This document shows positions 1 through 64,000 of a DNA stretch of 64,000 bases, piece by piece (the first letter of the stretch is position 1; every line of letters starts with the position of its first letter). Under the pieces are notes generated by a model. That model saw only the letters and a program-made list of their open reading frames with translations. It searched no databases and was not told the origin of the DNA. Position numbers and translations under genes: made by a program. Source of the stretch: Candidatus Poribacteria bacterium (GTDB taxonomy: Bacteria > Poribacteria > WGA-4E > JAJDTR01); contig CBDCTK010000002.1 of the NCBI GenBank assembly GCA_965222225.1, forward strand, positions 2,112,001-2,176,000. The letters run 5' to 3'.

Positions 1-592
1 CTGAGATGAGAGACATCTCGGGATCAACACGAGGCATTGTGGTTGTTGAAAAGAGGGACCTTCTAACAAACTCGGGAGAGACCGTACGGTCACTGTGGCT
101 ACGATTGCCAGCTGTCTGGTTCTGCTCAATAGCATCGGAAATACTCATTTCCTGCTTCGACCTGTTTTGGTCTTGACTCCTGGCTTTTGAGGTAGAGGCT
201 ACGCCCATTGCACGCAATAGCTTTGAATATCCATCGTCGAAATTCTCTCGCGATGTGAAATCCGCGTAGAATTTATCAGCCAAAGCTTCAGGCAAGTTAC
301 ATTTATCGACAAGAATAGGTAGTACAGCCACTATTGACCCCGCGATTTCTTTGGACATTGCTAGGCTAATCTCTTTCTGTACCCAGCTAGACTCAATAGA
401 ATTCTTCGAGATTATTACAGCAACATACTCCATATTCTTTATGCCGCCAGAGATTTCTTCAATCAGCGAGTCCCCGACATTTAACTCATCTTCGTCAAAC
501 CAGACCAGCACGTCATCTGATGTGAGTCGCGCGGCTAAATCCCGTACAAACGGCTTATCTGTTGAATGGTGGCATAAAAACACAGATGGCAT
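1..592 (-). CDS. TIR-domain (TIR_2-like) protein, 3' end runs off the window start
   Basis: Manual translation (absent from the ORF track): MPSVFLCHHSTDKPFVRDLAARLTSDDVLVWFDEDELNVGDSLIEEISGGIKNMEYVAVIISKNSIESSWVQKEISLA. This is a typical bacterial TIR pattern including the WxxxE glutamate. GGAGG RBS precedes the ATG at 592. Confidence 0.85.
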   Translation of the reverse strand, partial: MPSVFLCHHSTDKPFVRDLAARLTSDDVLVWFDEDELNVGDSLIEEISGGIKNMEYVAVIISKNSIESSWVQKEISLAMSKEIAGSIVAVLPILVDKCNLPEALADKFYADFTSRENFDDGYSKLLRAMGVASTSKARSQDQNRSKQEMSISDAIEQNQTAGNRSHSDRTVSPEFVRRSLFSTTTMPRVDPEMSLIS

Positions 593-686
593 CTCATCCT
601 CCATTTCTCTCTACAACAAAGCATCAAACGCCTGCAATTGAGTAGAGCTAGATTTCCGCGTTCCCAGCAGTGTTTTGGTCATCTTT

Positions 687-843
687 TCAACGCGCATAGA
701 CAACCTTCTCATCAAGAACCGTCAACGCTTCCTGCTCCAACTCATAGGCTTCGGTCTTTTTTTGATTGGCCTCTAGAACTTTGCTGTTTATCACCCGCTA
801 GGTATTTTCATCTCGCAATAAAGGCACTGCAACTTCCGAAATC
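687..843 (-). pseudogene. C-terminal remnant of a type I R-M specificity (HsdS)-like gene
   Basis: Translates as ISEVAVPLLRDENT*RVINSKVLEANQKKTEAYELEQEALTVLDEKVVYAR*. It resembles the HsdS terminal helix, has an internal TAG at 798-800, and no 5' part is present. Confidence 0.45.
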
Positions 844-877
844 GGTTGAAATAAATCTGGACGCTCGTGAACTGAAC

Positions 878-1927
878 CTAACCACGCCGCAAGATTGTCC
901 CCTTCGCACCGACTACCCAACTCCGATTCTTGTGAAAATGGATGTCGAGCAGATTTAGAGTCGTAGATGTCGGTTGCGTTGTCCACGTCTTTCCACCGTC
1001 GGCGGTGTGTAGAATCAACCCCTCCTCGCCAATCGCCCACCCTTGTTGAGGGCTAATGAATTCCACACCACGTAATGTCTTTTTCACCGGCGGCGTTTGA
1101 CGCTCCCACGTGTTACCACCATTCGCAGTGTGCAAAATCAATCCGTTCGCGCCAACAATCCAACCGGTGTCGGCATCTGCGAAATGAACGCCCAGAAGTG
1201 ACTGCTCGGTATTGCTCTGCTGTGCCAACCAGTTTTTGCCGCCGTTCCGCGTGTAGACGATGGCTCCCTTTTCTCCAACAGCCCATCCGTTTTTACTATT
1301 TGGGAAATGCACTGCCCAAAGATGTGAATTCGAAGCTGTTCGTTGTTTCTCCCAACCTCCTCCGCCATCAACCGTGTGGAGAATTGTGCCATACCCGCCG
1401 ATTGCCCACCCCTCGGTGGCACTGACGAAATAGATGTCGAGTAACCCTTTGTCAACTGGAGTCGCCTGATGCGACCAAGATTTTCCGCCGCTCCCCGTAT
1501 AATGTACCTCCCCCATCCGGCTTACCGCCCAACCGTTGGTAGCCGTGGAAAAGTGGACTTTATTGAGAGCGATTCTAGAGATAGCTTTCCGCGGTGACTG
1601 CTCGTTCCACGTCAACCCGCCATCGGCGGTTGACAGAACCAGCCCCTCCGTGCCAACCGCCCATCCGCGCTTGCCATCAACAAAGTGCACCCCGTGCAGG
1701 TGCGCCCTCGTTCCCGATTCGATGAGTCGCCACTTATCGCCATCCTCGTCTTGGCTGCACCCAAGATTATTGACAATGCAGATGAGAACAATTAAAGCCA
1801 GGCAAATTCGTATTATCAAAGTTGTACTCCCTTCGCATATAAGGTCAGAGATTAGGTTTCCATGACTAGTGTATTCCGTTGAATTCATGCAAGTAGAAAT
1901 TAATCGCAACGCAGGAATCTTGTGCAA
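878..1927 (-). CDS. YCF48-like / BNR (Asp-box) beta-propeller, probable lipoprotein; true start likely downstream of 1927
   Basis: Repeated GWAVG...ILHTxDGGxxW blades; hydrophobic leader ending in LGC. Confidence 0.85.
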   Translation of the reverse strand: MHKIPALRLISTCMNSTEYTSHGNLISDLICEGSTTLIIRICLALIVLICIVNNLGCSQDEDGDKWRLIESGTRAHLHGVHFVDGKRGWAVGTEGLVLSTADGGLTWNEQSPRKAISRIALNKVHFSTATNGWAVSRMGEVHYTGSGGKSWSHQATPVDKGLLDIYFVSATEGWAIGGYGTILHTVDGGGGWEKQRTASNSHLWAVHFPNSKNGWAVGEKGAIVYTRNGGKNWLAQQSNTEQSLLGVHFADADTGWIVGANGLILHTANGGNTWERQTPPVKKTLRGVEFISPQQGWAIGEEGLILHTADGGKTWTTQPTSTTLNLLDIHFHKNRSWVVGAKGTILRRG

Positions 1928-2117
1928 TTTTCATGACCATTCAACAGAACGTCAAAAATTACCGATATTGTCAGTACGAAGGGAGTCTAACTACACCTGG
2001 GCAAATGCCAATTCGTTCATAATCTGCACATACTGTCCGAATTCTAGGCAATTGAACGTGACGAGAAGGTCGATCGACACGCACAACGAAGTCTACTTTG
2101 ATTCGAATTTCGCCCAA

Positions 2118-3533
2118 CTAGCTCAGATGGAAGACTGCCATCTTGGTTTCGGTCATCTCTTGCACGGCATACTTGGGACCCTCTTTGCCCATACCGCTCT
2201 CTTTAAGACCGCCGTAAGGCATCAAGTCCGCCCGCCACTGTGTCCCCCAATTCACCATCAAGTTGCCTGAATCCACTTCGCGTACAAACCGCATCGCCCA
2301 ATTGATGTTCTCGGTGAAGATTGCGGCGCTCAAGCCGTAGACCGTGTCGTTCGCGAGCGCGATTGCTTCGTCAATGTCGCTCACGCGCGTCACGCCAACC
2401 GCGGGTCCAAACACCTCATCGCGGGAGATTTGCATGTCCGGTTTGACATCCGACAAGATTGCGGGGGTCACGAACTGGTCGTGTTTTTCACCGCCGGTCA
2501 ACAGCTTCGCCCCGCCGTTCACGGCGTCCTGAATCCATTCACTAACGCGAGCGGCATCCGATTCGCGAATCATCGGTCCCATCTTCGTCGGTTCATCAAG
2601 CGGGTCGCCGATGCTAATCTGCTCAACTTCGGATTTGAAGGCGTCGAGAAAATCGCCGTAAATCTTGTCGTGAGCGATTACCCGTTGCGTAGAAATACAG
2701 ACCTGTCCGGCATTTGAGTAACCAGACATGGCAGCCGCTTTCGCCACCTTTTCCGGATCGGCGTCGGGCATGACAATCAGAGGCGAGTTTGAACCGAGTT
2801 CCATTGTTACTCGTTTTAAGCCTGCCACATGGCAGATGTGTTCGCCGATGTCGCGACTGCCCGTGAAGGTAATCTTCCGCACGCGGCTGTCTGAACAGAG
2901 CGCATCGCCAATCTCACTGCCGGCGCCCGTCACGCACTGGATGGCTTCCGGAGGAGTGCCGGCTTCCACAAAGAGTTCGACTAGTTTTAGCGCGGATAGC
3001 GGTGTATCTGTGGCAGGTTTGAGGATAATCGCATTGCCGGCGGCGATGGCAGGTCCCGCTTTGTGGCAAACCAGATGCAACGGAAAATTGAATGGACTAA
3101 TCCCGGCAATTATGCCGCACGGCACACGCACCGTAAAGCCAAACTTCCCTTGAACGCCTGGGGCGCCTTCGAGGGGAATCACTTCGCCGTAAAGCCTCTT
3201 CGCTTCCTCTGCCGAGAGGGCGATAATCTCGGCAGCGCGCGTTGCCTCAATCCGCCCTTCGGCAAGAATCTTCCCCTCCTCCATCGTAATAATTCGGGCA
3301 AGTTCCTCCGACCGCTCGATCATCAATTCCGAGACTTTGTGCAGAATTTCGTACCGCTCAAATCCTGTCATCTGCGCCATGATTTTTGCGCCGCGTTCCG
3401 CTGTTTGCAACGCTTTCTCTATATCAGCGGCATCACCTTTGGGAACAGTATCAACGACTGAACCATCGTATGGACTCAGGACCTCAATTTTCTGGGATTT
3501 ATCAACCCACTCGCCACCAAGGTGCATTTTCAT
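2118..3533 (-). CDS. NAD(P)-dependent aldehyde dehydrogenase
   Basis: PFNFP, FTGS, ELGSN, catalytic GQVC and EVFGP motifs; GGAGG RBS. Confidence 0.95.
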   Translation of the reverse strand: MKMHLGGEWVDKSQKIEVLSPYDGSVVDTVPKGDAADIEKALQTAERGAKIMAQMTGFERYEILHKVSELMIERSEELARIITMEEGKILAEGRIEATRAAEIIALSAEEAKRLYGEVIPLEGAPGVQGKFGFTVRVPCGIIAGISPFNFPLHLVCHKAGPAIAAGNAIILKPATDTPLSALKLVELFVEAGTPPEAIQCVTGAGSEIGDALCSDSRVRKITFTGSRDIGEHICHVAGLKRVTMELGSNSPLIVMPDADPEKVAKAAAMSGYSNAGQVCISTQRVIAHDKIYGDFLDAFKSEVEQISIGDPLDEPTKMGPMIRESDAARVSEWIQDAVNGGAKLLTGGEKHDQFVTPAILSDVKPDMQISRDEVFGPAVGVTRVSDIDEAIALANDTVYGLSAAIFTENINWAMRFVREVDSGNLMVNWGTQWRADLMPYGGLKESGMGKEGPKYAVQEMTETKMAVFHLS

Positions 3534-3580
3534 CGGTATTTCCTCCGTTTTTGTTGTTAAGCCAAGTTCAACCCATTCCG

Positions 3581-3604
3581 GTAGGTCGGGCTTCTAGCCC
3601 GACC
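3581..3604 (+). repeat. GTAG-type REP-like palindrome
   Basis: gtaGGTCGGGCT-tct-AGCCCGACC hairpin beginning with GTAG. Confidence 0.6.
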
Positions 3605-3958
3605 CGCTAGCGGGATAATATACAAAGACGCAATACAACTTCCGAAAAAAGCGAAAATCCCACAACGTTCGATAGGCAGCAACTTGGGTCACTGTACTGT
3701 ATTGACAGTCGAAATGAAATGTCCGACCACAGTTTGAATAAGTGCGGGAATTCTATTGTCACTTGATTACTCGACATCTGAGCGTATTTCCGTTGCACAG
3801 TTAGAGATATTCCTCCAAATTACCATCTCTGTCCCCTGCTGTCAATCTGAAATTCGAGGCTTTACCGGAGTAATTATCAATGAAGAAATCACTCGTGATA
3901 AGGAGCAACACCGTGATTCAGCACACGGATTTTCAATGGCATTGCAACGGCTTTTTCC

Positions 3959-3987
3959 TTGACCAACGTTGATTCATAGGATACAGT
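3959..3987 (+). promoter_or_regulatory. sigma70-like promoter of the 4040 gene
   Basis: TTGACC-N17-TACAGT about 50 bp upstream of the ATG. Confidence 0.4.
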
Positions 3988-4039
3988 ATTGCCAAAATTC
4001 CACGAGGTATGATTTGCACAAGCAGAACATGGCATTTCT

Positions 4040-4519
4040 ATGATTCCTAGCTACGAATTCCTACCGGTCTTGATGCAATGGCTGCATGTTGGCTCCGTCG
4101 TGTTAATGATTGGCGGTTTTTTCTTTCTGCGTGTCGTTCTGCTGCCTACCGCCAAAGTTCTCCCCGACCCGCAGAAAACCCATATAATTGAAGCTGCATT
4201 TCGGCGATTCCGTGTAATTGTTTGGATTGCCCTCCTCACAATCCTTGTGAGCGGTATCTACAATTTTATAGTCTTCATTAGATCGACTGGCAATCAACCA
4301 GCGACTAATCCGAATCAGGTGGACTACTCCATATATATCGTGGTGCTTGGGGTCAAATTCCTCATTGTAACTCTTATCTTCATACTTGGGATTGCCCTGA
4401 CCTTCCCGTACCCCGTGTGGGCGCCCATTCAGAAACATCCTATCCCTTGGTTAAACGTGACCTTAGTTCTAGGACTTATTGTTATATTCCTCTCCACCTT
4501 CTTGCGCCGAATGTATTGA
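4040..4519 (+). CDS. CopD-like integral membrane protein (about 4 TM)
   Basis: WLHVGSVVLMIGG, LVSG and GVKF patterns typical of the CopD-like membrane family. Confidence 0.7.
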   Translation: MIPSYEFLPVLMQWLHVGSVVLMIGGFFFLRVVLLPTAKVLPDPQKTHIIEAAFRRFRVIVWIALLTILVSGIYNFIVFIRSTGNQPATNPNQVDYSIYIVVLGVKFLIVTLIFILGIALTFPYPVWAPIQKHPIPWLNVTLVLGLIVIFLSTFLRRMY

Positions 4520-4594
4520 GATCGGTACCGCCGACTTTGGCGCAGTGCTGGGATTGCGTCCCCTACATCGCTACATCGGTACCATGAATCAATA

Positions 4595-6865
4595 TTACTC
4601 AACCTCAAGGGCACTCTGTCCTAACACTTGCGCCAAGCCCTGACCAGTGGCCTTTAATCCCCGACGAACCTCGGCATCGGTCGGAGAAAGATTCATCGCT
4701 GCCCAATATTTTGCCATCGCGTTATCATACTCGCCCTGATTCAAGTAGCACATGGCAAGTTGGTTTTGGGCGCGTGCGAGAAGGTTCTCAATTTCACCCT
4801 GAATTAGTCTGTGTGGAGGCTGACGAATTAGCTGAGATTCAGTCGCCAACAGGTTTTGATACGCGATTGGATTGATTGGAGCGATAGCCAGTGCAGACTC
4901 AAACGCACTTATCGCTTCTGCAAAGTTGCGCCTTATTAAATAGAGGTAACCGATGGAGTTGTGAATATCGACGCTTCTCTCGTCCCGCGGAATGGCCTCA
5001 AACTCGGTCAAGGCGGCGCTATACCTTCGCGTATTCAAGAGTTTGTTTGCACGAATTGTCCTAAGATAAACCGACTCACGCCTTACCGCGTCGTTATTTG
5101 GATGGATTCGCAATGCACTCGTGAATGCCGCTTGTGCCCGATCGAGATTCCCGGCGCGTTGATAAACACGGGCAAGACTCACGTGGAGATTAACCTGCGT
5201 CGGCGTAACGGCAAGCGCTTGTTGCAGTTGATTGATAGCCTCGTCGTGCCGGTTTTGCATATCAAGGTATTTGGCATAAGTGGAATAGGCGACAACAAGA
5301 TTATGTCGGGTTTGGGATACGTTCGGTTTCAACTCGTAGGCAGATTGAAATGACTCAATCGCTTGTGTATATGCGTTCTGTTCGAGGTACAGTTCACCCA
5401 GTCGACTGTACGCATCACTGTTGCCGCTTTCTAATGCCGCGAGTTCGCGGTAGCTGGCAATCGCCTCATCAATGTTTCCCAGTTCGCGATGATGTTTGGC
5501 GCGTTGCAAGAGCGCGTCAATCATATTAGAGCGCACAATTGTAAGTGTTGGCGCCAAGGCTAATGCGCGGTTATAGGCGTTTATGGCGTCGTCCCATCGC
5601 TTCGCATTTCTCAACTCGACGCCGTGATTATTGTGACACTGTGCAAGCACATCTTGGATTTTCCGATCAACAGGGTTGGCCTCAAGCGCCTTTTGGTATT
5701 GCAGAATAGCTGTGGCAAAATGGCCGCGCTTCTCGTAACTGTCACCCATCAAACGGTAAACTGCGCTCGCGTCGCGAGCGGCATACCGGAGTGCCTTCTC
5801 GAAATAGACGTTGGCTTGAGCATAATTCTCGGTTTGAAGCGCCGAAATCCCTTTTTCCCTAAAGATTTGATGAAGATTATGTTGCGCGGCAAGGTCGTGC
5901 GAATTCTGATTGATTGAGTCTTGAAAAGCCGCGATTGACTCGTCAATTTTCCCGTTTCGGTAGTACATCACGCCAAGGGTGTTGTAGGCATCGTGCGACG
6001 GCGCCTCTGCCAGCACGTCGTTGAGCAACTTGATGGCTTGCTCATAATGGCCAAAATCCTGATAGACTTGGATTAACTTTTGGCGTGCGGGTTCGGAGGT
6101 TGGATCAAGCGCGAGGGCGGTCTTAAAGTGTCCGATTGCTTCCCTGATATTTTCTTTGTCAACCGTTATAGTGCCTAAGAGGTAGTGTCGGCGGGCATCG
6201 GCGGCAGATCCATCAAGGCTCTCCTTGATTGTCTTAATCGCAATCTCATGTTGCGGCGTGCTCTGGGGTGTGGCGTAAACACGCAGGAGTGTATTAATGT
6301 CGTATGGGGACGGCTGCACCTTGGTGGAGGTGTGAAATTCAGCATCGCGCGAGTCCGGGCTATGCCCCCACAATCCGACCGCGTGCCCAAATTCGTGGAG
6401 GCAAATTGCGCGCAAACGCGCCGGATCGCTAACCACGCCGAGTTCAGGCTCGTGCGGAACGAGGATGATCTCAACCCTAATGCCATCTCCATCAAGACGT
6501 GTTAGCTCGGCTTTGGCTCCTGTTACCTCGGCGATTGGCCAAAGTCCGGCTCTTCCCCAACTCACTCGAATGTCGGCGTCACCATTGGCTTGCGTCTCCT
6601 CAAATTGGATACTCCCTCCCGACGCCGATTCCCATTGGCGCATGCCGTAACGTATCGCGTTCAGATAGGCATCCGTCCTTAGCATCGAGGATACGTAGAC
6701 ACGAATCGGCATCTCGGTGAAACGCGCGATTCGACCACTGGAGAAAATGGTAATATAATCAAAGTAATCCTCTTCAGAGACGGAGGCCTTCGGTAATCCG
6801 AAAATTGCCGACCAGAGACAGATGAAAAACGCTATCCTTATACGCTCTCGATTCGTTTCTCCCAT
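4595..6865 (-). CDS. Secreted matrixin/M10-like zinc metallopeptidase with a long C-terminal TPR array
   Basis: Signal-like N-terminus, HEFGHAVGLWGHS zinc motif, many TPR repeats. Confidence 0.88.
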   Translation of the reverse strand: MGETNRERIRIAFFICLWSAIFGLPKASVSEEDYFDYITIFSSGRIARFTEMPIRVYVSSMLRTDAYLNAIRYGMRQWESASGGSIQFEETQANGDADIRVSWGRAGLWPIAEVTGAKAELTRLDGDGIRVEIILVPHEPELGVVSDPARLRAICLHEFGHAVGLWGHSPDSRDAEFHTSTKVQPSPYDINTLLRVYATPQSTPQHEIAIKTIKESLDGSAADARRHYLLGTITVDKENIREAIGHFKTALALDPTSEPARQKLIQVYQDFGHYEQAIKLLNDVLAEAPSHDAYNTLGVMYYRNGKIDESIAAFQDSINQNSHDLAAQHNLHQIFREKGISALQTENYAQANVYFEKALRYAARDASAVYRLMGDSYEKRGHFATAILQYQKALEANPVDRKIQDVLAQCHNNHGVELRNAKRWDDAINAYNRALALAPTLTIVRSNMIDALLQRAKHHRELGNIDEAIASYRELAALESGNSDAYSRLGELYLEQNAYTQAIESFQSAYELKPNVSQTRHNLVVAYSTYAKYLDMQNRHDEAINQLQQALAVTPTQVNLHVSLARVYQRAGNLDRAQAAFTSALRIHPNNDAVRRESVYLRTIRANKLLNTRRYSAALTEFEAIPRDERSVDIHNSIGYLYLIRRNFAEAISAFESALAIAPINPIAYQNLLATESQLIRQPPHRLIQGEIENLLARAQNQLAMCYLNQGEYDNAMAKYWAAMNLSPTDAEVRRGLKATGQGLAQVLGQSALEVE

Positions 6866-6901
6866 CGGTAATCTCCATTGAATATGGGGCTCGCGAATGA
6901 A

Positions 6902-7246
6902 TCACTCGCTTTGAGATGCGGGGCGATGGAACTGCAAAAATTCAACAGGGGCGCCATCATGAACGATATAGGCAACCGTGACGCCTTCGATCGGTGTGGT
7001 AGGTTCAACGATAACCTCCGCCCCCGCTACAGCAGCTTCAATGTCATCTACAACATAGGCGACATGCGGAAGCGTCTTCAGTATTTCCGGCAGTGGACTA
7101 TCAGGTTCAAACCGCAACCAATCCACGCGATACGGATTGCCCTCCAACCCTGATATGTGTACCTTGAACGCTTCCACATAGGTTTCGTTCTCACGTGGGA
7201 CGTCGGTCGGAATGCTCATGTGGTGGAACTTCAATTCCTGTTTCAT
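6902..7246 (-). CDS. VOC/glyoxalase-like protein
   Basis: FHHMSIP...PHVAYVVDDI...PVEF pattern. Confidence 0.75.
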   Translation of the reverse strand: MKQELKFHHMSIPTDVPRENETYVEAFKVHISGLEGNPYRVDWLRFEPDSPLPEILKTLPHVAYVVDDIEAAVAGAEVIVEPTTPIEGVTVAYIVHDGAPVEFLQFHRPASQSE

Positions 7247-7343
7247 ATTCTTGGGAATGTCTAATTTAACGAGATTTTAGGCAGGGATGCCTTTGCTATA
7301 GACAAGCATTGTTGGGAATACGATGTCTCAAGCGCGAAACAAT

Positions 7344-7808
7344 CTAAAGGTCAGGCCCATAAATGATGGCTTCATCAATCCGTCGATATTCGAGAATGTC
7401 ACCTTCGTCAAACAGGATGCGCAGTTCGCGTTCGGCGTTCTCAGGTTTGTCTGAAGCGTGAACAACATTGTGGGTAATATCAATCGAGAAATCACCGCGA
7501 ATGCTGCCCGGCGCAGATTCCATCGGCTTGGTCGCACCGTTAATCAGGCGGACAAGTTCAATTGCGTTGTTGCCCTCAACCGCAAGCGCTACAATCGGAT
7601 TTGATGTCATAAAGTGGACCAGATAGTCATAAAAGAACTTGCCGAGGTGAGGGGAATAAAGTTCCTCTGCTTTGCCTTTGGGAAGGGTGAGAAGTTTGAG
7701 CCCAACCAGTTTGAGGCCCTTACGTTCAAATCTAGTGATTATTTCACCAATCAAACCGCGCTGAACTCCATCGGGTTTAATCAGTACAAGCGTTCTCTCC
7801 TGTTCCAT
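7344..7808 (-). CDS. ndk: Nucleoside-diphosphate kinase
   Basis: ERTLVLIKPDGVQRGL...GSIRGDF...NVVHASD. Confidence 0.97.
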   Translation of the reverse strand: MEQERTLVLIKPDGVQRGLIGEIITRFERKGLKLVGLKLLTLPKGKAEELYSPHLGKFFYDYLVHFMTSNPIVALAVEGNNAIELVRLINGATKPMESAPGSIRGDFSIDITHNVVHASDKPENAERELRILFDEGDILEYRRIDEAIIYGPDL

Positions 7809-7930
7809 CTATTCTCCTGCCAAGTAAATTGTTGATTTTTTCAAAACAACTTAACGCGCCCTTATCAGCATGTGGAAAAGAGCGACGCTTGAACGACATG
7901 ACGCATTGCCAATCGCTTACGTCCGCGCTC

Positions 7931-8497
7931 CTATGAAACCCGCCTGATACAGAATTTCTCGAACCGGATCCAATGTTCCCCATCCGGCGGTCCGTTGTAA
8001 CACTGGATACTCACCTGATCGTCGCCCGGCGCAGGAAGTTCTCCGGTCGCCGCCGTTTGGAAATCCGCATCTCCATCGGCACGATACTGGGCCTCCCATG
8101 AATTAGCCGTGACTAAGAGACGTAATCGAACGCTCGCCGCCGGCATTGGCGCCCTCCCGGGGATGATGAATAGCTCGCCATCAACCAACTCCTTCACCTC
8201 TTTGAACACCGGCTTACCATCATTGTACCACGTGATTCCCGCCTGCTCGAACTGCTCCGTAGGACTGGTGTGATTAGTCACGGTCACCTCAATGGCAAAT
8301 GCGCCCTCATTGCGGTCTGGCGCAGGTCTGACTAACGCATTTCTGACCGTATCCGCCTTGCCCGGCTCCACGCAAATTTCCAGACCGCCATCTTTGATCC
8401 GCCAGAAGTCCGAATGCTCTCGTATCCAGGACCATCCGGAACTCAGCGCGCCATCGAATTTGTCCTCAAAGATAACTTGTTCATCAGTTGAGTTCAT
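7931..8497 (-). CDS. Concanavalin-like beta-sandwich protein (DUF1349 / beta-xylosidase C-terminal-like)
   Basis: DKFDGALSSGWSWIRE and FEQAGI motifs. Confidence 0.65.
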   Translation of the reverse strand: MNSTDEQVIFEDKFDGALSSGWSWIREHSDFWRIKDGGLEICVEPGKADTVRNALVRPAPDRNEGAFAIEVTVTNHTSPTEQFEQAGITWYNDGKPVFKEVKELVDGELFIIPGRAPMPAASVRLRLLVTANSWEAQYRADGDADFQTAATGELPAPGDDQVSIQCYNGPPDGEHWIRFEKFCIRRVS

Positions 8498-8796
8498 GCA
8501 ATCCTCGATTCTTGATTATAGGTTTAGTATCAAAATTTGGATATGTGTTCATTTGGGAGGTTGTGTTTTTGACCATGAGACAGATTAAACACTTTCCTGC
8601 TCCCGCAGTGTAATCATCCAGCCGTCAAAGTTTGGAGTTCCCAATCTATCAAAGATTATATCATGTATACGAAAAGAGTAAAACAAAAAATAGCTACAAT
8701 CACTGCCTCGCGAAACGGCATCATGCGCGGCGTTCACCCCGCATGGACGCTTCTGAACATGAGGCGCAATTCGCCTGCGGCCACCCCGTTTGATAT

Positions 8797-8825
8797 TTGA
8801 CAAATTTTTGCCACCTAACTAGAAT
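8797..8825 (+). promoter_or_regulatory. Near-consensus sigma70 promoter
   Basis: TTGACA-N17-TAGAAT. Confidence 0.55.
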
Positions 8826-8950
8826 ATCATTCAAATAGGAAAAATGGTTGCCATTTCACGTGAATAACAGTGCATACGGTGTTTTTCAATTATACTATTA
8901 TGGCACGACCCATACCAACTGTTGCCCTTCACACCAAACCCTGTAGGCGG

Positions 8951-8987
8951 GGATCAAGTTACCGAACAGGGAACGCGATAGAGATCC
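8951..8987 (+). repeat. GA-tandem hairpin cassette copy A, inside a GTAGGCGGGG...CCCCGCCT REP
   Basis: ggatcaa GT ta CC gaaca GG ga AC gcgatagagatcc. Confidence 0.85.
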
Positions 8988-9357
8988 TTCTGCCCCGCCT
9001 TGGAAGGCTTAATTGACGCTATTAATGCACTGCGAATATAGAGAAATGGTATTACATCTTGGCCAGCAGCATTGTACCCGTAAGAGCTGCTGTCAAATCG
9101 GCACAGAATGCTTTTTTGGCATATTGTTGCACCAACCCTGCCGAGAAAACCTTGATGTGATTGCGTACTGCGGGGCACTAGGTATCGAAGTCATTATCAA
9201 AGATAGGGTATTACCGAATTAGTAAGCAGCCTGAAACTCAGATGGAATACCTGGCGTCCGGCAGACATCAGCACTTCAAGATGCTAGTGGTTCGGGAATT
9301 AACCTCAAGTGATTTTGGCATACGATTTGCTCAACGTCTAGCCCTGAACCATAAGAC

Positions 9358-9600
9358 TACTAGGTTCTGTTGACATTTATGTTGGGCGGGCGCGTAAATC
9401 GAGGGAGGCACCCAACGGGTGGGAGACCCAACCCCTACGGCTGCCGGCGTATGCCGCGTTTCATTGAGCGCAGACTCTGCCTCAATCGTAGGGGATCAAA
9501 TGAGCGAATGGCGAATGCGATAGTAATCTTCTTGCCTCGCCCTCATTTTTATGCCTCCCTCAATAATCTGGTGACGATGAAATGTCAACAGAACCTAGTA
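9358..9600. mobile_element. MITE-like element with perfect 21-bp terminal inverted repeats
   Basis: TACTAGGTTCTGTTGACATTT (9358-9378) and AAATGTCAACAGAACCTAGTA (9580-9600); CTAG at both ends; no transposase. Confidence 0.75.
9493..9529 (+). repeat. GA-tandem hairpin cassette copy B
   Basis: ggatcaa AT ga GC gaatg GC ga AT gcgatagtaatct, between GTAGGGG and the REP arm TGCCTCGCCC. Confidence 0.85.
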
Positions 9601-9726
9601 GATGTGATACACGCTAATCAAAAAGTGGACGTATTCGATTCCCCGGCGGCGTCAACCTCTAAAGCAGAGCAGACGTCTTAAGAATTGAAAACATTCACTT
9701 CTCACATGCGGCAAGGAGGTAATGCG

Positions 9727-10212
9727 TTGAAATCGAAACCACGGCGATTGGTTGAAGAATTCTATGAAATCAATAAGGAGTTCGATCGCGCCTTTGAATC
9801 TTTCGGTATTCCTCGTCGGAGTGTAAAGGGTGAAAACACGAACTGGCGTCCACCGATGGATATTTACGAAACGGCTGAACACTTCATCGTAAAGATTGAG
9901 CTTGCAGGCATTCAGCCGGACGAGGATGTAAGACTTCGATTGGATAATAACGTTCTCAAGATAACAGGACACCGAAGAGATCGAACGCAACTCAAAAAAC
10001 AACACTACCATCAAGCCGAGTTAAGCTATGGTCCATTTGAACGTTCGGTAGTTCTTCCAAATGTGTTGGACGAAGATTGCGAAGCGATTGCCAGCTATGA
10101 AAACGGTTTTATCGAAATTAAAACCCCGAAAATAAAACAAGATTCATCCAAAGAAATCTCTGTGCAAGTAAAAGATGAAGCCAAAACCATTAAACCTGTC
10201 AACGAAGAATAA
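9727..10212 (+). CDS. Hsp20/alpha-crystallin small heat-shock protein
   Basis: WRPPMDIYET...YGPFERSV...YENG; AAGGAGG RBS before the TTG at 9727. Confidence 0.92.
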   Translation: MKSKPRRLVEEFYEINKEFDRAFESFGIPRRSVKGENTNWRPPMDIYETAEHFIVKIELAGIQPDEDVRLRLDNNVLKITGHRRDRTQLKKQHYHQAELSYGPFERSVVLPNVLDEDCEAIASYENGFIEIKTPKIKQDSSKEISVQVKDEAKTIKPVNEE

Positions 10213-10224
10213 AGGAGTTAGATT

Positions 10225-12699
10225 ATGTCGAAGAAAAATGAGACTGAGAATGAAGACGTACTAGATCCGGAAGTCACCGCCGAGATTCCTATTCTTCCTG
10301 TTGACGATTTGGTTGTGTTTCCCTACATGCCGCCGGTGCCGCCGTTCGCGCCGCATCACATCGCGCTTTCCGGCGATTGGGTAACCAAGGCTGTCGATGA
10401 TGCCATGGTGAACGGGGAACGTGCACTGTGTGTTTTTCGACAGGTCGGAAACCGGGAATCGAATTCAAGAACCGCCGAAGACCTCGCTCCCGTGGGCACG
10501 TTGATTCGAATCTTGAGATATAAAAAGGACGATGAAAGCGTGCTGTTTTTGGCTCGCGGTCGGGCACGGGTAAGAATTGAGGAAATCCTTGAAACCAAAC
10601 CTTTCCTCAAAGCACGTGTGCAGGTCATAGAGGAAGAAGCGGAACAAGATCTTGAAGATGACAACGTTGAGATTGAAGCCCTCGTCCGTAGCACACTTGA
10701 TATTGTCCAAAAGATAGTGAAGCTGTCATCTCGGTATCAGGAGGAACTGGCAATTGTTGCGGAAAATATTGAGGAGCCCGGCCGACTTGCGGATTATATT
10801 GCGGCGATACTTGACTTTCGTTCTGATGACAAACAGCACATTCTTGAGTCAATTTCGGTTAAAGATCGACTGAACCATCTGATCGTAATCTTGACGAAGG
10901 AACACGACCTGCTTGAGTTGGAAACCAAGATTCAATCCGATGCGCAAGCGGTAATCAATAAAGGACAGCGTGAATATTTTCTGCGCGAGCAATTGAAAGC
11001 CATCCAAAAAGAACTGGGCGAATCGGACGATCTTCTGCTGGAAGTGGATGAGATGCGCGCACAGCTTGAAAACGCTGCTATGCCCGATAAAGCCCGCGAA
11101 GCGGCTGAAAAGGAGCTCAACCGTCTCTCGAAAATGCACTCCTCGTCCCCGGAATCCACAGTCTCTCGAAATTATTTGGATTGGCTTTTAAACCTTCCGT
11201 GGAACACTAGCACCGCAGACAATCTTGACATTCCCCACGCGAAAGAGATACTTGATGAAGACCACTACAATCTCACGAAGATTAAGGACCGTATCTTGGA
11301 GTATCTCGCCGTTCGGATGCTCAAACAGGATATGAAAGGGCCAATCCTCTGTTTCGTCGGTCCGCCGGGAGTGGGCAAAACGTCACTGGGCAAATCCGTT
11401 GCACGGGCGATGGAACGGAATTTTGTGCGGATTTCACTGGGCGGGACACACGATGAAGCAGAAATCCGTGGACATCGAAGAACGTATATTGGATCGATGC
11501 CGGGACGCATTATCAAAGGCATCCGTCAAGCGGAATCCAATAATCCGGTTTTTATGTTGGACGAAATAGACAAACTCGGGTCGGATTTCCGTGGAGATCC
11601 GGCGGCGGCAATGCTTGAGGTACTCGACCCGGAGCAGAATGACACTTTTACGGACAATTATCTTGACGTACCGTTCGATCTTTCCAAGATAATGTTCATT
11701 ACAACGGCAAATCAGCTCCACACCATTCCACCCCCGTTGCGTGATCGCATGGAAACCTTGGAGTTGCCCGGCTACACGGCAATCGAGAAATCAATGATTG
11801 CCAAACAGTATTTAATCTCCCGCCAAATTGAGGCACACGGCATTACCGCAGACCAGTTTGCCATTGGAGACGAGGCAATCGATCGCGTCATTGATGAGTA
11901 CACGCGTGAGGCGGGTGTGCGTAACCTTGAGCGAGAACTGGGGACACTCTGCCGTAAGTCTGCTCGTAGCATAGCCGAGGGAGAAAAAGATCCGATAGAC
12001 CTGACCGCCGACAATCTTCCCACTTACTTGGGACCTCCGAAATTCTATTCCGAAGTGGCGGATCGAAAGGAGGAGGTCGGCACTGCGACAGGACTCTCGG
12101 TAACCCCCGCAGGCGGAGAGATTCTGTTCATCGAAACCACGCGTATGGTTGGTAAGGGAAAGCTGACCTTGACCGGGCAAATTGGCGATGTAATGCAGGA
12201 GTCGGCAAAAGCCGCGCTGAGTTACATCAAATCGCAGAGCGAGGAGCTACACTTTGACCCCGACTTTTGGAATAGTGACATCCACATCCATGTGCCGGCC
12301 GGAGCAATTCCGAAAGATGGGCCATCTGCCGGGGTTGCCATTGCGACCGCTTTGGCATCGTTAGCCACTGGACGCCCGGTCTCGCCCGAGGTTGCCATGA
12401 CCGGAGAAATCACGCTGCGTGGACGGGTGCTCCCCATCGGCGGGTTGAAAGCAAAGGTGCTGGCGGCGAAGCAGGCGGGCATTAAAACTGTTATCGCTCC
12501 AAGTCGAAACGAAAAGGATTTGGTAGAAATACCTGATGACGCAACGGAAGGACTTGAACTCGTGTTCTCGGATCACATTGACCAAGTGCTGAACCGTGCA
12601 CTAAAACACAAGGAGCACACGGTAGATTCCAAACCGACTGACCACCCCGATCCTTCAATCCAAGCTGACTCGGCGCCTCCCCCTCCTTCGGTTGGGTAA
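10225..12699 (+). CDS. lon: ATP-dependent protease La (LonA)
   Basis: LON N-domain, GPPGVGKT Walker A, DEIDK, catalytic PKDGPSAG. Confidence 0.97.
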   Translation: MSKKNETENEDVLDPEVTAEIPILPVDDLVVFPYMPPVPPFAPHHIALSGDWVTKAVDDAMVNGERALCVFRQVGNRESNSRTAEDLAPVGTLIRILRYKKDDESVLFLARGRARVRIEEILETKPFLKARVQVIEEEAEQDLEDDNVEIEALVRSTLDIVQKIVKLSSRYQEELAIVAENIEEPGRLADYIAAILDFRSDDKQHILESISVKDRLNHLIVILTKEHDLLELETKIQSDAQAVINKGQREYFLREQLKAIQKELGESDDLLLEVDEMRAQLENAAMPDKAREAAEKELNRLSKMHSSSPESTVSRNYLDWLLNLPWNTSTADNLDIPHAKEILDEDHYNLTKIKDRILEYLAVRMLKQDMKGPILCFVGPPGVGKTSLGKSVARAMERNFVRISLGGTHDEAEIRGHRRTYIGSMPGRIIKGIRQAESNNPVFMLDEIDKLGSDFRGDPAAAMLEVLDPEQNDTFTDNYLDVPFDLSKIMFITTANQLHTIPPPLRDRMETLELPGYTAIEKSMIAKQYLISRQIEAHGITADQFAIGDEAIDRVIDEYTREAGVRNLERELGTLCRKSARSIAEGEKDPIDLTADNLPTYLGPPKFYSEVADRKEEVGTATGLSVTPAGGEILFIETTRMVGKGKLTLTGQIGDVMQESAKAALSYIKSQSEELHFDPDFWNSDIHIHVPAGAIPKDGPSAGVAIATALASLATGRPVSPEVAMTGEITLRGRVLPIGGLKAKVLAAKQAGIKTVIAPSRNEKDLVEIPDDATEGLELVFSDHIDQVLNRALKHKEHTVDSKPTDHPDPSIQADSAPPPPSVG

Positions 12700-13145
12700 A
12701 TTGGCACAGTAGGTGAATCCATCCCCTGTGAGAGATTTACTTTTGGGATTCACCGCATCCTTGTAAATTGTAGCGCAACGAAACCGAGTTTTTCCCGAAG
12801 AACCTCGGTTTCTTCCCTATGTCCAAGATGACGGATGCACCAGGACAAGCTCCCTGCACGCCTCCCAAATATCAACCCTTTCGGTGCCCTACAGGGCGAC
12901 GGATTGCTCCGAGTGCACTTGGGGATTCCCATAGTTCCGTCACGAAAACATCTGCCCGATCCCCGTAGTCCGCCAAGATTTCCACTTCAAGACAGTCCGG
13001 GCAACTCCCCACTCCTTTTCCAAAAACTTTATCTAATCTTTCTTCTTCGCATTAGCGCGTAACGTCATCGCATAAGACGACCTGCTTCTCAGAGTTCAAT
13101 GCTATGGCTGGTGTTTAGGTGTCGGCGCCGAGTTGATTGACATCA

Positions 13146-14125
13146 TCACGGGTTACCGGTCCGTTTGAGAACTCCCCAAGATATCGGCAACTTTCCGTTT
13201 GGGTTGACTATAAATGCACCAAGCGGCAGCCAGGAAGGAAATATGTTATCAACACCGGGAGGAGTTCTCGTGAGTTTGACCGCGTTCCTCCCGTTGGTGT
13301 CCATCAAGTAAATATTAAAATCTCCACCACGCGTTGACACAAAGGCGATTTTTCTCCCATCCGGCGAATAGGCCGGCATCCTGTTGTTACCCTCTTCCGT
13401 AAGCTGCTCTAAATTTTTCCCTTCAGCGGTTATCACGTAAATGTCATAACCCTCGAAGACGCGCTGTGACTGGAACGCAATCTTGCGTCCGTCTGGCGAC
13501 CAATTAGGATTCCAATTGTACTTTAGGTTGGTGTCGCCAGTGAGATTGCGCCTTCCCTTGCCATCTGCATTCATCACGAAAATATGACGAGCATCCAACG
13601 CGCCGAAATTGGGGCGGAGACAAACGCAATCTTGCTTCCATCTGGCGAGCAAATCGGTAAAACATCCTGCATCTCGTGTTCTGCCAACCTTGTCCGATTA
13701 CCTCCATCGGCTTCCACAGTGAAGATGTCGCAGTTGATTTCACAGAATGATGTAAAGGCAATCTTCGTGCCATCCGGTGACCAACTAGGGGGGCCTTCAC
13801 GAAAATTGTCATGGGTGAGTCTAATCACGTTGTTGCCATCGCTGTCCATCACATACAGGTCATGTGTAACACCACGCCCTGATGCGAACGCAATTCTTCT
13901 CCCATCTGGCGAGCCAGCGGGGTGCAAGTCAGATGCCGGGTGGTCGGTGAGTTGGACAAGATTGTTTCCGTTTACGTCCATGGAGTAGATGTCCCAGTTG
14001 CCATCGTGGTTTGATATAAAGACGATTTTCGGTTTGGACCTCTGCGCTGTGGTGTCCGACGTAACCATAAACGCCAATAGCAGTAGAAACAGGCATCTTC
14101 TCAAAAATGGGCTGATTTTATTCAC
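13146..14125 (-). pseudogene. Secreted TolB-like PD40-repeat protein split by one frameshift near 13615
   Basis: ORFs 13574-14125 and 13146-13652 join at KIAFVS / RPNFGALD; WSPDG repeats; C-terminal VNPNGKLPISWGVLK. An assembly error cannot be excluded. Confidence 0.75.
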
Positions 14126-14200
14126 CGGTCATATTCTCCTTTTTCGGGTTCTTCACTTCTAGAGAATTCTCTAACCTGAGTTGCCACCTTTGAAGCACGA

Positions 14201-14244
14201 GGGATCTCTATCAGGATCTACTATCGCACAAGGATCTCTATCGC
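14201..14244 (-). repeat. Three tandem tail units of the hairpin cassette (GATAGAGATCC-like) next to a REP hairpin
   Basis: Minus strand: gc gatagagatccttgt gcgatagtagatcct gatagagatccc. Confidence 0.7.
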
Positions 14245-14400
14245 GACCTCCTGTCGCGCGCAAAGTTCGCTCCGATAGAGGTCGCGTTATAAATTGTGCT
14301 ACTACGATCCGAACCAAGTAAATCCTACATGTGCAATTCGTATTGCAATGACAATAGCCCGCATCATCAAGATTCGTAGTTCAAAAGGCAATCTCGCAAG

Positions 14401-15363
14401 CTATCGGCGGTTCGACGCACGTTTCTTCAACCTACCCCAAATTGTGGCTGTCTTGGAAGTGGGGGACACAGCTAGGCCTCCCGGGCCAAAATCGGGCTGG
14501 TAATCGATCCCAACTCGATCTTTGCTGAGTGGCTTAATGTATTTTCCGTCCGCGGTCATCAAGTGAATCCCTGCGCCGAAGCGAATACCATCATGAGGGA
14601 CCACATATGCAATTGCCCCTCCATCGGGAGACCACGTCGGGTCCGTATGATGTTCTTGATTGCGCGTAAGCCTTTTGGGATTTTTACCATCCTCCCCCAC
14701 TACATAGATGAGATGGAATCCTTCTTGCCAGACGTTGTATACAATCCGTCGTCCGTCGGGAGAAAACGACGGGCTGCCTCCACGCAAACCGTGCTTCACC
14801 TTTTCAAGCCCCTGTCCGTCAGCGCCTATCACCGAAATTTCACTTTCCCAGTTTATCGCAGATACGAACATAATCTGTTGTCCATCCGGCGACCATGATG
14901 GCGCACTCGCCTGGCCTACCAGCGTCGCTCGATTTTTTCCATCAGCATCCATCACGTCGATATGAGGTATCCCATCGTGGACGGTGAACGCAATCTTTTG
15001 ACCATCGGGAGACCAGTCTGGATTCAGCTTCCTCCGCGGTCCATCTGTGAGTCTAGTTTGGTTCTTACCATCGGAATCCATGACGTAGATCTGATCTGCG
15101 TCGTCGTTTCTGTCGGAAACGAATGCAATCTTCGTCCCGTCAGGCGACCAATCCGGATCCATGTCGTGTACCGGATGGTTTGACAAGTTTTCCCGGTTTC
15201 CTCCATCGGCGTCCATTACATAGATTTCAAAGTTGTCAAATGCCAGGTTTGAAAAAACAATCCGTGACCCTTGTGCGGCGAGTCCTCCTATTAACCACAG
15301 TACCGCACTTAACAGCATCACGGGTAACCCGATAAACGACACAAGTGTACGTCCGAATCGCAT
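14401..15363 (-). CDS. Secreted TolB-like PD40-repeat beta-propeller
   Basis: Signal peptide MRFGRT..., multiple PDWSPDG repeats, C-terminal LAVSPTSKTATIWGRLK. Confidence 0.9.
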   Translation of the reverse strand: MRFGRTLVSFIGLPVMLLSAVLWLIGGLAAQGSRIVFSNLAFDNFEIYVMDADGGNRENLSNHPVHDMDPDWSPDGTKIAFVSDRNDDADQIYVMDSDGKNQTRLTDGPRRKLNPDWSPDGQKIAFTVHDGIPHIDVMDADGKNRATLVGQASAPSWSPDGQQIMFVSAINWESEISVIGADGQGLEKVKHGLRGGSPSFSPDGRRIVYNVWQEGFHLIYVVGEDGKNPKRLTRNQEHHTDPTWSPDGGAIAYVVPHDGIRFGAGIHLMTADGKYIKPLSKDRVGIDYQPDFGPGGLAVSPTSKTATIWGRLKKRASNRR

Positions 15364-15459
15364 TTTTCCCTCCTTAGTTGTGGGTAAAGTAATACCATTT
15401 CGCTTGAATAATAGTGCATATGATGTCTGAGCTATTTCGTCCACTTTCTCCGTAGGCGG

Positions 15460-15496
15460 GAATCAAATGAGCGAATAGCGAATGCGATAGAGATCC
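15460..15496 (+). repeat. GA-tandem hairpin cassette copy C, inside a GTAGGCGGG...GCCCCGC REP
   Basis: gaatcaa AT ga GC gaata GC ga AT gcgatagagatcc. Confidence 0.85.
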
Positions 15497-15809
15497 CCTT
15501 GCCCCGCGGACTTTGCGCGGAGACAAAGCTTATTATTCCGCTCCAAGCAAGTTTCTTTACTTAATCCACGTAGTCAATGCACTTCCATTTTATAAAAATG
15601 GTATAAGCAGTAAAAGTAACTTGTGCACATTGGTGAAATAGTGAAGCAAATTCAATGATTTGGAGTGCCCTTCGTATGTCCACTCAAGTGCTTTTTTGAA
15701 AAGCTGACGACAAAGCCATCGTTGGAGAAAGAAGGAGGAGGTTTTAACCATCTGGTCTTTTTGGGTGACCATTGAAAAGGCCTCCAGCGGTTCCTGATAC
15801 TTTATGTAA

Positions 15810-15880
15810 CCTGTCGCCCCTCTGGGGCTTTGGTGTGAAGTGCCTTAATGTTACTATACACCTTTCGCGCCGCTGGCGTT
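15810..15880 (-). repeat. Pair of AGCCCC-N3-GGGGCGA-type REP-like hairpins (no cassette)
   Basis: cctgtcgcccctctggggct and cctttcgcgccgctggcgtt; same class as the hairpins inside the MITEs at 26496 and 37199. Confidence 0.55.
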
Positions 15881-16105
15881 TACAAAGGCTGGTGGCATCT
15901 CCATCGCGTTCCTTGTTTGGTCACGTGGTCGCAGGGCGACTCGATCGTCCTCTTTATTCACTCGGTTGATTGCACTCTAAAAGATGACAATTCATAATTG
16001 TACTTTTGTACAAAGTCGAGCTTATGACTTCCATCCTCAATCTTAGACGCTCGGAAGATAGGGACAATGCCGCGACCATTTCAATACCAATCCAAGCCGC
16101 CACCT

Positions 16106-16561
16106 TTACCCGATGTGCCCCGCATGAAACACCCACTGCGGATTCAATGAATTCTTGAGGCGAAGAACATACAGTTCCTCTTGAGTTGGGAAAAACGTAT
16201 AATCTTTGAAAACCGCACTTTTGCCCGAGATTGTATCAAGCGGAAGATTCCAAAGAAGCTTTGGGACTGAAGGATTCACTATATTCAAGAAATGCACTCC
16301 ATAAGCCGTGGTTACCAACGCAAACTGACTCCAAACCGTTATACTACATGTAATATTCCGGTTTTGAAGGTAGAGAAATCGATGAAACATTGACGCGCTT
16401 TGCCGGGTTCGAGACATCGACAATCTCCAATACGGTGAAAAATCAGCAACATCTAGACTTGCTCCGATTTCGGAAATGGGAGCCTGTAGATTTGGTCCGC
16501 GGCCGATTGTCAATAGGGATAACACAGGAACACCAAAGAGTGAGATAACGTGATAAGACAA
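16106..16561 (-). pseudogene. Degraded beta-propeller (LVIVD-repeat-like) fragment
   Basis: ALVTTAYGVHFLNIVNPSVP and LYVLRLKNSLNP resemble LVIVD repeats; no clean start or end. Confidence 0.3.
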
Positions 16562-16628
16562 ATGGATTGAAACAGTCCTTGGCTTCCCATCGTTTCACCA
16601 GCGCCCGAATCGAGCGATGTCCGTCTGC

Positions 16629-19600
16629 TCAATCTGCAAACAGATTCTGAATCTGATCTTCAAGATTCCCAGGATACACGGAACCCGTAATCTCTCCCGC
16701 CGCGTTAATCAGCACAATCGAACCTCTCCCTTCAATAGCGTAGCGATTAAAGGTTTCGCCTTTCGCACCAAGCACATCCGTTGGGCTGTCCAGACCGATT
16801 GAGTAGATTAGTGTGTGTTCCGCTATCTGTTGTTTGATCGTGTCGACATCCGCTTTAGCCGGACAGATAGTGACGCAGACGAGTCCCTTTTCCCCATAAA
16901 TCTCCTGCAATATATTCAACAAGCGTACTGATTGAACATTATCGAAGTCGTCGCGCGCCCAGAAATCGAGAGCGACTGTTTTTCCTTTTAGATGTCCAAT
17001 GGAGGCGGAGGAGCCGGACAACCACTTTTCAACCGCCAACTCCGGTGCGGGCTTCCCCGCCAGGGCATCGAGACGTCTTTTGGCTTCCTCCGCATCCGCC
17101 CATTGCGCACCCCATTCTGGGGGCGGGGCGGACCTCGCGTCAATCGGCTCGAAAGTAAAGACCAAATCTCGCTGATTTACTTTGATACCTTCAAAGACTT
17201 GAGACTGACGATTGGTGCCGACGTAGATTGATGCCTCCGGGCCCTTGATGTATTTCAGTTCAAACTCACCCTCTCTATTGGTGTAATCGGGGCGGTGAAC
17301 GACACCGGATGCAGGGTCTTTGCGTGGTTCAATCATCACTGTCGCATGGTAAACTGCCTCGCCGTCGGCGGCAACGACTTTCCCGGCAAGGTATCCGTCC
17401 GCATTGACTAATACAAGGTCGTGACGCTGATTGGTTTTCAAAATCTCAAACGTATGGCGTGCGTAGTCCGGATGGATAATGTCCAGTTGGTAGAGAACTA
17501 CCATGGGAAGATTCTTAAGCCGATAATCGCCATTTGCATCGGTAAATGTTTCCCAGCGTTGCCACTGCTGCCTCGATTCTAACCGAGCTCCGTTAACCGG
17601 CTCACCAGATGTATCAATGATGCGTCCCTCAATGAAAAACTGACCGATGGCTGGGCGTAGCACGAAGTCATCAATTTGGCTCACCCCCTCCGTCGCAGTG
17701 AACTCCTCTGTTACCTCCCTCCAATATCCTTTCGCCTTCGCAGTAATTACGTATTGAACACCGACAATAAGCCCAACTTCAGGGAACCGTCCGTCGCCGT
17801 TCGTCACGCCTACGCCTGAAATGATTACTGTATGTCGCAAAGGGTCCAGTCGGTGTCGATGGATTCTTGCAGATGGAATCGGTTCTCCATTGGGGTTGAC
17901 CACTCGCCCGGAAACTTTGACTAACTTGAAGGGTTTCATCCGGATCTCAATCGATGCGCCTGGCTGGAATTCGACCCGTGCGGAACCGCGCAATTTCAGT
18001 TCGCTCTGCTCGGCGGAAAGAGCGAGTCTCTGTCCGAGACGCAGCCCGTGAATGGTAAGTTCACCATGCTCGTTCGATATGCCGTAATCCCTACGCCATC
18101 CGAACGAATCGGTGATTCTCGCGCCGGTGACAGGGTCTCCAGTCTCCGTTAATGTCCGGAAAATTGATGGTGTTCCCTTTGAAAACTGAAAATCAACAAC
18201 CACGGTTTCCCCCTCAACGACATTGACGCGTTTATTAGCGTGTTCTACATCTTGATATCCCTGTGGTGAGGAAAAAAAGACGAGCCCGGGACCCGGTGCA
18301 GCACTAAAGCGGTAAGTTCCGGATTCGTCCGTTTGCACACTATGGCTTCTGTTTTGAGGCGCCGGACGAGCTGCGTCGTACATACTGATATTATAATTGG
18401 CAATCGGTTCGTTCGTGTCCCCGTCAGTCACTCGCCCTGTAACATAGCCGACCCGAACCAAAGTCATGTCTACCTTAGAGGCTGTCTGTCCCTCGCCAAC
18501 CTTGACGACTGCGTTGGCGGCAGCCGTCCACCCTGCCGGTCCCTCTTGAAGATGGACGTTGTAAGTACCAGGGGGAAGATTTCTCACGACGTAATGCCCA
18601 TTCACATCAACGCTTGCCCGTCCTCCCCCCCCAGTTGGATGGATGCTCTCAACCGAGATTGTCGCGCTTTCGACCGGCGCACTGGACTCTACATAGCTTA
18701 GGTGCCCCTCAATCTGTGCCTCACGATCCAGCTTGAACTCCAGTCCCTTTGTACCCGTTAGCACGGCGGTTTGCCTTTCTCTTGCGTATCCTTGCCTTTG
18801 AACAGAAAGAGCCGCCATTCTACCTTGCGGCAGTCTCCGGAAAATGAAAATTCCATTCACATCACTCTTGACGGGGGGAATGGGAATAAGATTCAGAATT
18901 GAATGATTCTCTAACCCGAGAATTATTAGGCTATCCCTCAAAAATCCCTTGAGTTGTACTTCCGCATTTTGAATCGGTTCGCCTGCTGTGTTCATTATCC
19001 TACCGGATATGACTGTCGGCTTTTCAAGTTGAATCTCAACATTCGCTGTACTCTGTGTCCGAAGGTTCTGCCAGCCGCTGGCGTGTTGGGGGTGCACCGC
19101 AACGATGTCTACTCGATTCCGCTCGTCGGGTTCGGGACGAGGGAACTCAAAATTAAACATCCCATCTTCTGCTGTGCGAGCGACGTACTTGGGTTGATTG
19201 GATTGTAAAGAATACAGAACTTCAGCGTCAGCTACCGGTTCACCGCCGCTGTCAACAACTCGACCGGAAAAGGTTATCCTCTCGGTGGCCTCCTCCGTCA
19301 TGACGGCCGAGAATCGTGGATTTTGGGGCTCTCCGCCATTTGCGGCAGATGTCCCCTTTCGGCCTATTGACCGATTGCTCGGCTCTATTGAAACGCGGTT
19401 GGAGGCAGCCAACGGACGCTTTCCTGTCGCCACCGGAATGCCCGAAACTGACGAGTGCGTTGAATAAGGAACAGACTCAAGAAGCGCGACCTCAATTGGC
19501 AATCGGTTCATGACCGATGGCGACAACCCAATCTGGTTTGCTGAGGACGATGTCGGCAAATCGTTCCGCACTCTAGCAAGCCCAAACAAGATGCACAATG

Positions 19601-20287
19601 CCGTAATCAGCGCAAATAAAGATTTACCAACGGTAGCGCTACTCCACGCGAAACCTATCGCTGGCGCCGGTACGTATCGAATCTTCTCCATTATCTGCAT
19701 GAGAAAACCGGCTCTTAGTTTGTGGCTTTTCAACAGTCTGCCGTAGTGCTGAGACATGACACCCCCAAGTTGCTGACGTGCCCGATGCAATTTGCCTTTG
19801 ACCGTGTTCACGGACACGCCGAGGAATTCTGAAATCTCCTTCAGCGAACAGTCCCCCATGTAGAACATCGACACGGCGACCCGATTTTCATCGGGCAGCG
19901 CGGACATTGCCTGTTCAAGATCCACCTGCCAGCCTTCTACGGGCGCGGTGTGAGCAGGTTCAATTTTTAGCGCGTCCTCTGCGGTCTCCTCTAGGATAAT
20001 ATCGCGCTTGCGCTTTTTAATGACGCGCTCCATCCAACGTTTGCACTCGTTGGACATGATGGTATACAGCCAGGTTCGGAAGAGAGATGCGGGTGCGGGA
20101 GCTTAAAAAGACGACGGTATGCCCGTATGAAGACCTCCTGCGTGATATCCTGTGCATCAGCCTAATTCCTCACCTTTTGAAAGGCGTAGGTGTAGACCAT
20201 ATCCTGATATTTGTGCACGAGCACACCAAAGGCGTCGCGATCACCTGCGAGTGTTTGGGACACTATCTTTTCGTCGGCTGAATACAT
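16629..20287 (-). pseudogene. ECF sigma factor fused to a TM segment, carboxypeptidase-regulatory-like repeats and a thioredoxin-like domain; sigma2 region disrupted, downstream 1142-aa frame (16629-20057) intact
   Basis: Upstream frame reads MYSADEKIVSQTLAGDRDAFGVLVHKYQDMVY...RN*ADAQDITQEVF, with TAG at 20162-20164 and a 2-nt CT insertion near 20081-20086. Sigma4 SLKEISEFLGVSVNTVKGKLHRAR; repeated GRVVD..GEP domains. Confidence 0.85.
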
Positions 20288-20479
20288 AGCACTCATTAAA
20301 TCCAAAAATGAAAGCAAGGGTACATCTATTAAATAGACCCCACCATGTGGATTGGAGGTTATGTCCGAATGAAAAAATCTGGGGAAAATGCGAAATAGCC
20401 AACTCGGAGGCAGGAATTTTGACTAGGTTCGTTGGGAAGGTAGTTTGATGAGCGCCGCGGCGGATTGGATAGAACCATG

Positions 20480-20516
20480 GGATCAAGTGACCGGGTAGGG
20501 AACGCGATAGAAATCC
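20480..20516 (+). repeat. GA-tandem hairpin cassette copy D plus truncated tail
   Basis: ggatcaa GT ga CC gggta GG ga AC gcgatagaaatcc, then catagagttctt. Confidence 0.85.
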
Positions 20517-20528
20517 CATAGAGTTCTT

Positions 20529-20726
20529 GAAGGTGTATAGAAACACCAGAACCTCGTGCACCTAAGCCCCAGCGGGCATCAAGCGACTGGATAAGGAGCG
20601 CGATAGCAAATCCCGTGCGATAGAAATCCCACAGGTAAGTAGCAACCAACAGTGAAAACATGGAAATACTTCCTACAAATGACCAAAAGTGGCTTGTCAC
20701 CGATTACCGATTAATCAAACAGACTC
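20529..20726. mobile_element. Partial MITE (GAGCCTGTTTGAA-type TIR family)
   Basis: Aligns with the 37199-37477 and 26496-26690 copies and ends ATCAAACAGACTC|TTA; left end not found. Confidence 0.7.
20576..20630 (+). repeat. GA-tandem hairpin cassette copy E plus truncated tail unit
   Basis: gcatcaa GC ga CT ggata AG ga GC gcgatagcaaatccc gtgcgatagaaatccc. Confidence 0.85.
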
Positions 20727-21700
20727 TTAATTTTTCCCCAGACCGTAATTCTGTTGGAAGTGGGGGACACAGCTAGTCCTACCGGGCTAATGTCGGGCTG
20801 ATAATCGCGCGCATCATGGACATCGCTAAGTTGCTTAAGATATTTTCCATCGGCGGTCATCAAGTGTATCGTGCTGAGAAGATTACCGTTCAAGATACCG
20901 TCCCAGATCCCATATGCGATCGTCTGTCCATCCGTAGACCATGCGGGGTGCCAATGATGCTCTTGATTGTGCGTAGGCCTCTTGCGATTTCTACCATCCG
21001 CCCCCACCACATAGATGTGATTGAATCCTTCGTGCTCGGACATGTATGCAATCCGTTGTCCGTCGGGAGAAAACGCTGGTCTGGATTTATATGCTAAATC
21101 GTGCGTCACCCTTTTAAGCCCCTGTCCGTCTGCGCCTATCACGTAAATATCCCAGTTCCAATCATCTCTCCAGGATGTGAATGCAATCTCACCCCCATCG
21201 GGAGACCATGATGGCTCCCGCCCGTGGTCTTCATGCATCACACGATTATTTCCATCAGCATCCATCACGGCGATATGATCTAACAACTCTTCTTTTTTCC
21301 AATCTGGGTTGACGGTGAATGCAATCTTTTGCCCGTCGGGAGACCAGTCTGGATCCTCCTTCCGCCGCGGTCCATCTGTCAGTCTAATCGGGTTCTTTCC
21401 ATCGGCGTCCATTACGTAGATTTGATAGACGTCGCCGTTTCGTCTGGAAGCGAATGCAATCTTCGTCCCGTCAGGAGACCAATCCGGATCGAAGTCATTC
21501 GCTGGATTGTCTGTCAGTCTTTCTCGGTTTCCTCCATCGGCATCCATTACATAGATTTCATTGTTGCCATCTCTCCTAGATGTAAAAACAATCCGTGACT
21601 TCTGCGCGGCGAGTCCTTGTCTCAACCACAACTCCCCGCTCGTCAGACAGACGCACAGCCCCGCAAACAGCAGAAATCTAGGTATCAGCTTGAATCGCAT
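20711..21700 (-). CDS. Secreted TolB-like PD40-repeat beta-propeller (paralog of 14401-15363)
   Basis: Signal peptide, PDWSPDG repeats, C-terminal LAVSPTSNRITVWGKIK. Confidence 0.9.
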   Translation of the reverse strand: MRFKLIPRFLLFAGLCVCLTSGELWLRQGLAAQKSRIVFTSRRDGNNEIYVMDADGGNRERLTDNPANDFDPDWSPDGTKIAFASRRNGDVYQIYVMDADGKNPIRLTDGPRRKEDPDWSPDGQKIAFTVNPDWKKEELLDHIAVMDADGNNRVMHEDHGREPSWSPDGGEIAFTSWRDDWNWDIYVIGADGQGLKRVTHDLAYKSRPAFSPDGQRIAYMSEHEGFNHIYVVGADGRNRKRPTHNQEHHWHPAWSTDGQTIAYGIWDGILNGNLLSTIHLMTADGKYLKQLSDVHDARDYQPDISPVGLAVSPTSNRITVWGKIKSLFD

Positions 21701-21928
21701 TTCTCTCCCTCTTAGATTCTGTTTGACAATCCATTTGTCGCAGCCTTGTTTCCCTTAATGTTAGCCCCAGAGGGGCGAAAGGCTTATATCAGGTTTTATG
21801 TTGGTTACGTCGCAATATTGCCAAAGAGCACCAGGGGAAACGCATCTATATGTTGGACTTGACGTGAGCTCGACTTTGTACAACGATGGGATCGAACGGA
21901 TAGCCATGCAACACCAACCTGTAGGCGG

Positions 21929-22042
21929 GGATCAAGGGAGTGAATAACGACCGCGATAGAAATCCCTTCAAGCGAGCGATCAACTGCGTGGATAGCGAAG
22001 GTGATAGAGTTCCCATAGCAAATTCTGTGCAATAGAGCCCCC
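21929..22042 (+). repeat. Cluster of hairpin cassettes: copy F (21929-21965), a half copy, copy G (21978-22013) and two degenerate tails
   Basis: F: GG ga GT gaata AC ga CC. G: CT gc GT ggata GC ga AG. Preceded by GTAGGCGGGG. Confidence 0.85.
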
Positions 22043-22402
22043 TGAGAACTTCGTCAATCTCAACTCAGTCGTCATAGTCACCGACGAGCGAGAAGTCAAC
22101 CAACAGGTGACCACGGAGTCACGCTACTAAATCTCTTCGCTTCATTGGGTATTAGATGTTGCTTTCCGTGAGGATGCGTTTCGAATTCGTAAAGATAACA
22201 GCAGTGAAAAATTCGCCCTGCCCGACGTATTGCTCTCAATCTACTTAAGGCTGAAACGTCAAACAAACCTGGTGTTGCCAACAAGCGAATCAAAGCCGCA
22301 TGGGACAACATTCACTTTACTACTATTCTTGCAACTCTATTCTGAAAAATCAGATGCGATTCCCCGGGCGGAAGCGTCCTCCGCGTTAAGACTCTAGAAC
22401 TT

Positions 22403-23377
22403 CTATTTTCCCGGATATGACCTATTCTCTAGCTCTGCAATGAACTTCTCCGCCGAAATCGCCGCAGCGGCTCCGGCGCCGCCCGCTGTAATCGCTTGAC
22501 GAAAGATATGGTCATGAACATCTCCAGCGGCGAAGACACCCGGAATATTCGTGCTTTGGAGCTTGTCTACGACGATGTAATCTTGGTCATCAAATTCGAT
22601 AGTTCCTTTGTACAATTCTGTGTTCGGAATATGCCCGACGAAGATAAACACCCCATCAATCGGGAACACCTGTTTCTCATCGGTTTCAACGTTTCTGAGC
22701 AACGCACCATTGACCTTTTCACCATCACCTTGAATCTCTTCGACTACCGTGTTCCAGATAAACTTAATTTTGTCGTTTTTGAAGGCACGCTCCTGCATAA
22801 TTTGGCTTGCCCGAAGTTGGTCACGGCGATGAACAATGTAGACCTCAGAAGCGTACTTTGTTAAAAATATGCCCTCCTCAATAGCGGCATCGCCCCCACC
22901 CACGACAATGAGTCGCTGATTCTGGAAAAAGAAACCGTCACACGTCGCACAATACGACACACCTCGTCCACCGAACTCCTCTTCACCCGGAATCTCAAGC
23001 TTGCTCGGGGAAGCGCCTGTGCAGATAATCACTGACTTGGCAAGATATTCTTTATCATAGGTTTTCACGTAGAATGGGTGCCGATTGAAGTCAACCTCTG
23101 AGACCATGTCGAACCGCACCTCTGTGCCGAAACGCTCGGCTTGCTGTTGTAACCCCTGAATGAAATCTGCGGCTTCGGTTCCGAAGAAACCGGGGTAGTT
23201 TTCAAGATCAAGTGTCAACGAGAGTTGTCCCCCGAGCGCATCTCCGGTTATCAGCAGCGGTTCAAGCATCGCGCGAGACGTGTAAACCCCCGCGGCGAAA
23301 CCCGCTGTCCCTCCACCGATGATGATAACATTCCGTTCCTCGATAGCATTCTTGTCGTTTCTTTCTGTTGTTGTCAA
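22403..23377 (-). CDS. trxB: Thioredoxin-disulfide reductase
   Basis: GGGTAG FAD site, CATCDG, GGGDAA, FAAGDV. Confidence 0.97.
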   Translation of the reverse strand: MTTTERNDKNAIEERNVIIIGGGTAGFAAGVYTSRAMLEPLLITGDALGGQLSLTLDLENYPGFFGTEAADFIQGLQQQAERFGTEVRFDMVSEVDFNRHPFYVKTYDKEYLAKSVIICTGASPSKLEIPGEEEFGGRGVSYCATCDGFFFQNQRLIVVGGGDAAIEEGIFLTKYASEVYIVHRRDQLRASQIMQERAFKNDKIKFIWNTVVEEIQGDGEKVNGALLRNVETDEKQVFPIDGVFIFVGHIPNTELYKGTIEFDDQDYIVVDKLQSTNIPGVFAAGDVHDHIFRQAITAGGAGAAAAISAEKFIAELENRSYPGK

Positions 23378-23643
23378 TTTTGTTCCCCTTCAAGTTGTAG
23401 CATTTTCTCCAATTGACCTGTTTGGGCGAGTTCCGCCAAATCGTCATCATCTCCAATATGTTGGTCGTTAATGAAGATTTGTGGCACATCGCGGCGTCCT
23501 GTCAAGGCTTCGATTTTATCCCGCATCGTAGGGTTACCGTGTATGTTGATTTCCTCATATTCGATGCCTCGATTTTCAAGAATCCGTTTTGCGCGGTTGC
23601 ACCAAGAACAAAAATCTGTCGTATAAATTTTGAGTTGTGGCAT
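23374..23643 (-). CDS. grxC: Glutaredoxin 3-like protein
   Basis: CSWC active site and VPQIFI motif; overlaps the trxB start. Confidence 0.88.
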   Translation of the reverse strand: MPQLKIYTTDFCSWCNRAKRILENRGIEYEEINIHGNPTMRDKIEALTGRRDVPQIFINDQHIGDDDDLAELAQTGQLEKMLQLEGEQN

Positions 23644-23745
23644 AGTGTTCGCTATGAAGTTCCATCACTGAGTTTGCTTATACCTTCAGTGATTAATGGA
23701 TTGTGATGAGATATGTGGGACACGGCATCCAATCTAAATGCCCGC

Positions 23746-24621
23746 CTATTTTGCGCTACAGTGAGTATTCTGTGCGTTATGACCATAATTCATCCTTGAC
23801 TCGGGAGGCACCATTCGAGGGATGCCGTGGATAATCGGATAATCTAACTTACAAGCGCTACACCAAACACGATCTGCTTCCCAGCCGATTTCGCCTTTAC
23901 AAAGCGGACACACTAGAATATCCTTTAGTGTCTTTGTCGAATTCCGACGCCGATTCACGAAAACAGATTTCGCCTTGAGGATTAGGTTCCTGGGCACACG
24001 GTTCTTCACGATTGGTGCCCACTTCTTCCAAAATGAGGTGTGATTAACCTCGTCGAGCATACCGGAAATCGTTTTTCGAGACTCCAAATCGAGCGTGGGG
24101 GTTTCGGGCGGGAGGATTTCGTAGTCAACTTTGCCTGTCCACTCATACTGCACAAGGAAGAGCTTATGATGGGTAACGTGAAAGCGCGCAAAATTCTTGT
24201 CATGCGCTGCCAGGGCGTGAAAAAGCTGACCAAATTGGCTTTTGACCGCTTTCTTCTGAATAACCAATCGGTTATTGACAAGATTGACCATCCAGTTGTG
24301 ATAAGGCCACCCGTAAAGTCTTTCGGCAATCTCGGAAGGTGTTTCGATATAGCCCGCAGAAGCAACGCGCGTTAACTCGCGAATCAGTAATACCGGGTCT
24401 TCGACATGCTCCAAAATATGAGAGCAGATTATGTAACTAAATGACGCATCCGCAAATGGTAGATATTGACCGTCTGCCTCAACAAATGGACGATCGGCGA
24501 CAATGCTTCCACCTCGTTGTAGGTCATCATTGATAAACTTGTCGCATAGGATGTCGGATCGGGTCTTCGGATTGTGTCCGCTCCCTATTTCGAGAACGAA
24601 ATCGTCGGGACGAATATTCAT
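23746..24621 (-). CDS. Class I SAM-dependent methyltransferase with a C-terminal Trm112-like domain
   Basis: VLEIGSG, LPFAD and HILEH; C-terminal ILVCPLCKG...CSAC..YPIIHGIPRM. Confidence 0.85.
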   Translation of the reverse strand: MNIRPDDFVLEIGSGHNPKTRSDILCDKFINDDLQRGGSIVADRPFVEADGQYLPFADASFSYIICSHILEHVEDPVLLIRELTRVASAGYIETPSEIAERLYGWPYHNWMVNLVNNRLVIQKKAVKSQFGQLFHALAAHDKNFARFHVTHHKLFLVQYEWTGKVDYEILPPETPTLDLESRKTISGMLDEVNHTSFWKKWAPIVKNRVPRNLILKAKSVFVNRRRNSTKTLKDILVCPLCKGEIGWEADRVWCSACKLDYPIIHGIPRMVPPESRMNYGHNAQNTHCSAK

Positions 24622-25481
24622 CGCTGCACAACCATGCTAATGTAAAGGCTGATGCGCGGGAAACAGGTTGCCATAATCCTGCCTTTGGCGCTAACGCCGA
24701 CGCATCGTTTCACGATTCGGAGACCGTGACGTCGGAAATATTTCTCAAGATCAATTGGATTTGCGTAGTAAGCACTGTCGCCATCCCCGCCGTAAACCTG
24801 TTCTTCAAGGTCTGGTTCTCGGTATAGAAATTGTGGTGCAGACGACAATCGCTTCTTCAAATACAGGAAGAAATTCCTCCAGCTGTTGGTTAACGCTTGG
24901 CGCTTTGTTTCACCCCAAAACGGTCTGCCAGGTTTCCCTCGAATCAGCTGCATTAGGTCGAGGAGTGGCATAAGTGGAGAGCACAAATTCGGCCCGCAAA
25001 TGATGATTTTCCCCCCTTTTCGGGTCACGCGAATCATCTCCGAGAGTGCCGTTTCAACATCCGGCAAGTGTTCAATCAGTTCATTTGAACAGACGACATC
25101 AAACGTCTCGTCCGGAAACGGAAGTTCAAGGACATCGCAGACTCGGTATTCTAGGTTGTGGTCGCCATCACGAGTCACTGTCTTTTGCCATTGGACTGCC
25201 TCTTCAAGGAAGAGCGCGGAGATATCTGTCCCGATTACATCGTGCCCTGACCGATTGAGTAACATTGCCGCGATGCCGTTGCCACAGCCGAGTTCCAAAA
25301 TCTGGGAGTTTGGCGGCGTATAGCGATTCACCAGTTCCACAAACGGTTGATGATAGGCTTCGTCATGCTCGGCGAGGAGCCCTTTGTATGTCTCCGATGT
25401 CTCATAGAACTGTCGCATGCGTTGCCGGAGGGGTTCTTCCGACGCATGCGTTGAAGTCTCTGGTTGACAGACAGTGTTCAT
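24618..25481 (-). CDS. Class I SAM-dependent methyltransferase (type 11)
   Basis: ILELGCGNG, LPFPDETFD, IEHL. Confidence 0.9.
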   Translation of the reverse strand: MNTVCQPETSTHASEEPLRQRMRQFYETSETYKGLLAEHDEAYHQPFVELVNRYTPPNSQILELGCGNGIAAMLLNRSGHDVIGTDISALFLEEAVQWQKTVTRDGDHNLEYRVCDVLELPFPDETFDVVCSNELIEHLPDVETALSEMIRVTRKGGKIIICGPNLCSPLMPLLDLMQLIRGKPGRPFWGETKRQALTNSWRNFFLYLKKRLSSAPQFLYREPDLEEQVYGGDGDSAYYANPIDLEKYFRRHGLRIVKRCVGVSAKGRIMATCFPRISLYISMVVQR

Positions 25482-25682
25482 CGTTCAGATTGATAAGGCG
25501 GTCTTGAATCCCCATGTTTGGGTAGAATAATTTTGTACCTTATTCCATTATACAATCGCGTCTGAGCAGAGGTCAACTGAAATCAGGAGACGACAGGATC
25601 TCATAGTTACGCGTGACATGGCAAGAGTTTTCTGAGAACGTTTTGTAGGTCTCGGTGTGGAAAGGTGTCGGAGGTTGGAGAG

Positions 25683-26267
25683 ATGACCAAAATTGTGCTG
25701 TCTTCCCTTGTCGGACTGATCTTTCTAGTTGGATTGTTCGGGTGTAGAGATAACGATGAAGCTCAAACCGTTGTAGACTCATCCGACATTTCCGACAATC
25801 TTCCCCCGGTTGCACCGCCCGATTTTGGGGGTGCAAGGTTATTTCAACTTGAGGATTTGAACGGACGACTTGTGTCCCTAAACGACTTCCGTGACCAAGT
25901 GGTTGCTATCAATTTTTGGGCAACGTGGTGTAATCCGTGCCGGGAGGAAATCCCGGACTTGGTGAAGATCCAAGACAGGTTTCGGAACAGAGGTTTCATT
26001 GTACTCGGACTCTCTAGAGATTTGCTTAATCAAAACGGTCAATTGGCGAAAAATGAGGAAGCGGTTGAATCCTTAGTTGAAGAATTCAACATCAATTATC
26101 CGGTCCTTTGGGACACTGAAAATATCTATAGCAGACATTACGACGGGATTGGAATGCCTACTACCATCATCTTGGACCGCCACCATCGCATCCGGTTCAG
26201 GCACACGGGCATCATTGATTCCGTCACGCTGGATGCAGAGATAATCATGCTCCTAAACGAGGCGTAG
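25683..26267 (+). CDS. TlpA/ResA-family thiol-disulfide oxidoreductase lipoprotein
   Basis: Lipobox LFGC; NFWATWCNPCREE; MPTT. Confidence 0.9.
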   Translation: MTKIVLSSLVGLIFLVGLFGCRDNDEAQTVVDSSDISDNLPPVAPPDFGGARLFQLEDLNGRLVSLNDFRDQVVAINFWATWCNPCREEIPDLVKIQDRFRNRGFIVLGLSRDLLNQNGQLAKNEEAVESLVEEFNINYPVLWDTENIYSRHYDGIGMPTTIILDRHHRIRFRHTGIIDSVTLDAEIIMLLNEA

Positions 26268-26495
26268 GAAAGCCTTGAGAAGTTAACACGACGTGCCGCT
26301 ATTTCATTTTTATCCGAGATTGATCGTACCGTAACCTCCGTTTCCATGTGGATTATCGGCAAATATTGTATTGCCGTTGAATTTGATTTGTGATAAAATC
26401 GCTTGTGTTCCATTAACGCTTTCTTCCACCATTGAGGTGATGTGGTAAGGCAAGATTGCAGATTTAAGAATCATAAATCATTCCCTCGTCATTGA

Positions 26496-26690
26496 GAACC
26501 TGTTTGAAAGGTACAGTTTGTAGGGTGCGCACTGCGCACCAGCCTCTAAAAGCCCCAGAGTGGGATCAAGGAAGCGAATAGCGACTGCGATAGAGATCCT
26601 ACAGGTATGTAGCAGCCAACAATGAAAACATGAAAAAACTTCCTACAAATGACCAAAAATGGCTTTGCCACCGATTATTCAAACAGGCTC
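26496..26690. mobile_element. MITE with GA(A/G)CCTGTTTGAA terminal inverted repeats and TNA flanks (IS5-family-like ends)
   Basis: tga|GAACCTGTTTGAA ... TTCAAACAGGCTC|tta; homologous to three other loci in the window. Confidence 0.8.
26563..26599 (+). repeat. GA-tandem hairpin cassette copy H
   Basis: ggatcaa GG aa GC gaata GC ga CT gcgatagagatcc. Confidence 0.85.
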
Positions 26691-26757
26691 TTAGTGAAGT
26701 ATCGTTTCAAATTACTTACAAAACCTGAATGCAACAGAAACAGAAGGAGACTATATC

Positions 26758-27786
26758 ATGAACCGTTTAACCATTCTTATCCTCACAATGTTCCTCGGAT
26801 TGACACTTCTTGGTACAGTGTCACTGGCTGACCACCATGAGAATCCCTGCAATCCGTGCGCGAGCGAGGAAACCGCAAACCCTTGTAATCCATGTAACCC
26901 GTGCGCGGCTAACCCGTGCAACCCGTGTGCAGCTAACCCGTGCAATCCGTGTGCGGCTAATCCGTGCAATCCATGTGCGGCGAAGATGCACTTTACCATC
27001 GGCGACGATCGAAACGTATTTTCCTTCGAGTCGAAAGCACCGTTGGAGACCATTATTGGGCGAACGAACAAAGTTACCGGAAAAATCTCCGTTAATCCAA
27101 TGGACATTTCTAGCGGTGCCATGGCAAAGTTTGTAGTCGACCTCGGCAGTATAACAACGGGAATCGGTCTCAGAGATCAGCACATGCGGGAGGGATACCT
27201 GGAAACAGACACGTATCCGACCGCGACTCTCACCCTAGATGGACTGACCAAAGTTTCCAAGGGTAAACTTGAGGACATGCAGACGGTCAGAGCAGACGCA
27301 GACGCGACGCTGGAGCTGCACGGTGTCAAGCGTAGAGTTGTTTTGAAAGGTGTCAAGGTGACCTTCTTGAAGGAAAACGAAGACACCCAAGCGCTCCTAC
27401 CGGGCAGTCTTCTTCGGATTGAAGGCAGCTTTACTGTGAAGCTCGGCGATTACAATCTCAAGAGACCGCAAGTTGCTTTTCTCAAAGTGAGCGAGGATAT
27501 AGAGATTAACGTAAGTCTATTCGGTTCATCGGGTGCCGGGGCGAACAATCCGTGCAATCCATGCAATCCGTGCGCGACGAACCCTTGTAATCCATGTAAT
27601 CCATGTAATCCATGTGCGGCAAATCCTTGCAACCCTTGTGCAGGTAATCCGTGCAATCCGTGCGCGGCAAATCCTTGCAATCCCTGTGCAGGCAATCCAT
27701 GTAACCCTTGTGCCGCGAACCCCTGCAATCCGTGCGCGGCAAATCCTTGCAACCCGTGTAATCCTTGTAACCCCTGCGGGTTGTAG
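26758..27786 (+). CDS. Secreted YceI-family protein flanked by Cys-rich NPC repeats
   Basis: Signal peptide; YceI motifs [22 protein letters not shown] and LELHGVK; 11 N-terminal and 21 C-terminal NPC units. Confidence 0.9.
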
Positions 27787-27951
27787 CCTCTTGACACATG
27801 GAAGGATAGGACTTGCGCAGCGTAGGAGTTCATTGCCTTGCATTCCCACGAATCCAAGTTGCGTAAGTCCTTTTCCAACCACGATCACGAAGTGTTTCAT
27901 AAGAATCTCTCGAACAGCTGAAGTCCGAGTGGTGGCAATGAGAAAGAGAAC

Positions 27952-28743
27952 ATGGAAACACAGATTTGGTATTTGAAAAATATCAAGTTCTTTCGCAATT
28001 TGACTGATGCAGACTACTATGCGCTGGATCGAAGTGCAAATTTGAAGCAGTACAGCCGACGCGAGCAGGTCAACGGAAAGACGGATTTCGGAAACACTGT
28101 TTATCTCCTAAGGAACGGAAGAGTTAAAATCTACAAACTCTTGCCCAACGGTGAAGGACTTACGCTTGAGGTGGTAGAATCAGGCGAAATCTTCGGCGAA
28201 ACTGAAAACGTTGATGACGAGCCTCGTGACACGGTAGCCGAAACTCTGAACGATTCGCTTCTGTATGTCATGCGTCGGCGAGATTTTGAGCTGTTTCTCA
28301 AGAAGAAACCCGACCTGACAATGCGTCTGACGAAGTTTGCCCGTACACGTAGACAGCACCTCCAAAACCATATCGGAAACCTGGTTTTCCGAACAGCTTC
28401 TTCCCGGCTTGCATGCCTGCTGCTTTCTTTAGCCGATGGGGGTGGGGTCCACAATAGTAACGGCATGGAGCTGCGAGTAAAGTTATCTCAGGCCGATTTA
28501 GCCAAGCTTACTGGGACAGTTCGCGAAACGATTGGCGACCTTCTCAATGAACTGGAACGGCTGAGCATCATTGAGGTCCAAGGCCGACGAATCAGACTCC
28601 TGAATCAATGGAAACTAAAGAAGATTTCTGACGCCAAGATGGAGGAGCTAGAGATACCACCCGACGAGGAAGAAGAACCGAATCTCTTTGAGGCTCCCGG
28701 CAACAGCTTAACGCCTCCTACCGAACAGAAAACAGCAAAGTAG
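27952..28743 (+). CDS. Crp/Fnr-family transcriptional regulator
   Basis: cNMP-binding fold (GEIFGE) and HTH LSQADLAKLTGTVRET. Confidence 0.92.
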   Translation: METQIWYLKNIKFFRNLTDADYYALDRSANLKQYSRREQVNGKTDFGNTVYLLRNGRVKIYKLLPNGEGLTLEVVESGEIFGETENVDDEPRDTVAETLNDSLLYVMRRRDFELFLKKKPDLTMRLTKFARTRRQHLQNHIGNLVFRTASSRLACLLLSLADGGGVHNSNGMELRVKLSQADLAKLTGTVRETIGDLLNELERLSIIEVQGRRIRLLNQWKLKKISDAKMEELEIPPDEEEEPNLFEAPGNSLTPPTEQKTAK

Positions 28744-28862
28744 GCGCTACCCACCTTGGATGGTAATAGCACAATCCACTTGGGGGAGATCATTCCCATA
28801 CAACAGTTGCCTAAACCATCTGAGTGTTACGAATAACAATCCCTGACTTGAGGACAATAAAA

Positions 28863-30257
28863 TTGAGCCACGAGTACCAATATCTTCAGCTTGACCGCCA
28901 AATGGTTGGCGACATCTATACATCGCGCGAAGCGATGGACAATCTGACCATCTTATGTGATGATTTCGGGTCGCGGTTCGCGGGTACACCGGAAGAGAGG
29001 AAAGCCGCGGAATTCATCCAAGAGACTTTCGTGCGATACGGTCTCAAAAATGTGCGCTTGGAGGCATACCCCTACGCGGGGTGGTCTCGTGGGAAAGCAA
29101 CATTGGAAATTGTAGAACCCGTTCAGAAGTCTATCCCATGCATTTCGCTGCCGTACTGTCCTGCAGATGAAATCGCCGCGGAACTTATCTCCGCCGGTTA
29201 CGGCAGTCCGACAGAGTACGAGGGCATTGGCGACCAGATAGCTGGAAAGATAGTCATGGCTTTAAGCGCTTCGCCACCCGACTTGGGACGGTGGGTGCAT
29301 CGGAAAGAGAAGTACGATCGAGCGGTGCTTGGCGGCGCTAAGGTTTTCATCTTTGTTAGCGAACATCCCGGCGTCGGTCCGGAAACAGGCAGCCTTCAGA
29401 ATGATAGCATTGCGCCGATTCCCGGCATCTCTATTTGTAAAGAGGATGGGGCATTCTTGCTTCGATTGGCGGAGAGATATGGAAACGTGCGATTGCATGT
29501 GCGTACGACTGACATCAACGAAGCGCGAACATCGTGGAATGTCATCGGCGACCTACCGGGGAATGAAAGTCCGGACGAAATGGTAATTGTTGGGTGCCAC
29601 TACGACGGACACGACATATCTCAAGGAGCGCACGATCCCGCTTCCGGTATGGTTTCAGTCATTGAGGCGTCACGGGTGTTATCGCGGTATGCCGCAAATA
29701 TCCTTAAACGTACTGTGCGATTCATTGCATTCGGCACGGAAGAGATTGGGTTAACCGGTGCATTTCATTATGTGGCAGCCCATAACGACGAACTAGACAA
29801 GATACGGTTCATGTTTAATATGGATGCCTCGGGCGGAGCGGGTCGCAAGGGAATCGGACTGCATCAGTGGGAAGAACTGGAATCTTTTTTCAAGGAGGCC
29901 GCGAAAGATATGGCCGCGGAGATTCCGATTGGACAAAAACTGAATTCCTACTCGGATCATTTCCCGTTTGTTTTGAAAGGAGTTCCGTCAGGTGATATGA
30001 GCGACCCCGAAGCACCGCCCCACGGACGAGGTTTCGGGCATACGGCGTATGACACCTTGGAGAAAGTAGAGCTAGAAAATCTTAGGACGGCCAGTGCGGT
30101 CGGTACACGGCTCGCACTTCGTATTGCCAACGCCGACGAATTTCCTGCTAACCGACGCACCAATACAGCAATTCAAGAGGTTATCGACACCGACCCTGGT
30201 TTGGAGGGATACAGGGTATCGCTTGAATTAGCGAGGCTACGGCAAGAAGCAAGTTGA
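28863..30257 (+). CDS. M28-family aminopeptidase/carboxypeptidase with PA domain
   Basis: HYDG, GAHDPASG, EEIGLTG, SDHFPF, HTAYD; start position uncertain. Confidence 0.9.
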   Translation: MSHEYQYLQLDRQMVGDIYTSREAMDNLTILCDDFGSRFAGTPEERKAAEFIQETFVRYGLKNVRLEAYPYAGWSRGKATLEIVEPVQKSIPCISLPYCPADEIAAELISAGYGSPTEYEGIGDQIAGKIVMALSASPPDLGRWVHRKEKYDRAVLGGAKVFIFVSEHPGVGPETGSLQNDSIAPIPGISICKEDGAFLLRLAERYGNVRLHVRTTDINEARTSWNVIGDLPGNESPDEMVIVGCHYDGHDISQGAHDPASGMVSVIEASRVLSRYAANILKRTVRFIAFGTEEIGLTGAFHYVAAHNDELDKIRFMFNMDASGGAGRKGIGLHQWEELESFFKEAAKDMAAEIPIGQKLNSYSDHFPFVLKGVPSGDMSDPEAPPHGRGFGHTAYDTLEKVELENLRTASAVGTRLALRIANADEFPANRRTNTAIQEVIDTDPGLEGYRVSLELARLRQEAS

Positions 30258-30314
30258 TTTTCAACTGGTAGTTCGAAATTTGTCCGAAAAAGTTTCAAGG
30301 AAAACAACCATCAA

Positions 30315-31166
30315 ATGCGTGTGTACGCTCTGTCGGATCTCCATGTCGATTACAAATGTAACATGTCCCTCCTTCAAAAAATGTCCGACATTGAGTATGT
30401 AGACGATGCACTCTTACTGGCTGGCGATATTAGCGATGATTTGGACCAACTGAAGACCTGCCTTGCCGGATTACGCGCGAAGTTCCGGTGCGTATTTTTC
30501 GTGCCCGGCAATCATGACCTGTGGCTACGGCGGAAGGAATATGTTGACTCGATAGCGAAGTTCTGGAGTATTTTGCACCTCTGCCAATCGTTAAATGTGG
30601 AAATATGCCCTGCCAAGATTGGGTATTCGAAAGATACTACCGGTGTCTGGATTGTGCCGCTTTATTCATGGTACGTGAAGCCTGAGGAGGGAGATTGCAG
30701 CCTATACGCTCCCAAGGCGGGCGATGACCCGACGCTGTCGATGTGGAGCGACAATCGCTTCACCCGGTGGCCAACCACCAAGAACGGCGCACCGACAGCA
30801 GACTATTTCCTGCGCTTAAACGAGAAAAACATCCGCCGAACCTATGATGCACCGGTCATCTCCTTTAGCCATTTTCTGCCTCGGACGGATCTTATGTTCA
30901 GCGCAGAGCGCGAGAAAAATGCCGCTGGAACACGACGCAAAGATCGGCATCCGAGGTTCAATTTCAGCCGTGTCGCCGGATGCACCTGCCTCGAAAAGCA
31001 AATTCGACAACTCAACTCCACGGTCCATGTGTACGGACATCAACACCGCGATCGATTTCGACGAGTCAATGACATACTCTACGTCTCACACTGCCTCGGT
31101 TATCCCCACGATCGAACCCCTGAACCGAATGGCGAAATCAACGTGGTGCCTAAATTGATTTGGTAG
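30315..31166 (+). CDS. Calcineurin-like metallophosphoesterase
   Basis: SDLH, AGD, GNHD, SHF and GHQH motifs. Confidence 0.9.
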   Translation: MRVYALSDLHVDYKCNMSLLQKMSDIEYVDDALLLAGDISDDLDQLKTCLAGLRAKFRCVFFVPGNHDLWLRRKEYVDSIAKFWSILHLCQSLNVEICPAKIGYSKDTTGVWIVPLYSWYVKPEEGDCSLYAPKAGDDPTLSMWSDNRFTRWPTTKNGAPTADYFLRLNEKNIRRTYDAPVISFSHFLPRTDLMFSAEREKNAAGTRRKDRHPRFNFSRVAGCTCLEKQIRQLNSTVHVYGHQHRDRFRRVNDILYVSHCLGYPHDRTPEPNGEINVVPKLIW

Positions 31167-31282
31167 GCCTAAAAGTTGTAGCCATACTCCGTATGCCGTA
31201 ACCGTGGAACATACATACTATTGTTGCATTAGGCCGTTGTTTATTCAGCCACCAGTTTTATCAGAATAGAAAGAAAGCCATT

Positions 31283-32692
31283 TTGATAAAGCCCCAGCAT
31301 ATCTGTTGCTTCCTAACTAAAATCCTGGTTGTCCTGCTTTCATTGTCGCAACTAGAACAAACGGCAGTGAGCCAATCAAAATCAGAACTGCAAACGGATC
31401 TTGCAGTTTCTCGGAGGAATGCGCTTGTCCGTGCGGTGGAGAAAGCCAGTCCCGCGGTTGTCAATATTAGCACGATTACAACACGGCAAGTCAGAACGCC
31501 TTCATTCTTTGATGACCCTTGGGCGCCTTTTTTCGATTTTCCTTTCGAGATCCCACGACAGCGACAGCTTAATGGACTCGGCTCGGGAGTAATCATTGAC
31601 AAGAATGGCTATGTGCTAACAAATCAACATGTGATTGCGGGAGCAGATGAAACACGTGTAATTCTCTCAGACGGACGAGAGTTCGAGGCAACGGTTGTTG
31701 GGGAGGATTATCTCTCGGATCTTGCATTGTTGGAAATTGAGGCGCCGAATCTTACGCAGATTGAGTTTGGTGATTCAGACAACCTACTTGTAGGAGAATG
31801 GGCTATTGCAATCGGTCACCCGTTTGCAGTAACAGGCGGCGACCCGCAACCGACTGTCACTATCGGAGTGGTTAGTGCCACTAACCGTGCCATCAAGATT
31901 GACGACAGACTGTATCAGCGGCTCATTCAGACAGACGCTTCAATTAACCCGGGCAACAGCGGAGGAGCGCTTGTGGACATGTACGGAAAACTCATCGGAA
32001 TCAACGCGGCAATCCATTCGACGAGCCGCGGTTCACAGGGCGTTGGATTTGCAATCCCGGTAAATACCGCAAGCCAGATAATCGAACTACTCGCTTCGTA
32101 TGGAGCAGTCGTACCCCCATACCTCGGCATTGAAACACAGGCGTTGACACCGGAGTTGGCTGAAAAACTCGGTCTAGGCAATCGAATGGGAGTGTTGGTG
32201 ACCTCAGTGGAAAAGGGCAGCCCCGCGAAAAACGCCGGTATCAAACGCAGTGACGTGATTGAAGCAGTCAATCAACAACCAACACCAAACCTGGCGGCGT
32301 TCAATTCAATCACAAGGTTGCTGGAAAAAGATCAATCGGTTACAGTCCAACTCATCAGAAATCGGAATCGCAAAGATGTGGCACTCTCAATTCGCGAGCT
32401 TCAGTGGTCGTACAACGTACCCGGTTGGGGAATCACTATTGAGCAATTGGACCGCGAAACTTCCCGGAAGTACCAGCAACGCGGGGTTCTCGTTACCAAA
32501 GTCGATCGCCGTAGTACACTTGCGGAACTATTGGAGGAGAAGGATTTGCTCTACAGAATCAACGACTCGATAATCGGTTCAATCGAAGACTTCAAGCGCA
32601 GTATCAATCAATTGCAACGGCAGCAACGGATTACGCTCTATTTTGAGCGAGATGGAGAGAGATTGGGATCGCGCAACTTAATAATCCAGTAG
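31283..32692 (+). CDS. DegP/HtrA serine protease with two PDZ domains
   Basis: TNQHV, DLA and INPGNSGG catalytic triad. Confidence 0.93.
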   Translation: MIKPQHICCFLTKILVVLLSLSQLEQTAVSQSKSELQTDLAVSRRNALVRAVEKASPAVVNISTITTRQVRTPSFFDDPWAPFFDFPFEIPRQRQLNGLGSGVIIDKNGYVLTNQHVIAGADETRVILSDGREFEATVVGEDYLSDLALLEIEAPNLTQIEFGDSDNLLVGEWAIAIGHPFAVTGGDPQPTVTIGVVSATNRAIKIDDRLYQRLIQTDASINPGNSGGALVDMYGKLIGINAAIHSTSRGSQGVGFAIPVNTASQIIELLASYGAVVPPYLGIETQALTPELAEKLGLGNRMGVLVTSVEKGSPAKNAGIKRSDVIEAVNQQPTPNLAAFNSITRLLEKDQSVTVQLIRNRNRKDVALSIRELQWSYNVPGWGITIEQLDRETSRKYQQRGVLVTKVDRRSTLAELLEEKDLLYRINDSIIGSIEDFKRSINQLQRQQRITLYFERDGERLGSRNLIIQ

Positions 32693-32829
32693 GGGTTTGT
32701 ACTGTAGAATTGAGACGAAGGAAAGCTCTTTCTGTGAGTTAGCTTGAAATACGATTTATCGTTACAAAGGATGCTGGTGAGTCGACTACCGATGCTACAT
32801 CGGAAAGCCCTGACGGATACTACAAAAAG

Positions 32830-33558
32830 GTGAAAAACATGCGCTTGCAACTGCCAACAATAATCGTGCTGTGCTTTGCCCTGGTCCTCATTGTTCCACT
32901 TATCTATTTCATTGGAATAAAGGATGATGGAACAAGAGAAAGTATAAACCTACAAAGCGCCGAATTTAAGATGATGCGGACTCATGCGACGAATGCTTAC
33001 AACGCTAAGGATTACGAGAAAGCAATTGCACTTTACGAAGAAGCGATAACGATGCGGCCCGAAAATGCGGAAGTGCTTAACGACCTTGGTGCGACCTACT
33101 ACGCATACGGTTTGGAATATGGGGGGCCCAGTTGGCCGTCGTGGGAAAGCGACTTGGAAGGGAAAACGGTAACCGAAGGAATTGATGAACTGCAGAGCGC
33201 CGTCACACATACGGAATCAGGTTATATTCGGTTGAAGTCGGCAGATCGAAAAATGACCGAAGCAATAGAACAGAAGGCGAAAGAACTTGGTGCAATTGTT
33301 TACACCGAAATGTGGGAGGACCGAGCGACAATTGGTATTTTAATCGGCAAAACACAGCAATTCTTGATGAAAGCCCAAGACGCCTATGTGCGCGCCATTG
33401 AACTTAAACCAACCTATAGCCCGGCTTACCACAACCTTGGTTCTCTACTCATGAAGATAAATCGGACCGACTCCGCCGTCAATTATCTACGCCAAGCCCA
33501 CGACTTGGATCCACGCGACAAAAAGCTTGAACAATATCTTACACAGTTCAAGAGATGA
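32830..33558 (+). CDS. Membrane-anchored TPR protein
   Basis: N-terminal TM helix; TPR motifs near both ends. Confidence 0.8.
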   Translation: MKNMRLQLPTIIVLCFALVLIVPLIYFIGIKDDGTRESINLQSAEFKMMRTHATNAYNAKDYEKAIALYEEAITMRPENAEVLNDLGATYYAYGLEYGGPSWPSWESDLEGKTVTEGIDELQSAVTHTESGYIRLKSADRKMTEAIEQKAKELGAIVYTEMWEDRATIGILIGKTQQFLMKAQDAYVRAIELKPTYSPAYHNLGSLLMKINRTDSAVNYLRQAHDLDPRDKKLEQYLTQFKR

Positions 33559-33567
33559 TTCGAAACT

Positions 33568-34350
33568 ATGAGCGACGATTCTCAAAACAGCTTCCGGGTG
33601 CTGACAGTCGGAGGCATTTTTCGCGAGTCGCTTGTGCTCTACCGTGAGACGTGGACGCAGCTACTCGGCATTGTTGCGCCGTGCTCAATCATCAGCGCGG
33701 TGGTTTACTTTTTCATCTTCGGCCAGCAATCTAACCACACTCATACGTCTTCTGACCCCACAACTGGCCTGGCGATGCTGTCGTTTGTTGGGTTAGTGAT
33801 TTTCCTTTCTTACGCAGGAATAGCTCTTGGAACCATTATAATCTCAGAGCGTTTCTCGGGAGAAGCAGGTTCCATTGGTAAAGCATACCTGCGAATTGCC
33901 GATGTGTTTTTCCCATTACTAGGGACTTTGGCCTTCACATCAATAGCCATCGTCGCAGGATTATTCACACTCGTCATTCCGGGGCTGGTTGTGTACGGTT
34001 GGTTCTGTTTGGCGCCCGCAGTGGTTACGATTGAAGGTGAAGGCGGAATTGGCGCCCTCAAGAGAAGTTATGTGATTGTCAAGGGATATTGGAATAAGGC
34101 ATTCTTTGTCGTTGTACTATTGGCAATCCTGCAACTTATTGTTGCGTCGCTCATATTTTCGTTATCCAAGATGCTTGAGGTATTCGCCGGCATCACTGCA
34201 GTATCCGAGTTCCTATCCATCCTGTTGCCACTTCTCATTATCGAACCGTTCAAAATTGCTACAACAACCCTGTTGTATTATGACCTCCGCATCCGCAAAG
34301 AAGGATATACCATTCAGACCATGGCGGACGAAATCGGAGCGCTATCTTAA
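33568..34350 (+). CDS. Integral membrane protein (GPDPase-membrane-domain/DUF975-like)
   Basis: About 6 TM segments; ALKRS and LLYYDLRIRKEG motifs. Confidence 0.8.
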   Translation: MSDDSQNSFRVLTVGGIFRESLVLYRETWTQLLGIVAPCSIISAVVYFFIFGQQSNHTHTSSDPTTGLAMLSFVGLVIFLSYAGIALGTIIISERFSGEAGSIGKAYLRIADVFFPLLGTLAFTSIAIVAGLFTLVIPGLVVYGWFCLAPAVVTIEGEGGIGALKRSYVIVKGYWNKAFFVVVLLAILQLIVASLIFSLSKMLEVFAGITAVSEFLSILLPLLIIEPFKIATTTLLYYDLRIRKEGYTIQTMADEIGALS

Positions 34351-34510
34351 ATGTCGGTGCCGTTAGACTTTCCCGTTTCCATTATAACATACGTCCTATT
34401 GCCAACAACGTGTGGTATCACCCGCACGCATGGTGTCATCGGACCACTATCCATACCAGTCGCTATTATTCGTAATTAGCTTCAAAACGGTGGCTACCGG
34501 GGAGCGATGT

Positions 34511-37096
34511 ATGACCCATCAAAGCGCCAAGATGTTCCAGCTTCTTAGAAAACTCGTGGAGCGTTGCCGTGTCTGGCTGAGAGCGAAACGCCACAGAGAA
34601 GAGAAGCGGTCTCTGCTTAACAGCCTTAAGGAGTGTTTTGAACGAGACTTTCTTAACGCTTCCGACTTCTATCGCGCAAAGTGTACTGACCATATATCTG
34701 CTGAGGAGTATGAGACAGAAAAAACCAATTTCGTGCGTGCATGGGTTACGAATCTGTTGGACAACAGTCCAGACCCCGAGCAGGCGGCGGCTATCGGTGC
34801 TGTTGAAGGACATGTGCAAGTCGTGGCGCGCGCCGGGAGTGGCAAAACCACCACCTTGGTCAACCGTGCGCTGTTCCTACAACGACTCTGCGGAGTAAAG
34901 CCCGACGAGATGCTACTTCTTGCCTTCAATCGCAACGCGGCTGAGGAGATGCAGATGCGCCTCGCCTCATATCTGCAAGGTTCCATTCCCCACGTTATGA
35001 CCTTCCATGCCTTGGCTTATGCACTGACTCACCCTAAAGCAATAATTGTTGACGAGCCTGATGGAGAGCAGAACCAAGAGCGTGCCTTGCAAGACGAGAT
35101 TGACCAATACCTGCGGGCTTCCAAGAATGTCGATAAGATTCGTCCATTGATGATGGCGCACTTCCGATCCGACTGGGGACGCATCGTTTCAGGCGGCTAC
35201 AATAGGCCTCCTGAAGAGATGATGCGTTTTCGTCGATCATTGCCTCATGAAACACTTGATGGGAAATACGTTAAATCGTCTGGAGAAAAAGTTATCGCCA
35301 ACTTCCTGTTTGAACACGACATTAGGTACCAATATGAGCGGAATTTCTGGTGGAACGATGTCAATTATCGTCCTGACTTTACCATTTTCACCGGAGAAAA
35401 CAGTGGAATGGTCATCGAATACATCGGACTTGAAGGCGATCCCGACTACGATGCTATGTCGGAGGAAAAACGCAGTTACTGGCATAACAAGCCCGATTGG
35501 GAGTTGTTAGAGTTTTTCCCGCATAACCTCGAAAACGACGGAGAGGAAGGGTTTTGCGCTCTACTGAAACAAGAACTTGAATCCTGTGGTATTTCGTGCG
35601 CTCGACTCAGCGAGGAAGAATTATGGAATCTGATTAAAGACCGTGCCATAGATCGTTTCACGAGAGTAGTAAAGCGCTTCATACAGCGGGCGCGAAAACT
35701 CTCCTTGACACCGGAGGAACTCTCGGAAATGGTAAATAACCACGAATGTACTAATGAGGTAGAGCGGCAATTCTTAAATGTCGCACAAGAGTTTTATGCC
35801 GCTTATCTCCAGCACATCAAAGCGACGGGAAAGCAGGATTTTGACGGACTCCTCCAAGAAGCGGCGCGGCAGGTTGTGAACGGTGCAACCGTATTTCGGC
35901 GAAAAACCGGCATTGGCGGCCTCAGGAAGATGCGCCATGTGCTTATTGACGAATATCAAGATTTCTCGGAACTTTTCCATCGTCTGATGATGGCGGTTCG
36001 AGAACAGAATCCTCAAGCACGCTTTTTCTGTGTTGGTGACGATTGGCAAGCCATTAACGGCTTTGCCGGTTCCGACCTTCGTTTCTTCCAAGATTTCACA
36101 CAATATTTCCCGGATTCTCGCATGTTACATGTGGCAACCAATTACCGGTCCGGAAAATCAATCGTCAATGTCGGCAATGCATTGATGAAAGGCTCCGGCA
36201 AACCTGCCCGTGCGCAAAAAAAAATGACTGGGCAGGTAGAAATTGTCGACCTTGTCACCTTTAAACCAACTCTGCGAGAGGAACGAGAACACCCGGGAGA
36301 TCACTTTACTCCCGCCGTATTGCGTCTAGTGAACAAGGCTCTCGCGAGCGACAAGAACATTGTCTTGCTTGCCCGTAAAAATCACCTGCCTTGGTACATA
36401 GATTATAAAGATCAGGAAAATTCATCAATTAAAAGTGGCCTCGACTGCTTCCTTGCAATGGTACGTGCGTTTCTTCCTGAGGAACACAAGGCAAAAGTCA
36501 CTGCATCAACGGTCCACAGCTACAAGGGCCTTGAACAGGATGTCGTTATCGTACTTGACGCCGTGCAGCATTGTTTTCCATTACTACATTCCGAGTTGAT
36601 TTTTACCCGCATTTTCGGCGACAACCTTGAGAAAGTCACCGCCGAAGAGCGTCGTCTTTTTTATGTGGCGTTGACCCGGGCCGTTGAAGATTTGTTTATT
36701 CTGACAGAAACAGGGGATGTTTCTCCATTTCTTGAGGATTTGGAAAAATACATTAGACTCTCCAAGCTAAAATGGTCGGATTATCCCCCGATGGTGGGTG
36801 AAATGAAGTATTTCGCCATCCGGATAGGCAATCAATACGGACGTGGCCCCAAGCCCACTATGGCAATCAGGGAATTGCTCAAAGCTGAAGGATACCGTTG
36901 GGACAATAAATTGAAGACATGGTACATTATGCGTCCTGCGGAGGGGTTTTCAATAAAGGATTTCGCTGATCAGAGTGGCTGGAGTGATTCTGCTGCTGGA
37001 ATCGAGGTGCAGTTCTGTGACGATTTGGACAACGAGATTGCAAGATACAACGTCGATCACGGAAAATGGCGATGTATCAGTGGCGATATTTCATGA
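34511..37096 (+). CDS. UvrD/REP superfamily 1 helicase (helicase IV/HelD-like) with an inserted PD-(D/E)XK-like domain
   Basis: ARAGSGKT, TFH, DEYQD, VGDDWQAINGFAGS, NYRS, TVHSYKGLE, EERRLFYVALTRA; insert KSSGEKVIANFLF...YRPDF...IEY. Confidence 0.92.
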   Translation: MTHQSAKMFQLLRKLVERCRVWLRAKRHREEKRSLLNSLKECFERDFLNASDFYRAKCTDHISAEEYETEKTNFVRAWVTNLLDNSPDPEQAAAIGAVEGHVQVVARAGSGKTTTLVNRALFLQRLCGVKPDEMLLLAFNRNAAEEMQMRLASYLQGSIPHVMTFHALAYALTHPKAIIVDEPDGEQNQERALQDEIDQYLRASKNVDKIRPLMMAHFRSDWGRIVSGGYNRPPEEMMRFRRSLPHETLDGKYVKSSGEKVIANFLFEHDIRYQYERNFWWNDVNYRPDFTIFTGENSGMVIEYIGLEGDPDYDAMSEEKRSYWHNKPDWELLEFFPHNLENDGEEGFCALLKQELESCGISCARLSEEELWNLIKDRAIDRFTRVVKRFIQRARKLSLTPEELSEMVNNHECTNEVERQFLNVAQEFYAAYLQHIKATGKQDFDGLLQEAARQVVNGATVFRRKTGIGGLRKMRHVLIDEYQDFSELFHRLMMAVREQNPQARFFCVGDDWQAINGFAGSDLRFFQDFTQYFPDSRMLHVATNYRSGKSIVNVGNALMKGSGKPARAQKKMTGQVEIVDLVTFKPTLREEREHPGDHFTPAVLRLVNKALASDKNIVLLARKNHLPWYIDYKDQENSSIKSGLDCFLAMVRAFLPEEHKAKVTASTVHSYKGLEQDVVIVLDAVQHCFPLLHSELIFTRIFGDNLEKVTAEERRLFYVALTRAVEDLFILTETGDVSPFLEDLEKYIRLSKLKWSDYPPMVGEMKYFAIRIGNQYGRGPKPTMAIRELLKAEGYRWDNKLKTWYIMRPAEGFSIKDFADQSGWSDSAAGIEVQFCDDLDNEIARYNVDHGKWRCISGDIS

Positions 37097-37198
37097 ATCT
37101 CTCATCGGACACTTAATTGCTGCAATCTGGGATTTGTAAGAATCGGACGACAAACCGACACGTTAAGTGCAAACAAGAAACCTCGTCTTGTTCCTTTG

Positions 37199-37477
37199 GA
37201 GCCTTTTTGAAATGTACATCTGTAGGGTGCGATTAACGGAGCGAAAAGCGACTGCGATAGAGATCTCCTGCGATCCAGCGACTGGATAAGGAGCGCGATA
37301 GAACTCTTACCAGCCTCTAAAAGCCCCCACGGGGCGGAAGGTGTATAGAAACGCCAGAACCCCGTGCACCTAAGCCCCAGCGGGGCGACAGGTACGTAGC
37401 ATACAACAATAAATTCATGAATAAACTTCCTATAAAAGACCAAAAATTGCTCTGCTACCGATTATTCAAACAAAATC
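37199..37477. mobile_element. MITE (GAGCCTGTTTGAA-type TIR family)
   Basis: GAGCCTTTTTGAA ... TTCAAACAAAATC|tta; internal homology to 26496-26690. Confidence 0.8.
37230..37307 (+). repeat. Tandem GA-tandem hairpin cassettes I and J
   Basis: I: CG ga GC gaaaa GC ga CT. J: GC ga CT ggata AG ga GC. Confidence 0.85.
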
Positions 37478-37566
37478 TTAGGCGTTCGTTGTCCGAACAT
37501 TATTGGGAGCTACATGGTGGCCAAAGAGCATAGGAGTTCATAGATGTTGACATCAGGAGACTGCGT

Positions 37567-38946
37567 TTGATGGATACGAACTCCAAACTATCACGGTTAC
37601 TTGAGACACTCGTGAATCGTTGGAACTCCTGGGATGAGTATAGCGAATACTATATTGAATTAGCTATCAAACTAGTGGCAAATCCTGACGCGTCGTCCAT
37701 TACGTGGGAAAAAAAGTTGTTCCGTGAAATGAAGCGGGAACTTGCTCCAGAGGATCTGAAAAACCTGGGAAAATACATTCAACAGTCCTTATCTGCAGTT
37801 CGGTATGCCGAGAAAAAACGCCGAGAAGCAGTACGCCGCAGAGAGGAAGCACTCAAGCGCGAACAGGAGCGTGCTGCGAAAAAACGTCGAGACAGGGAAC
37901 GCTTGTTGAAGAAGCAGCGCCAGGAAGCAGCGTACCGAAGAAGTTTAGCACGAAAACACGAACGAGAACGTGCTGAGAAAGAACGTCAGGAACGAGCTCG
38001 TCGAGAAAATGAAAAACGCGGGTTGCTAAAGAATCTGAAGGAGCATTTTGAACAAGACTTCCTCAACGCTGACCGCTTCTATCAAGATCGATGTACCAAT
38101 CACATATCGTTTGAGGAGTATGAGACTGAAAAAATCACCTTTGTGCAATCTTGGGCGGAAAATTATAGTTTAGACCCGATGCCAGACGAGGAACAAGCGG
38201 CGGCAATTAGCGCTGTCGAAGGTAATATTCAAGTAGTAGCTCGGGCAGGCAGCGGCAAGACGGCGACCTTGGTCAACCGTGCGCTGTTCTTGCAGGAGCA
38301 CTGTGGCGTATCGCCTGACCAGATGTTACTCTTGGCGTTTAATCGTAAGGCTGCGTATGAGATGCGAGATCGCATTGCTTCATTCGTACAAGAATCTACG
38401 CCTCACGTAATGACGTTTCATGCACTAGCTTTTGCGATGGTTCAACCTGAAAAGATCCTATTAGACGAACCTGATGGCGAACAGAGCCAAAGCCGCGTTC
38501 TGCAAGGCGTGGTTGACAGCTATTTACGCAATCCTGTCTATTACGACAGGATTCGTGATTTGATGATGAAACACTTTCGCACCGACTGGGAACGTATTGT
38601 CTCAGGTGGGTACGATAGAACGCTGAACGAGATGCTGCGCTATCGCCGGTCGTTGCGCTGTGAAACGCTTGATGGCAAGCCCGTGAAATCGTATGGCGAA
38701 AAAGCTATTGCGAACTTCCTATTTGAACACAGCATCAAATACAAATATGAACCGCTTTTCTGGTGGGGCCCGAAAAAACGCCACCCTTACCATCCAGACT
38801 TCACTATACCTCGTTATAAGGTGGCAATTGAATACTTTGGTCTTAGTGGTAATCCTGGTTATGACAAGATGTCCGAGGAAAAGCGCAATTATTGGCGAAA
38901 TAAACCTAACTGGCGACTACTTGATTACGGAATTAGTAGCTTGTAG
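37567..38946 (+). pseudogene. Second HelD-like helicase paralog, truncated by IS insertion at 38929
   Basis: Colinear with the 34511 gene up to WRNKPNWRLLDY; the final GISSL* is IS-derived and motifs II-VI are missing. Confidence 0.88.
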
Positions 38947-40175
38947 CTTTTAGACTGACGACAAACATAAAACTTGGTACCCTGTCGTAAATCTTTTCGT
39001 CACACGTAGATGTCCATAGTGACTATTCTTCTCGTAGGAGTTTGCTATGGACATTTTGAATCTTATGAAAGAGTTTCCAAATCAAGAATCTTGTCTCAGA
39101 TTTATAGAGGAAAAACGTTGGAAGGACGGTGTTTGCTGTATCCACTGTGGCAGTGAAAAAGTTGGACGCAAGAACAAAAACGACATTACTACTGGTTGGA
39201 ATTGCTACGATTGTGAATCTAGCTTTTCGGCTACAGCAGGAACCATCTTCCATGGTACCAAGATACCTCTCCAGAAATGGTTTTTGGCTATCTCAATTCT
39301 TTCCAATGCCAAGAAAAGCATATCGAGTTGTCAGCTTGCTCGTGACTTGGACATGAATCAAAAGTCCGCTTGGTATATGGCAATGCGCCTCCGTGAGAAA
39401 ATGAGTGATAGTGATGAATTGCTGAAAGGGATAGTTGAAGCGGACGAAACCTATGTCGGCGGCAAACCCAGAGCAAAATCTAAGAGAGGTAGAGGCACAA
39501 ATAAATCTCCCGTCATCGGCGTAGTCGAGAGAGGCGGTCGGGTGGTTGCTAAATTCATGAAGGTTCTATCTGGTGAAAATATCAGAGAATTCATCCTTAG
39601 CAATGTCTCACCCGATGAGTCTATTCTTATGACTGATGAATTTCGCTCTTACAATAGTCTGGACGAAGATATCGAAAGACATGTTATCCATCACCAAGAG
39701 AGATATGTTTCTGAGGACGGCGTAACTCACACCAACACCATCGAGTCGTTTTGGGCTTGTGTCAAGAGGTCATTCTACGGAACGCATCATCACTACAGCA
39801 AGAAGTGGCTGCCACTGTATATCATGGAGTCTTGCTGGAAATATAATCGCAGAAAAGATGATGAGATTTTCATAAGATTTTTTGATGAATGCTTCACCTG
39901 AGCCACATGAATTGTTTGGCTATCGGTATATTCTGTCAACGACAACATCATGGTGTGCTGAAAATCCCATAGTGTTGGAAATTAAAATCCCGCAGATAAC
40001 CCGCAATGCTCCCGCGAGCATGTACAAACGCTTGGTCAACATGATATGCCTCCATTTCTCTCTTATAGAGATGTATTTTAGTGTGAATCAAGATTCCGAA
40101 CACTGTCTAAAATGATTGTACATTAAGAAGAGAAAAGCAAGCAAATCGACCAAAAAGCAGTTAACTACTAAGTCC
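38929..40175. mobile_element. IS1595-family insertion sequence
   Basis: Imperfect 23-bp TIRs: GGAATTAGTAGCTTGTAGCTTTT and (reverse complement) GGACTTAGTAGTTAACTGCTTTT. Flanking 8-mers differ. Confidence 0.85.
39047..39901 (+). CDS. IS1595-family (ISXO2-like) DDE transposase
   Basis: Zn ribbon CxxC..CxxC; VEADETYVGG, TDE and HTNTIESFW motifs. Confidence 0.95.
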   Translation: MDILNLMKEFPNQESCLRFIEEKRWKDGVCCIHCGSEKVGRKNKNDITTGWNCYDCESSFSATAGTIFHGTKIPLQKWFLAISILSNAKKSISSCQLARDLDMNQKSAWYMAMRLREKMSDSDELLKGIVEADETYVGGKPRAKSKRGRGTNKSPVIGVVERGGRVVAKFMKVLSGENIREFILSNVSPDESILMTDEFRSYNSLDEDIERHVIHHQERYVSEDGVTHTNTIESFWACVKRSFYGTHHHYSKKWLPLYIMESCWKYNRRKDDEIFIRFFDECFT

Positions 40176-40749
40176 CAACTTGCATCGTCTGTGGCTTCCA
40201 CATACGTAATCGAGACAATCAACCGGTTGGAGACTGCGGGTATCCCCTTGCCGGTGGTAAGTTGCGTAGATACCGGACACCTTTTCCAAATTCATGAAAT
40301 TCCGCAGATGACGGAACTGTGCGTTGGGGCGTATGCGTTATTCGATTATTCTCACGTGTGCCGAAATGAATGCACACTTGCGGACTGCGCGCTGGTAGTC
40401 TTAGCGACCGTGATTGACACGCCGAGCAAGAATCTGGCAATTGTGAATGCCGGGACGAAAACTTTTACCAAGACTCATCCCATGCATACCGATTGGCTAC
40501 CAGCACCGTCTTGTCCTCTAGCTGGAGATAAGGCTGGGGAAGGTGTTCGGTGTGACCAAAAATAGCACTAGCGCGACGCTCTGTCATCTGACGGAAGCGT
40601 ACGGACATCTAAGCATGACGGACAATCAATTTATGGTTGGGGAGAAAGTGTGTATCATTCCGGCAAATTTAGAAGCAACAATCAGTGCTCACGACACATT
40701 TGCCTTTGTTCAAGACGATCGTGTGCTGGAGATATTGCCAATTCTGTAG
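40176..40749 (+). pseudogene. 5'-truncated, frameshifted D-threonine aldolase/DSD1-like (fold III PLP) remnant
   Basis: CALVVLATVI...NAGTK then GEKVCIIP...VQDDRVLEILPI in two frames (40116-40565 and 40543-40749). Confidence 0.7.
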
Positions 40750-40818
40750 TAGGCGCGCCTTGCTGTTGAAAGAGACTAAAGATGTAGAAGACAACCCGGA
40801 CGTAAAGGATAATCCTAT

Positions 40819-40846
40819 GTAGGGAATAACAATTGTTATTCCCTAC
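40819..40846. repeat. Perfect 28-bp GTAG-type palindrome (REP-like)
   Basis: GTAGGGAATAACAA-TTGTTATTCCCTAC. Confidence 0.75.
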
Positions 40847-40899
40847 TGAAAGCAAAGAATACTCACAGCTCTGCCGCAGGTGTATGTCACAGGATTTGC

Positions 40900-40928
40900 T
40901 TGCATCTCACTAAGTCTTGTGCTAAAAT
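40900..40928 (+). promoter_or_regulatory. sigma70-like promoter of the yebC-ruv cluster
   Basis: TTGCAT-N17-TAAAAT with an extended -10 TG. Confidence 0.5.
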
Positions 40929-40961
40929 ACGCATGGTTTCTAGTACGAAGGAGGAATGGTA

Positions 40962-41708
40962 ATGTCAGGACACTCTAAATGGTCGTCAATCAAGCATAAA
41001 AAGGCGGCGAACGATTCCAAGCGCGGCAAACTCTTTTCAAAGTTGATTAAGGAAATCACTGTTGCAGTTCGTGCCGGTGGGGCTGATCCCGAAGTAAACC
41101 CGCGCCTGCGTACCGCCATCTCAACCGCGAAATCAAGTAACGTACCGAACGATAACATTGAAAAGGCGATTTTACGTGGAACAGGTGAGCTTGAAGGCGT
41201 TGACTATGAAGAGATTACTTACGAAGGATATGGACCTGGCGGAATTGCCTTAATGATTGAGGTATTGACGGACAATCGGAACCGAGCAGTCGCTGAAGTG
41301 AGACTCGCCCTGACGAAGCATGGGGGAAGCATGGGAGAACGCGGGTGTGTGTCTTGGATGTTCGAGACACGGGGTCTAATCGCAGTTGACAAAGAAAGCA
41401 CCGATGAGGATGAGCTCTTTATGGTTGTGGCGGAAGCTGGCGCGGACGACATAACGCCGTTGGGGAACACAATTGAGATTATTACGCCGTTTGATGCGTT
41501 TGACAGCGTACGAACAGCGGTTGAAGAAGCGGGTATCCAGATTGAAGTCGCCGAAATAAGCATGATTCCGCAAAATATGGTAGAACTCGCGGTTAAAGAA
41601 GCCGGGCAAGTGGTACGTTTGATGGAGGCATTGGAGGACAGCGATGATGTCCAGAAGGTCTACGCAAATTTCGATATTCCGGACGAAATCCTAGAGGCCG
41701 CCGCATAA
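40962..41708 (+). CDS. yebC: YebC/PmpR family protein
   Basis: MSGHSKWSSIKHKK, YEGYGPGG, DDVQKVY. Confidence 0.96.
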   Translation: MSGHSKWSSIKHKKAANDSKRGKLFSKLIKEITVAVRAGGADPEVNPRLRTAISTAKSSNVPNDNIEKAILRGTGELEGVDYEEITYEGYGPGGIALMIEVLTDNRNRAVAEVRLALTKHGGSMGERGCVSWMFETRGLIAVDKESTDEDELFMVVAEAGADDITPLGNTIEIITPFDAFDSVRTAVEEAGIQIEVAEISMIPQNMVELAVKEAGQVVRLMEALEDSDDVQKVYANFDIPDEILEAAA

Positions 41709-41801
41709 TCCTTATCCTCAACGTCAACGAAAAACTTTTCTCGCTGCCATTTCGATTCCCGGCCGCAAATTTGCGGACTGAGACCTACAGCAGAACTTAA
41801 T

Positions 41802-42311
41802 TTGATTATACTTGGAATAGACCTCGGCGTTGCAAATACCGGATACGGGATTGTTGAAGCGCATCACGGCAAAGTTCAACTTCTCGATTTTGGCAACATT
41901 AAAACAGAGAGTAAAACCAAGTCACCTCATCGTTTGAAGAAGATTTACGATGAGGTGATCCATTTAGTGGAGCAGTATCAGCCGGAATTCTTGGTGTTGG
42001 AGGATGTCTTTTTCAGCAAGAATGTGAGCAGCGCATTTGCCGTGGGAGAAACAAAGGGCATTGTCAAGTTAGCGGCTGCCAACACCGATTGTGAGGTTTT
42101 CACCTATACACCCGCCGAAATCAAACAGGCTGTTACCGGGTACGGCAACGCCAACAAGGTGCAGATCCAGAAAATGGTTCAGGTGCTGCTCAGGCTAACA
42201 GAAGTTCCTCACCCCGATCACGCCGCAGACGCACTTGCACTAGCAATCTGTCACGCCCGCTCCTATAAGATACTCCAACTGCGCGGAAAATATGAGAGGC
42301 GCTCCCCATGA
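41802..42311 (+). CDS. ruvC: Holliday junction resolvase
   Basis: ILGIDLG..TGYG, LEDVF, GYGNANK, DAADALA-like motif. Confidence 0.95.
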   Translation: MIILGIDLGVANTGYGIVEAHHGKVQLLDFGNIKTESKTKSPHRLKKIYDEVIHLVEQYQPEFLVLEDVFFSKNVSSAFAVGETKGIVKLAAANTDCEVFTYTPAEIKQAVTGYGNANKVQIQKMVQVLLRLTEVPHPDHAADALALAICHARSYKILQLRGKYERRSP

Positions 42312-42904
42312 CGTGGATTTCGTTCGTTAAGGGCACTCTTGTGATGCAGGATGCAAGAGAGATCGTTGTTGATGTTCACGGGATTGGCTATAGCCTCGAA
42401 ATTCCGCCCGGCACCGTTAGCGAATTGCCAACAATCGGCTCGGAAGTCACATTCTACACCCATTATCACCAGAATAGAGAAAATGAGGTCAAACTCTACG
42501 GTTTTACTTCACGTGATGATGTTAAGGTGTTTGAGTTAGCACTTACGGTAAAGGGAGTCGGGCCGACTTTAGCGCAAAACATCGTTTCAAAACTTTCGCC
42601 ATCAGAATTCCAACGCGCAGTGATCGGGGAGGATTCCGCAACGTTGATCCGCGTGCCCCGTCTCAATAAGGAACTTGCCCAACTTTTTATCATAAAGTTA
42701 AAAAACACGATTCGCAAGGTGCAGTTTGAAGCCAAGAGTGAAGTTACGGCACTCGCTCAATATTCGGATGAAGGCGTGCAAGCATTGGTGGGATTGGGCG
42801 CTTCCGAATCTGACGCAGCACGAGCGATGACGGATGCGCAAAAAGCGTTAGGAGACGACGCCAATTTGCAAGACCTTATCCGACTCGCACTTCGATACCT
42901 CTAG
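42308..42904 (+). CDS. ruvA: Holliday junction branch migration protein
   Basis: VDVHGIGY, LYGF, VKGVGP; located between ruvC and ruvB. Confidence 0.93.
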   Translation: MTWISFVKGTLVMQDAREIVVDVHGIGYSLEIPPGTVSELPTIGSEVTFYTHYHQNRENEVKLYGFTSRDDVKVFELALTVKGVGPTLAQNIVSKLSPSEFQRAVIGEDSATLIRVPRLNKELAQLFIIKLKNTIRKVQFEAKSEVTALAQYSDEGVQALVGLGASESDAARAMTDAQKALGDDANLQDLIRLALRYL

Positions 42905-42920
42905 TGATTAAGTACGCTCC

Positions 42921-43949
42921 ATGAATAAGCATCACGAAACCTCATCCAAACAGATGAAATCTCTGAATGCAGGGGATGAAAGTTTTGAATACAGCCTCAG
43001 GCCTCAGTCACTACGAGAATTCATCGGGCAGGAAAAGGTTAAGGAGCAGTTACGAATCCATATTGAAGCCGCCAAGCAACGACAGGAAGCGCTTGAGCAT
43101 ATTCTATTGGTTGGCCCACCCGGACTTGGCAAAACAACGCTCGCAAAGATAATTTCAAATGAAATGTCGAGCGGCTTTAAGCAGGGAATCGGCGCGGTGG
43201 TTGAGCGAATAGATCTTGCGTCAATGTTGACCAATCTTGAACCCGGGGATGTGCTATTCATTGATGAGATTCATCGCATTAAGGGGCATGTTCAGGAATC
43301 GTTGTACCCGGTAATGGAGGATTATACGCTCGACTTGCCGATTGGACATGGGCCTTCGGCAGAGATTGTGCAAGTACCGCTCTCCCGATTTACGCTGGTC
43401 GGAGCAACAACCCGCGAGGGATTGTTGGCGGGGCCATTCAGAGACCGCTTCGGCATTCGCCTGCACTTGGAGTATTACACGTCCGCCGAGATTCAGATTG
43501 CCATGCGCAGAAACAGCGAAAAGATGAACGTCCAAATTGACGCGGAAGCGGAACAGGAAATGAGTCGTCGATCGCGGGGTACAATGCGCATTGCCAATAA
43601 ACTGCTGGCTAATGTCCGCGATTACGCTACCGTCAAAGGCGATAGCGTAATAAATTTGGAGATCGCTGCGGAAGCTCTAGAATTCTATGGAATCGATGAA
43701 CTGGGTTTGGACGATTGGGACAGACTTTATTTCCGAACGTTGATTGGAAAGTTCAAGGGGCGTGCCGGGCTGAAAGCACTCGCTATCGCACTGACCGAGG
43801 ATGAACGAACTGTTTCGGAAGTGTATGAACCGTATTACATTAAACTCGGTTTTCTCGCGTTGACGCCTACGGGACGGGTTGCCACAGATGTCGCTCACGG
43901 ACACTTGGGTTATGAACTGCCCGAGGACTTCCAGCGTACGTTCTTTTAG
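42921..43949 (+). CDS. ruvB: Holliday junction ATP-dependent helicase
   Basis: SLRP, GPPGLGKTTLA, DEIHR, GATTR, RDRFGI. Confidence 0.96.
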   Translation: MNKHHETSSKQMKSLNAGDESFEYSLRPQSLREFIGQEKVKEQLRIHIEAAKQRQEALEHILLVGPPGLGKTTLAKIISNEMSSGFKQGIGAVVERIDLASMLTNLEPGDVLFIDEIHRIKGHVQESLYPVMEDYTLDLPIGHGPSAEIVQVPLSRFTLVGATTREGLLAGPFRDRFGIRLHLEYYTSAEIQIAMRRNSEKMNVQIDAEAEQEMSRRSRGTMRIANKLLANVRDYATVKGDSVINLEIAAEALEFYGIDELGLDDWDRLYFRTLIGKFKGRAGLKALAIALTEDERTVSEVYEPYYIKLGFLALTPTGRVATDVAHGHLGYELPEDFQRTFF

Positions 43950-43987
43950 ATCCTGTTTGAATAATCGGTGGTAAGACAGTCTTGGTC
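43949..43987. mobile_element. Single end of the GAGCCTGTTTGAA-type MITE (opposite orientation)
   Basis: tta|GATCCTGTTTGAATAATCGGTGGTAAGACAGTCTTGGTC resembles the reverse complement of the MITE right end. Confidence 0.65.
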
Positions 43988-44037
43988 GCCTGAAGAGGGG
44001 TTTTTCACGTTAAGTTGTCGCCTGCTATACAGCTATC

Positions 44038-44075
44038 GGAATCTCTATCGCACTCGCTATTCGCTCGCTTGATCC
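44038..44075 (-). repeat. GA-tandem hairpin cassette copy K
   Basis: Minus strand: ggatcaa GC ga GC gaata GC ga GT gcgatagagattcc. Confidence 0.85.
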
Positions 44076-44232
44076 GTACGGGACGGGTTGCCACAGATGT
44101 CGCTCACGGACACTTGGGCTATGAACTGCCCGAGGACTTCCAGCGCACGTTCTTTTAAGGAGGCCCCCATTCCGATAAAACCAAGACATTGTTATCCTCT
44201 GATTACGATTGACCACTCGTCAAGGTAGGGAC

Positions 44233-45261
44233 ATGAAACTCGCCGATTTCGATTTCCATCTTCCCGAGCGTTTAATCGCACAATCTCCTGTTTTGCGGCG
44301 AGACACGTCCCGGTTGATGATTATCAATCGACGCACCGGTGTATTCCGACATGCACAATTCGCCCAAATTGATGAATTTCTGCCGGCAGGGGCATTGTTG
44401 ACTCTCAATAATACGAAAGTTATCCCGGCAAGACTAATCGGAAACAAGCCTCATTCGGGAGGAAAAGTTGAATTTCTGCTGGTTGAACAAAGAAGTAACA
44501 ATATTTGGGAGGTTCTTGCAAAACCCGGAAAAAGTATCGTGCCGGGCACGCAAGTTGAATTCGGCGAAGGCCTGTTGAAGGCGCAGGTTCTGGCTCTGGG
44601 GAGGAGTGGTAGCCGCATCGTTCGGTTTGAATATAAGGAAGACTTCCGCGAGATCCTTGCCAAGGTAGGTCAAGTGCCTTTGCCGCCTTATATCAAACGC
44701 GATCCCAAGCCGGCTGATCAGAATCGGTATCAGTGTGTTTACGCAACCTCCGAAGGGGCAATCGCGGCGCCAACTGCGGGGTTACACTTCACCAAGCCGC
44801 TCTTGGAACGACTGAAGCGGAACGGCTTCAATTTTGTGACACTGACCTTGCATGTTGGCTTAGGCACCTTTCAGCCTGTTAAGGTGCGGAATGTGCAAAG
44901 ACACAAGATGCATGCAGAGCATCTTGAGCTCTCTCAGATGGCTGCCGACGCCATCAACGCGGCTAGAGGGGGAAAAAAGAAGATTGTTGCGGTCGGGACA
45001 ACTTCAGCTCGCGCGCTTGAAACCGCCGCTTCGGGAAGCAACATCACACCTTATACCGGCGACACCGACATTTTCATCTATCCGGGCTACCAATTCAAAC
45101 TGGTTGATGCCCTAATCACAAATTTTCATTTACCTAAATCGACACTGTTGATGCTTGTCAGCGCTTTCGCGGGACGCGAGTTGATTCTTAAAGCCTACCG
45201 CGAGGCGATTAAGCGCAAATACCGATTTTACAGCTACGGAGACGCAATGCTGATTCTTTAA
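44233..45261 (+). CDS. queA: S-adenosylmethionine:tRNA ribosyltransferase-isomerase
   Basis: DFDFHLP, PLPPYI, AAPTAGLHF, TNFHLPKS, YSYGDAML. Confidence 0.97.
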   Translation: MKLADFDFHLPERLIAQSPVLRRDTSRLMIINRRTGVFRHAQFAQIDEFLPAGALLTLNNTKVIPARLIGNKPHSGGKVEFLLVEQRSNNIWEVLAKPGKSIVPGTQVEFGEGLLKAQVLALGRSGSRIVRFEYKEDFREILAKVGQVPLPPYIKRDPKPADQNRYQCVYATSEGAIAAPTAGLHFTKPLLERLKRNGFNFVTLTLHVGLGTFQPVKVRNVQRHKMHAEHLELSQMAADAINAARGGKKKIVAVGTTSARALETAASGSNITPYTGDTDIFIYPGYQFKLVDALITNFHLPKSTLLMLVSAFAGRELILKAYREAIKRKYRFYSYGDAMLIL

Positions 45262-45279
45262 TTTTGGAGGATATAATAA

Positions 45280-45576
45280 ATGGACGGAATTACCGGCACA
45301 CTCTTTATGCTCGTTCCAATGTTCGCGATTTTCTACTTTTTGCTGTGGCGCCCGGAGCAGACAAAACGGAAAAAACACCAATCTATGCTGGGAAATTTGT
45401 CGAAGGCGGATGAGGTTGTAACAAACGGGGGATTGCACGGCAAAATCGTCGGCGTGGACAAGGATCTTGTCGTAATTTCGATTGCCGAAGTGGGAGATCA
45501 GAACGTCAAAGTCGAGGTCTCAAGGAGTGCGATTGCCTTCGTGAAGAAAGGCGGAGAGTTGATTGAAGGGGAGTGA
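45280..45576 (+). CDS. yajC: Preprotein translocase subunit
   Basis: FYFLLWRP...DEVVTNGGLHG. Confidence 0.93.
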   Translation: MDGITGTLFMLVPMFAIFYFLLWRPEQTKRKKHQSMLGNLSKADEVVTNGGLHGKIVGVDKDLVVISIAEVGDQNVKVEVSRSAIAFVKKGGELIEGE

Positions 45577-45891
45577 ATCCCGGAACAACTTGATGCACTA
45601 AAGTAATCGCCCAGTTTTGCGTGAGCTAGGCTGATTGTAACCATACCGTTTATCTCCAAAGGCTTGGTGAATTAACGCTATAGTCCCGTGCCTCGCGGAT
45701 TATGCGGCTTGTATGGACAAATTCAGACCTGCCTATTCAACTGAATTTACCATGCAAACCCGTGAAATCTGAATGTCTCTTGACAACTGAAGATGTCGTA
45801 TAGACACTCCCATCCCTCTTGGCATCCCCATCTACACAGTCACCCTCCTGCCAGTAGGCTACCGCCTGCGTTAATTTCATGCTGCACCAGA

Positions 45892-46488
45892 TTAGTCCAA
45901 TAATCCCCTGAGCGACAGCGCGGAAGGATTTCGGGAATCCATGCTGATTGCGGTTTGTACCGACGCCTTCGCCAAATCTCTTTTGCCAAGATAGTAATAG
46001 CAAGCCGCTTTCAGCGCATGAAGATCCGCTGCCGATTGATAATCGTGTCGAAAGAAGAATTGGTGGTTTGCGTCAAAGGCATTCTCAAGCGCAAGAAGTG
46101 CGGCTTGAAAGTCGGAGTCGCCTCCTCGACGCAGAAAGAGGGTATTTGCCAAGCCAACCCAAGCGTCCGCGTTAGATGGATCGATGCGTATCGCATCCTC
46201 GAAAGATTCCTTCGCCTTTGCAACAATCTGAGGATTGACTACGGATACTCGCGACATGCTGAGATGACTCCAGCCCAAACCGTTGTAGGCGTCCGCAAGG
46301 TCCGGATTGAGGTTAACGGCGCGCTCAAAACTCAGGAGCGCCGCCGAAAAGTCTTTCTGGTTGTACGCGAGCCAACCGTTCGTCTGTTGTGCACGTGCGG
46401 CTTCGGCGTCGGGGTTTGGGTCTTCGGAGCAACCAAGAACTATAGAGAATAGCAGAAGTGCCGAAAACACGAAGGTACAGTTATTCAT
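45892..46488 (-). CDS. TPR lipoprotein
   Basis: Lipobox VLGC; TPR motifs (ADAYNGLGW). Confidence 0.82.
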   Translation of the reverse strand: MNNCTFVFSALLLFSIVLGCSEDPNPDAEAARAQQTNGWLAYNQKDFSAALLSFERAVNLNPDLADAYNGLGWSHLSMSRVSVVNPQIVAKAKESFEDAIRIDPSNADAWVGLANTLFLRRGGDSDFQAALLALENAFDANHQFFFRHDYQSAADLHALKAACYYYLGKRDLAKASVQTAISMDSRNPSALSLRGLLD

Positions 46489-46650
46489 CGCAGATTTCCC
46501 CGTAATGCACATCTTAAAATACCGCCAAATCTCATTTCGTCGAGATTGCAATCACCGCATGTAGCGTGTAATAAGAATTCGCCTCCATTTATACCCCATC
46601 CTATCCGCAATTTCAACGCGAAACGGTACGGATGCCAATGGTGAATCCTC

Positions 46651-46679
46651 TTGACACTGCTACTGCCCTTTGCTATGAT
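46651..46679 (+). promoter_or_regulatory. sigma70 promoter of the CoA-transferase gene
   Basis: TTGACA-N17-TATGAT, followed by the hairpin GAAGCCCGAT-aggga-ATCGGGCTTC. Confidence 0.6.
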
Positions 46680-46784
46680 TTCACGACGCGAAGCCCGATA
46701 GGGAATCGGGCTTCTCTTGTGTTTGGACTTTTAACGGATTAAATTGGAAGTTAAAATCATTACCGAAAGGTTAATATTTGACCG

Positions 46785-47972
46785 ATGCTAGGTGCGTTAA
46801 CGGGGATTAGAGTGCTTGATCTCACGCGAGTTTTGGCGGGTCCATACGCTACAATGGTCTTGGGCGATCTTGGCGCCGAGGTTATCAAGCTCGAGCAACC
46901 CGGCACCGGCGACGAATCTCGGAATTTCGGACCTTTCAAGAACGGTTTCAGTCTTTACTTTATGAGCGTCAATCGAGGTAAGCAGAGTTTGACGCTTGAC
47001 TTGAAGGCGCCGCAAGGAAAAGAGATTTTTTTGGAATTGGTCAAGCAATCTGACGTTCTTGTCGAGAACTTCCGCCCCGGCGCGATGAAAAAACTCGGGC
47101 TCGATTATGAAACTCTCAAACAATCTCAGCCTTCATTGATTTACGCCGCCTGCTCGGGGTTTGGTCAAACCGGTCCTTATGCCGAGCGAGGGGCGTATGA
47201 TATGATTATCCAAGGGATGGGGGGCATCATCAGCATTACAGGCGAACCTATGCGCCCACCGGTGCGGGTCGGCACTTCAATCAGTGATATCACGGCTGCA
47301 CTGTTTACGGCGATTGGTATACTCTCCGCGCTCCGCCACCGAGATCGGACGGGTGAAGGACAGTTGGTCGATGTCGCTATGCTGGACAGCATGGTCGCAA
47401 TCTTGGAGAATGCCATTGTGCGGCACTTTGCGACGGGCGAGATTCCACAGCCGTTAGGGAGTCAACATCCGGCGATCACTCCGTTTGAGGCCTTTGAGTC
47501 GGCGGACGCATACATCATCATCGCGATAGGTAACGATTCTCTGTGGGAGAAATTCTGCCAACATGTGGAGCGTCTCGACCTCGTCAGTGATGAGCGATTT
47601 GCCACAAATGCATCGCGCACTACAAACCATGACCAACTCCATCCCATTCTTGCCGAGATTATGCGGAGGCGCACCACGGTTCAGTGGATTGAGGGACTGG
47701 ATGCGCTTGGCGTCCCCTGCGGCCCCATCAACACGATTGACAAGGTTGTGAACCACCCTCAAATACTTGCACGGGAGATGATTGCGACAGTTTCACATGA
47801 CATCACCGGGAGCGTAGAGGTGCCTGGAGTGCCGATAAAGTTGTCGAAGACCCCCGGTCAGGTTACCACTCCGGCTCCGGCGCTTGGGGAGCATACCGCA
47901 AAGATTTTGACGGGTTTGCTAGGGAAGTCCCCTGAGACGGTTGACAAGTTGGAGCAAGAGGGGGTTGTATGA
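46785..47972 (+). CDS. CaiB/BaiF family (class III) CoA-transferase
   Basis: VLDLTRVLAGP, NRGK, ENFRPG, SGFGQTGP. Confidence 0.95.
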   Translation: MLGALTGIRVLDLTRVLAGPYATMVLGDLGAEVIKLEQPGTGDESRNFGPFKNGFSLYFMSVNRGKQSLTLDLKAPQGKEIFLELVKQSDVLVENFRPGAMKKLGLDYETLKQSQPSLIYAACSGFGQTGPYAERGAYDMIIQGMGGIISITGEPMRPPVRVGTSISDITAALFTAIGILSALRHRDRTGEGQLVDVAMLDSMVAILENAIVRHFATGEIPQPLGSQHPAITPFEAFESADAYIIIAIGNDSLWEKFCQHVERLDLVSDERFATNASRTTNHDQLHPILAEIMRRRTTVQWIEGLDALGVPCGPINTIDKVVNHPQILAREMIATVSHDITGSVEVPGVPIKLSKTPGQVTTPAPALGEHTAKILTGLLGKSPETVDKLEQEGVV

Positions 47973-48051
47973 TTTCCCCGAGGAATTTCGTGCCTACCTC
48001 GTGTGTAGAAATTCGATTTAGGAAGGTTCTGCGTTCTCAAAGTTTACATAT

Positions 48052-49137
48052 ATGAAAGAAACAGTGATTCCCCATTATTCAGTTTTAGTGCGTCGCGGGC
48101 TTGTGGAAATCACTCGCCGGGAAATCCAGCGTCGCTTGCAGGACAAGGGCAGGCTTGAATTTGTTACTCAAGAACCGGAACACATTCTGATTCGCTATTC
48201 GGGCGACCCGAGGGAATTGTTATCACTTAGATCCGCGGAGCAGGTGCTCTTGGTTGTTAAGGCGCTGCCAAAAATGTCGCGCTCCCGTCATTCTTTGACA
48301 GCGCTAGAAAAATCACTCGGACGTATTGACTTTCAACCTTATTTTGATATTTGCCGGCGAGTAGGTATACGGTTGCGGAAGCGGGTCACTTTTTGCGTCA
48401 GAAGCCGAATGATTGGGATGCGCAATTTTCGACGTGCCGACCTTCAGCGCGGCGTTGAGCGCGCCTTCATGGCCTATGGATGGCGCGCGATTGAGGAGAA
48501 TCCCGCACTTGAGATCTGGGTGGAGGCCGATGAAGCAAGGGTGACTATCAGCATTAAGCTCTCCTCAAGCGAGATGGCGAGGCGGAACTATAAACGCGCC
48601 AATTTTTCCACCTCACTCAGACCCACTGTCGCATACTCCCTTGTCCAACTCTCCGATCCGCAACCGGAGGATATATTCGTGGATCCTATGTGCGGAGATG
48701 GGACGATTCTCATCGAACGGGCATACTCGGGACGTTTCCGTTACCTGCTTGGCGGAGACATCTCGCTGGAAGCTGTGGAAGCCGCTCAGACAAACATTGG
48801 CAGAAAATATCAACCACGGCAACTCTTCCACTGGGACACCCAGACACTGCCACTCGATCGGCGAAGTGTGGATAAGATCGTGTGCAGTTTGCCATCCGGA
48901 AGAAAGGGCGCCGACAAATCCGAGATCTCCGAACTTTATTGGGAATTACTCACCGAGTGTGAGCGTGCATTGAAACCCACGGGGCGAATGGTACTTCTCA
49001 CGACGCAACGATTTGCTCTTGATAGCTTGTTGAAGGCACAACCCGCTTTCACGACGGAGCAGAGGTTTCGAATCGACCTGCGTGCACGGAATCCGTGGGT
49101 CTATGTTTGCGTGCCAACTGCAGAGAGATTCAGATAA
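48052..49137 (+). CDS. THUMP-domain RNA methyltransferase-like protein
   Basis: THUMP-like N-terminal half; SLRPTVA and DPMCGDGTILIE. Confidence 0.85.
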   Translation: MKETVIPHYSVLVRRGLVEITRREIQRRLQDKGRLEFVTQEPEHILIRYSGDPRELLSLRSAEQVLLVVKALPKMSRSRHSLTALEKSLGRIDFQPYFDICRRVGIRLRKRVTFCVRSRMIGMRNFRRADLQRGVERAFMAYGWRAIEENPALEIWVEADEARVTISIKLSSSEMARRNYKRANFSTSLRPTVAYSLVQLSDPQPEDIFVDPMCGDGTILIERAYSGRFRYLLGGDISLEAVEAAQTNIGRKYQPRQLFHWDTQTLPLDRRSVDKIVCSLPSGRKGADKSEISELYWELLTECERALKPTGRMVLLTTQRFALDSLLKAQPAFTTEQRFRIDLRARNPWVYVCVPTAERFR

Positions 49138-49265
49138 TTCTAGGCACTTGAAGCCCTCAATGGTCGCGCATATAACGCCGCTATAAAGGTTTCCATCGAG
49201 CGGAGCGACAAAAGAAAACGTCGCGGAAAATCTAGTCTGTCGCTTAGAAACTATAAATCATAACT

Positions 49266-49625
49266 ATGCCGTTCATCAAGATTAACGATTATGAACCCAT
49301 TGAGTTGGTTCCCGGTGCAAAAGCACGCACACCGTACGGCGAACACATTATGCTGTCCTACTTGGAAATGGAGGATGGCGCTGTCGTTCCATTGCACAAA
49401 CATCCGCATGAGCAGGCAGGAATGCTGCTGACGGGCAAAATGGAGTTAACCATTGGCGATGAGACACACGTATGTGTGCCGGGGGACATGTTCATCATCC
49501 CGCCTAACACTCCTCACACCGCGAAAGCTGTTGGTGGTAGCGCAACCCTATTAGACATCTTTAGCCCAGTACGAGAAGATTATGCCGCGCTGTTCAACAA
49601 GTACGCGCGCGAGGGACAACTGTAA
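49266..49625 (+). CDS. Cupin-domain protein
   Basis: HKHPHEQ...PPNTPH...DIFSPVREDY. Confidence 0.9.
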   Translation: MPFIKINDYEPIELVPGAKARTPYGEHIMLSYLEMEDGAVVPLHKHPHEQAGMLLTGKMELTIGDETHVCVPGDMFIIPPNTPHTAKAVGGSATLLDIFSPVREDYAALFNKYAREGQL

Positions 49626-49706
49626 ACGTGTCGCAGCGGACGATGCTTGGTCTTTGACCGTAGCATTTTCAATTGCCCGCAAAATTATCGACGGGAGCAA
49701 AAAAAT

Positions 49707-50489
49707 ATGAGTGATAACAACCTTATCAATGACCAACTACTAAAACAGTATCATGAACAGGGGTATTTTACCGTCAAAGGTTTGTTCACATCCGAGGAAG
49801 TTGAAGGTGTGCGGGACGAGATTCCGAAGATTGTTGAGCGTTATCCCGATGCCCCAAAGGAGTTGGTACAAATCGAGCCAACTGTTGCAAGCGGCGAGAA
49901 AATACCGGAATCCTTCGAACTCGGGGTGCGGAAACTCTCCCGCATGGCGCGGTACAACGAGTTTTTTCGCAACCTCGCCTTCCATCCAAAAATGGTAAAG
50001 ATAGCGAAAACTATACTGGGCCCTGGCATCGTACTGCATCAGGGTCAATTGCTCATGAAACCGCCTCGCCTCGGCGGGGAAAAGATTTGGCATCAAGACA
50101 ACGCTTATTTTCGGCTTGTGCCGAACCATGTCTTCGGCTTTTGGGTGGCGTGCGATGATGCCACCGTCGAAAACGGTTGTATGCACGTAAGACCTGGTTC
50201 GCATACGAAGGGTATCGCTGAACATGCCGGTGTTGGGGATGAATACGGATTGGTAACGCCACAGTCTTTAGAAGGTGCGGTACCCATTCCGTTGAAACCG
50301 GGTGATGCACTCGTCTTCCATGGTGAACTGTACCACTATACCTCGCCAAACATAACCGACAAACGACGGCGCGCAATACAGTATCATTACGCCTCTAGGG
50401 TGTGCCGGCAAACCACTGGGCAAGATCGTTTCAAGATTGAACCGGAAGTCCTAATCGCCGGACAAGACTATGCCGACACGTCAGTTTAA
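49707..50489 (+). CDS. Phytanoyl-CoA dioxygenase (PhyH) family 2OG-Fe(II) oxygenase
   Basis: WHQD, ENGC, GSH, distal H and RRA. Confidence 0.92.
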   Translation: MSDNNLINDQLLKQYHEQGYFTVKGLFTSEEVEGVRDEIPKIVERYPDAPKELVQIEPTVASGEKIPESFELGVRKLSRMARYNEFFRNLAFHPKMVKIAKTILGPGIVLHQGQLLMKPPRLGGEKIWHQDNAYFRLVPNHVFGFWVACDDATVENGCMHVRPGSHTKGIAEHAGVGDEYGLVTPQSLEGAVPIPLKPGDALVFHGELYHYTSPNITDKRRRAIQYHYASRVCRQTTGQDRFKIEPEVLIAGQDYADTSV

Positions 50490-50515
50490 AGAACTACGAC
50501 CAAAGGAGGAATAAG

Positions 50516-51550
50516 ATGGCTGAACAACTGAAGGTATCAAACGATGCAATAAACGACCCTCAGGAGTTACGTCGCCGTATTCAGGATGAGGGTTATCTGT
50601 TTTTCAAGCGGCTGCAGGATCCGGATAAGTTGCAGGATTTGCGCCGCCAAATGCTGGACGTAATCCAGGAAGGGGGCTGGCTCGTCCCCGGCACCGACCC
50701 GATTGACGGAATAGCAGACCCATTGACGACATGCACCGAAGGTGATATTGGGTACACTGATGTCTATCACGATGTCTATAAGTTACAAGCATTTCACCAA
50801 TCGGGGCACTGGCCCGAAGTGCTTGATCTACTGGAAAAGCTGACGGACAAACCCGTACTGCCGCACCCTCAGAAGATTGCCCGGCTCTGGTTCCCGCAGT
50901 ACATCGATCATACGACGCCGATACACCAGGATTGTGTCCATTTTCAAGGTAACTTCGAGACATATACCTGCTGGGCTCCAGTGGGTGATTGCCCCATCGA
51001 ATTGGGCGGGTTGGCGGTGTTGCCGGGCTCTCATAAAATTGATCGTGTTATAGACCATCACTTCTCATTGGGCGCCGGCGCTCTTCAAATCTACACTGAC
51101 GAAATCGATGGCGAATGGCACAGCACAAACTACGAAATCGGCGATACGCTCTTTTTCTTAGCGTTGACGGTGCATCAGGCATTGCCCAATCTAACTAAGA
51201 ATCGGCTGCGAATCTCTTTGGATAACCGCTATCAGACCATCGGAGATCCAATTTGTGACGAAGTCATCCGCCCGCATCTGAGCCGTTTTAGTTCACTGAG
51301 TTGGGATGATATCTATCAAGGCTGGGAATCGGACGATTTGAAGTATTATTGGAAGGATTTGGTAGATACCCCCGAGACTCCCGTTATACCAAAGGACCAC
51401 GGTTACTCGGAGCACGGGTTTGCGGAAGCACTGTCGCTTGCCAAGGCGGGCGATAGGAAGGCTATAATACACTTGGAGCGCGTTATCAAGAATGATCCCG
51501 CCTCCGATGGGGCAAGAATCGCGCGAGAAGCGATACAGGCACACGTTTGA
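50516..51550 (+). CDS. Phytanoyl-CoA dioxygenase (PhyH) family protein
   Basis: HQD, GSH, VHQA, RISLDNRY. Confidence 0.9.
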   Translation: MAEQLKVSNDAINDPQELRRRIQDEGYLFFKRLQDPDKLQDLRRQMLDVIQEGGWLVPGTDPIDGIADPLTTCTEGDIGYTDVYHDVYKLQAFHQSGHWPEVLDLLEKLTDKPVLPHPQKIARLWFPQYIDHTTPIHQDCVHFQGNFETYTCWAPVGDCPIELGGLAVLPGSHKIDRVIDHHFSLGAGALQIYTDEIDGEWHSTNYEIGDTLFFLALTVHQALPNLTKNRLRISLDNRYQTIGDPICDEVIRPHLSRFSSLSWDDIYQGWESDDLKYYWKDLVDTPETPVIPKDHGYSEHGFAEALSLAKAGDRKAIIHLERVIKNDPASDGARIAREAIQAHV

Positions 51551-51689
51551 AAAAAGTTAGAATGTCGGGCCGTGTGAGGATTACCAATCGATTTATAATC
51601 GAAGATGATTTATGATTGGTTGATTGAAAATCGCTACTACAAGCCGGATTGTGCATGCCCTAACACTAGTGATTTTGAAAGGACTCGGA

Positions 51690-52736
51690 ATGATTATAAA
51701 AACAGCCGCTGAACTTAACGAGTTGGTTCGAAAATCGCTGATTTCGGCGGGCGCCGACGAACGGAATGCCAATCGTGTCGCGGAGGCGCTGGTTTCGTCG
51801 AGTTTATGCGGTGTTGATACACACGGCATTCATCATCTACCGGGTTATGTCCGGTATGTGCAATCCGGCGAGATTGTCCCGACAGCCTGGCCCGAAATCC
51901 TGCAAGAGGACGCAACCAGCGCGCGCATCGGTGGAAACTGGACGTTTGGCCATGTCACCGCAAAGTATGGCATGGAAGTGGCTATAGAAAAAGCGAAGAG
52001 TCATAATATATCCGTCGTGAGCATTGTCCAAGCGAACCATATCGGGCGCCTGGGAGAATATGCCGAAATGGCAGTGTCCGAAGGAATGGTAGGCATTGTC
52101 TGGGCAGGAGGGTTTGGCGAGGAAGTTCCTGTTACGGTACCCTATGGCGGGCGTAAACCTATCTTGAGCACCAATCCAATCGGGATGGGGTTCCCGATTG
52201 GGGATGGTTCGCAGATGATTATCGACTACGCCACAACCGTGGTTGCGGGAAGCAAGGTGCCCTCCTATAAGGACAAAAATTTATCCCTACCACCCAACAG
52301 TGTCGTCGATAAGGACGGCAACCCAAGCAACGATCCGGATGCCTATCTCCAGGGAGGGTTTCATCTTCCCTTCGGCGGACACAAGGGTTACGCGTTGATG
52401 CTGGCAGTTGAGTTCCTCGGGCGAATTATGTCGGGGGCGGATGCCTTCGCGGCTGAGGGACGAGGCGGACCGATATTTCGTCGATCCGGTACCACGATGA
52501 TGGCTTTGAGAGCCGATCTGTTTCAGCCGTTCTCCGATTACGCATCCCGAGCAGAGGAGTTGGCGAATCGGGCAAGATCTGCACCTCCAGCGCCGGGCTT
52601 TGATGAAGTGGTAATTCCGGGCGATCTTGAAGCACGAACACGGGAGATACGCTCGCGCGACGGCATCCCTATCCCCGACCCCCTGTGGGAACGGCTCATG
52701 ACGATGGCAGAATCGTTGGGGCTTGATATCGGTTAA
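51690..52736 (+). CDS. Ldh_2/Mdh2-family oxidoreductase
   Basis: GVDTHG, NHIG, STNPI, PFGGHKGY. Confidence 0.92.
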   Translation: MIIKTAAELNELVRKSLISAGADERNANRVAEALVSSSLCGVDTHGIHHLPGYVRYVQSGEIVPTAWPEILQEDATSARIGGNWTFGHVTAKYGMEVAIEKAKSHNISVVSIVQANHIGRLGEYAEMAVSEGMVGIVWAGGFGEEVPVTVPYGGRKPILSTNPIGMGFPIGDGSQMIIDYATTVVAGSKVPSYKDKNLSLPPNSVVDKDGNPSNDPDAYLQGGFHLPFGGHKGYALMLAVEFLGRIMSGADAFAAEGRGGPIFRRSGTTMMALRADLFQPFSDYASRAEELANRARSAPPAPGFDEVVIPGDLEARTREIRSRDGIPIPDPLWERLMTMAESLGLDIG

Positions 52737-52797
52737 ATGGGACTTGTGCAGCTGAATGCTCAAAAGTAATGTAGGTCGGCGAGTCACTATGCGTAAT

Positions 52798-52865
52798 GGG
52801 ATTTCTATCGATCAACTGACCGAATAGGGAGGGCGATAGAGATCCTTGTGCGATAGCAAGTCTCC
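52798..52865 (+). repeat. GA-tandem hairpin cassette copy L (52809-52845), with an inverted tail before and a truncated tail after
   Basis: gggatttctatc | gatcaa CT ga CC gaata GG ga GG gcgatagagatcc ttgtgcgatagcaagtctcc. Confidence 0.85.
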
Positions 52866-53021
52866 TTGGCTATCCGCTCAGTAGATCGTAATACGTAAAA
52901 ATGACCCGTCCTGAATTACATTGGCATGGCACATGGGTTGATGGCCCCAAATTTAAGATTGCTGACATTACCCGGTTTACATCATTGATTCCGAACAACT
53001 GAAACTGGGGAGGAGTTCTAG

Positions 53022-54260
53022 ATGATTCAAGTTCCGACCAGACGTTTTGGTCGCACGGAGTTGCAGTTGCCCATAATCTCCTGCGGCGGCACACGCTATT
53101 CGTATACGCTCAATAACGAATCGGGCGATTTGCGTCTGAGGAACGATGTTACGGCGGCGGATATTCCGGAGGAAATCCATAGGGGTGTCAGCGCCATTGT
53201 CAATCGTTCGCTGGAACTCGGCATAAACCATTTTGAAACCGCGCACGGTTACGGCTCGAGCGAAGTCCAACTGGGTCAAGCATTAAGCGCAATACCAAGA
53301 GACGAGTTCGTTCTTCAAACGAAAGTCGGACCAACCGCCGATGAGTCTGAATTCTTAACCGCCTTTCATAAGTCCCTGGAAAGACTTCAGGTCGACTACC
53401 TCGATCTCTTTACGCTGCATGGCATCAACAATGCCGAACAGTTCGATCGGACGTTAAGGAAGAACGGCTGTCTGGATTGGGCGTATCGGCTCAAAGATGA
53501 GGGGCTTTGTCGCCATATCGGATTCTCGACCCATGGACCAACTGACCGAATGTGCCGCGTTATCTCCAGTGACCGAATGGACTACATCTTCTTGCATTGG
53601 TATTTTGTCGATAATCGTAATTGGCCCGCGATTGAGTTGGCGAATCAACACGCCATGGGCGTCTACATTATCAGTCCGAACGACCAAGGCGGCAGGCTCT
53701 ACAGACCCTCTCCCAAACTGGAAGAGTTGTGTAGGCCTCTCACACCCATGGCGTTCAATCTGTTGTGGTGTCTCGCTCGTCCTCAGGTGCACTCTTTGAG
53801 TCTAGGACCGGACAGACCGGAAAACTTCGATGCACATGTCGAAGCCATATCGGCATATTACAACACGAAAGAGGGCGAAGAACTGACAGAATCGATAGCA
53901 ACCCGCCTAAAGAACGAGGTCAATTCCGTTATGGGAGATGATTGGTATGATACCTTTCACGTCGGTATTCCCGACTACGATGAAATTCCCGGGGAGATGA
54001 ACCTCATCCACATCTTACGCGTGTGGGGGTTTGCCAAGGCGCTCGACATGTATGAATTTGCGAAGTGGAAATACAACCTGCTTGGGAATGGCAGTCACTG
54101 GTTCCCCGGAAACAATGCGGCTCGGATTGGCGAATTGGATGTCTCGGACGTAATAAAGGATAACCCCTTCGCGGATGCCCTACCAAGCATATTGGCAGAG
54201 GCACATGAAAGTCTCATTGGCGAACCCGTCAAACGTCTAACGCAGGGCGGAAGCGCCTAG
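53022..54260 (+). CDS. Aldo/keto reductase family protein
   Basis: RRFGRT, GINHFETAHGYGSSE, QTK, IGFSTHG. Confidence 0.9.
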   Translation: MIQVPTRRFGRTELQLPIISCGGTRYSYTLNNESGDLRLRNDVTAADIPEEIHRGVSAIVNRSLELGINHFETAHGYGSSEVQLGQALSAIPRDEFVLQTKVGPTADESEFLTAFHKSLERLQVDYLDLFTLHGINNAEQFDRTLRKNGCLDWAYRLKDEGLCRHIGFSTHGPTDRMCRVISSDRMDYIFLHWYFVDNRNWPAIELANQHAMGVYIISPNDQGGRLYRPSPKLEELCRPLTPMAFNLLWCLARPQVHSLSLGPDRPENFDAHVEAISAYYNTKEGEELTESIATRLKNEVNSVMGDDWYDTFHVGIPDYDEIPGEMNLIHILRVWGFAKALDMYEFAKWKYNLLGNGSHWFPGNNAARIGELDVSDVIKDNPFADALPSILAEAHESLIGEPVKRLTQGGSA

Positions 54261-54287
54261 CGGAGACCGGCGATTGTGGGGGCCAAT

Positions 54288-54704
54288 TCATTCCGACTGT
54301 TCGTCGCTGAATTCAAGTGCCGCTGAATTGATACAGTAACGTTGCCCGGTCGGCGGCGGCCCATCTTTGAAGATATGTCCCAGATGCGCATCGCATCTGT
54401 TGCAAAGCACTTCAACCCTCGTCATAAAGTGACCGTTGTCAATTTCGGTCGTAACCTTGTTTTCTGCCAGCGGTTGCCAGAAACTTGGCCACCCGGTTCC
54501 CGAATCGAACTTCGTCCCCGACTCAAATAGCTCGTTGCCACAGCACACGCATTTGTAGACGCCATTCCCCTTAAAGTCGTGATACACCCCGGTGAAGGCG
54601 CGCTCTGTTCCTTTTTTGCGAGTTACATAATACTGCTCGGGGGTCAACTGCTCCTGCCACTCTTTGTCTGTTATTTCTGTTTTCTCAGACATGCCTTGCT
54701 CCAA
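54288..54704 (-). CDS. msrB: Peptide-methionine (R)-S-oxide reductase
   Basis: GTERAF, CxxC, GWPSF, HLGH, RYCINS. Confidence 0.96.
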   Translation of the reverse strand: MEQGMSEKTEITDKEWQEQLTPEQYYVTRKKGTERAFTGVYHDFKGNGVYKCVCCGNELFESGTKFDSGTGWPSFWQPLAENKVTTEIDNGHFMTRVEVLCNRCDAHLGHIFKDGPPPTGQRYCINSAALEFSDEQSE

Positions 54705-54779
54705 GTTCCAAAATTGCGCTAACGCCGTAGGTGGATGAATGTATCCGAAGCATACTTGGGCGAAATATATTTGCTGGGA

Positions 54780-54804
54780 GTCGCGACCTTGAGATCGCTC
54801 CTAC
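54780..54804 (-). repeat. GTAG-type REP-like palindrome
   Basis: Minus strand GTAGGAGCGATCTCAAGGTCGCGAC. Confidence 0.5.
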
Positions 54805-54845
54805 AGACCGGACGTGCCGGGAAACTCCACTAGTGATGTACTTTG

Positions 54846-55214
54846 TTAGGTACTGATGGCATCTGTGAATGTCAATCTGTTGCCGAAGGGATCGGTAATC
54901 GACATGTCCCTGCTGCCCCAAGGCATTTTTTCTATCCCCGGTCGATAGTATTTGTACTGCTTTGCAATCAGTTCCTTTTGAAACGCGTCTAGTTCCGTCG
55001 TTTCGATTCTCATCGCCCCGCCGGGGCAACAGTCGCCGTGATGCTCCGATAAATGGATGACACACTCGTCTTTAGAAACCTGCATGTAAAGCGGTAGATC
55101 CTCTGAAAAACGGTGTTCCCAATCAACCCTGAAGCCCAAAAAATCAACATAAAATTCCTTGGCTTTCGTTTCGTCGAAGATTCTAAGGATTGGTGTGGCT
55201 TTTCCACAACCCAT
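54846..55214 (-). CDS. Glyoxalase/bleomycin-resistance (VOC) superfamily protein
   Basis: PILRIFDE..AKEFYVDFLGF...HLSEH...DPFGNRL. Confidence 0.88.
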   Translation of the reverse strand: MGCGKATPILRIFDETKAKEFYVDFLGFRVDWEHRFSEDLPLYMQVSKDECVIHLSEHHGDCCPGGAMRIETTELDAFQKELIAKQYKYYRPGIEKMPWGSRDMSITDPFGNRLTFTDAIST

Positions 55215-55356
55215 AGTGTCAATACGCCTCATTTGGCAACCGTTAGCACGGAATGAACTGGAGGAACATAACGATAAGGCACCAAGTTTGGCGTGGTCGG
55301 AGTGTGTTGTCCGGCGCACATCAAGCACGTGACGTAGCAAGGAGAGAACGTTGTTG

Positions 55357-56115
55357 CTAGAGCGTCTTCCAGAACAGCCGAATCGCAAACGCGAGCACGG
55401 TGGCTAGAAGAACGACCCTTATCCACTTTTCTCCCTTGTCAACCGCCCAGTGACTCCCGATCCAAGCGCCTGTCGCATTTCCAACCGCCAAGGTTAATCC
55501 AAGATACCAATTGACCTTTCCGCTCATGCTGAAGACAACGAGTGCGATGACTGTGTAAAAGAATATGACGAACACCTTGATTGCATTCGTACGGACGAGG
55601 TCGAACCCGTTGATAAGAGTCAATGCCGCGATGATGATGAATCCGACTCCTGCCTGAATGAAGCCGCCGCAGATGCCGACCAAGAAAAATGCAGCCATCC
55701 CAACGATTTTTCGGGGTAGGCTCAGGTTCTCGGCTCCACCCTTTAGCTTCTTCGTAGGACTGAAAAGCGTCGTAAAGAGCACCACAATCATGATGCCGGA
55801 GAGGATTCGATTGAAGAGCGTTTGATCTATATCAATGGCAATTCGTGCGCCGATCCAAGCTCCGGCGAGCGCCGGTAAGGAGAGGAGTGCGCTATAGCCA
55901 AAATCGGAAACACCTTTGCGGCGGAATCCCGTGATCGCACTGGCGTTCTGTATAAACACGGCGACTCTGTTCGTGCCGTTTGCTACTGCCGAGGGTAGAC
56001 CGAGAAAGATGAGAACTGGGAGAGCTAACAGTGAACCACCGCCCGCGACGGTGTTAAGGAAGCCGGCGAAGACACCGGTAACGAGTATTAACGGGATTTC
56101 CCAAAGGTTTTCCAT
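55357..56115 (-). CDS. TauE/SafE (TSUP) family membrane transporter
   Basis: AGGGSL, ANGTNR and GGFIQAGVG motifs. Confidence 0.92.
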   Translation of the reverse strand: MENLWEIPLILVTGVFAGFLNTVAGGGSLLALPVLIFLGLPSAVANGTNRVAVFIQNASAITGFRRKGVSDFGYSALLSLPALAGAWIGARIAIDIDQTLFNRILSGIMIVVLFTTLFSPTKKLKGGAENLSLPRKIVGMAAFFLVGICGGFIQAGVGFIIIAALTLINGFDLVRTNAIKVFVIFFYTVIALVVFSMSGKVNWYLGLTLAVGNATGAWIGSHWAVDKGEKWIRVVLLATVLAFAIRLFWKTL

Positions 56116-56118
56116 GTA

Positions 56119-56367
56119 TTACCTTTTGCAACCCTTGGCGATTAGAATCACTGCCACTGCGGCAAGATTGCCGAGCAATAAAGCCCCAACCACGCCGGAC
56201 AGCAAACTGAATATCGCCCTGTTGGTGATGTGGTCGCCAAACGGACAAGCCCAGCGTTCGGTCACGAAACCGTACAACGGAATGACCACGCCGAACAGGA
56301 AGCCGGCAACCGCGGCGGTACTAGCCAGATTTTGATATTTCTTGATAGGTACGCGGATTTGGTACAT
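56119..56367 (-). CDS. Small two-TM membrane protein
   Basis: Two hydrophobic segments; ends 3 bp before the TauE-like gene. Confidence 0.55.
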   Translation of the reverse strand: MYQIRVPIKKYQNLASTAAVAGFLFGVVIPLYGFVTERWACPFGDHITNRAIFSLLSGVVGALLLGNLAAVAVILIAKGCKR

Positions 56368-56462
56368 TTTAACTCAACCGCGATTGTATCAGCTACGGCG
56401 TTGTTTGTCTAGCGAAAAATCTAGGGTAGTTGAAACGAAGGCGAGAACTTGGATGTGGAGGG

Positions 56463-57464
56463 TTAACTTGGAAGCAGTTCAAATGATTCAAGCTCAAAAA
56501 GCACCTCAACAGTAACGTTTATGCGAGTTTGCAGTTGGGTGAATTTGACGATTCCGATGTCCGGCGCCAACCACTTCTTTGCAACGGTCACATCAAGGTC
56601 TTGTATCTCAAAAAAAGTCCATCTGAAAGATTCCTGCACTTGGAACACATTATCGAACGTACCAGCGGGCACCGTAACAGTTTCTTCCGATAATACCTCG
56701 AATTCATCCAACCCGCCACCGATGGGAAGGCGTTCTGGCACTATTTCTGCTTGAAAGTTGGTCGCCCACTTATTTCCCGGAATCAATGGAAAATTGTATA
56801 ACGGCAGAAAGGGTAAGAACAGAATTGTCCCGTCCGTGCCAGATGTAACATTCTGTGCGTGTTGAACAATCCCATTAATAACCCCATTCTCATTGACGCT
56901 TTCCCCTAGGTAGGAATAATTTCTGACGTTTTCCAAGTTCTCATCAGTGCTAGATTTCTCAAGTACAAAACTCTCGACCAAACGGTCCTCCGACAGGTGT
57001 ATTTGTATCTTATCAACAATCTTGAAGATAACCCTGTTTCCTTCATCGTCACGATACGTCCACGTGTTGCCAACGGCTAACGGATAGTAATTCCCCGGCC
57101 GGGTGCGCCATACCTGAATGTCAAGGGTGCTCGTTGTTGATTTTCGCCCGTCGCTGACCGAAAGTTCAATTTGGTACTTCCTCTCCTGTTCGGGCGCAGT
57201 CCAGAGCGCTCCGGTCGAATCGCCGGCGATCGCGCCGCCCGTCGCCGTCCACTGAAATGTTATCGGATCACCCTCAATATCGACGGCCTCAATTGTAATG
57301 GGAATTTGACTGCCGGGTTCAACAATGTCGGATTCTACTTCAAAGACAAGAATTCGCGGGGCTAGATTGATACCCCCTACACCTTCGTCGCCGCATCCAA
57401 TTGAAAAGAGTAAAAACACTGAGATAAGAGAAACCGATAGGAATTCTCGGTTGAATAGAAGCAT
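56463..57464 (-). CDS. Lipoprotein with an Ig/PKD-like domain and a DUF3108-like domain
   Basis: Lipobox SIGC; YYPLAVGNTWTY and ETVTVPAGTF...W.APDIGIVK. Confidence 0.8.
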   Translation of the reverse strand: MLLFNREFLSVSLISVFLLFSIGCGDEGVGGINLAPRILVFEVESDIVEPGSQIPITIEAVDIEGDPITFQWTATGGAIAGDSTGALWTAPEQERKYQIELSVSDGRKSTTSTLDIQVWRTRPGNYYPLAVGNTWTYRDDEGNRVIFKIVDKIQIHLSEDRLVESFVLEKSSTDENLENVRNYSYLGESVNENGVINGIVQHAQNVTSGTDGTILFLPFLPLYNFPLIPGNKWATNFQAEIVPERLPIGGGLDEFEVLSEETVTVPAGTFDNVFQVQESFRWTFFEIQDLDVTVAKKWLAPDIGIVKFTQLQTRINVTVEVLFELESFELLPS

Positions 57465-57484
57465 TGTTGACAATCCTTTAGTAT

Positions 57485-58231
57485 TTAATATGTTGCCCGC
57501 CCGCCACTGATATCGTAGCACTGTCCGGTGACAAAACTAGCGTGGTCCGAGGCGAGAAAGTTTACTACCACCGCCACCTCCTCCGGCTTGCCGACACGCC
57601 CTAACGGAATCTTGCTGATCATGTAATCAACAGTTGCTGGCGCCATGTCGTCGAGAAGCGGAGTCCCAATCACGGCAGGCGAAACACAATTCACACGTAT
57701 ATCATAGTCCGTGACCTCTTTGGCGAGCGCTTTGGTCAAACCGATAACACCCGCTTTGGAAGTTGAATAGGGAATCAGTGTTGGATTCCCCTCCTTTCCG
57801 GCGACGGAAGCAATGCTCACAATTCTACCATATCGTCTCTCAATCATGTGGTCGATTACCGCTTTGCAGCAAAGAAAAACGGCTTTCAGATTGACATCCA
57901 TCACTTCGTCCCAATCTTTTTCCTCCAATTGGGTGAGTGGCAGCGTCCGTCCGGTAATCCCCGCATTATTCACCAAAATGTCGATTTGATGGAAAGCCTC
58001 AAGAGTTTGTTTAACCATGCTTTTTACTTGACTGAAAGCTGTAACATCCGCTTGTATCGCGACAGCCGCATGTCCCAGGTCCTCAATCTCTTTTGTAACT
58101 GTTGCAGCTCGTGCGGCGTCCAAGTCTACCACGGCGAGGCTCGCCCCCGCGCGGGCGAATTGGATGGCAATCCCCCGACCAATTCCCTGCCCCGCACCTG
58201 TTACGATTGCAACCTTACCATTCAAGTCCAT
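57485..58231 (-). CDS. SDR family oxidoreductase (FabG-like)
   Basis: TGAGQGIG, NNAG, YSTSK. Confidence 0.94.
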   Translation of the reverse strand: MDLNGKVAIVTGAGQGIGRGIAIQFARAGASLAVVDLDAARAATVTKEIEDLGHAAVAIQADVTAFSQVKSMVKQTLEAFHQIDILVNNAGITGRTLPLTQLEEKDWDEVMDVNLKAVFLCCKAVIDHMIERRYGRIVSIASVAGKEGNPTLIPYSTSKAGVIGLTKALAKEVTDYDIRVNCVSPAVIGTPLLDDMAPATVDYMISKIPLGRVGKPEEVAVVVNFLASDHASFVTGQCYDISGGRATY

Positions 58232-58867
58232 GTGATGTCTCCTTGTGTTTGACAAAGTCTTGGCACACCGCGATGTCCAATTTCAGCAACTACCGAAGTG
58301 TACTCATTGTACCAGTTATTGAAGCTGCCACCAAGCCTCCCGAGTTTTGCCAGTAGGGCAATCGCATTTGATTCTAGAGATCGATGATTATTGAATCGAA
58401 GATGGTATTTTTAAGGTGTATGTACCATGCGAATACCCTTACATTAGAATAACATCCATTCGGAGGCAATAAGTTCCCGAGAAACCAACTATGGCTAGTA
58501 CCTGTACCAAATTTACCTTCACCCAGTTTTCGCCGTCAAAGGCTAACAATCCAATCTGTCGCCTCTCTGCCGATCCAAGACAAGACGTTTTAATGTGTTA
58601 TGAGCAACTCAAGCGAGGAAAATTCTTGCAGCCTACACATTCAAATCGTGCGGTGTGACAAAATCAACCCTCAACCCTCAACTCGGCGATTTGATGATTG
58701 CCCTCTACAATCGCAGGACGGTACGGGGGCCGTCCCCTACTCAGATGCGAATCGTATGACGAAACGTTTGATTGATGTTTGCATTTACGGTGTGCTATAA
58801 TTTGTTTACGACATTCTTCCCTATATACCGCAGTTCTATTCCGCGATTCGATTTCTTTTGAGGGGGC

Positions 58868-59962
58868 GTGATAGTGATTAAATTACACGGAGCAACATAT
58901 GACAAACGGCAATTACTTCGGCATATCGGTGATATTTCCCAGATTGCCGATATAAAACAGTATCAACTAACAGATGGTAACGAGAGCGGAGTCAATGGAG
59001 TTGACTTCCGCACAGGTTCAGGATTAAATTTCACCGTGTTGCCGGATCGAGGATTGGATATATCTTATGCAGAATACAACGGCGTCCCACTGTGTTGGCG
59101 GTCGGGTACAGGCGATGTTGCACCCGCTTACTACGAACCGCAAGGATTCGGATGGTTGCGTGGATTTTTCGGCGGTCTCCTCACAACGTGTGGGATGTTT
59201 CACGTAGGCGAACCGGATGGCAGTGGGCCGCATGGGCTACACGGACGTGTGTCCCATATACCGGCGAAGAACGTCTGGGTTGATAGCCGCTGGGAGGGGA
59301 ATCGTTACATGCTATGGGCGCAGGGAAAAGTCACCGAAACGGCGGCATTGGGCGAGAATCTCAGCCGAACACGGCGCGTTTGGACAGAACTTGGGGCAAA
59401 AAATCTCCACATAGAAGACATCGTTGAAAATCTTGGATATCAAGACGCACCACACATGTGCCTCTTCCACATCAACGTCGGATTTCCGATTGTTGCCGAG
59501 GGCTCCGAATTGCTGGCGCCCACGACGCAAGTGATACCGCGAGACGAGCACGCTGCTGTCGATGTGGACAATCATGCACGGTGCGACGCACCGACCGCCG
59601 ATTTTCGTGAACGAGTTTATTATCACGAAATGGAAGCGGATGCGGATAACCACGTCTACATTGCTTTGGTAAACCGCAAATTTGACGGCGGACGGGGATT
59701 CGGGTTGTACGTGAAATATCACAGGACACAATTTCCGCGGTTTGTCCAATGGAAGATGTGTAGCGAAGGATCGTATGTAATTGGATTGGAACCTGCCAAC
59801 TGTTGGGTTGAGGGACAGGAGAAGGAGAAAACGCGAGGTACGTTACAGTACATCGAGCCGGGCGGACGCAGACATTACGAAGCTGAAATCGGCGTATTGA
59901 ATTCTAACGAAGAGATTTCGAACATTGAGAACCGGATTGCGGCTATCAAGGGTCAAGGTTAG
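58868..59962 (+). CDS. Aldose 1-epimerase-like protein (DUF4432)
   Basis: DRGLDI, GGLLTTCG, LHGR, HINVG, GLEP. Confidence 0.88.
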   Translation: MIVIKLHGATYDKRQLLRHIGDISQIADIKQYQLTDGNESGVNGVDFRTGSGLNFTVLPDRGLDISYAEYNGVPLCWRSGTGDVAPAYYEPQGFGWLRGFFGGLLTTCGMFHVGEPDGSGPHGLHGRVSHIPAKNVWVDSRWEGNRYMLWAQGKVTETAALGENLSRTRRVWTELGAKNLHIEDIVENLGYQDAPHMCLFHINVGFPIVAEGSELLAPTTQVIPRDEHAAVDVDNHARCDAPTADFRERVYYHEMEADADNHVYIALVNRKFDGGRGFGLYVKYHRTQFPRFVQWKMCSEGSYVIGLEPANCWVEGQEKEKTRGTLQYIEPGGRRHYEAEIGVLNSNEEISNIENRIAAIKGQG

Positions 59963-59980
59963 TCGAGAAACAGGGAAACG

Positions 59981-62614
59981 TTGAGAAACATAAGTCGCGC
60001 TCCCGCAGCAAAACGCGTGGTATTGGATAACGGAATGACCGTGATTCTCCAAGAGATTCACCTTGTTCCGTTGGTATCCTTTCAGGCGTATGTAAAGGTT
60101 GGCAGCATTCACGAGGGGAAATATCTGGGATCGGGGATTTCACATTTTGTCGAGCATGTGATTGATGGCGGGACAAGACGGCGCGATCGCGCAAAAATCG
60201 ATGAAATTGTGGAAGCTGTCGGGAATTATTCCAACGCTTACACAACCAAAGACTACACGTTGTACTACATTACGGCACCGACTCATGCCATTGATCCAAC
60301 TCTTGATGTTCTGTCAGATTACCTCACTCAGCCAATCTTTCCACCGATTGAGGTGGAAATTCAGCGCAATGTTATCTACAACGAACTGAACGGCGACCTA
60401 GACGATCCAACTCAATTGCTTCACAATACCTTCTATCAAACCGCATTCCGTAAGCACCCGGTGCGCTTTCCCGTCGGCGGTTCCGCAGAATTGCTCGCGG
60501 AGTTAACACGAGAGAATCTCGTCGAATTTTTCCAACAACATTACGCCGCAAATAACCTAATCTTTGTTGCCACCGGGGATTTCAGCACGCCCGAGATGCT
60601 TGACAAGATCTCTAGTGCTTTCGAGAAACTTCCGAAACGCAGGTTGGCCGCGATTGAGTTGCCGCCCGAACCCCCTCAATTGGCTCCGAGACGCGCCGAG
60701 CGTACTATGGACACTGAGATGGCGTATTTGGGGATGGGGTTCCACACTGTAGACTTCAATCACGACGATGCCGTGCCATTGGATGTGATTTCAACACTGC
60801 TGGGTAGCGGTGAAAGTTCCCGACTCGTTAAAAGCCTAAAGAATCAGCAGCAAATCGCTCATACCGTTGACGTGTGGTCGGAGACGCCACATTATGATGC
60901 CGGTTGCCTCAGCGTGGAGATGGAGGTCGAGATTGAGAACCTTGAGAGAGCGGAGACCTCCCTCATAGAGCAGATGGAGCGTCTCAAGTCCGAACCGGTG
61001 ATGGAATCGGAATTTAATCGGGCGAAAACCATTGACGAGAGCGAATACCTGTTCACCTTGCAGACTGTCGAGGAACGCGGCACAATTTTCGGCATTGACG
61101 AGTTGACAACGGGCGATTATTATTACCATGAGAAATATCTACAAAAACTTTGTGCCGTGACCCCGGACGACATACGGCGTGTCGCGCGATCCTATTTTCG
61201 GAAAGAGAACCTGACAACGGTCATGGTTCGGCCCGATACGGGCAAACCGTCAATCGTAACCACGGTGGATACGGATTTTACATCCGATTTGGAAGCGACT
61301 TGTCCTGTTCAAAATTCAGTTTCGGCGATAACCGGCGAACTGCAAGATGCCGACATATCAACGGGTTCGGAAGCAAGGGATTCAACACCCCACAAGGATA
61401 CACTTCCCAACGGTCTATGTCTGTTGACAAAAAGCGTAGTCGCCGCACCCGTTGTATCAATCCAGGCGTTGTTTTTTGGAGGCACGCGATTCGAGACGGA
61501 GTTCAACAATGGTGTTTTTTACCTCATGTCCCATCTGCTATTGAAGGGTACAACATCGCGGAGTTCAGACGAGATCTTTGAATCTGTCGAAGCGAGAGGA
61601 GGAAGCATCAGCGCATACAGTGGACGTCAAGCCTTTGGGATAGGTCTAAATCTACTCTGTCGAGATTTGGAATACGGGTTGAAGCTATTATCCGATATCT
61701 TATTGAATCCCGCTTTTGATGAAAACGAGTTGAGAAAACTGAAGGAGGAGACGATTGTCAGCATTCAGTCGGAGGAAGACGACTGGTACGCGCTTGGAAA
61801 ACAGCAATTTCTCGAAACAATGTTTCACGAGCACCCGAACCGCTTAAGACCTCACGGCTCCGTCGCATCATTGACGAACTTATCCAAAGCGGAGATACGG
61901 AATTGCTATCACCGGTATTGTGGGCCAGATAATATGGTGCTCGGCGTGTACGGCGACCTCTTGCCACGTTCGGTGAAGGAGATCGTGCAGCAACATTTTG
62001 CGGACTTCCGGTCAGTCAATCTATCTTTTCCCGAAGTGCCGGCAGAGCCAGCCCTGCGTTGTGTCCGCAGTGTCGAACGGCGCAAAGAACTCGCACAAGC
62101 CGTGATATTTCAAGGATTTCGATGTGTTCCTCTTCAACATTCCGACCAAGAAATCGTCGAAGTTCTTAGTTGCCTATTATGTGGAGCCGGACATTCCGGC
62201 GGGCGAATCTACAAGCGACTTCGCCGCGAACAAATGGTGTATTATATCCACGGTTATCCATACTTCGGACTTGAGCACGGATACATATCACTATGCGCGT
62301 CTACTATGCCAAAAAACGTCGACTCCGTGCTGGAACAGATCGATGAAGAAATTCAAAGTTTGCAGCAGGAGCGCGTGTCCAATGACGAGCTAGACCGAGG
62401 AAAGCAGATGTGCATTACGACCCATTTAATCTCGACGCAGACCGCCGCGGATCAGGCATCAGCCGATGTCCTTGATGAACTCCACGGTCTTGGATATAAT
62501 AACTCAACGACGTATGCATCCAAGATAGCAAAGGTTACGGCTAGCGCAATTCAGCGTGCTGCGACCGAATTTCTGGACCTTAACAGGCGTGTCATTAGCA
62601 TCGTCAAACCGTAA
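59981..62614 (+). CDS. M16 (pitrilysin/insulinase) zinc peptidase with two fused units
   Basis: HFVEH (HXXEH) in the first half; the second half (TLPNGL...) lacks the motif. Confidence 0.92.
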   Translation: MRNISRAPAAKRVVLDNGMTVILQEIHLVPLVSFQAYVKVGSIHEGKYLGSGISHFVEHVIDGGTRRRDRAKIDEIVEAVGNYSNAYTTKDYTLYYITAPTHAIDPTLDVLSDYLTQPIFPPIEVEIQRNVIYNELNGDLDDPTQLLHNTFYQTAFRKHPVRFPVGGSAELLAELTRENLVEFFQQHYAANNLIFVATGDFSTPEMLDKISSAFEKLPKRRLAAIELPPEPPQLAPRRAERTMDTEMAYLGMGFHTVDFNHDDAVPLDVISTLLGSGESSRLVKSLKNQQQIAHTVDVWSETPHYDAGCLSVEMEVEIENLERAETSLIEQMERLKSEPVMESEFNRAKTIDESEYLFTLQTVEERGTIFGIDELTTGDYYYHEKYLQKLCAVTPDDIRRVARSYFRKENLTTVMVRPDTGKPSIVTTVDTDFTSDLEATCPVQNSVSAITGELQDADISTGSEARDSTPHKDTLPNGLCLLTKSVVAAPVVSIQALFFGGTRFETEFNNGVFYLMSHLLLKGTTSRSSDEIFESVEARGGSISAYSGRQAFGIGLNLLCRDLEYGLKLLSDILLNPAFDENELRKLKEETIVSIQSEEDDWYALGKQQFLETMFHEHPNRLRPHGSVASLTNLSKAEIRNCYHRYCGPDNMVLGVYGDLLPRSVKEIVQQHFADFRSVNLSFPEVPAEPALRCVRSVERRKELAQAVIFQGFRCVPLQHSDQEIVEVLSCLLCGAGHSGGRIYKRLRREQMVYYIHGYPYFGLEHGYISLCASTMPKNVDSVLEQIDEEIQSLQQERVSNDELDRGKQMCITTHLISTQTAADQASADVLDELHGLGYNNSTTYASKIAKVTASAIQRAATEFLDLNRRVISIVKP

Positions 62615-62693
62615 ACACAAGCAGGTAAATAGGATTACCCAAACTCCAGCGCCCATGTCAAACACTCAGAAATATCCAAAGGAGAAATCCATA

Positions 62694-64000
62694 ATGAGAA
62701 AGTGTGTGTTATCAAACATCCACATCCTGATTTGTATCACGGCGATTATATTCGCTGGCTGTGGTGCGAAGCAAACCGAGGCAACCCTCGAAACTCCGAA
62801 TGATGCCCAGACGGCAGCAACCTCGGAACCTCCTGTGTCCGTTGATCCCGATAGCGTTTTGAGCGTCATTCCCGGCGATGTTAATGGCTTAATCTACATC
62901 CGTAATCCGCTCGCGCTGAATGAGGAAATCAACGCACTCCTTGCCGAGTTAGTGCAGGGAGAGCCGCCGCACGAAATTATCGCGAAAACGCTAGCGGACA
63001 CGTTTGGCGCCGGTTTTGAAAGCTTGGAGGAATTGGAGGAACTTGGTCTAGATTTGGGCAAGGATTTCTGTGTGTTTTTCGCTGGCACAAAACCTCTCAT
63101 CCCCTGTGCCGCTGTCCACGTGAAAGCCCCGGAGGCGATTAAGCAGGTGATCGCCGCCGAGTCGGATGTCGGTAACACAGTCGAGTACAACGGTATGACC
63201 TACAATACCACGGAAGGGGGCAGCGCTTTTGTAATTCTGGGGAACTTCATGGTTTATTCGGGAATATCGGCTGTGTGCGAGAAAGCCATTGATACCCACA
63301 AGCAAGCGTTGCCGTCAATTGGCATGAACCCCGATTATGCCTCTCTCAAACTCGATCCCTCACTGGAGCGGAATGACATCTTGGCTTACTTCCCAATGGC
63401 GCCAATTGTAGAGATGTTAACCGAGGCAGCCAACGGAATGAAAGTTGACTTGGATGCAATGGAAGCGTCTGTTCCGGATCCTCAGGGGCTAACGATAGTT
63501 TCGAAAATGTTGGATTGGGGCCTCCAATTCCTCGATCAATCAGCGACGTTGAGCCTTACCTTGCAGTTGAATGGCACCGACTTACAGATTTCGCCTTACC
63601 TTAAGTTCAAAGAGGGCAGCGAAGCGCAAACATTGTTCAGTTCGGCGCCCTCGGAATTGACGCACCTCGACTATCTCTCACGGACAGCAGTGGTCAACAG
63701 CATGATGCACTTTCAGAAGGAAGCTTGGATTGATCTTACCGTGGACATTATGAAATTGCTTGCTCCTAGCGATTCGAATGCGGATAACCAAGGGCTTGAG
63801 AAAGCAACCCAAGACTTTATCGAAGCGTTATCCACTTTCTACGAACCCATTGGAGAGGAAGCCTCAGGTTCATTCAGCTTTAGTGGGAGCTTGATGCCGG
63901 ATATGGTGTTTATCAACGACATCGTCAATGAGGAGCAGGTTGCAACCTACATGAAAGAGGATTATCTTGCATATATGACATCCGCAGCGTCGTTGTACAA
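62694..64000 (+). CDS. Hypothetical lipoprotein, runs off the window end
   Basis: AAGGAG RBS; MRKCVLSNIHILICITAIIFAGC lipobox; frame appears open to the window end. Confidence 0.75.
   Translation, partial: MRKCVLSNIHILICITAIIFAGCGAKQTEATLETPNDAQTAATSEPPVSVDPDSVLSVIPGDVNGLIYIRNPLALNEEINALLAELVQGEPPHEIIAKTLADTFGAGFESLEELEELGLDLGKDFCVFFAGTKPLIPCAAVHVKAPEAIKQVIAAESDVGNTVEYNGMTYNTTEGGSAFVILGNFMVYSGISAVCEKAIDTHKQALPSIGMNPDYASLKLDPSLERNDILAYFPMAPIVEMLTEAANGMKVDLDAMEASVPDPQGLTIVSKMLDWGLQFLDQSATLSLTLQLNGTDLQISPYLKFKEGSEAQTLFSSAPSELTHLDYLSRTAVVNSMMHFQKEAWIDLTVDIMKLLAPSDSNADNQGLEKATQDFIEALSTFYEPIGEEASGSFSFSGSLMPDMVFINDIVNEEQVATYMKEDYLAYMTSAASLY

Follow-up and report, generated by a model that had tools for sequence, protein, structure and literature searches.

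A cassette of about 36 nt in a Candidatus Poribacteria genome that looks like a very small mobile element, kin in style to bacterial REP repeats

A stretch of 64,000 nt from a Candidatus Poribacteria bacterium (assembly GCA_965222225.1, contig CBDCTK010000002.1, positions 2,112,001-2,176,000 of the forward strand), referred to here as the window, contains twelve dispersed copies of a short cassette with complementary variable letters and constant unpaired ones, and raises the question of what such a sequence is and how it spreads. A sequence-only reading had described the copies as a candidate structured mobile element. Its claim that the cassette exists was borne out by a pattern search allowing at most 3 mismatches, which recovered 11 of the 12 claimed copies in the window and none in 100 dinucleotide-preserving shuffles, and the twelfth, at 20577, is genuine with a tail one base longer. 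All twelve copies were thus found, although the starts first given for them were one base low in 11 of the 12, and the tally of stem pairs was reproduced on recount (43 Watson-Crick, 4 G.T and 1 mismatch; total 48).

The copies lie in several kinds of surroundings. The copy at 8952..8987 (plus strand; stems GT/AC and CC/GG) occupies the centre of a MITE of about 205 bp with inverted ends (8851..9055, plus strand), where it is borne by a central GTAG hairpin, REP-A. The copy at 9494..9529 (plus strand, located by the pattern search) lies within a second MITE (9357..9601, plus strand) with terminal inverted repeats of 22 bp, and in three other species of the genus the orthologous spacer lacks both of these MITEs. 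Another MITE of the first family (15387-15610) has a cassette at its centre (15461..15496, plus strand). Further plus-strand copies were located at 20481..20516, by the pattern search, and at 20577..20613, the latter being a 7-nt tail variant followed by an orphan tail. The copies at 21930..21965, directly preceded by GTAG plus 5 nt, and 21978..22013 form a direct tandem on the plus strand. An uninterrupted classical REP (26520..26540, plus strand) of the type called REP-B, composed of GTAG plus a 7-bp palindrome, lies 23 nt upstream of the copy at 26564..26599 (plus strand), and a second REP-B (37222..37330, plus strand) is interrupted by two co-oriented cassettes at 37231-37266 and 37272-37307. 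The sole minus-strand copy of the window is found at 44039..44074, and the plus-strand copy at 52810..52845 interrupts an inverted cassette tail, directly behind its G.

Genome-wide, the family comprises 924 copies at no more than 4 mismatches in the 5.7-Mb genome of this sponge symbiont. Crude open reading frames cover 82% of the genome, yet only 120 of the 924 copies lie more than half inside them and 804 do not. The tandem GA/GA, the loop and both flanks are constant in 91-99% of copies, including the six bases GATCAA that precede the stem (92-99%), and the four stem pairs, which are Watson-Crick or wobble in 92-96% of the 924 copies, covary almost freely and yield 227 stem haplotypes. Mutual information reached 0.44-1.14 bit for pairing partners, compared to at most 0.20 bit for any other two stem letters, and wobbles were confined to one strand (418 G.T-type versus 61 A.C-type cells). 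When the 12 window copies were used to build a covariance model, it matched 69 sequences at loci from other genomes of the genus. Of their stem cells, 95.5% were paired, versus 62.2% in 500 shuffles, none of which reached the observed value; sliding the partners by 1-3 columns dropped the paired cells of these matches to 24-59%. The mutual information, one-sided wobbles and shuffles agree with the initial claim of strand-specific covariation far beyond neutral decay, as do the many differently paired sources with the suggestion that the copies come from several templates. The cassette is under constraint to fold on one strand.

Each 36-nt unit forms a single hairpin, in which the tandem G.A makes up a symmetric internal loop (2x2) with a 2-bp helix on either side. 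Kink-turn RNAs carry a three-nucleotide bulge followed by tandem G.A, and the cassette differs from them in having no bulge. An outer helix pairing both GATC ends was considered but found no support, as position 31 varies between A and G while the would-be partner C3 is unchanged.

Insertion of the cassette was visible within the genome itself in three repeat families with many empty copies, whose filled copies gain 35 nt or, rarely, 34 nt. REP-B is empty in 60 copies; at one site, all filled copies (15 of 15) are longer by exactly 35 nt, and the cassettes inserted there represent about 10 stem haplotypes. In the GTAGGAGC family, 100 copies are empty, and those filled by a single cassette showed gains of 35 nt (6 copies) and 34 nt (2 copies); in a third REP family, 10 copies are empty and 2 loci are filled, each with a gain of 35 nt. 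Filled sites invariably have G|ATCAA as their left junction and show no target duplication. A duplicated ATC or GATC was ruled out by the empty REP-B copies, which contain no ATC. Left of the junction, the target has G at a frequency of 0.91, preceded by C/G at 0.86 and G at 0.67. Stem letters were also ruled out as target guides, their mutual information with the flanks being at most 0.06 bit. The right junction lacks base-level precision: at filled sites, the base that follows the G of the target is not seen, and in some lineages the net gain is 33 or 34 nt, a behaviour that simple Y1 chemistry does not predict.

The cassette also inserts into itself. A looser scan identified 37 nested insertions (13 after G12, 8 after G19 and 16 after G23), in each of which the host halves are still complementary; the strict-pattern scan had given only 4 because the inner copies bear loop and tail variants. 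Among 361 isolated copies, flanks pairing over at least 5 bp as a perfect host hairpin were found in 11, compared to 8.6 expected, in a weak test limited to short offsets. Empty and filled sites bear out the claim of a mobile element, in that the cassette behaves as inserted DNA, and insertion polymorphism and nesting are both shown by the sequences. We consider, with a probability of roughly 0.5, that the cassette, at about 36 nt, represents a mobile DNA element that is non-autonomous and works as single-stranded DNA.

Comparison among genomes revealed turnover at the species level. Fourteen syntenic intergenic regions with cassettes in another species are either empty here (9) or carry other haplotypes (5); the orthologous spacers are too diverged for base-exact empty sites, the flanking genes being 80-90% identical. 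In a survey covering 121 genomes, copy number ranges from 1 to 1216 across related genomes, and the family occurs in two bacterial families; in a sister family, the cassette was not found in 82 genomes. A collection-wide scan returned at least 125 stretches, those among the matches listed all coming from Candidatus Poribacteria assemblies, and other phyla may carry the cassette as well. A search of viral contigs gave 0 matches, and limited keyword-based searching of the literature found no description of the cassette. Assembled contigs of public runs break at the repeats and revealed no transcripts, strand information or excision.

No Y1/HUH gene lies in the window, in agreement with the sequence-only reading, which had noted no matching enzyme there, and the 5 PF01797 matches are all elsewhere on the chromosome. 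The most likely candidate enzyme is a Y1 transposase of the IS200/IS605 type, a 157-aa protein (encoded at C2:3080258-3080728) scoring 65.8 against the NCBIfam IS200/IS605 model (cut-off 55) and 30.6 against the RAYT model (cut-off 80). In 6 of 6 genomes examined within the genus, a cassette lies no more than about 200 nt from its gene. The occurrence of this protein, however, does not appear to follow that of the cassette. Orthologues (about 63-85% identical) occur in 55 of the 82 sister-family genomes, in which no cassette was found, and at the two sister-family Y1 loci where the scan found a flanking hairpin, this was a GTAG REP. In the second cassette-bearing genus, the orthologue was not found in 2 of 4 genomes, some Y1_Tnp gene being present in 4 of 4, and cassettes lie within about 300 nt of the gene at only 1 of 6 Y1 loci. 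A second Y1 protein (247 aa) was rejected as a candidate, having full-length close matches only here and in one other genome and a fragment in a third. No match to an IS110-type transposase was found in the genome.

A retro-element, in which a small RNA is reverse-transcribed and then inserted, would accommodate pieces truncated at the 5' end, and 519 tails with no matching head were counted genome-wide, together with one tail-only insertion of 15 nt in a REP loop. The orphan tails are mostly host remainders in nested arrays, and the single RVT_1 match of the genome is an AbiA-type defence reverse transcriptase, so that we regard this origin as very improbable. The source array or longer RNA that had been anticipated was likewise not found.

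The orientation of the cassette is indifferent to neighbouring genes (285 same versus 255 opposite) and follows GC skew in 636 of 921 copies (about 70%; 396 of 566 clusters, p = 3e-21). The folding top strand corresponds to the C-rich strand in these 636 copies, an assignment made from GC skew, from which the lagging strand is inferred. REP-B is biased in the same direction with respect to its GTAG strand (p = 4e-10). The sequence-only reading knew of no named element with this form, and this isolation from known systems did not survive the genome-wide comparison: 247 of the 924 copies have a co-oriented GTAG, belonging to a host REP, 0-12 nt upstream. Additionally, conserved mismatches in a variable stem combined with a 5' motif are the recognition logic of the E. 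coli REP and its transposase, as set out in passages of PMC8266576. Cassettes adjoining a GTAG are co-oriented with it in 145 cases and inverted in 9, and the distance between the two is most often 5 nt (104 copies) or 4 nt (38 copies).

This preferred distance, the shared orientation and the shared replication-strand bias are what would be expected if the cassette were no element of its own but arose within the REP system, as a by-product or as a loop module, and spread only through cutting and rejoining by the REP transposase in the manner of variable BIME linkers, and published models, as outlined in parts of PMC3333891, tie BIME variation to integration. Such an origin seems unlikely to us, considering that, of the 361 isolated copies, 226 lack a GTAG in the neighbouring 16 nt, that insertion into other cassettes takes place at three defined positions, and that no cassette was found in sister-family genomes possessing both GTAG REPs and the same Y1 orthologue.

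The same measurements bear on a function in transcripts, where the cassette would be a structured RNA motif, namely a hairpin that is bound by protein and contains tandem G.A as an internal loop, moved passively by MITEs and REPs. Tandem G.A and tolerance of G.U are typical of RNA, and with RNA parameters 653 of 924 copies adopted exactly the proposed structure, and the top strand was stabler than the bottom in 799 of 924. An RNA motif is nonetheless quite unlikely given the indifference to flanking co-directional genes, an orientation that instead tracks GC skew and the REP strand, occupancy that differs between species, and copies that nest in one another. Rfam also gave no family matching the cassette, with 0 matches in the 64-kb window at the gathering score and, for two cassettes searched with E up to 10, a sole chance match of 12 bits to a snoRNA, outside the cassettes.

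The strong replication-strand bias, the very well conserved constant letters and the presence of the family in two bacterial families would also suit a selected chromosomal site serving the host, one strand of which is read at the replication fork by a host protein, as with Chi or KOPS. Sites that are not conserved between species, with 9 of the 14 syntenic regions empty, the range of copy numbers among related genomes, and nesting and riding in MITEs, which look selfish, make a host-serving site improbable.

Under the preferred reading of a mobile single-stranded DNA, the top strand would fold into 2 bp, tandem G.A/A.G, 2 bp and a GRATA loop, with a constant ATCAA preceding the hairpin (5') and GCGATAG, then a short ATC-pyrimidine tail, following it (3'). 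A trans-acting, structure-specific enzyme, with a Y1 HUH transposase of the IS200/IS605/RAYT type as the likeliest candidate, would recognise the invariant unpaired bases and the stem's shape instead of its letters, so that any stem that still pairs could propagate, and copies losing their pairing would cease to spread; constant mismatches inside freely covarying pairs would be the result. The element would join 3' of a G, preferably within G-(C/G)-G, with no target duplication, and its preferred sites would be 5-6 nt past the GTAG of classical REP hairpins and within other cassettes. Both the single-stranded DNA intermediate and the identity of the enzyme are what we infer from these patterns.

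We read the cassette as REP-like in its logic, lacking the defining GTAG. As a 30-40-nt imperfect palindrome with hundreds of intergenic copies, it resembles REP, BIME and REPIN-RAYT systems, and the likeness extends to probable recognition as folded single-stranded DNA, a conserved motif 5' of the hairpin, stem mismatches conserved while other stem letters keep complementarity, a repeat-flanked Y1 gene in the cassette genus, and the replication-strand bias of the GTAG REPs of the same genome. According to the sections concerned in PMC8266576, the E. coli REP transposase requires conserved stem mismatches; the defining mark of REPs is the tetranucleotide GT[AG]G, located where the palindrome has its 5' foot, as stated in parts of PMC6006769 and PMC3333891. 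The cassette instead has GATCAA as its 5' motif, a stem of only 2+2 Watson-Crick pairs around tandem G.A, and 227 stem haplotypes in place of few classes; it inserts into REP hairpins and itself, and its candidate enzyme does not appear to share its distribution. Neighbouring copies less than 300 nt apart are mostly direct (201) and not inverted (53), and therefore do not form REPIN doublets.

With IS200/IS605 elements such as IS608 and ISDra2, the cassette shares an irregular hairpin as probable recognition element and a strand-specific replication bias. Its insertion 3' of a short target, with no target duplication, looks similar, although the base after the G is missing from filled sites and some lineages gain 33-34 nt. 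It differs in having one hairpin, in contrast to the two subterminal hairpins of left and right ends, in a target informative over only about 3 nt, and in showing no detectable guide-target pairing. PATEs are gene-less derivatives of the IS200/IS605 family. In integron attC sites, the shape of one folded DNA strand is recognised, unpaired bases are conserved and stems variable but complementary, crossover occurs after a G, and orientation relative to replication matters. The cassette appears to resemble attC in all of these respects, but its 3' end has no inverse core site, it carries no gene, and its copies are dispersed genome-wide and not collected in one array. For IS608 and ISDra2, the active strand is the lagging-strand template, as described in parts of PMC3333891 and PMC6006769, and the folding strand of the cassette, as assigned from GC skew, is opposite to this published rule.

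This strand rule counts against a mobile single-stranded DNA, as do the Y1 distribution, the absence of the REP tag, the right junction and a weak predicted fold (mean top-strand energy of -0.67 kcal/mol with DNA parameters and -2.4 with RNA parameters, versus -0.61 and -1.3, respectively, in mononucleotide shuffles). Nor did any circle, excision product or active polymorphism come to light. A bolder proposal, which we hold doubtful though conceivable, is that the cassette represents an independent class of mobile DNA, a 36-nt single-stranded unit among the smallest known, whose tandem sheared G.A hairpin would be read by an enzyme other than a REP transposase; it would replace the single nucleotide after a G and target REP hairpins as well as three parts of itself (loop, 3' arm and tail), giving nested arrays.

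The spread of REP-type repeats is described as poorly understood in passages of PMC8266576. The cassette family supplies dozens of internal pairs of empty and filled sites, a defined left junction and self-nesting. To our knowledge, base-exact empty and filled sites are rare for REP-type repeats. The copies can be regarded as a natural selection experiment, suggesting which features an enzyme that reads structure requires (mismatches, loop and flanks) and which it ignores (the letters of the stem pairs). The replication-strand bias is common to the cassettes and the classical REPs of one genome, and cassettes explain a large share of the repeats that break up the short-read assemblies of these sponge symbionts. 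Altogether, the cassette looks like a very small mobile element, kin in style to bacterial REP repeats, and if its enzyme is found, it would offer a compact model for structure-guided integration of single-stranded DNA.

The pattern search identified 11 cassette copies in the window at up to three mismatches, compared with none in 100 shuffles, and a twelfth copy, at 20577, carries a tail longer by one base. The sequence-only reading had described a covarying tandem-G.A hairpin in these copies, and our recount reproduced its pair tally (43 Watson-Crick, four G.T and one mismatch among 48). Across the genome (5.70 Mb in two contigs, the window being positions 2112001-2176000 of the chromosome contig), 924 copies were found at up to four mismatches. 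Positions outside the four stem pairs, up through GCGATAG, are 91-99% constant, while each stem pair takes three or four pair types and is paired in 92-96% of copies, giving 227 stem haplotypes. Pairing partners share 0.44-1.14 bit of mutual information, compared with at most 0.20 bit for any other two stem letters. The 5' dinucleotides draw on a restricted alphabet: T is almost absent from their first position, A is almost absent from the second position of the outer one, and the second position of the inner one takes only C or T. Wobble is one-sided (418 G.T-type cells against 61 of the A.C type), and good folding is accordingly confined to the strand as written.

The 12 window copies were used to build a covariance model, which gave 69 matches in 138,688 bases of loci taken from further genomes in the genus. 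Within these, 95.5% of cells pair, compared with 62.2% in shuffles (0/500 reach the observed value) and 24-59% when partners are slid, and all four stem pairs show changes on both sides. An assembly artefact was dismissed, since the cassette is present in many independent assemblies. No Rfam family matches at gathering score across the window, two cassette copies searched against Rfam with E values up to 10 gave nothing relevant, and keyword-based literature searching found no description of the cassette.

Many copies are carried within larger repeats, which allowed empty and filled sites to be compared. A MITE family of ~215 bp has 37 loci, with a cassette detected in 28 and three copies cleanly empty; most of its cassettes occupy one central site, a GTAG hairpin, with many different, compensated stems. 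Two window MITEs have no counterpart in the orthologous spacers of three other species. Three classical REP families supply many further internal comparisons. In REP-B (60 empty copies), all 15 of the copies filled at one site gain exactly +35 nt, with about ten stem haplotypes among them. The GTAGGAGC family (100 empty) has single-cassette filled copies at +35 nt (six) and +34 nt (two), and a third, fully palindromic REP (10 empty) has two loci filled at +35 nt. Net gains of +33 and +34 nt were found in REP-A and the CCCCAGCGGG family. The left junction is invariably G|ATCAA, the right junction consists of ATC and then one to three pyrimidines, and comparison of filled and empty sites revealed no target duplication. 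Filled sites lack the base (A or C) that comes after the G when the site is empty. The simplest single rule is a 36-nt unit that replaces this one base; alternatively, the boundary may shift by one base with the target.

Cassettes also insert into each other. In 37 nested cases a complete inner cassette splits a host cassette, after G12 (13 cases), G19 (8) or G23 (16), and the host halves stay complementary. Cassette heads spaced within 60 nt form 233 clusters of two to seven. Among 14 syntenic intergenic regions with cassettes in one relative, nine are empty here and five hold cassettes, mostly with other stems; turnover between species is high. A module GAAGGTGTATAG..AAC.CC recurs beside cassettes and REP-B (window 20530-20576 and 37330-37350, and 1890-1920 of a further locus, L001), indicating that intergenic repeats build larger mosaics. 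A separate ~225-bp repeat at 22142-22365, distinct from the cassette and both described MITEs, has many copies in related genomes at 85-88% identity.

Only 120 of the 924 copies lie mostly within crude ORFs, a set covering 82% of the genome. Some window spacers with cassettes (20481, 20577, 21930) adjoin a 329-aa PD40 (TolB-like) beta-propeller gene (20711-21700, minus strand), which has dozens of tandem paralogues across the genus at 65-90% DNA identity. At 16629-20057 (minus strand), an unusual fusion of 1142 aa combines a sigma-70 region-4 domain with six carboxypeptidase-regulatory-like repeats.

Cassettes show no preferred orientation relative to flanking co-directional genes (285 same, 255 opposite). 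Their orientation is negatively correlated with local GC skew: the folding strand is the C-rich one in 636/921 copies. The bias holds after collapsing copies within 1 kb (396/566 clusters, p = 3e-21) and also among isolated copies with no GTAG close by (p = 4e-6). REP-B shows it too for its GTAG strand (p = 4e-10; p = 0.0016 for the empty copies alone). Judging from GC skew alone, the folding strand is probably the lagging strand. GC skew is patchy along this chromosome, with at least eight sign changes in 200-kb bins of the closed assembly, a pattern suggestive of numerous large inversions or of an atypical replication layout.

The downstream flank past position 36 holds almost no sequence information, and on the upstream side a weak G-(C/G) precedes the G. 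A co-stranded GTAG lies 0-12 nt upstream in 247/924 copies, compared with 24 for its complement CTAC, and the commonest GTAG spacings are 5 nt (104 copies) and 4 nt (38); cassettes adjoining GTAG are co-oriented in 145 cases and inverted in nine. Altogether, an orientation that follows the replication strand and not transcription, insertion without target duplication, and co-orientation with the REP strand point to a single-stranded DNA stage as most likely.

Five Y1_Tnp matches were found in the genome, none of them within the window. The candidate enzyme, a 157-aa Y1 protein, passes the NCBIfam cut-off for IS200/IS605 transposases but not the one for RAYTs, and each of the six genomes of the genus examined has a cassette within ~200 nt of this gene. 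A census of 121 genomes (30-nt core, at most one mismatch) detected the cassette in 8/8 genomes of this genus (545-1216 copies each), in 4/4 of one genus of another family (184-202 each), in three further genomes (1-3 each) and in 0/82 of the sister family. An orthologue of the 157-aa protein is present in 55 of those 82 cassette-free genomes, where the flanking hairpin was a GTAG REP in the two Y1 loci at which the scan detected one. In the second cassette-bearing genus, whose copies share the core through GCGATAG and differ in the tail, the orthologue was not found in two of four genomes; all four carry some Y1_Tnp gene, and only one of six such loci has cassettes within ~300 nt. This distribution does not fit an enzyme dedicated to the cassette.

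Other enzymes were considered and set aside. A second Y1-like protein (247 aa, gene at chromosome positions 2563965-2564705) has full-length close matches only in this genome and one other among those searched, plus a fragment in a third. Its gene shares 99% identity with one from another species of the genus, a pattern that suggests recent transfer. The genome has no IS110-type transposase match. A reverse-transcriptase route is judged very unlikely, the sole RVT_1 match being an AbiA-type abortive-infection defence enzyme (chromosome 4499560-4501572, L194 514-2526 in locus coordinates, minus strand, 670 aa, PADLOC AbiA 254.8 bits).

Constant unpaired letters, free but paired stem letters and one-strand wobble are most likely the trace of selection for transposition competence. 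Such a pattern calls for an enzyme that would recognise the folded single strand by its shape and a few bases. Similar reading is described in the cited passages (PMC8266576): the E. coli REP transposase depends on two conserved mismatches in the stem, and IS608 and ISDra2 make contacts with irregular bases. Decay after insertion would hit all cassette positions alike; non-paired cells amount to 4-6% per pair, close to the 1-9% deviation at constant sites. Predicted stability of the 21-nt core is low (-0.67 kcal/mol with DNA parameters, -2.4 with RNA parameters). Sheared tandem G.A stabilises DNA hairpins in a pyrimidine-GA-purine context, which about three-quarters of the copies have and which may strengthen their fold. 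Preferential loss of hairpins from the lagging-strand template would leave copies with the stable strand on the other template, and may explain how the cassettes are oriented. The cassette's orientation is opposite to the lagging-strand-template rule given for IS608 in the cited passages (PMC3333891, PMC6006769).

The cassette works in the manner of a REP but lacks the defining GTAG and the doublet habit, and it falls outside the two-hairpin definition of IS200/IS605 derivatives. We file it among the single-stranded-DNA hairpin repeats of the REP/Y1 kind and assign no enzyme to it; the kind of element is familiar, and its mechanism is inferred. Its exact +35-nt insertions, self-nesting and natural map of important letters are useful for research on how REPs spread.
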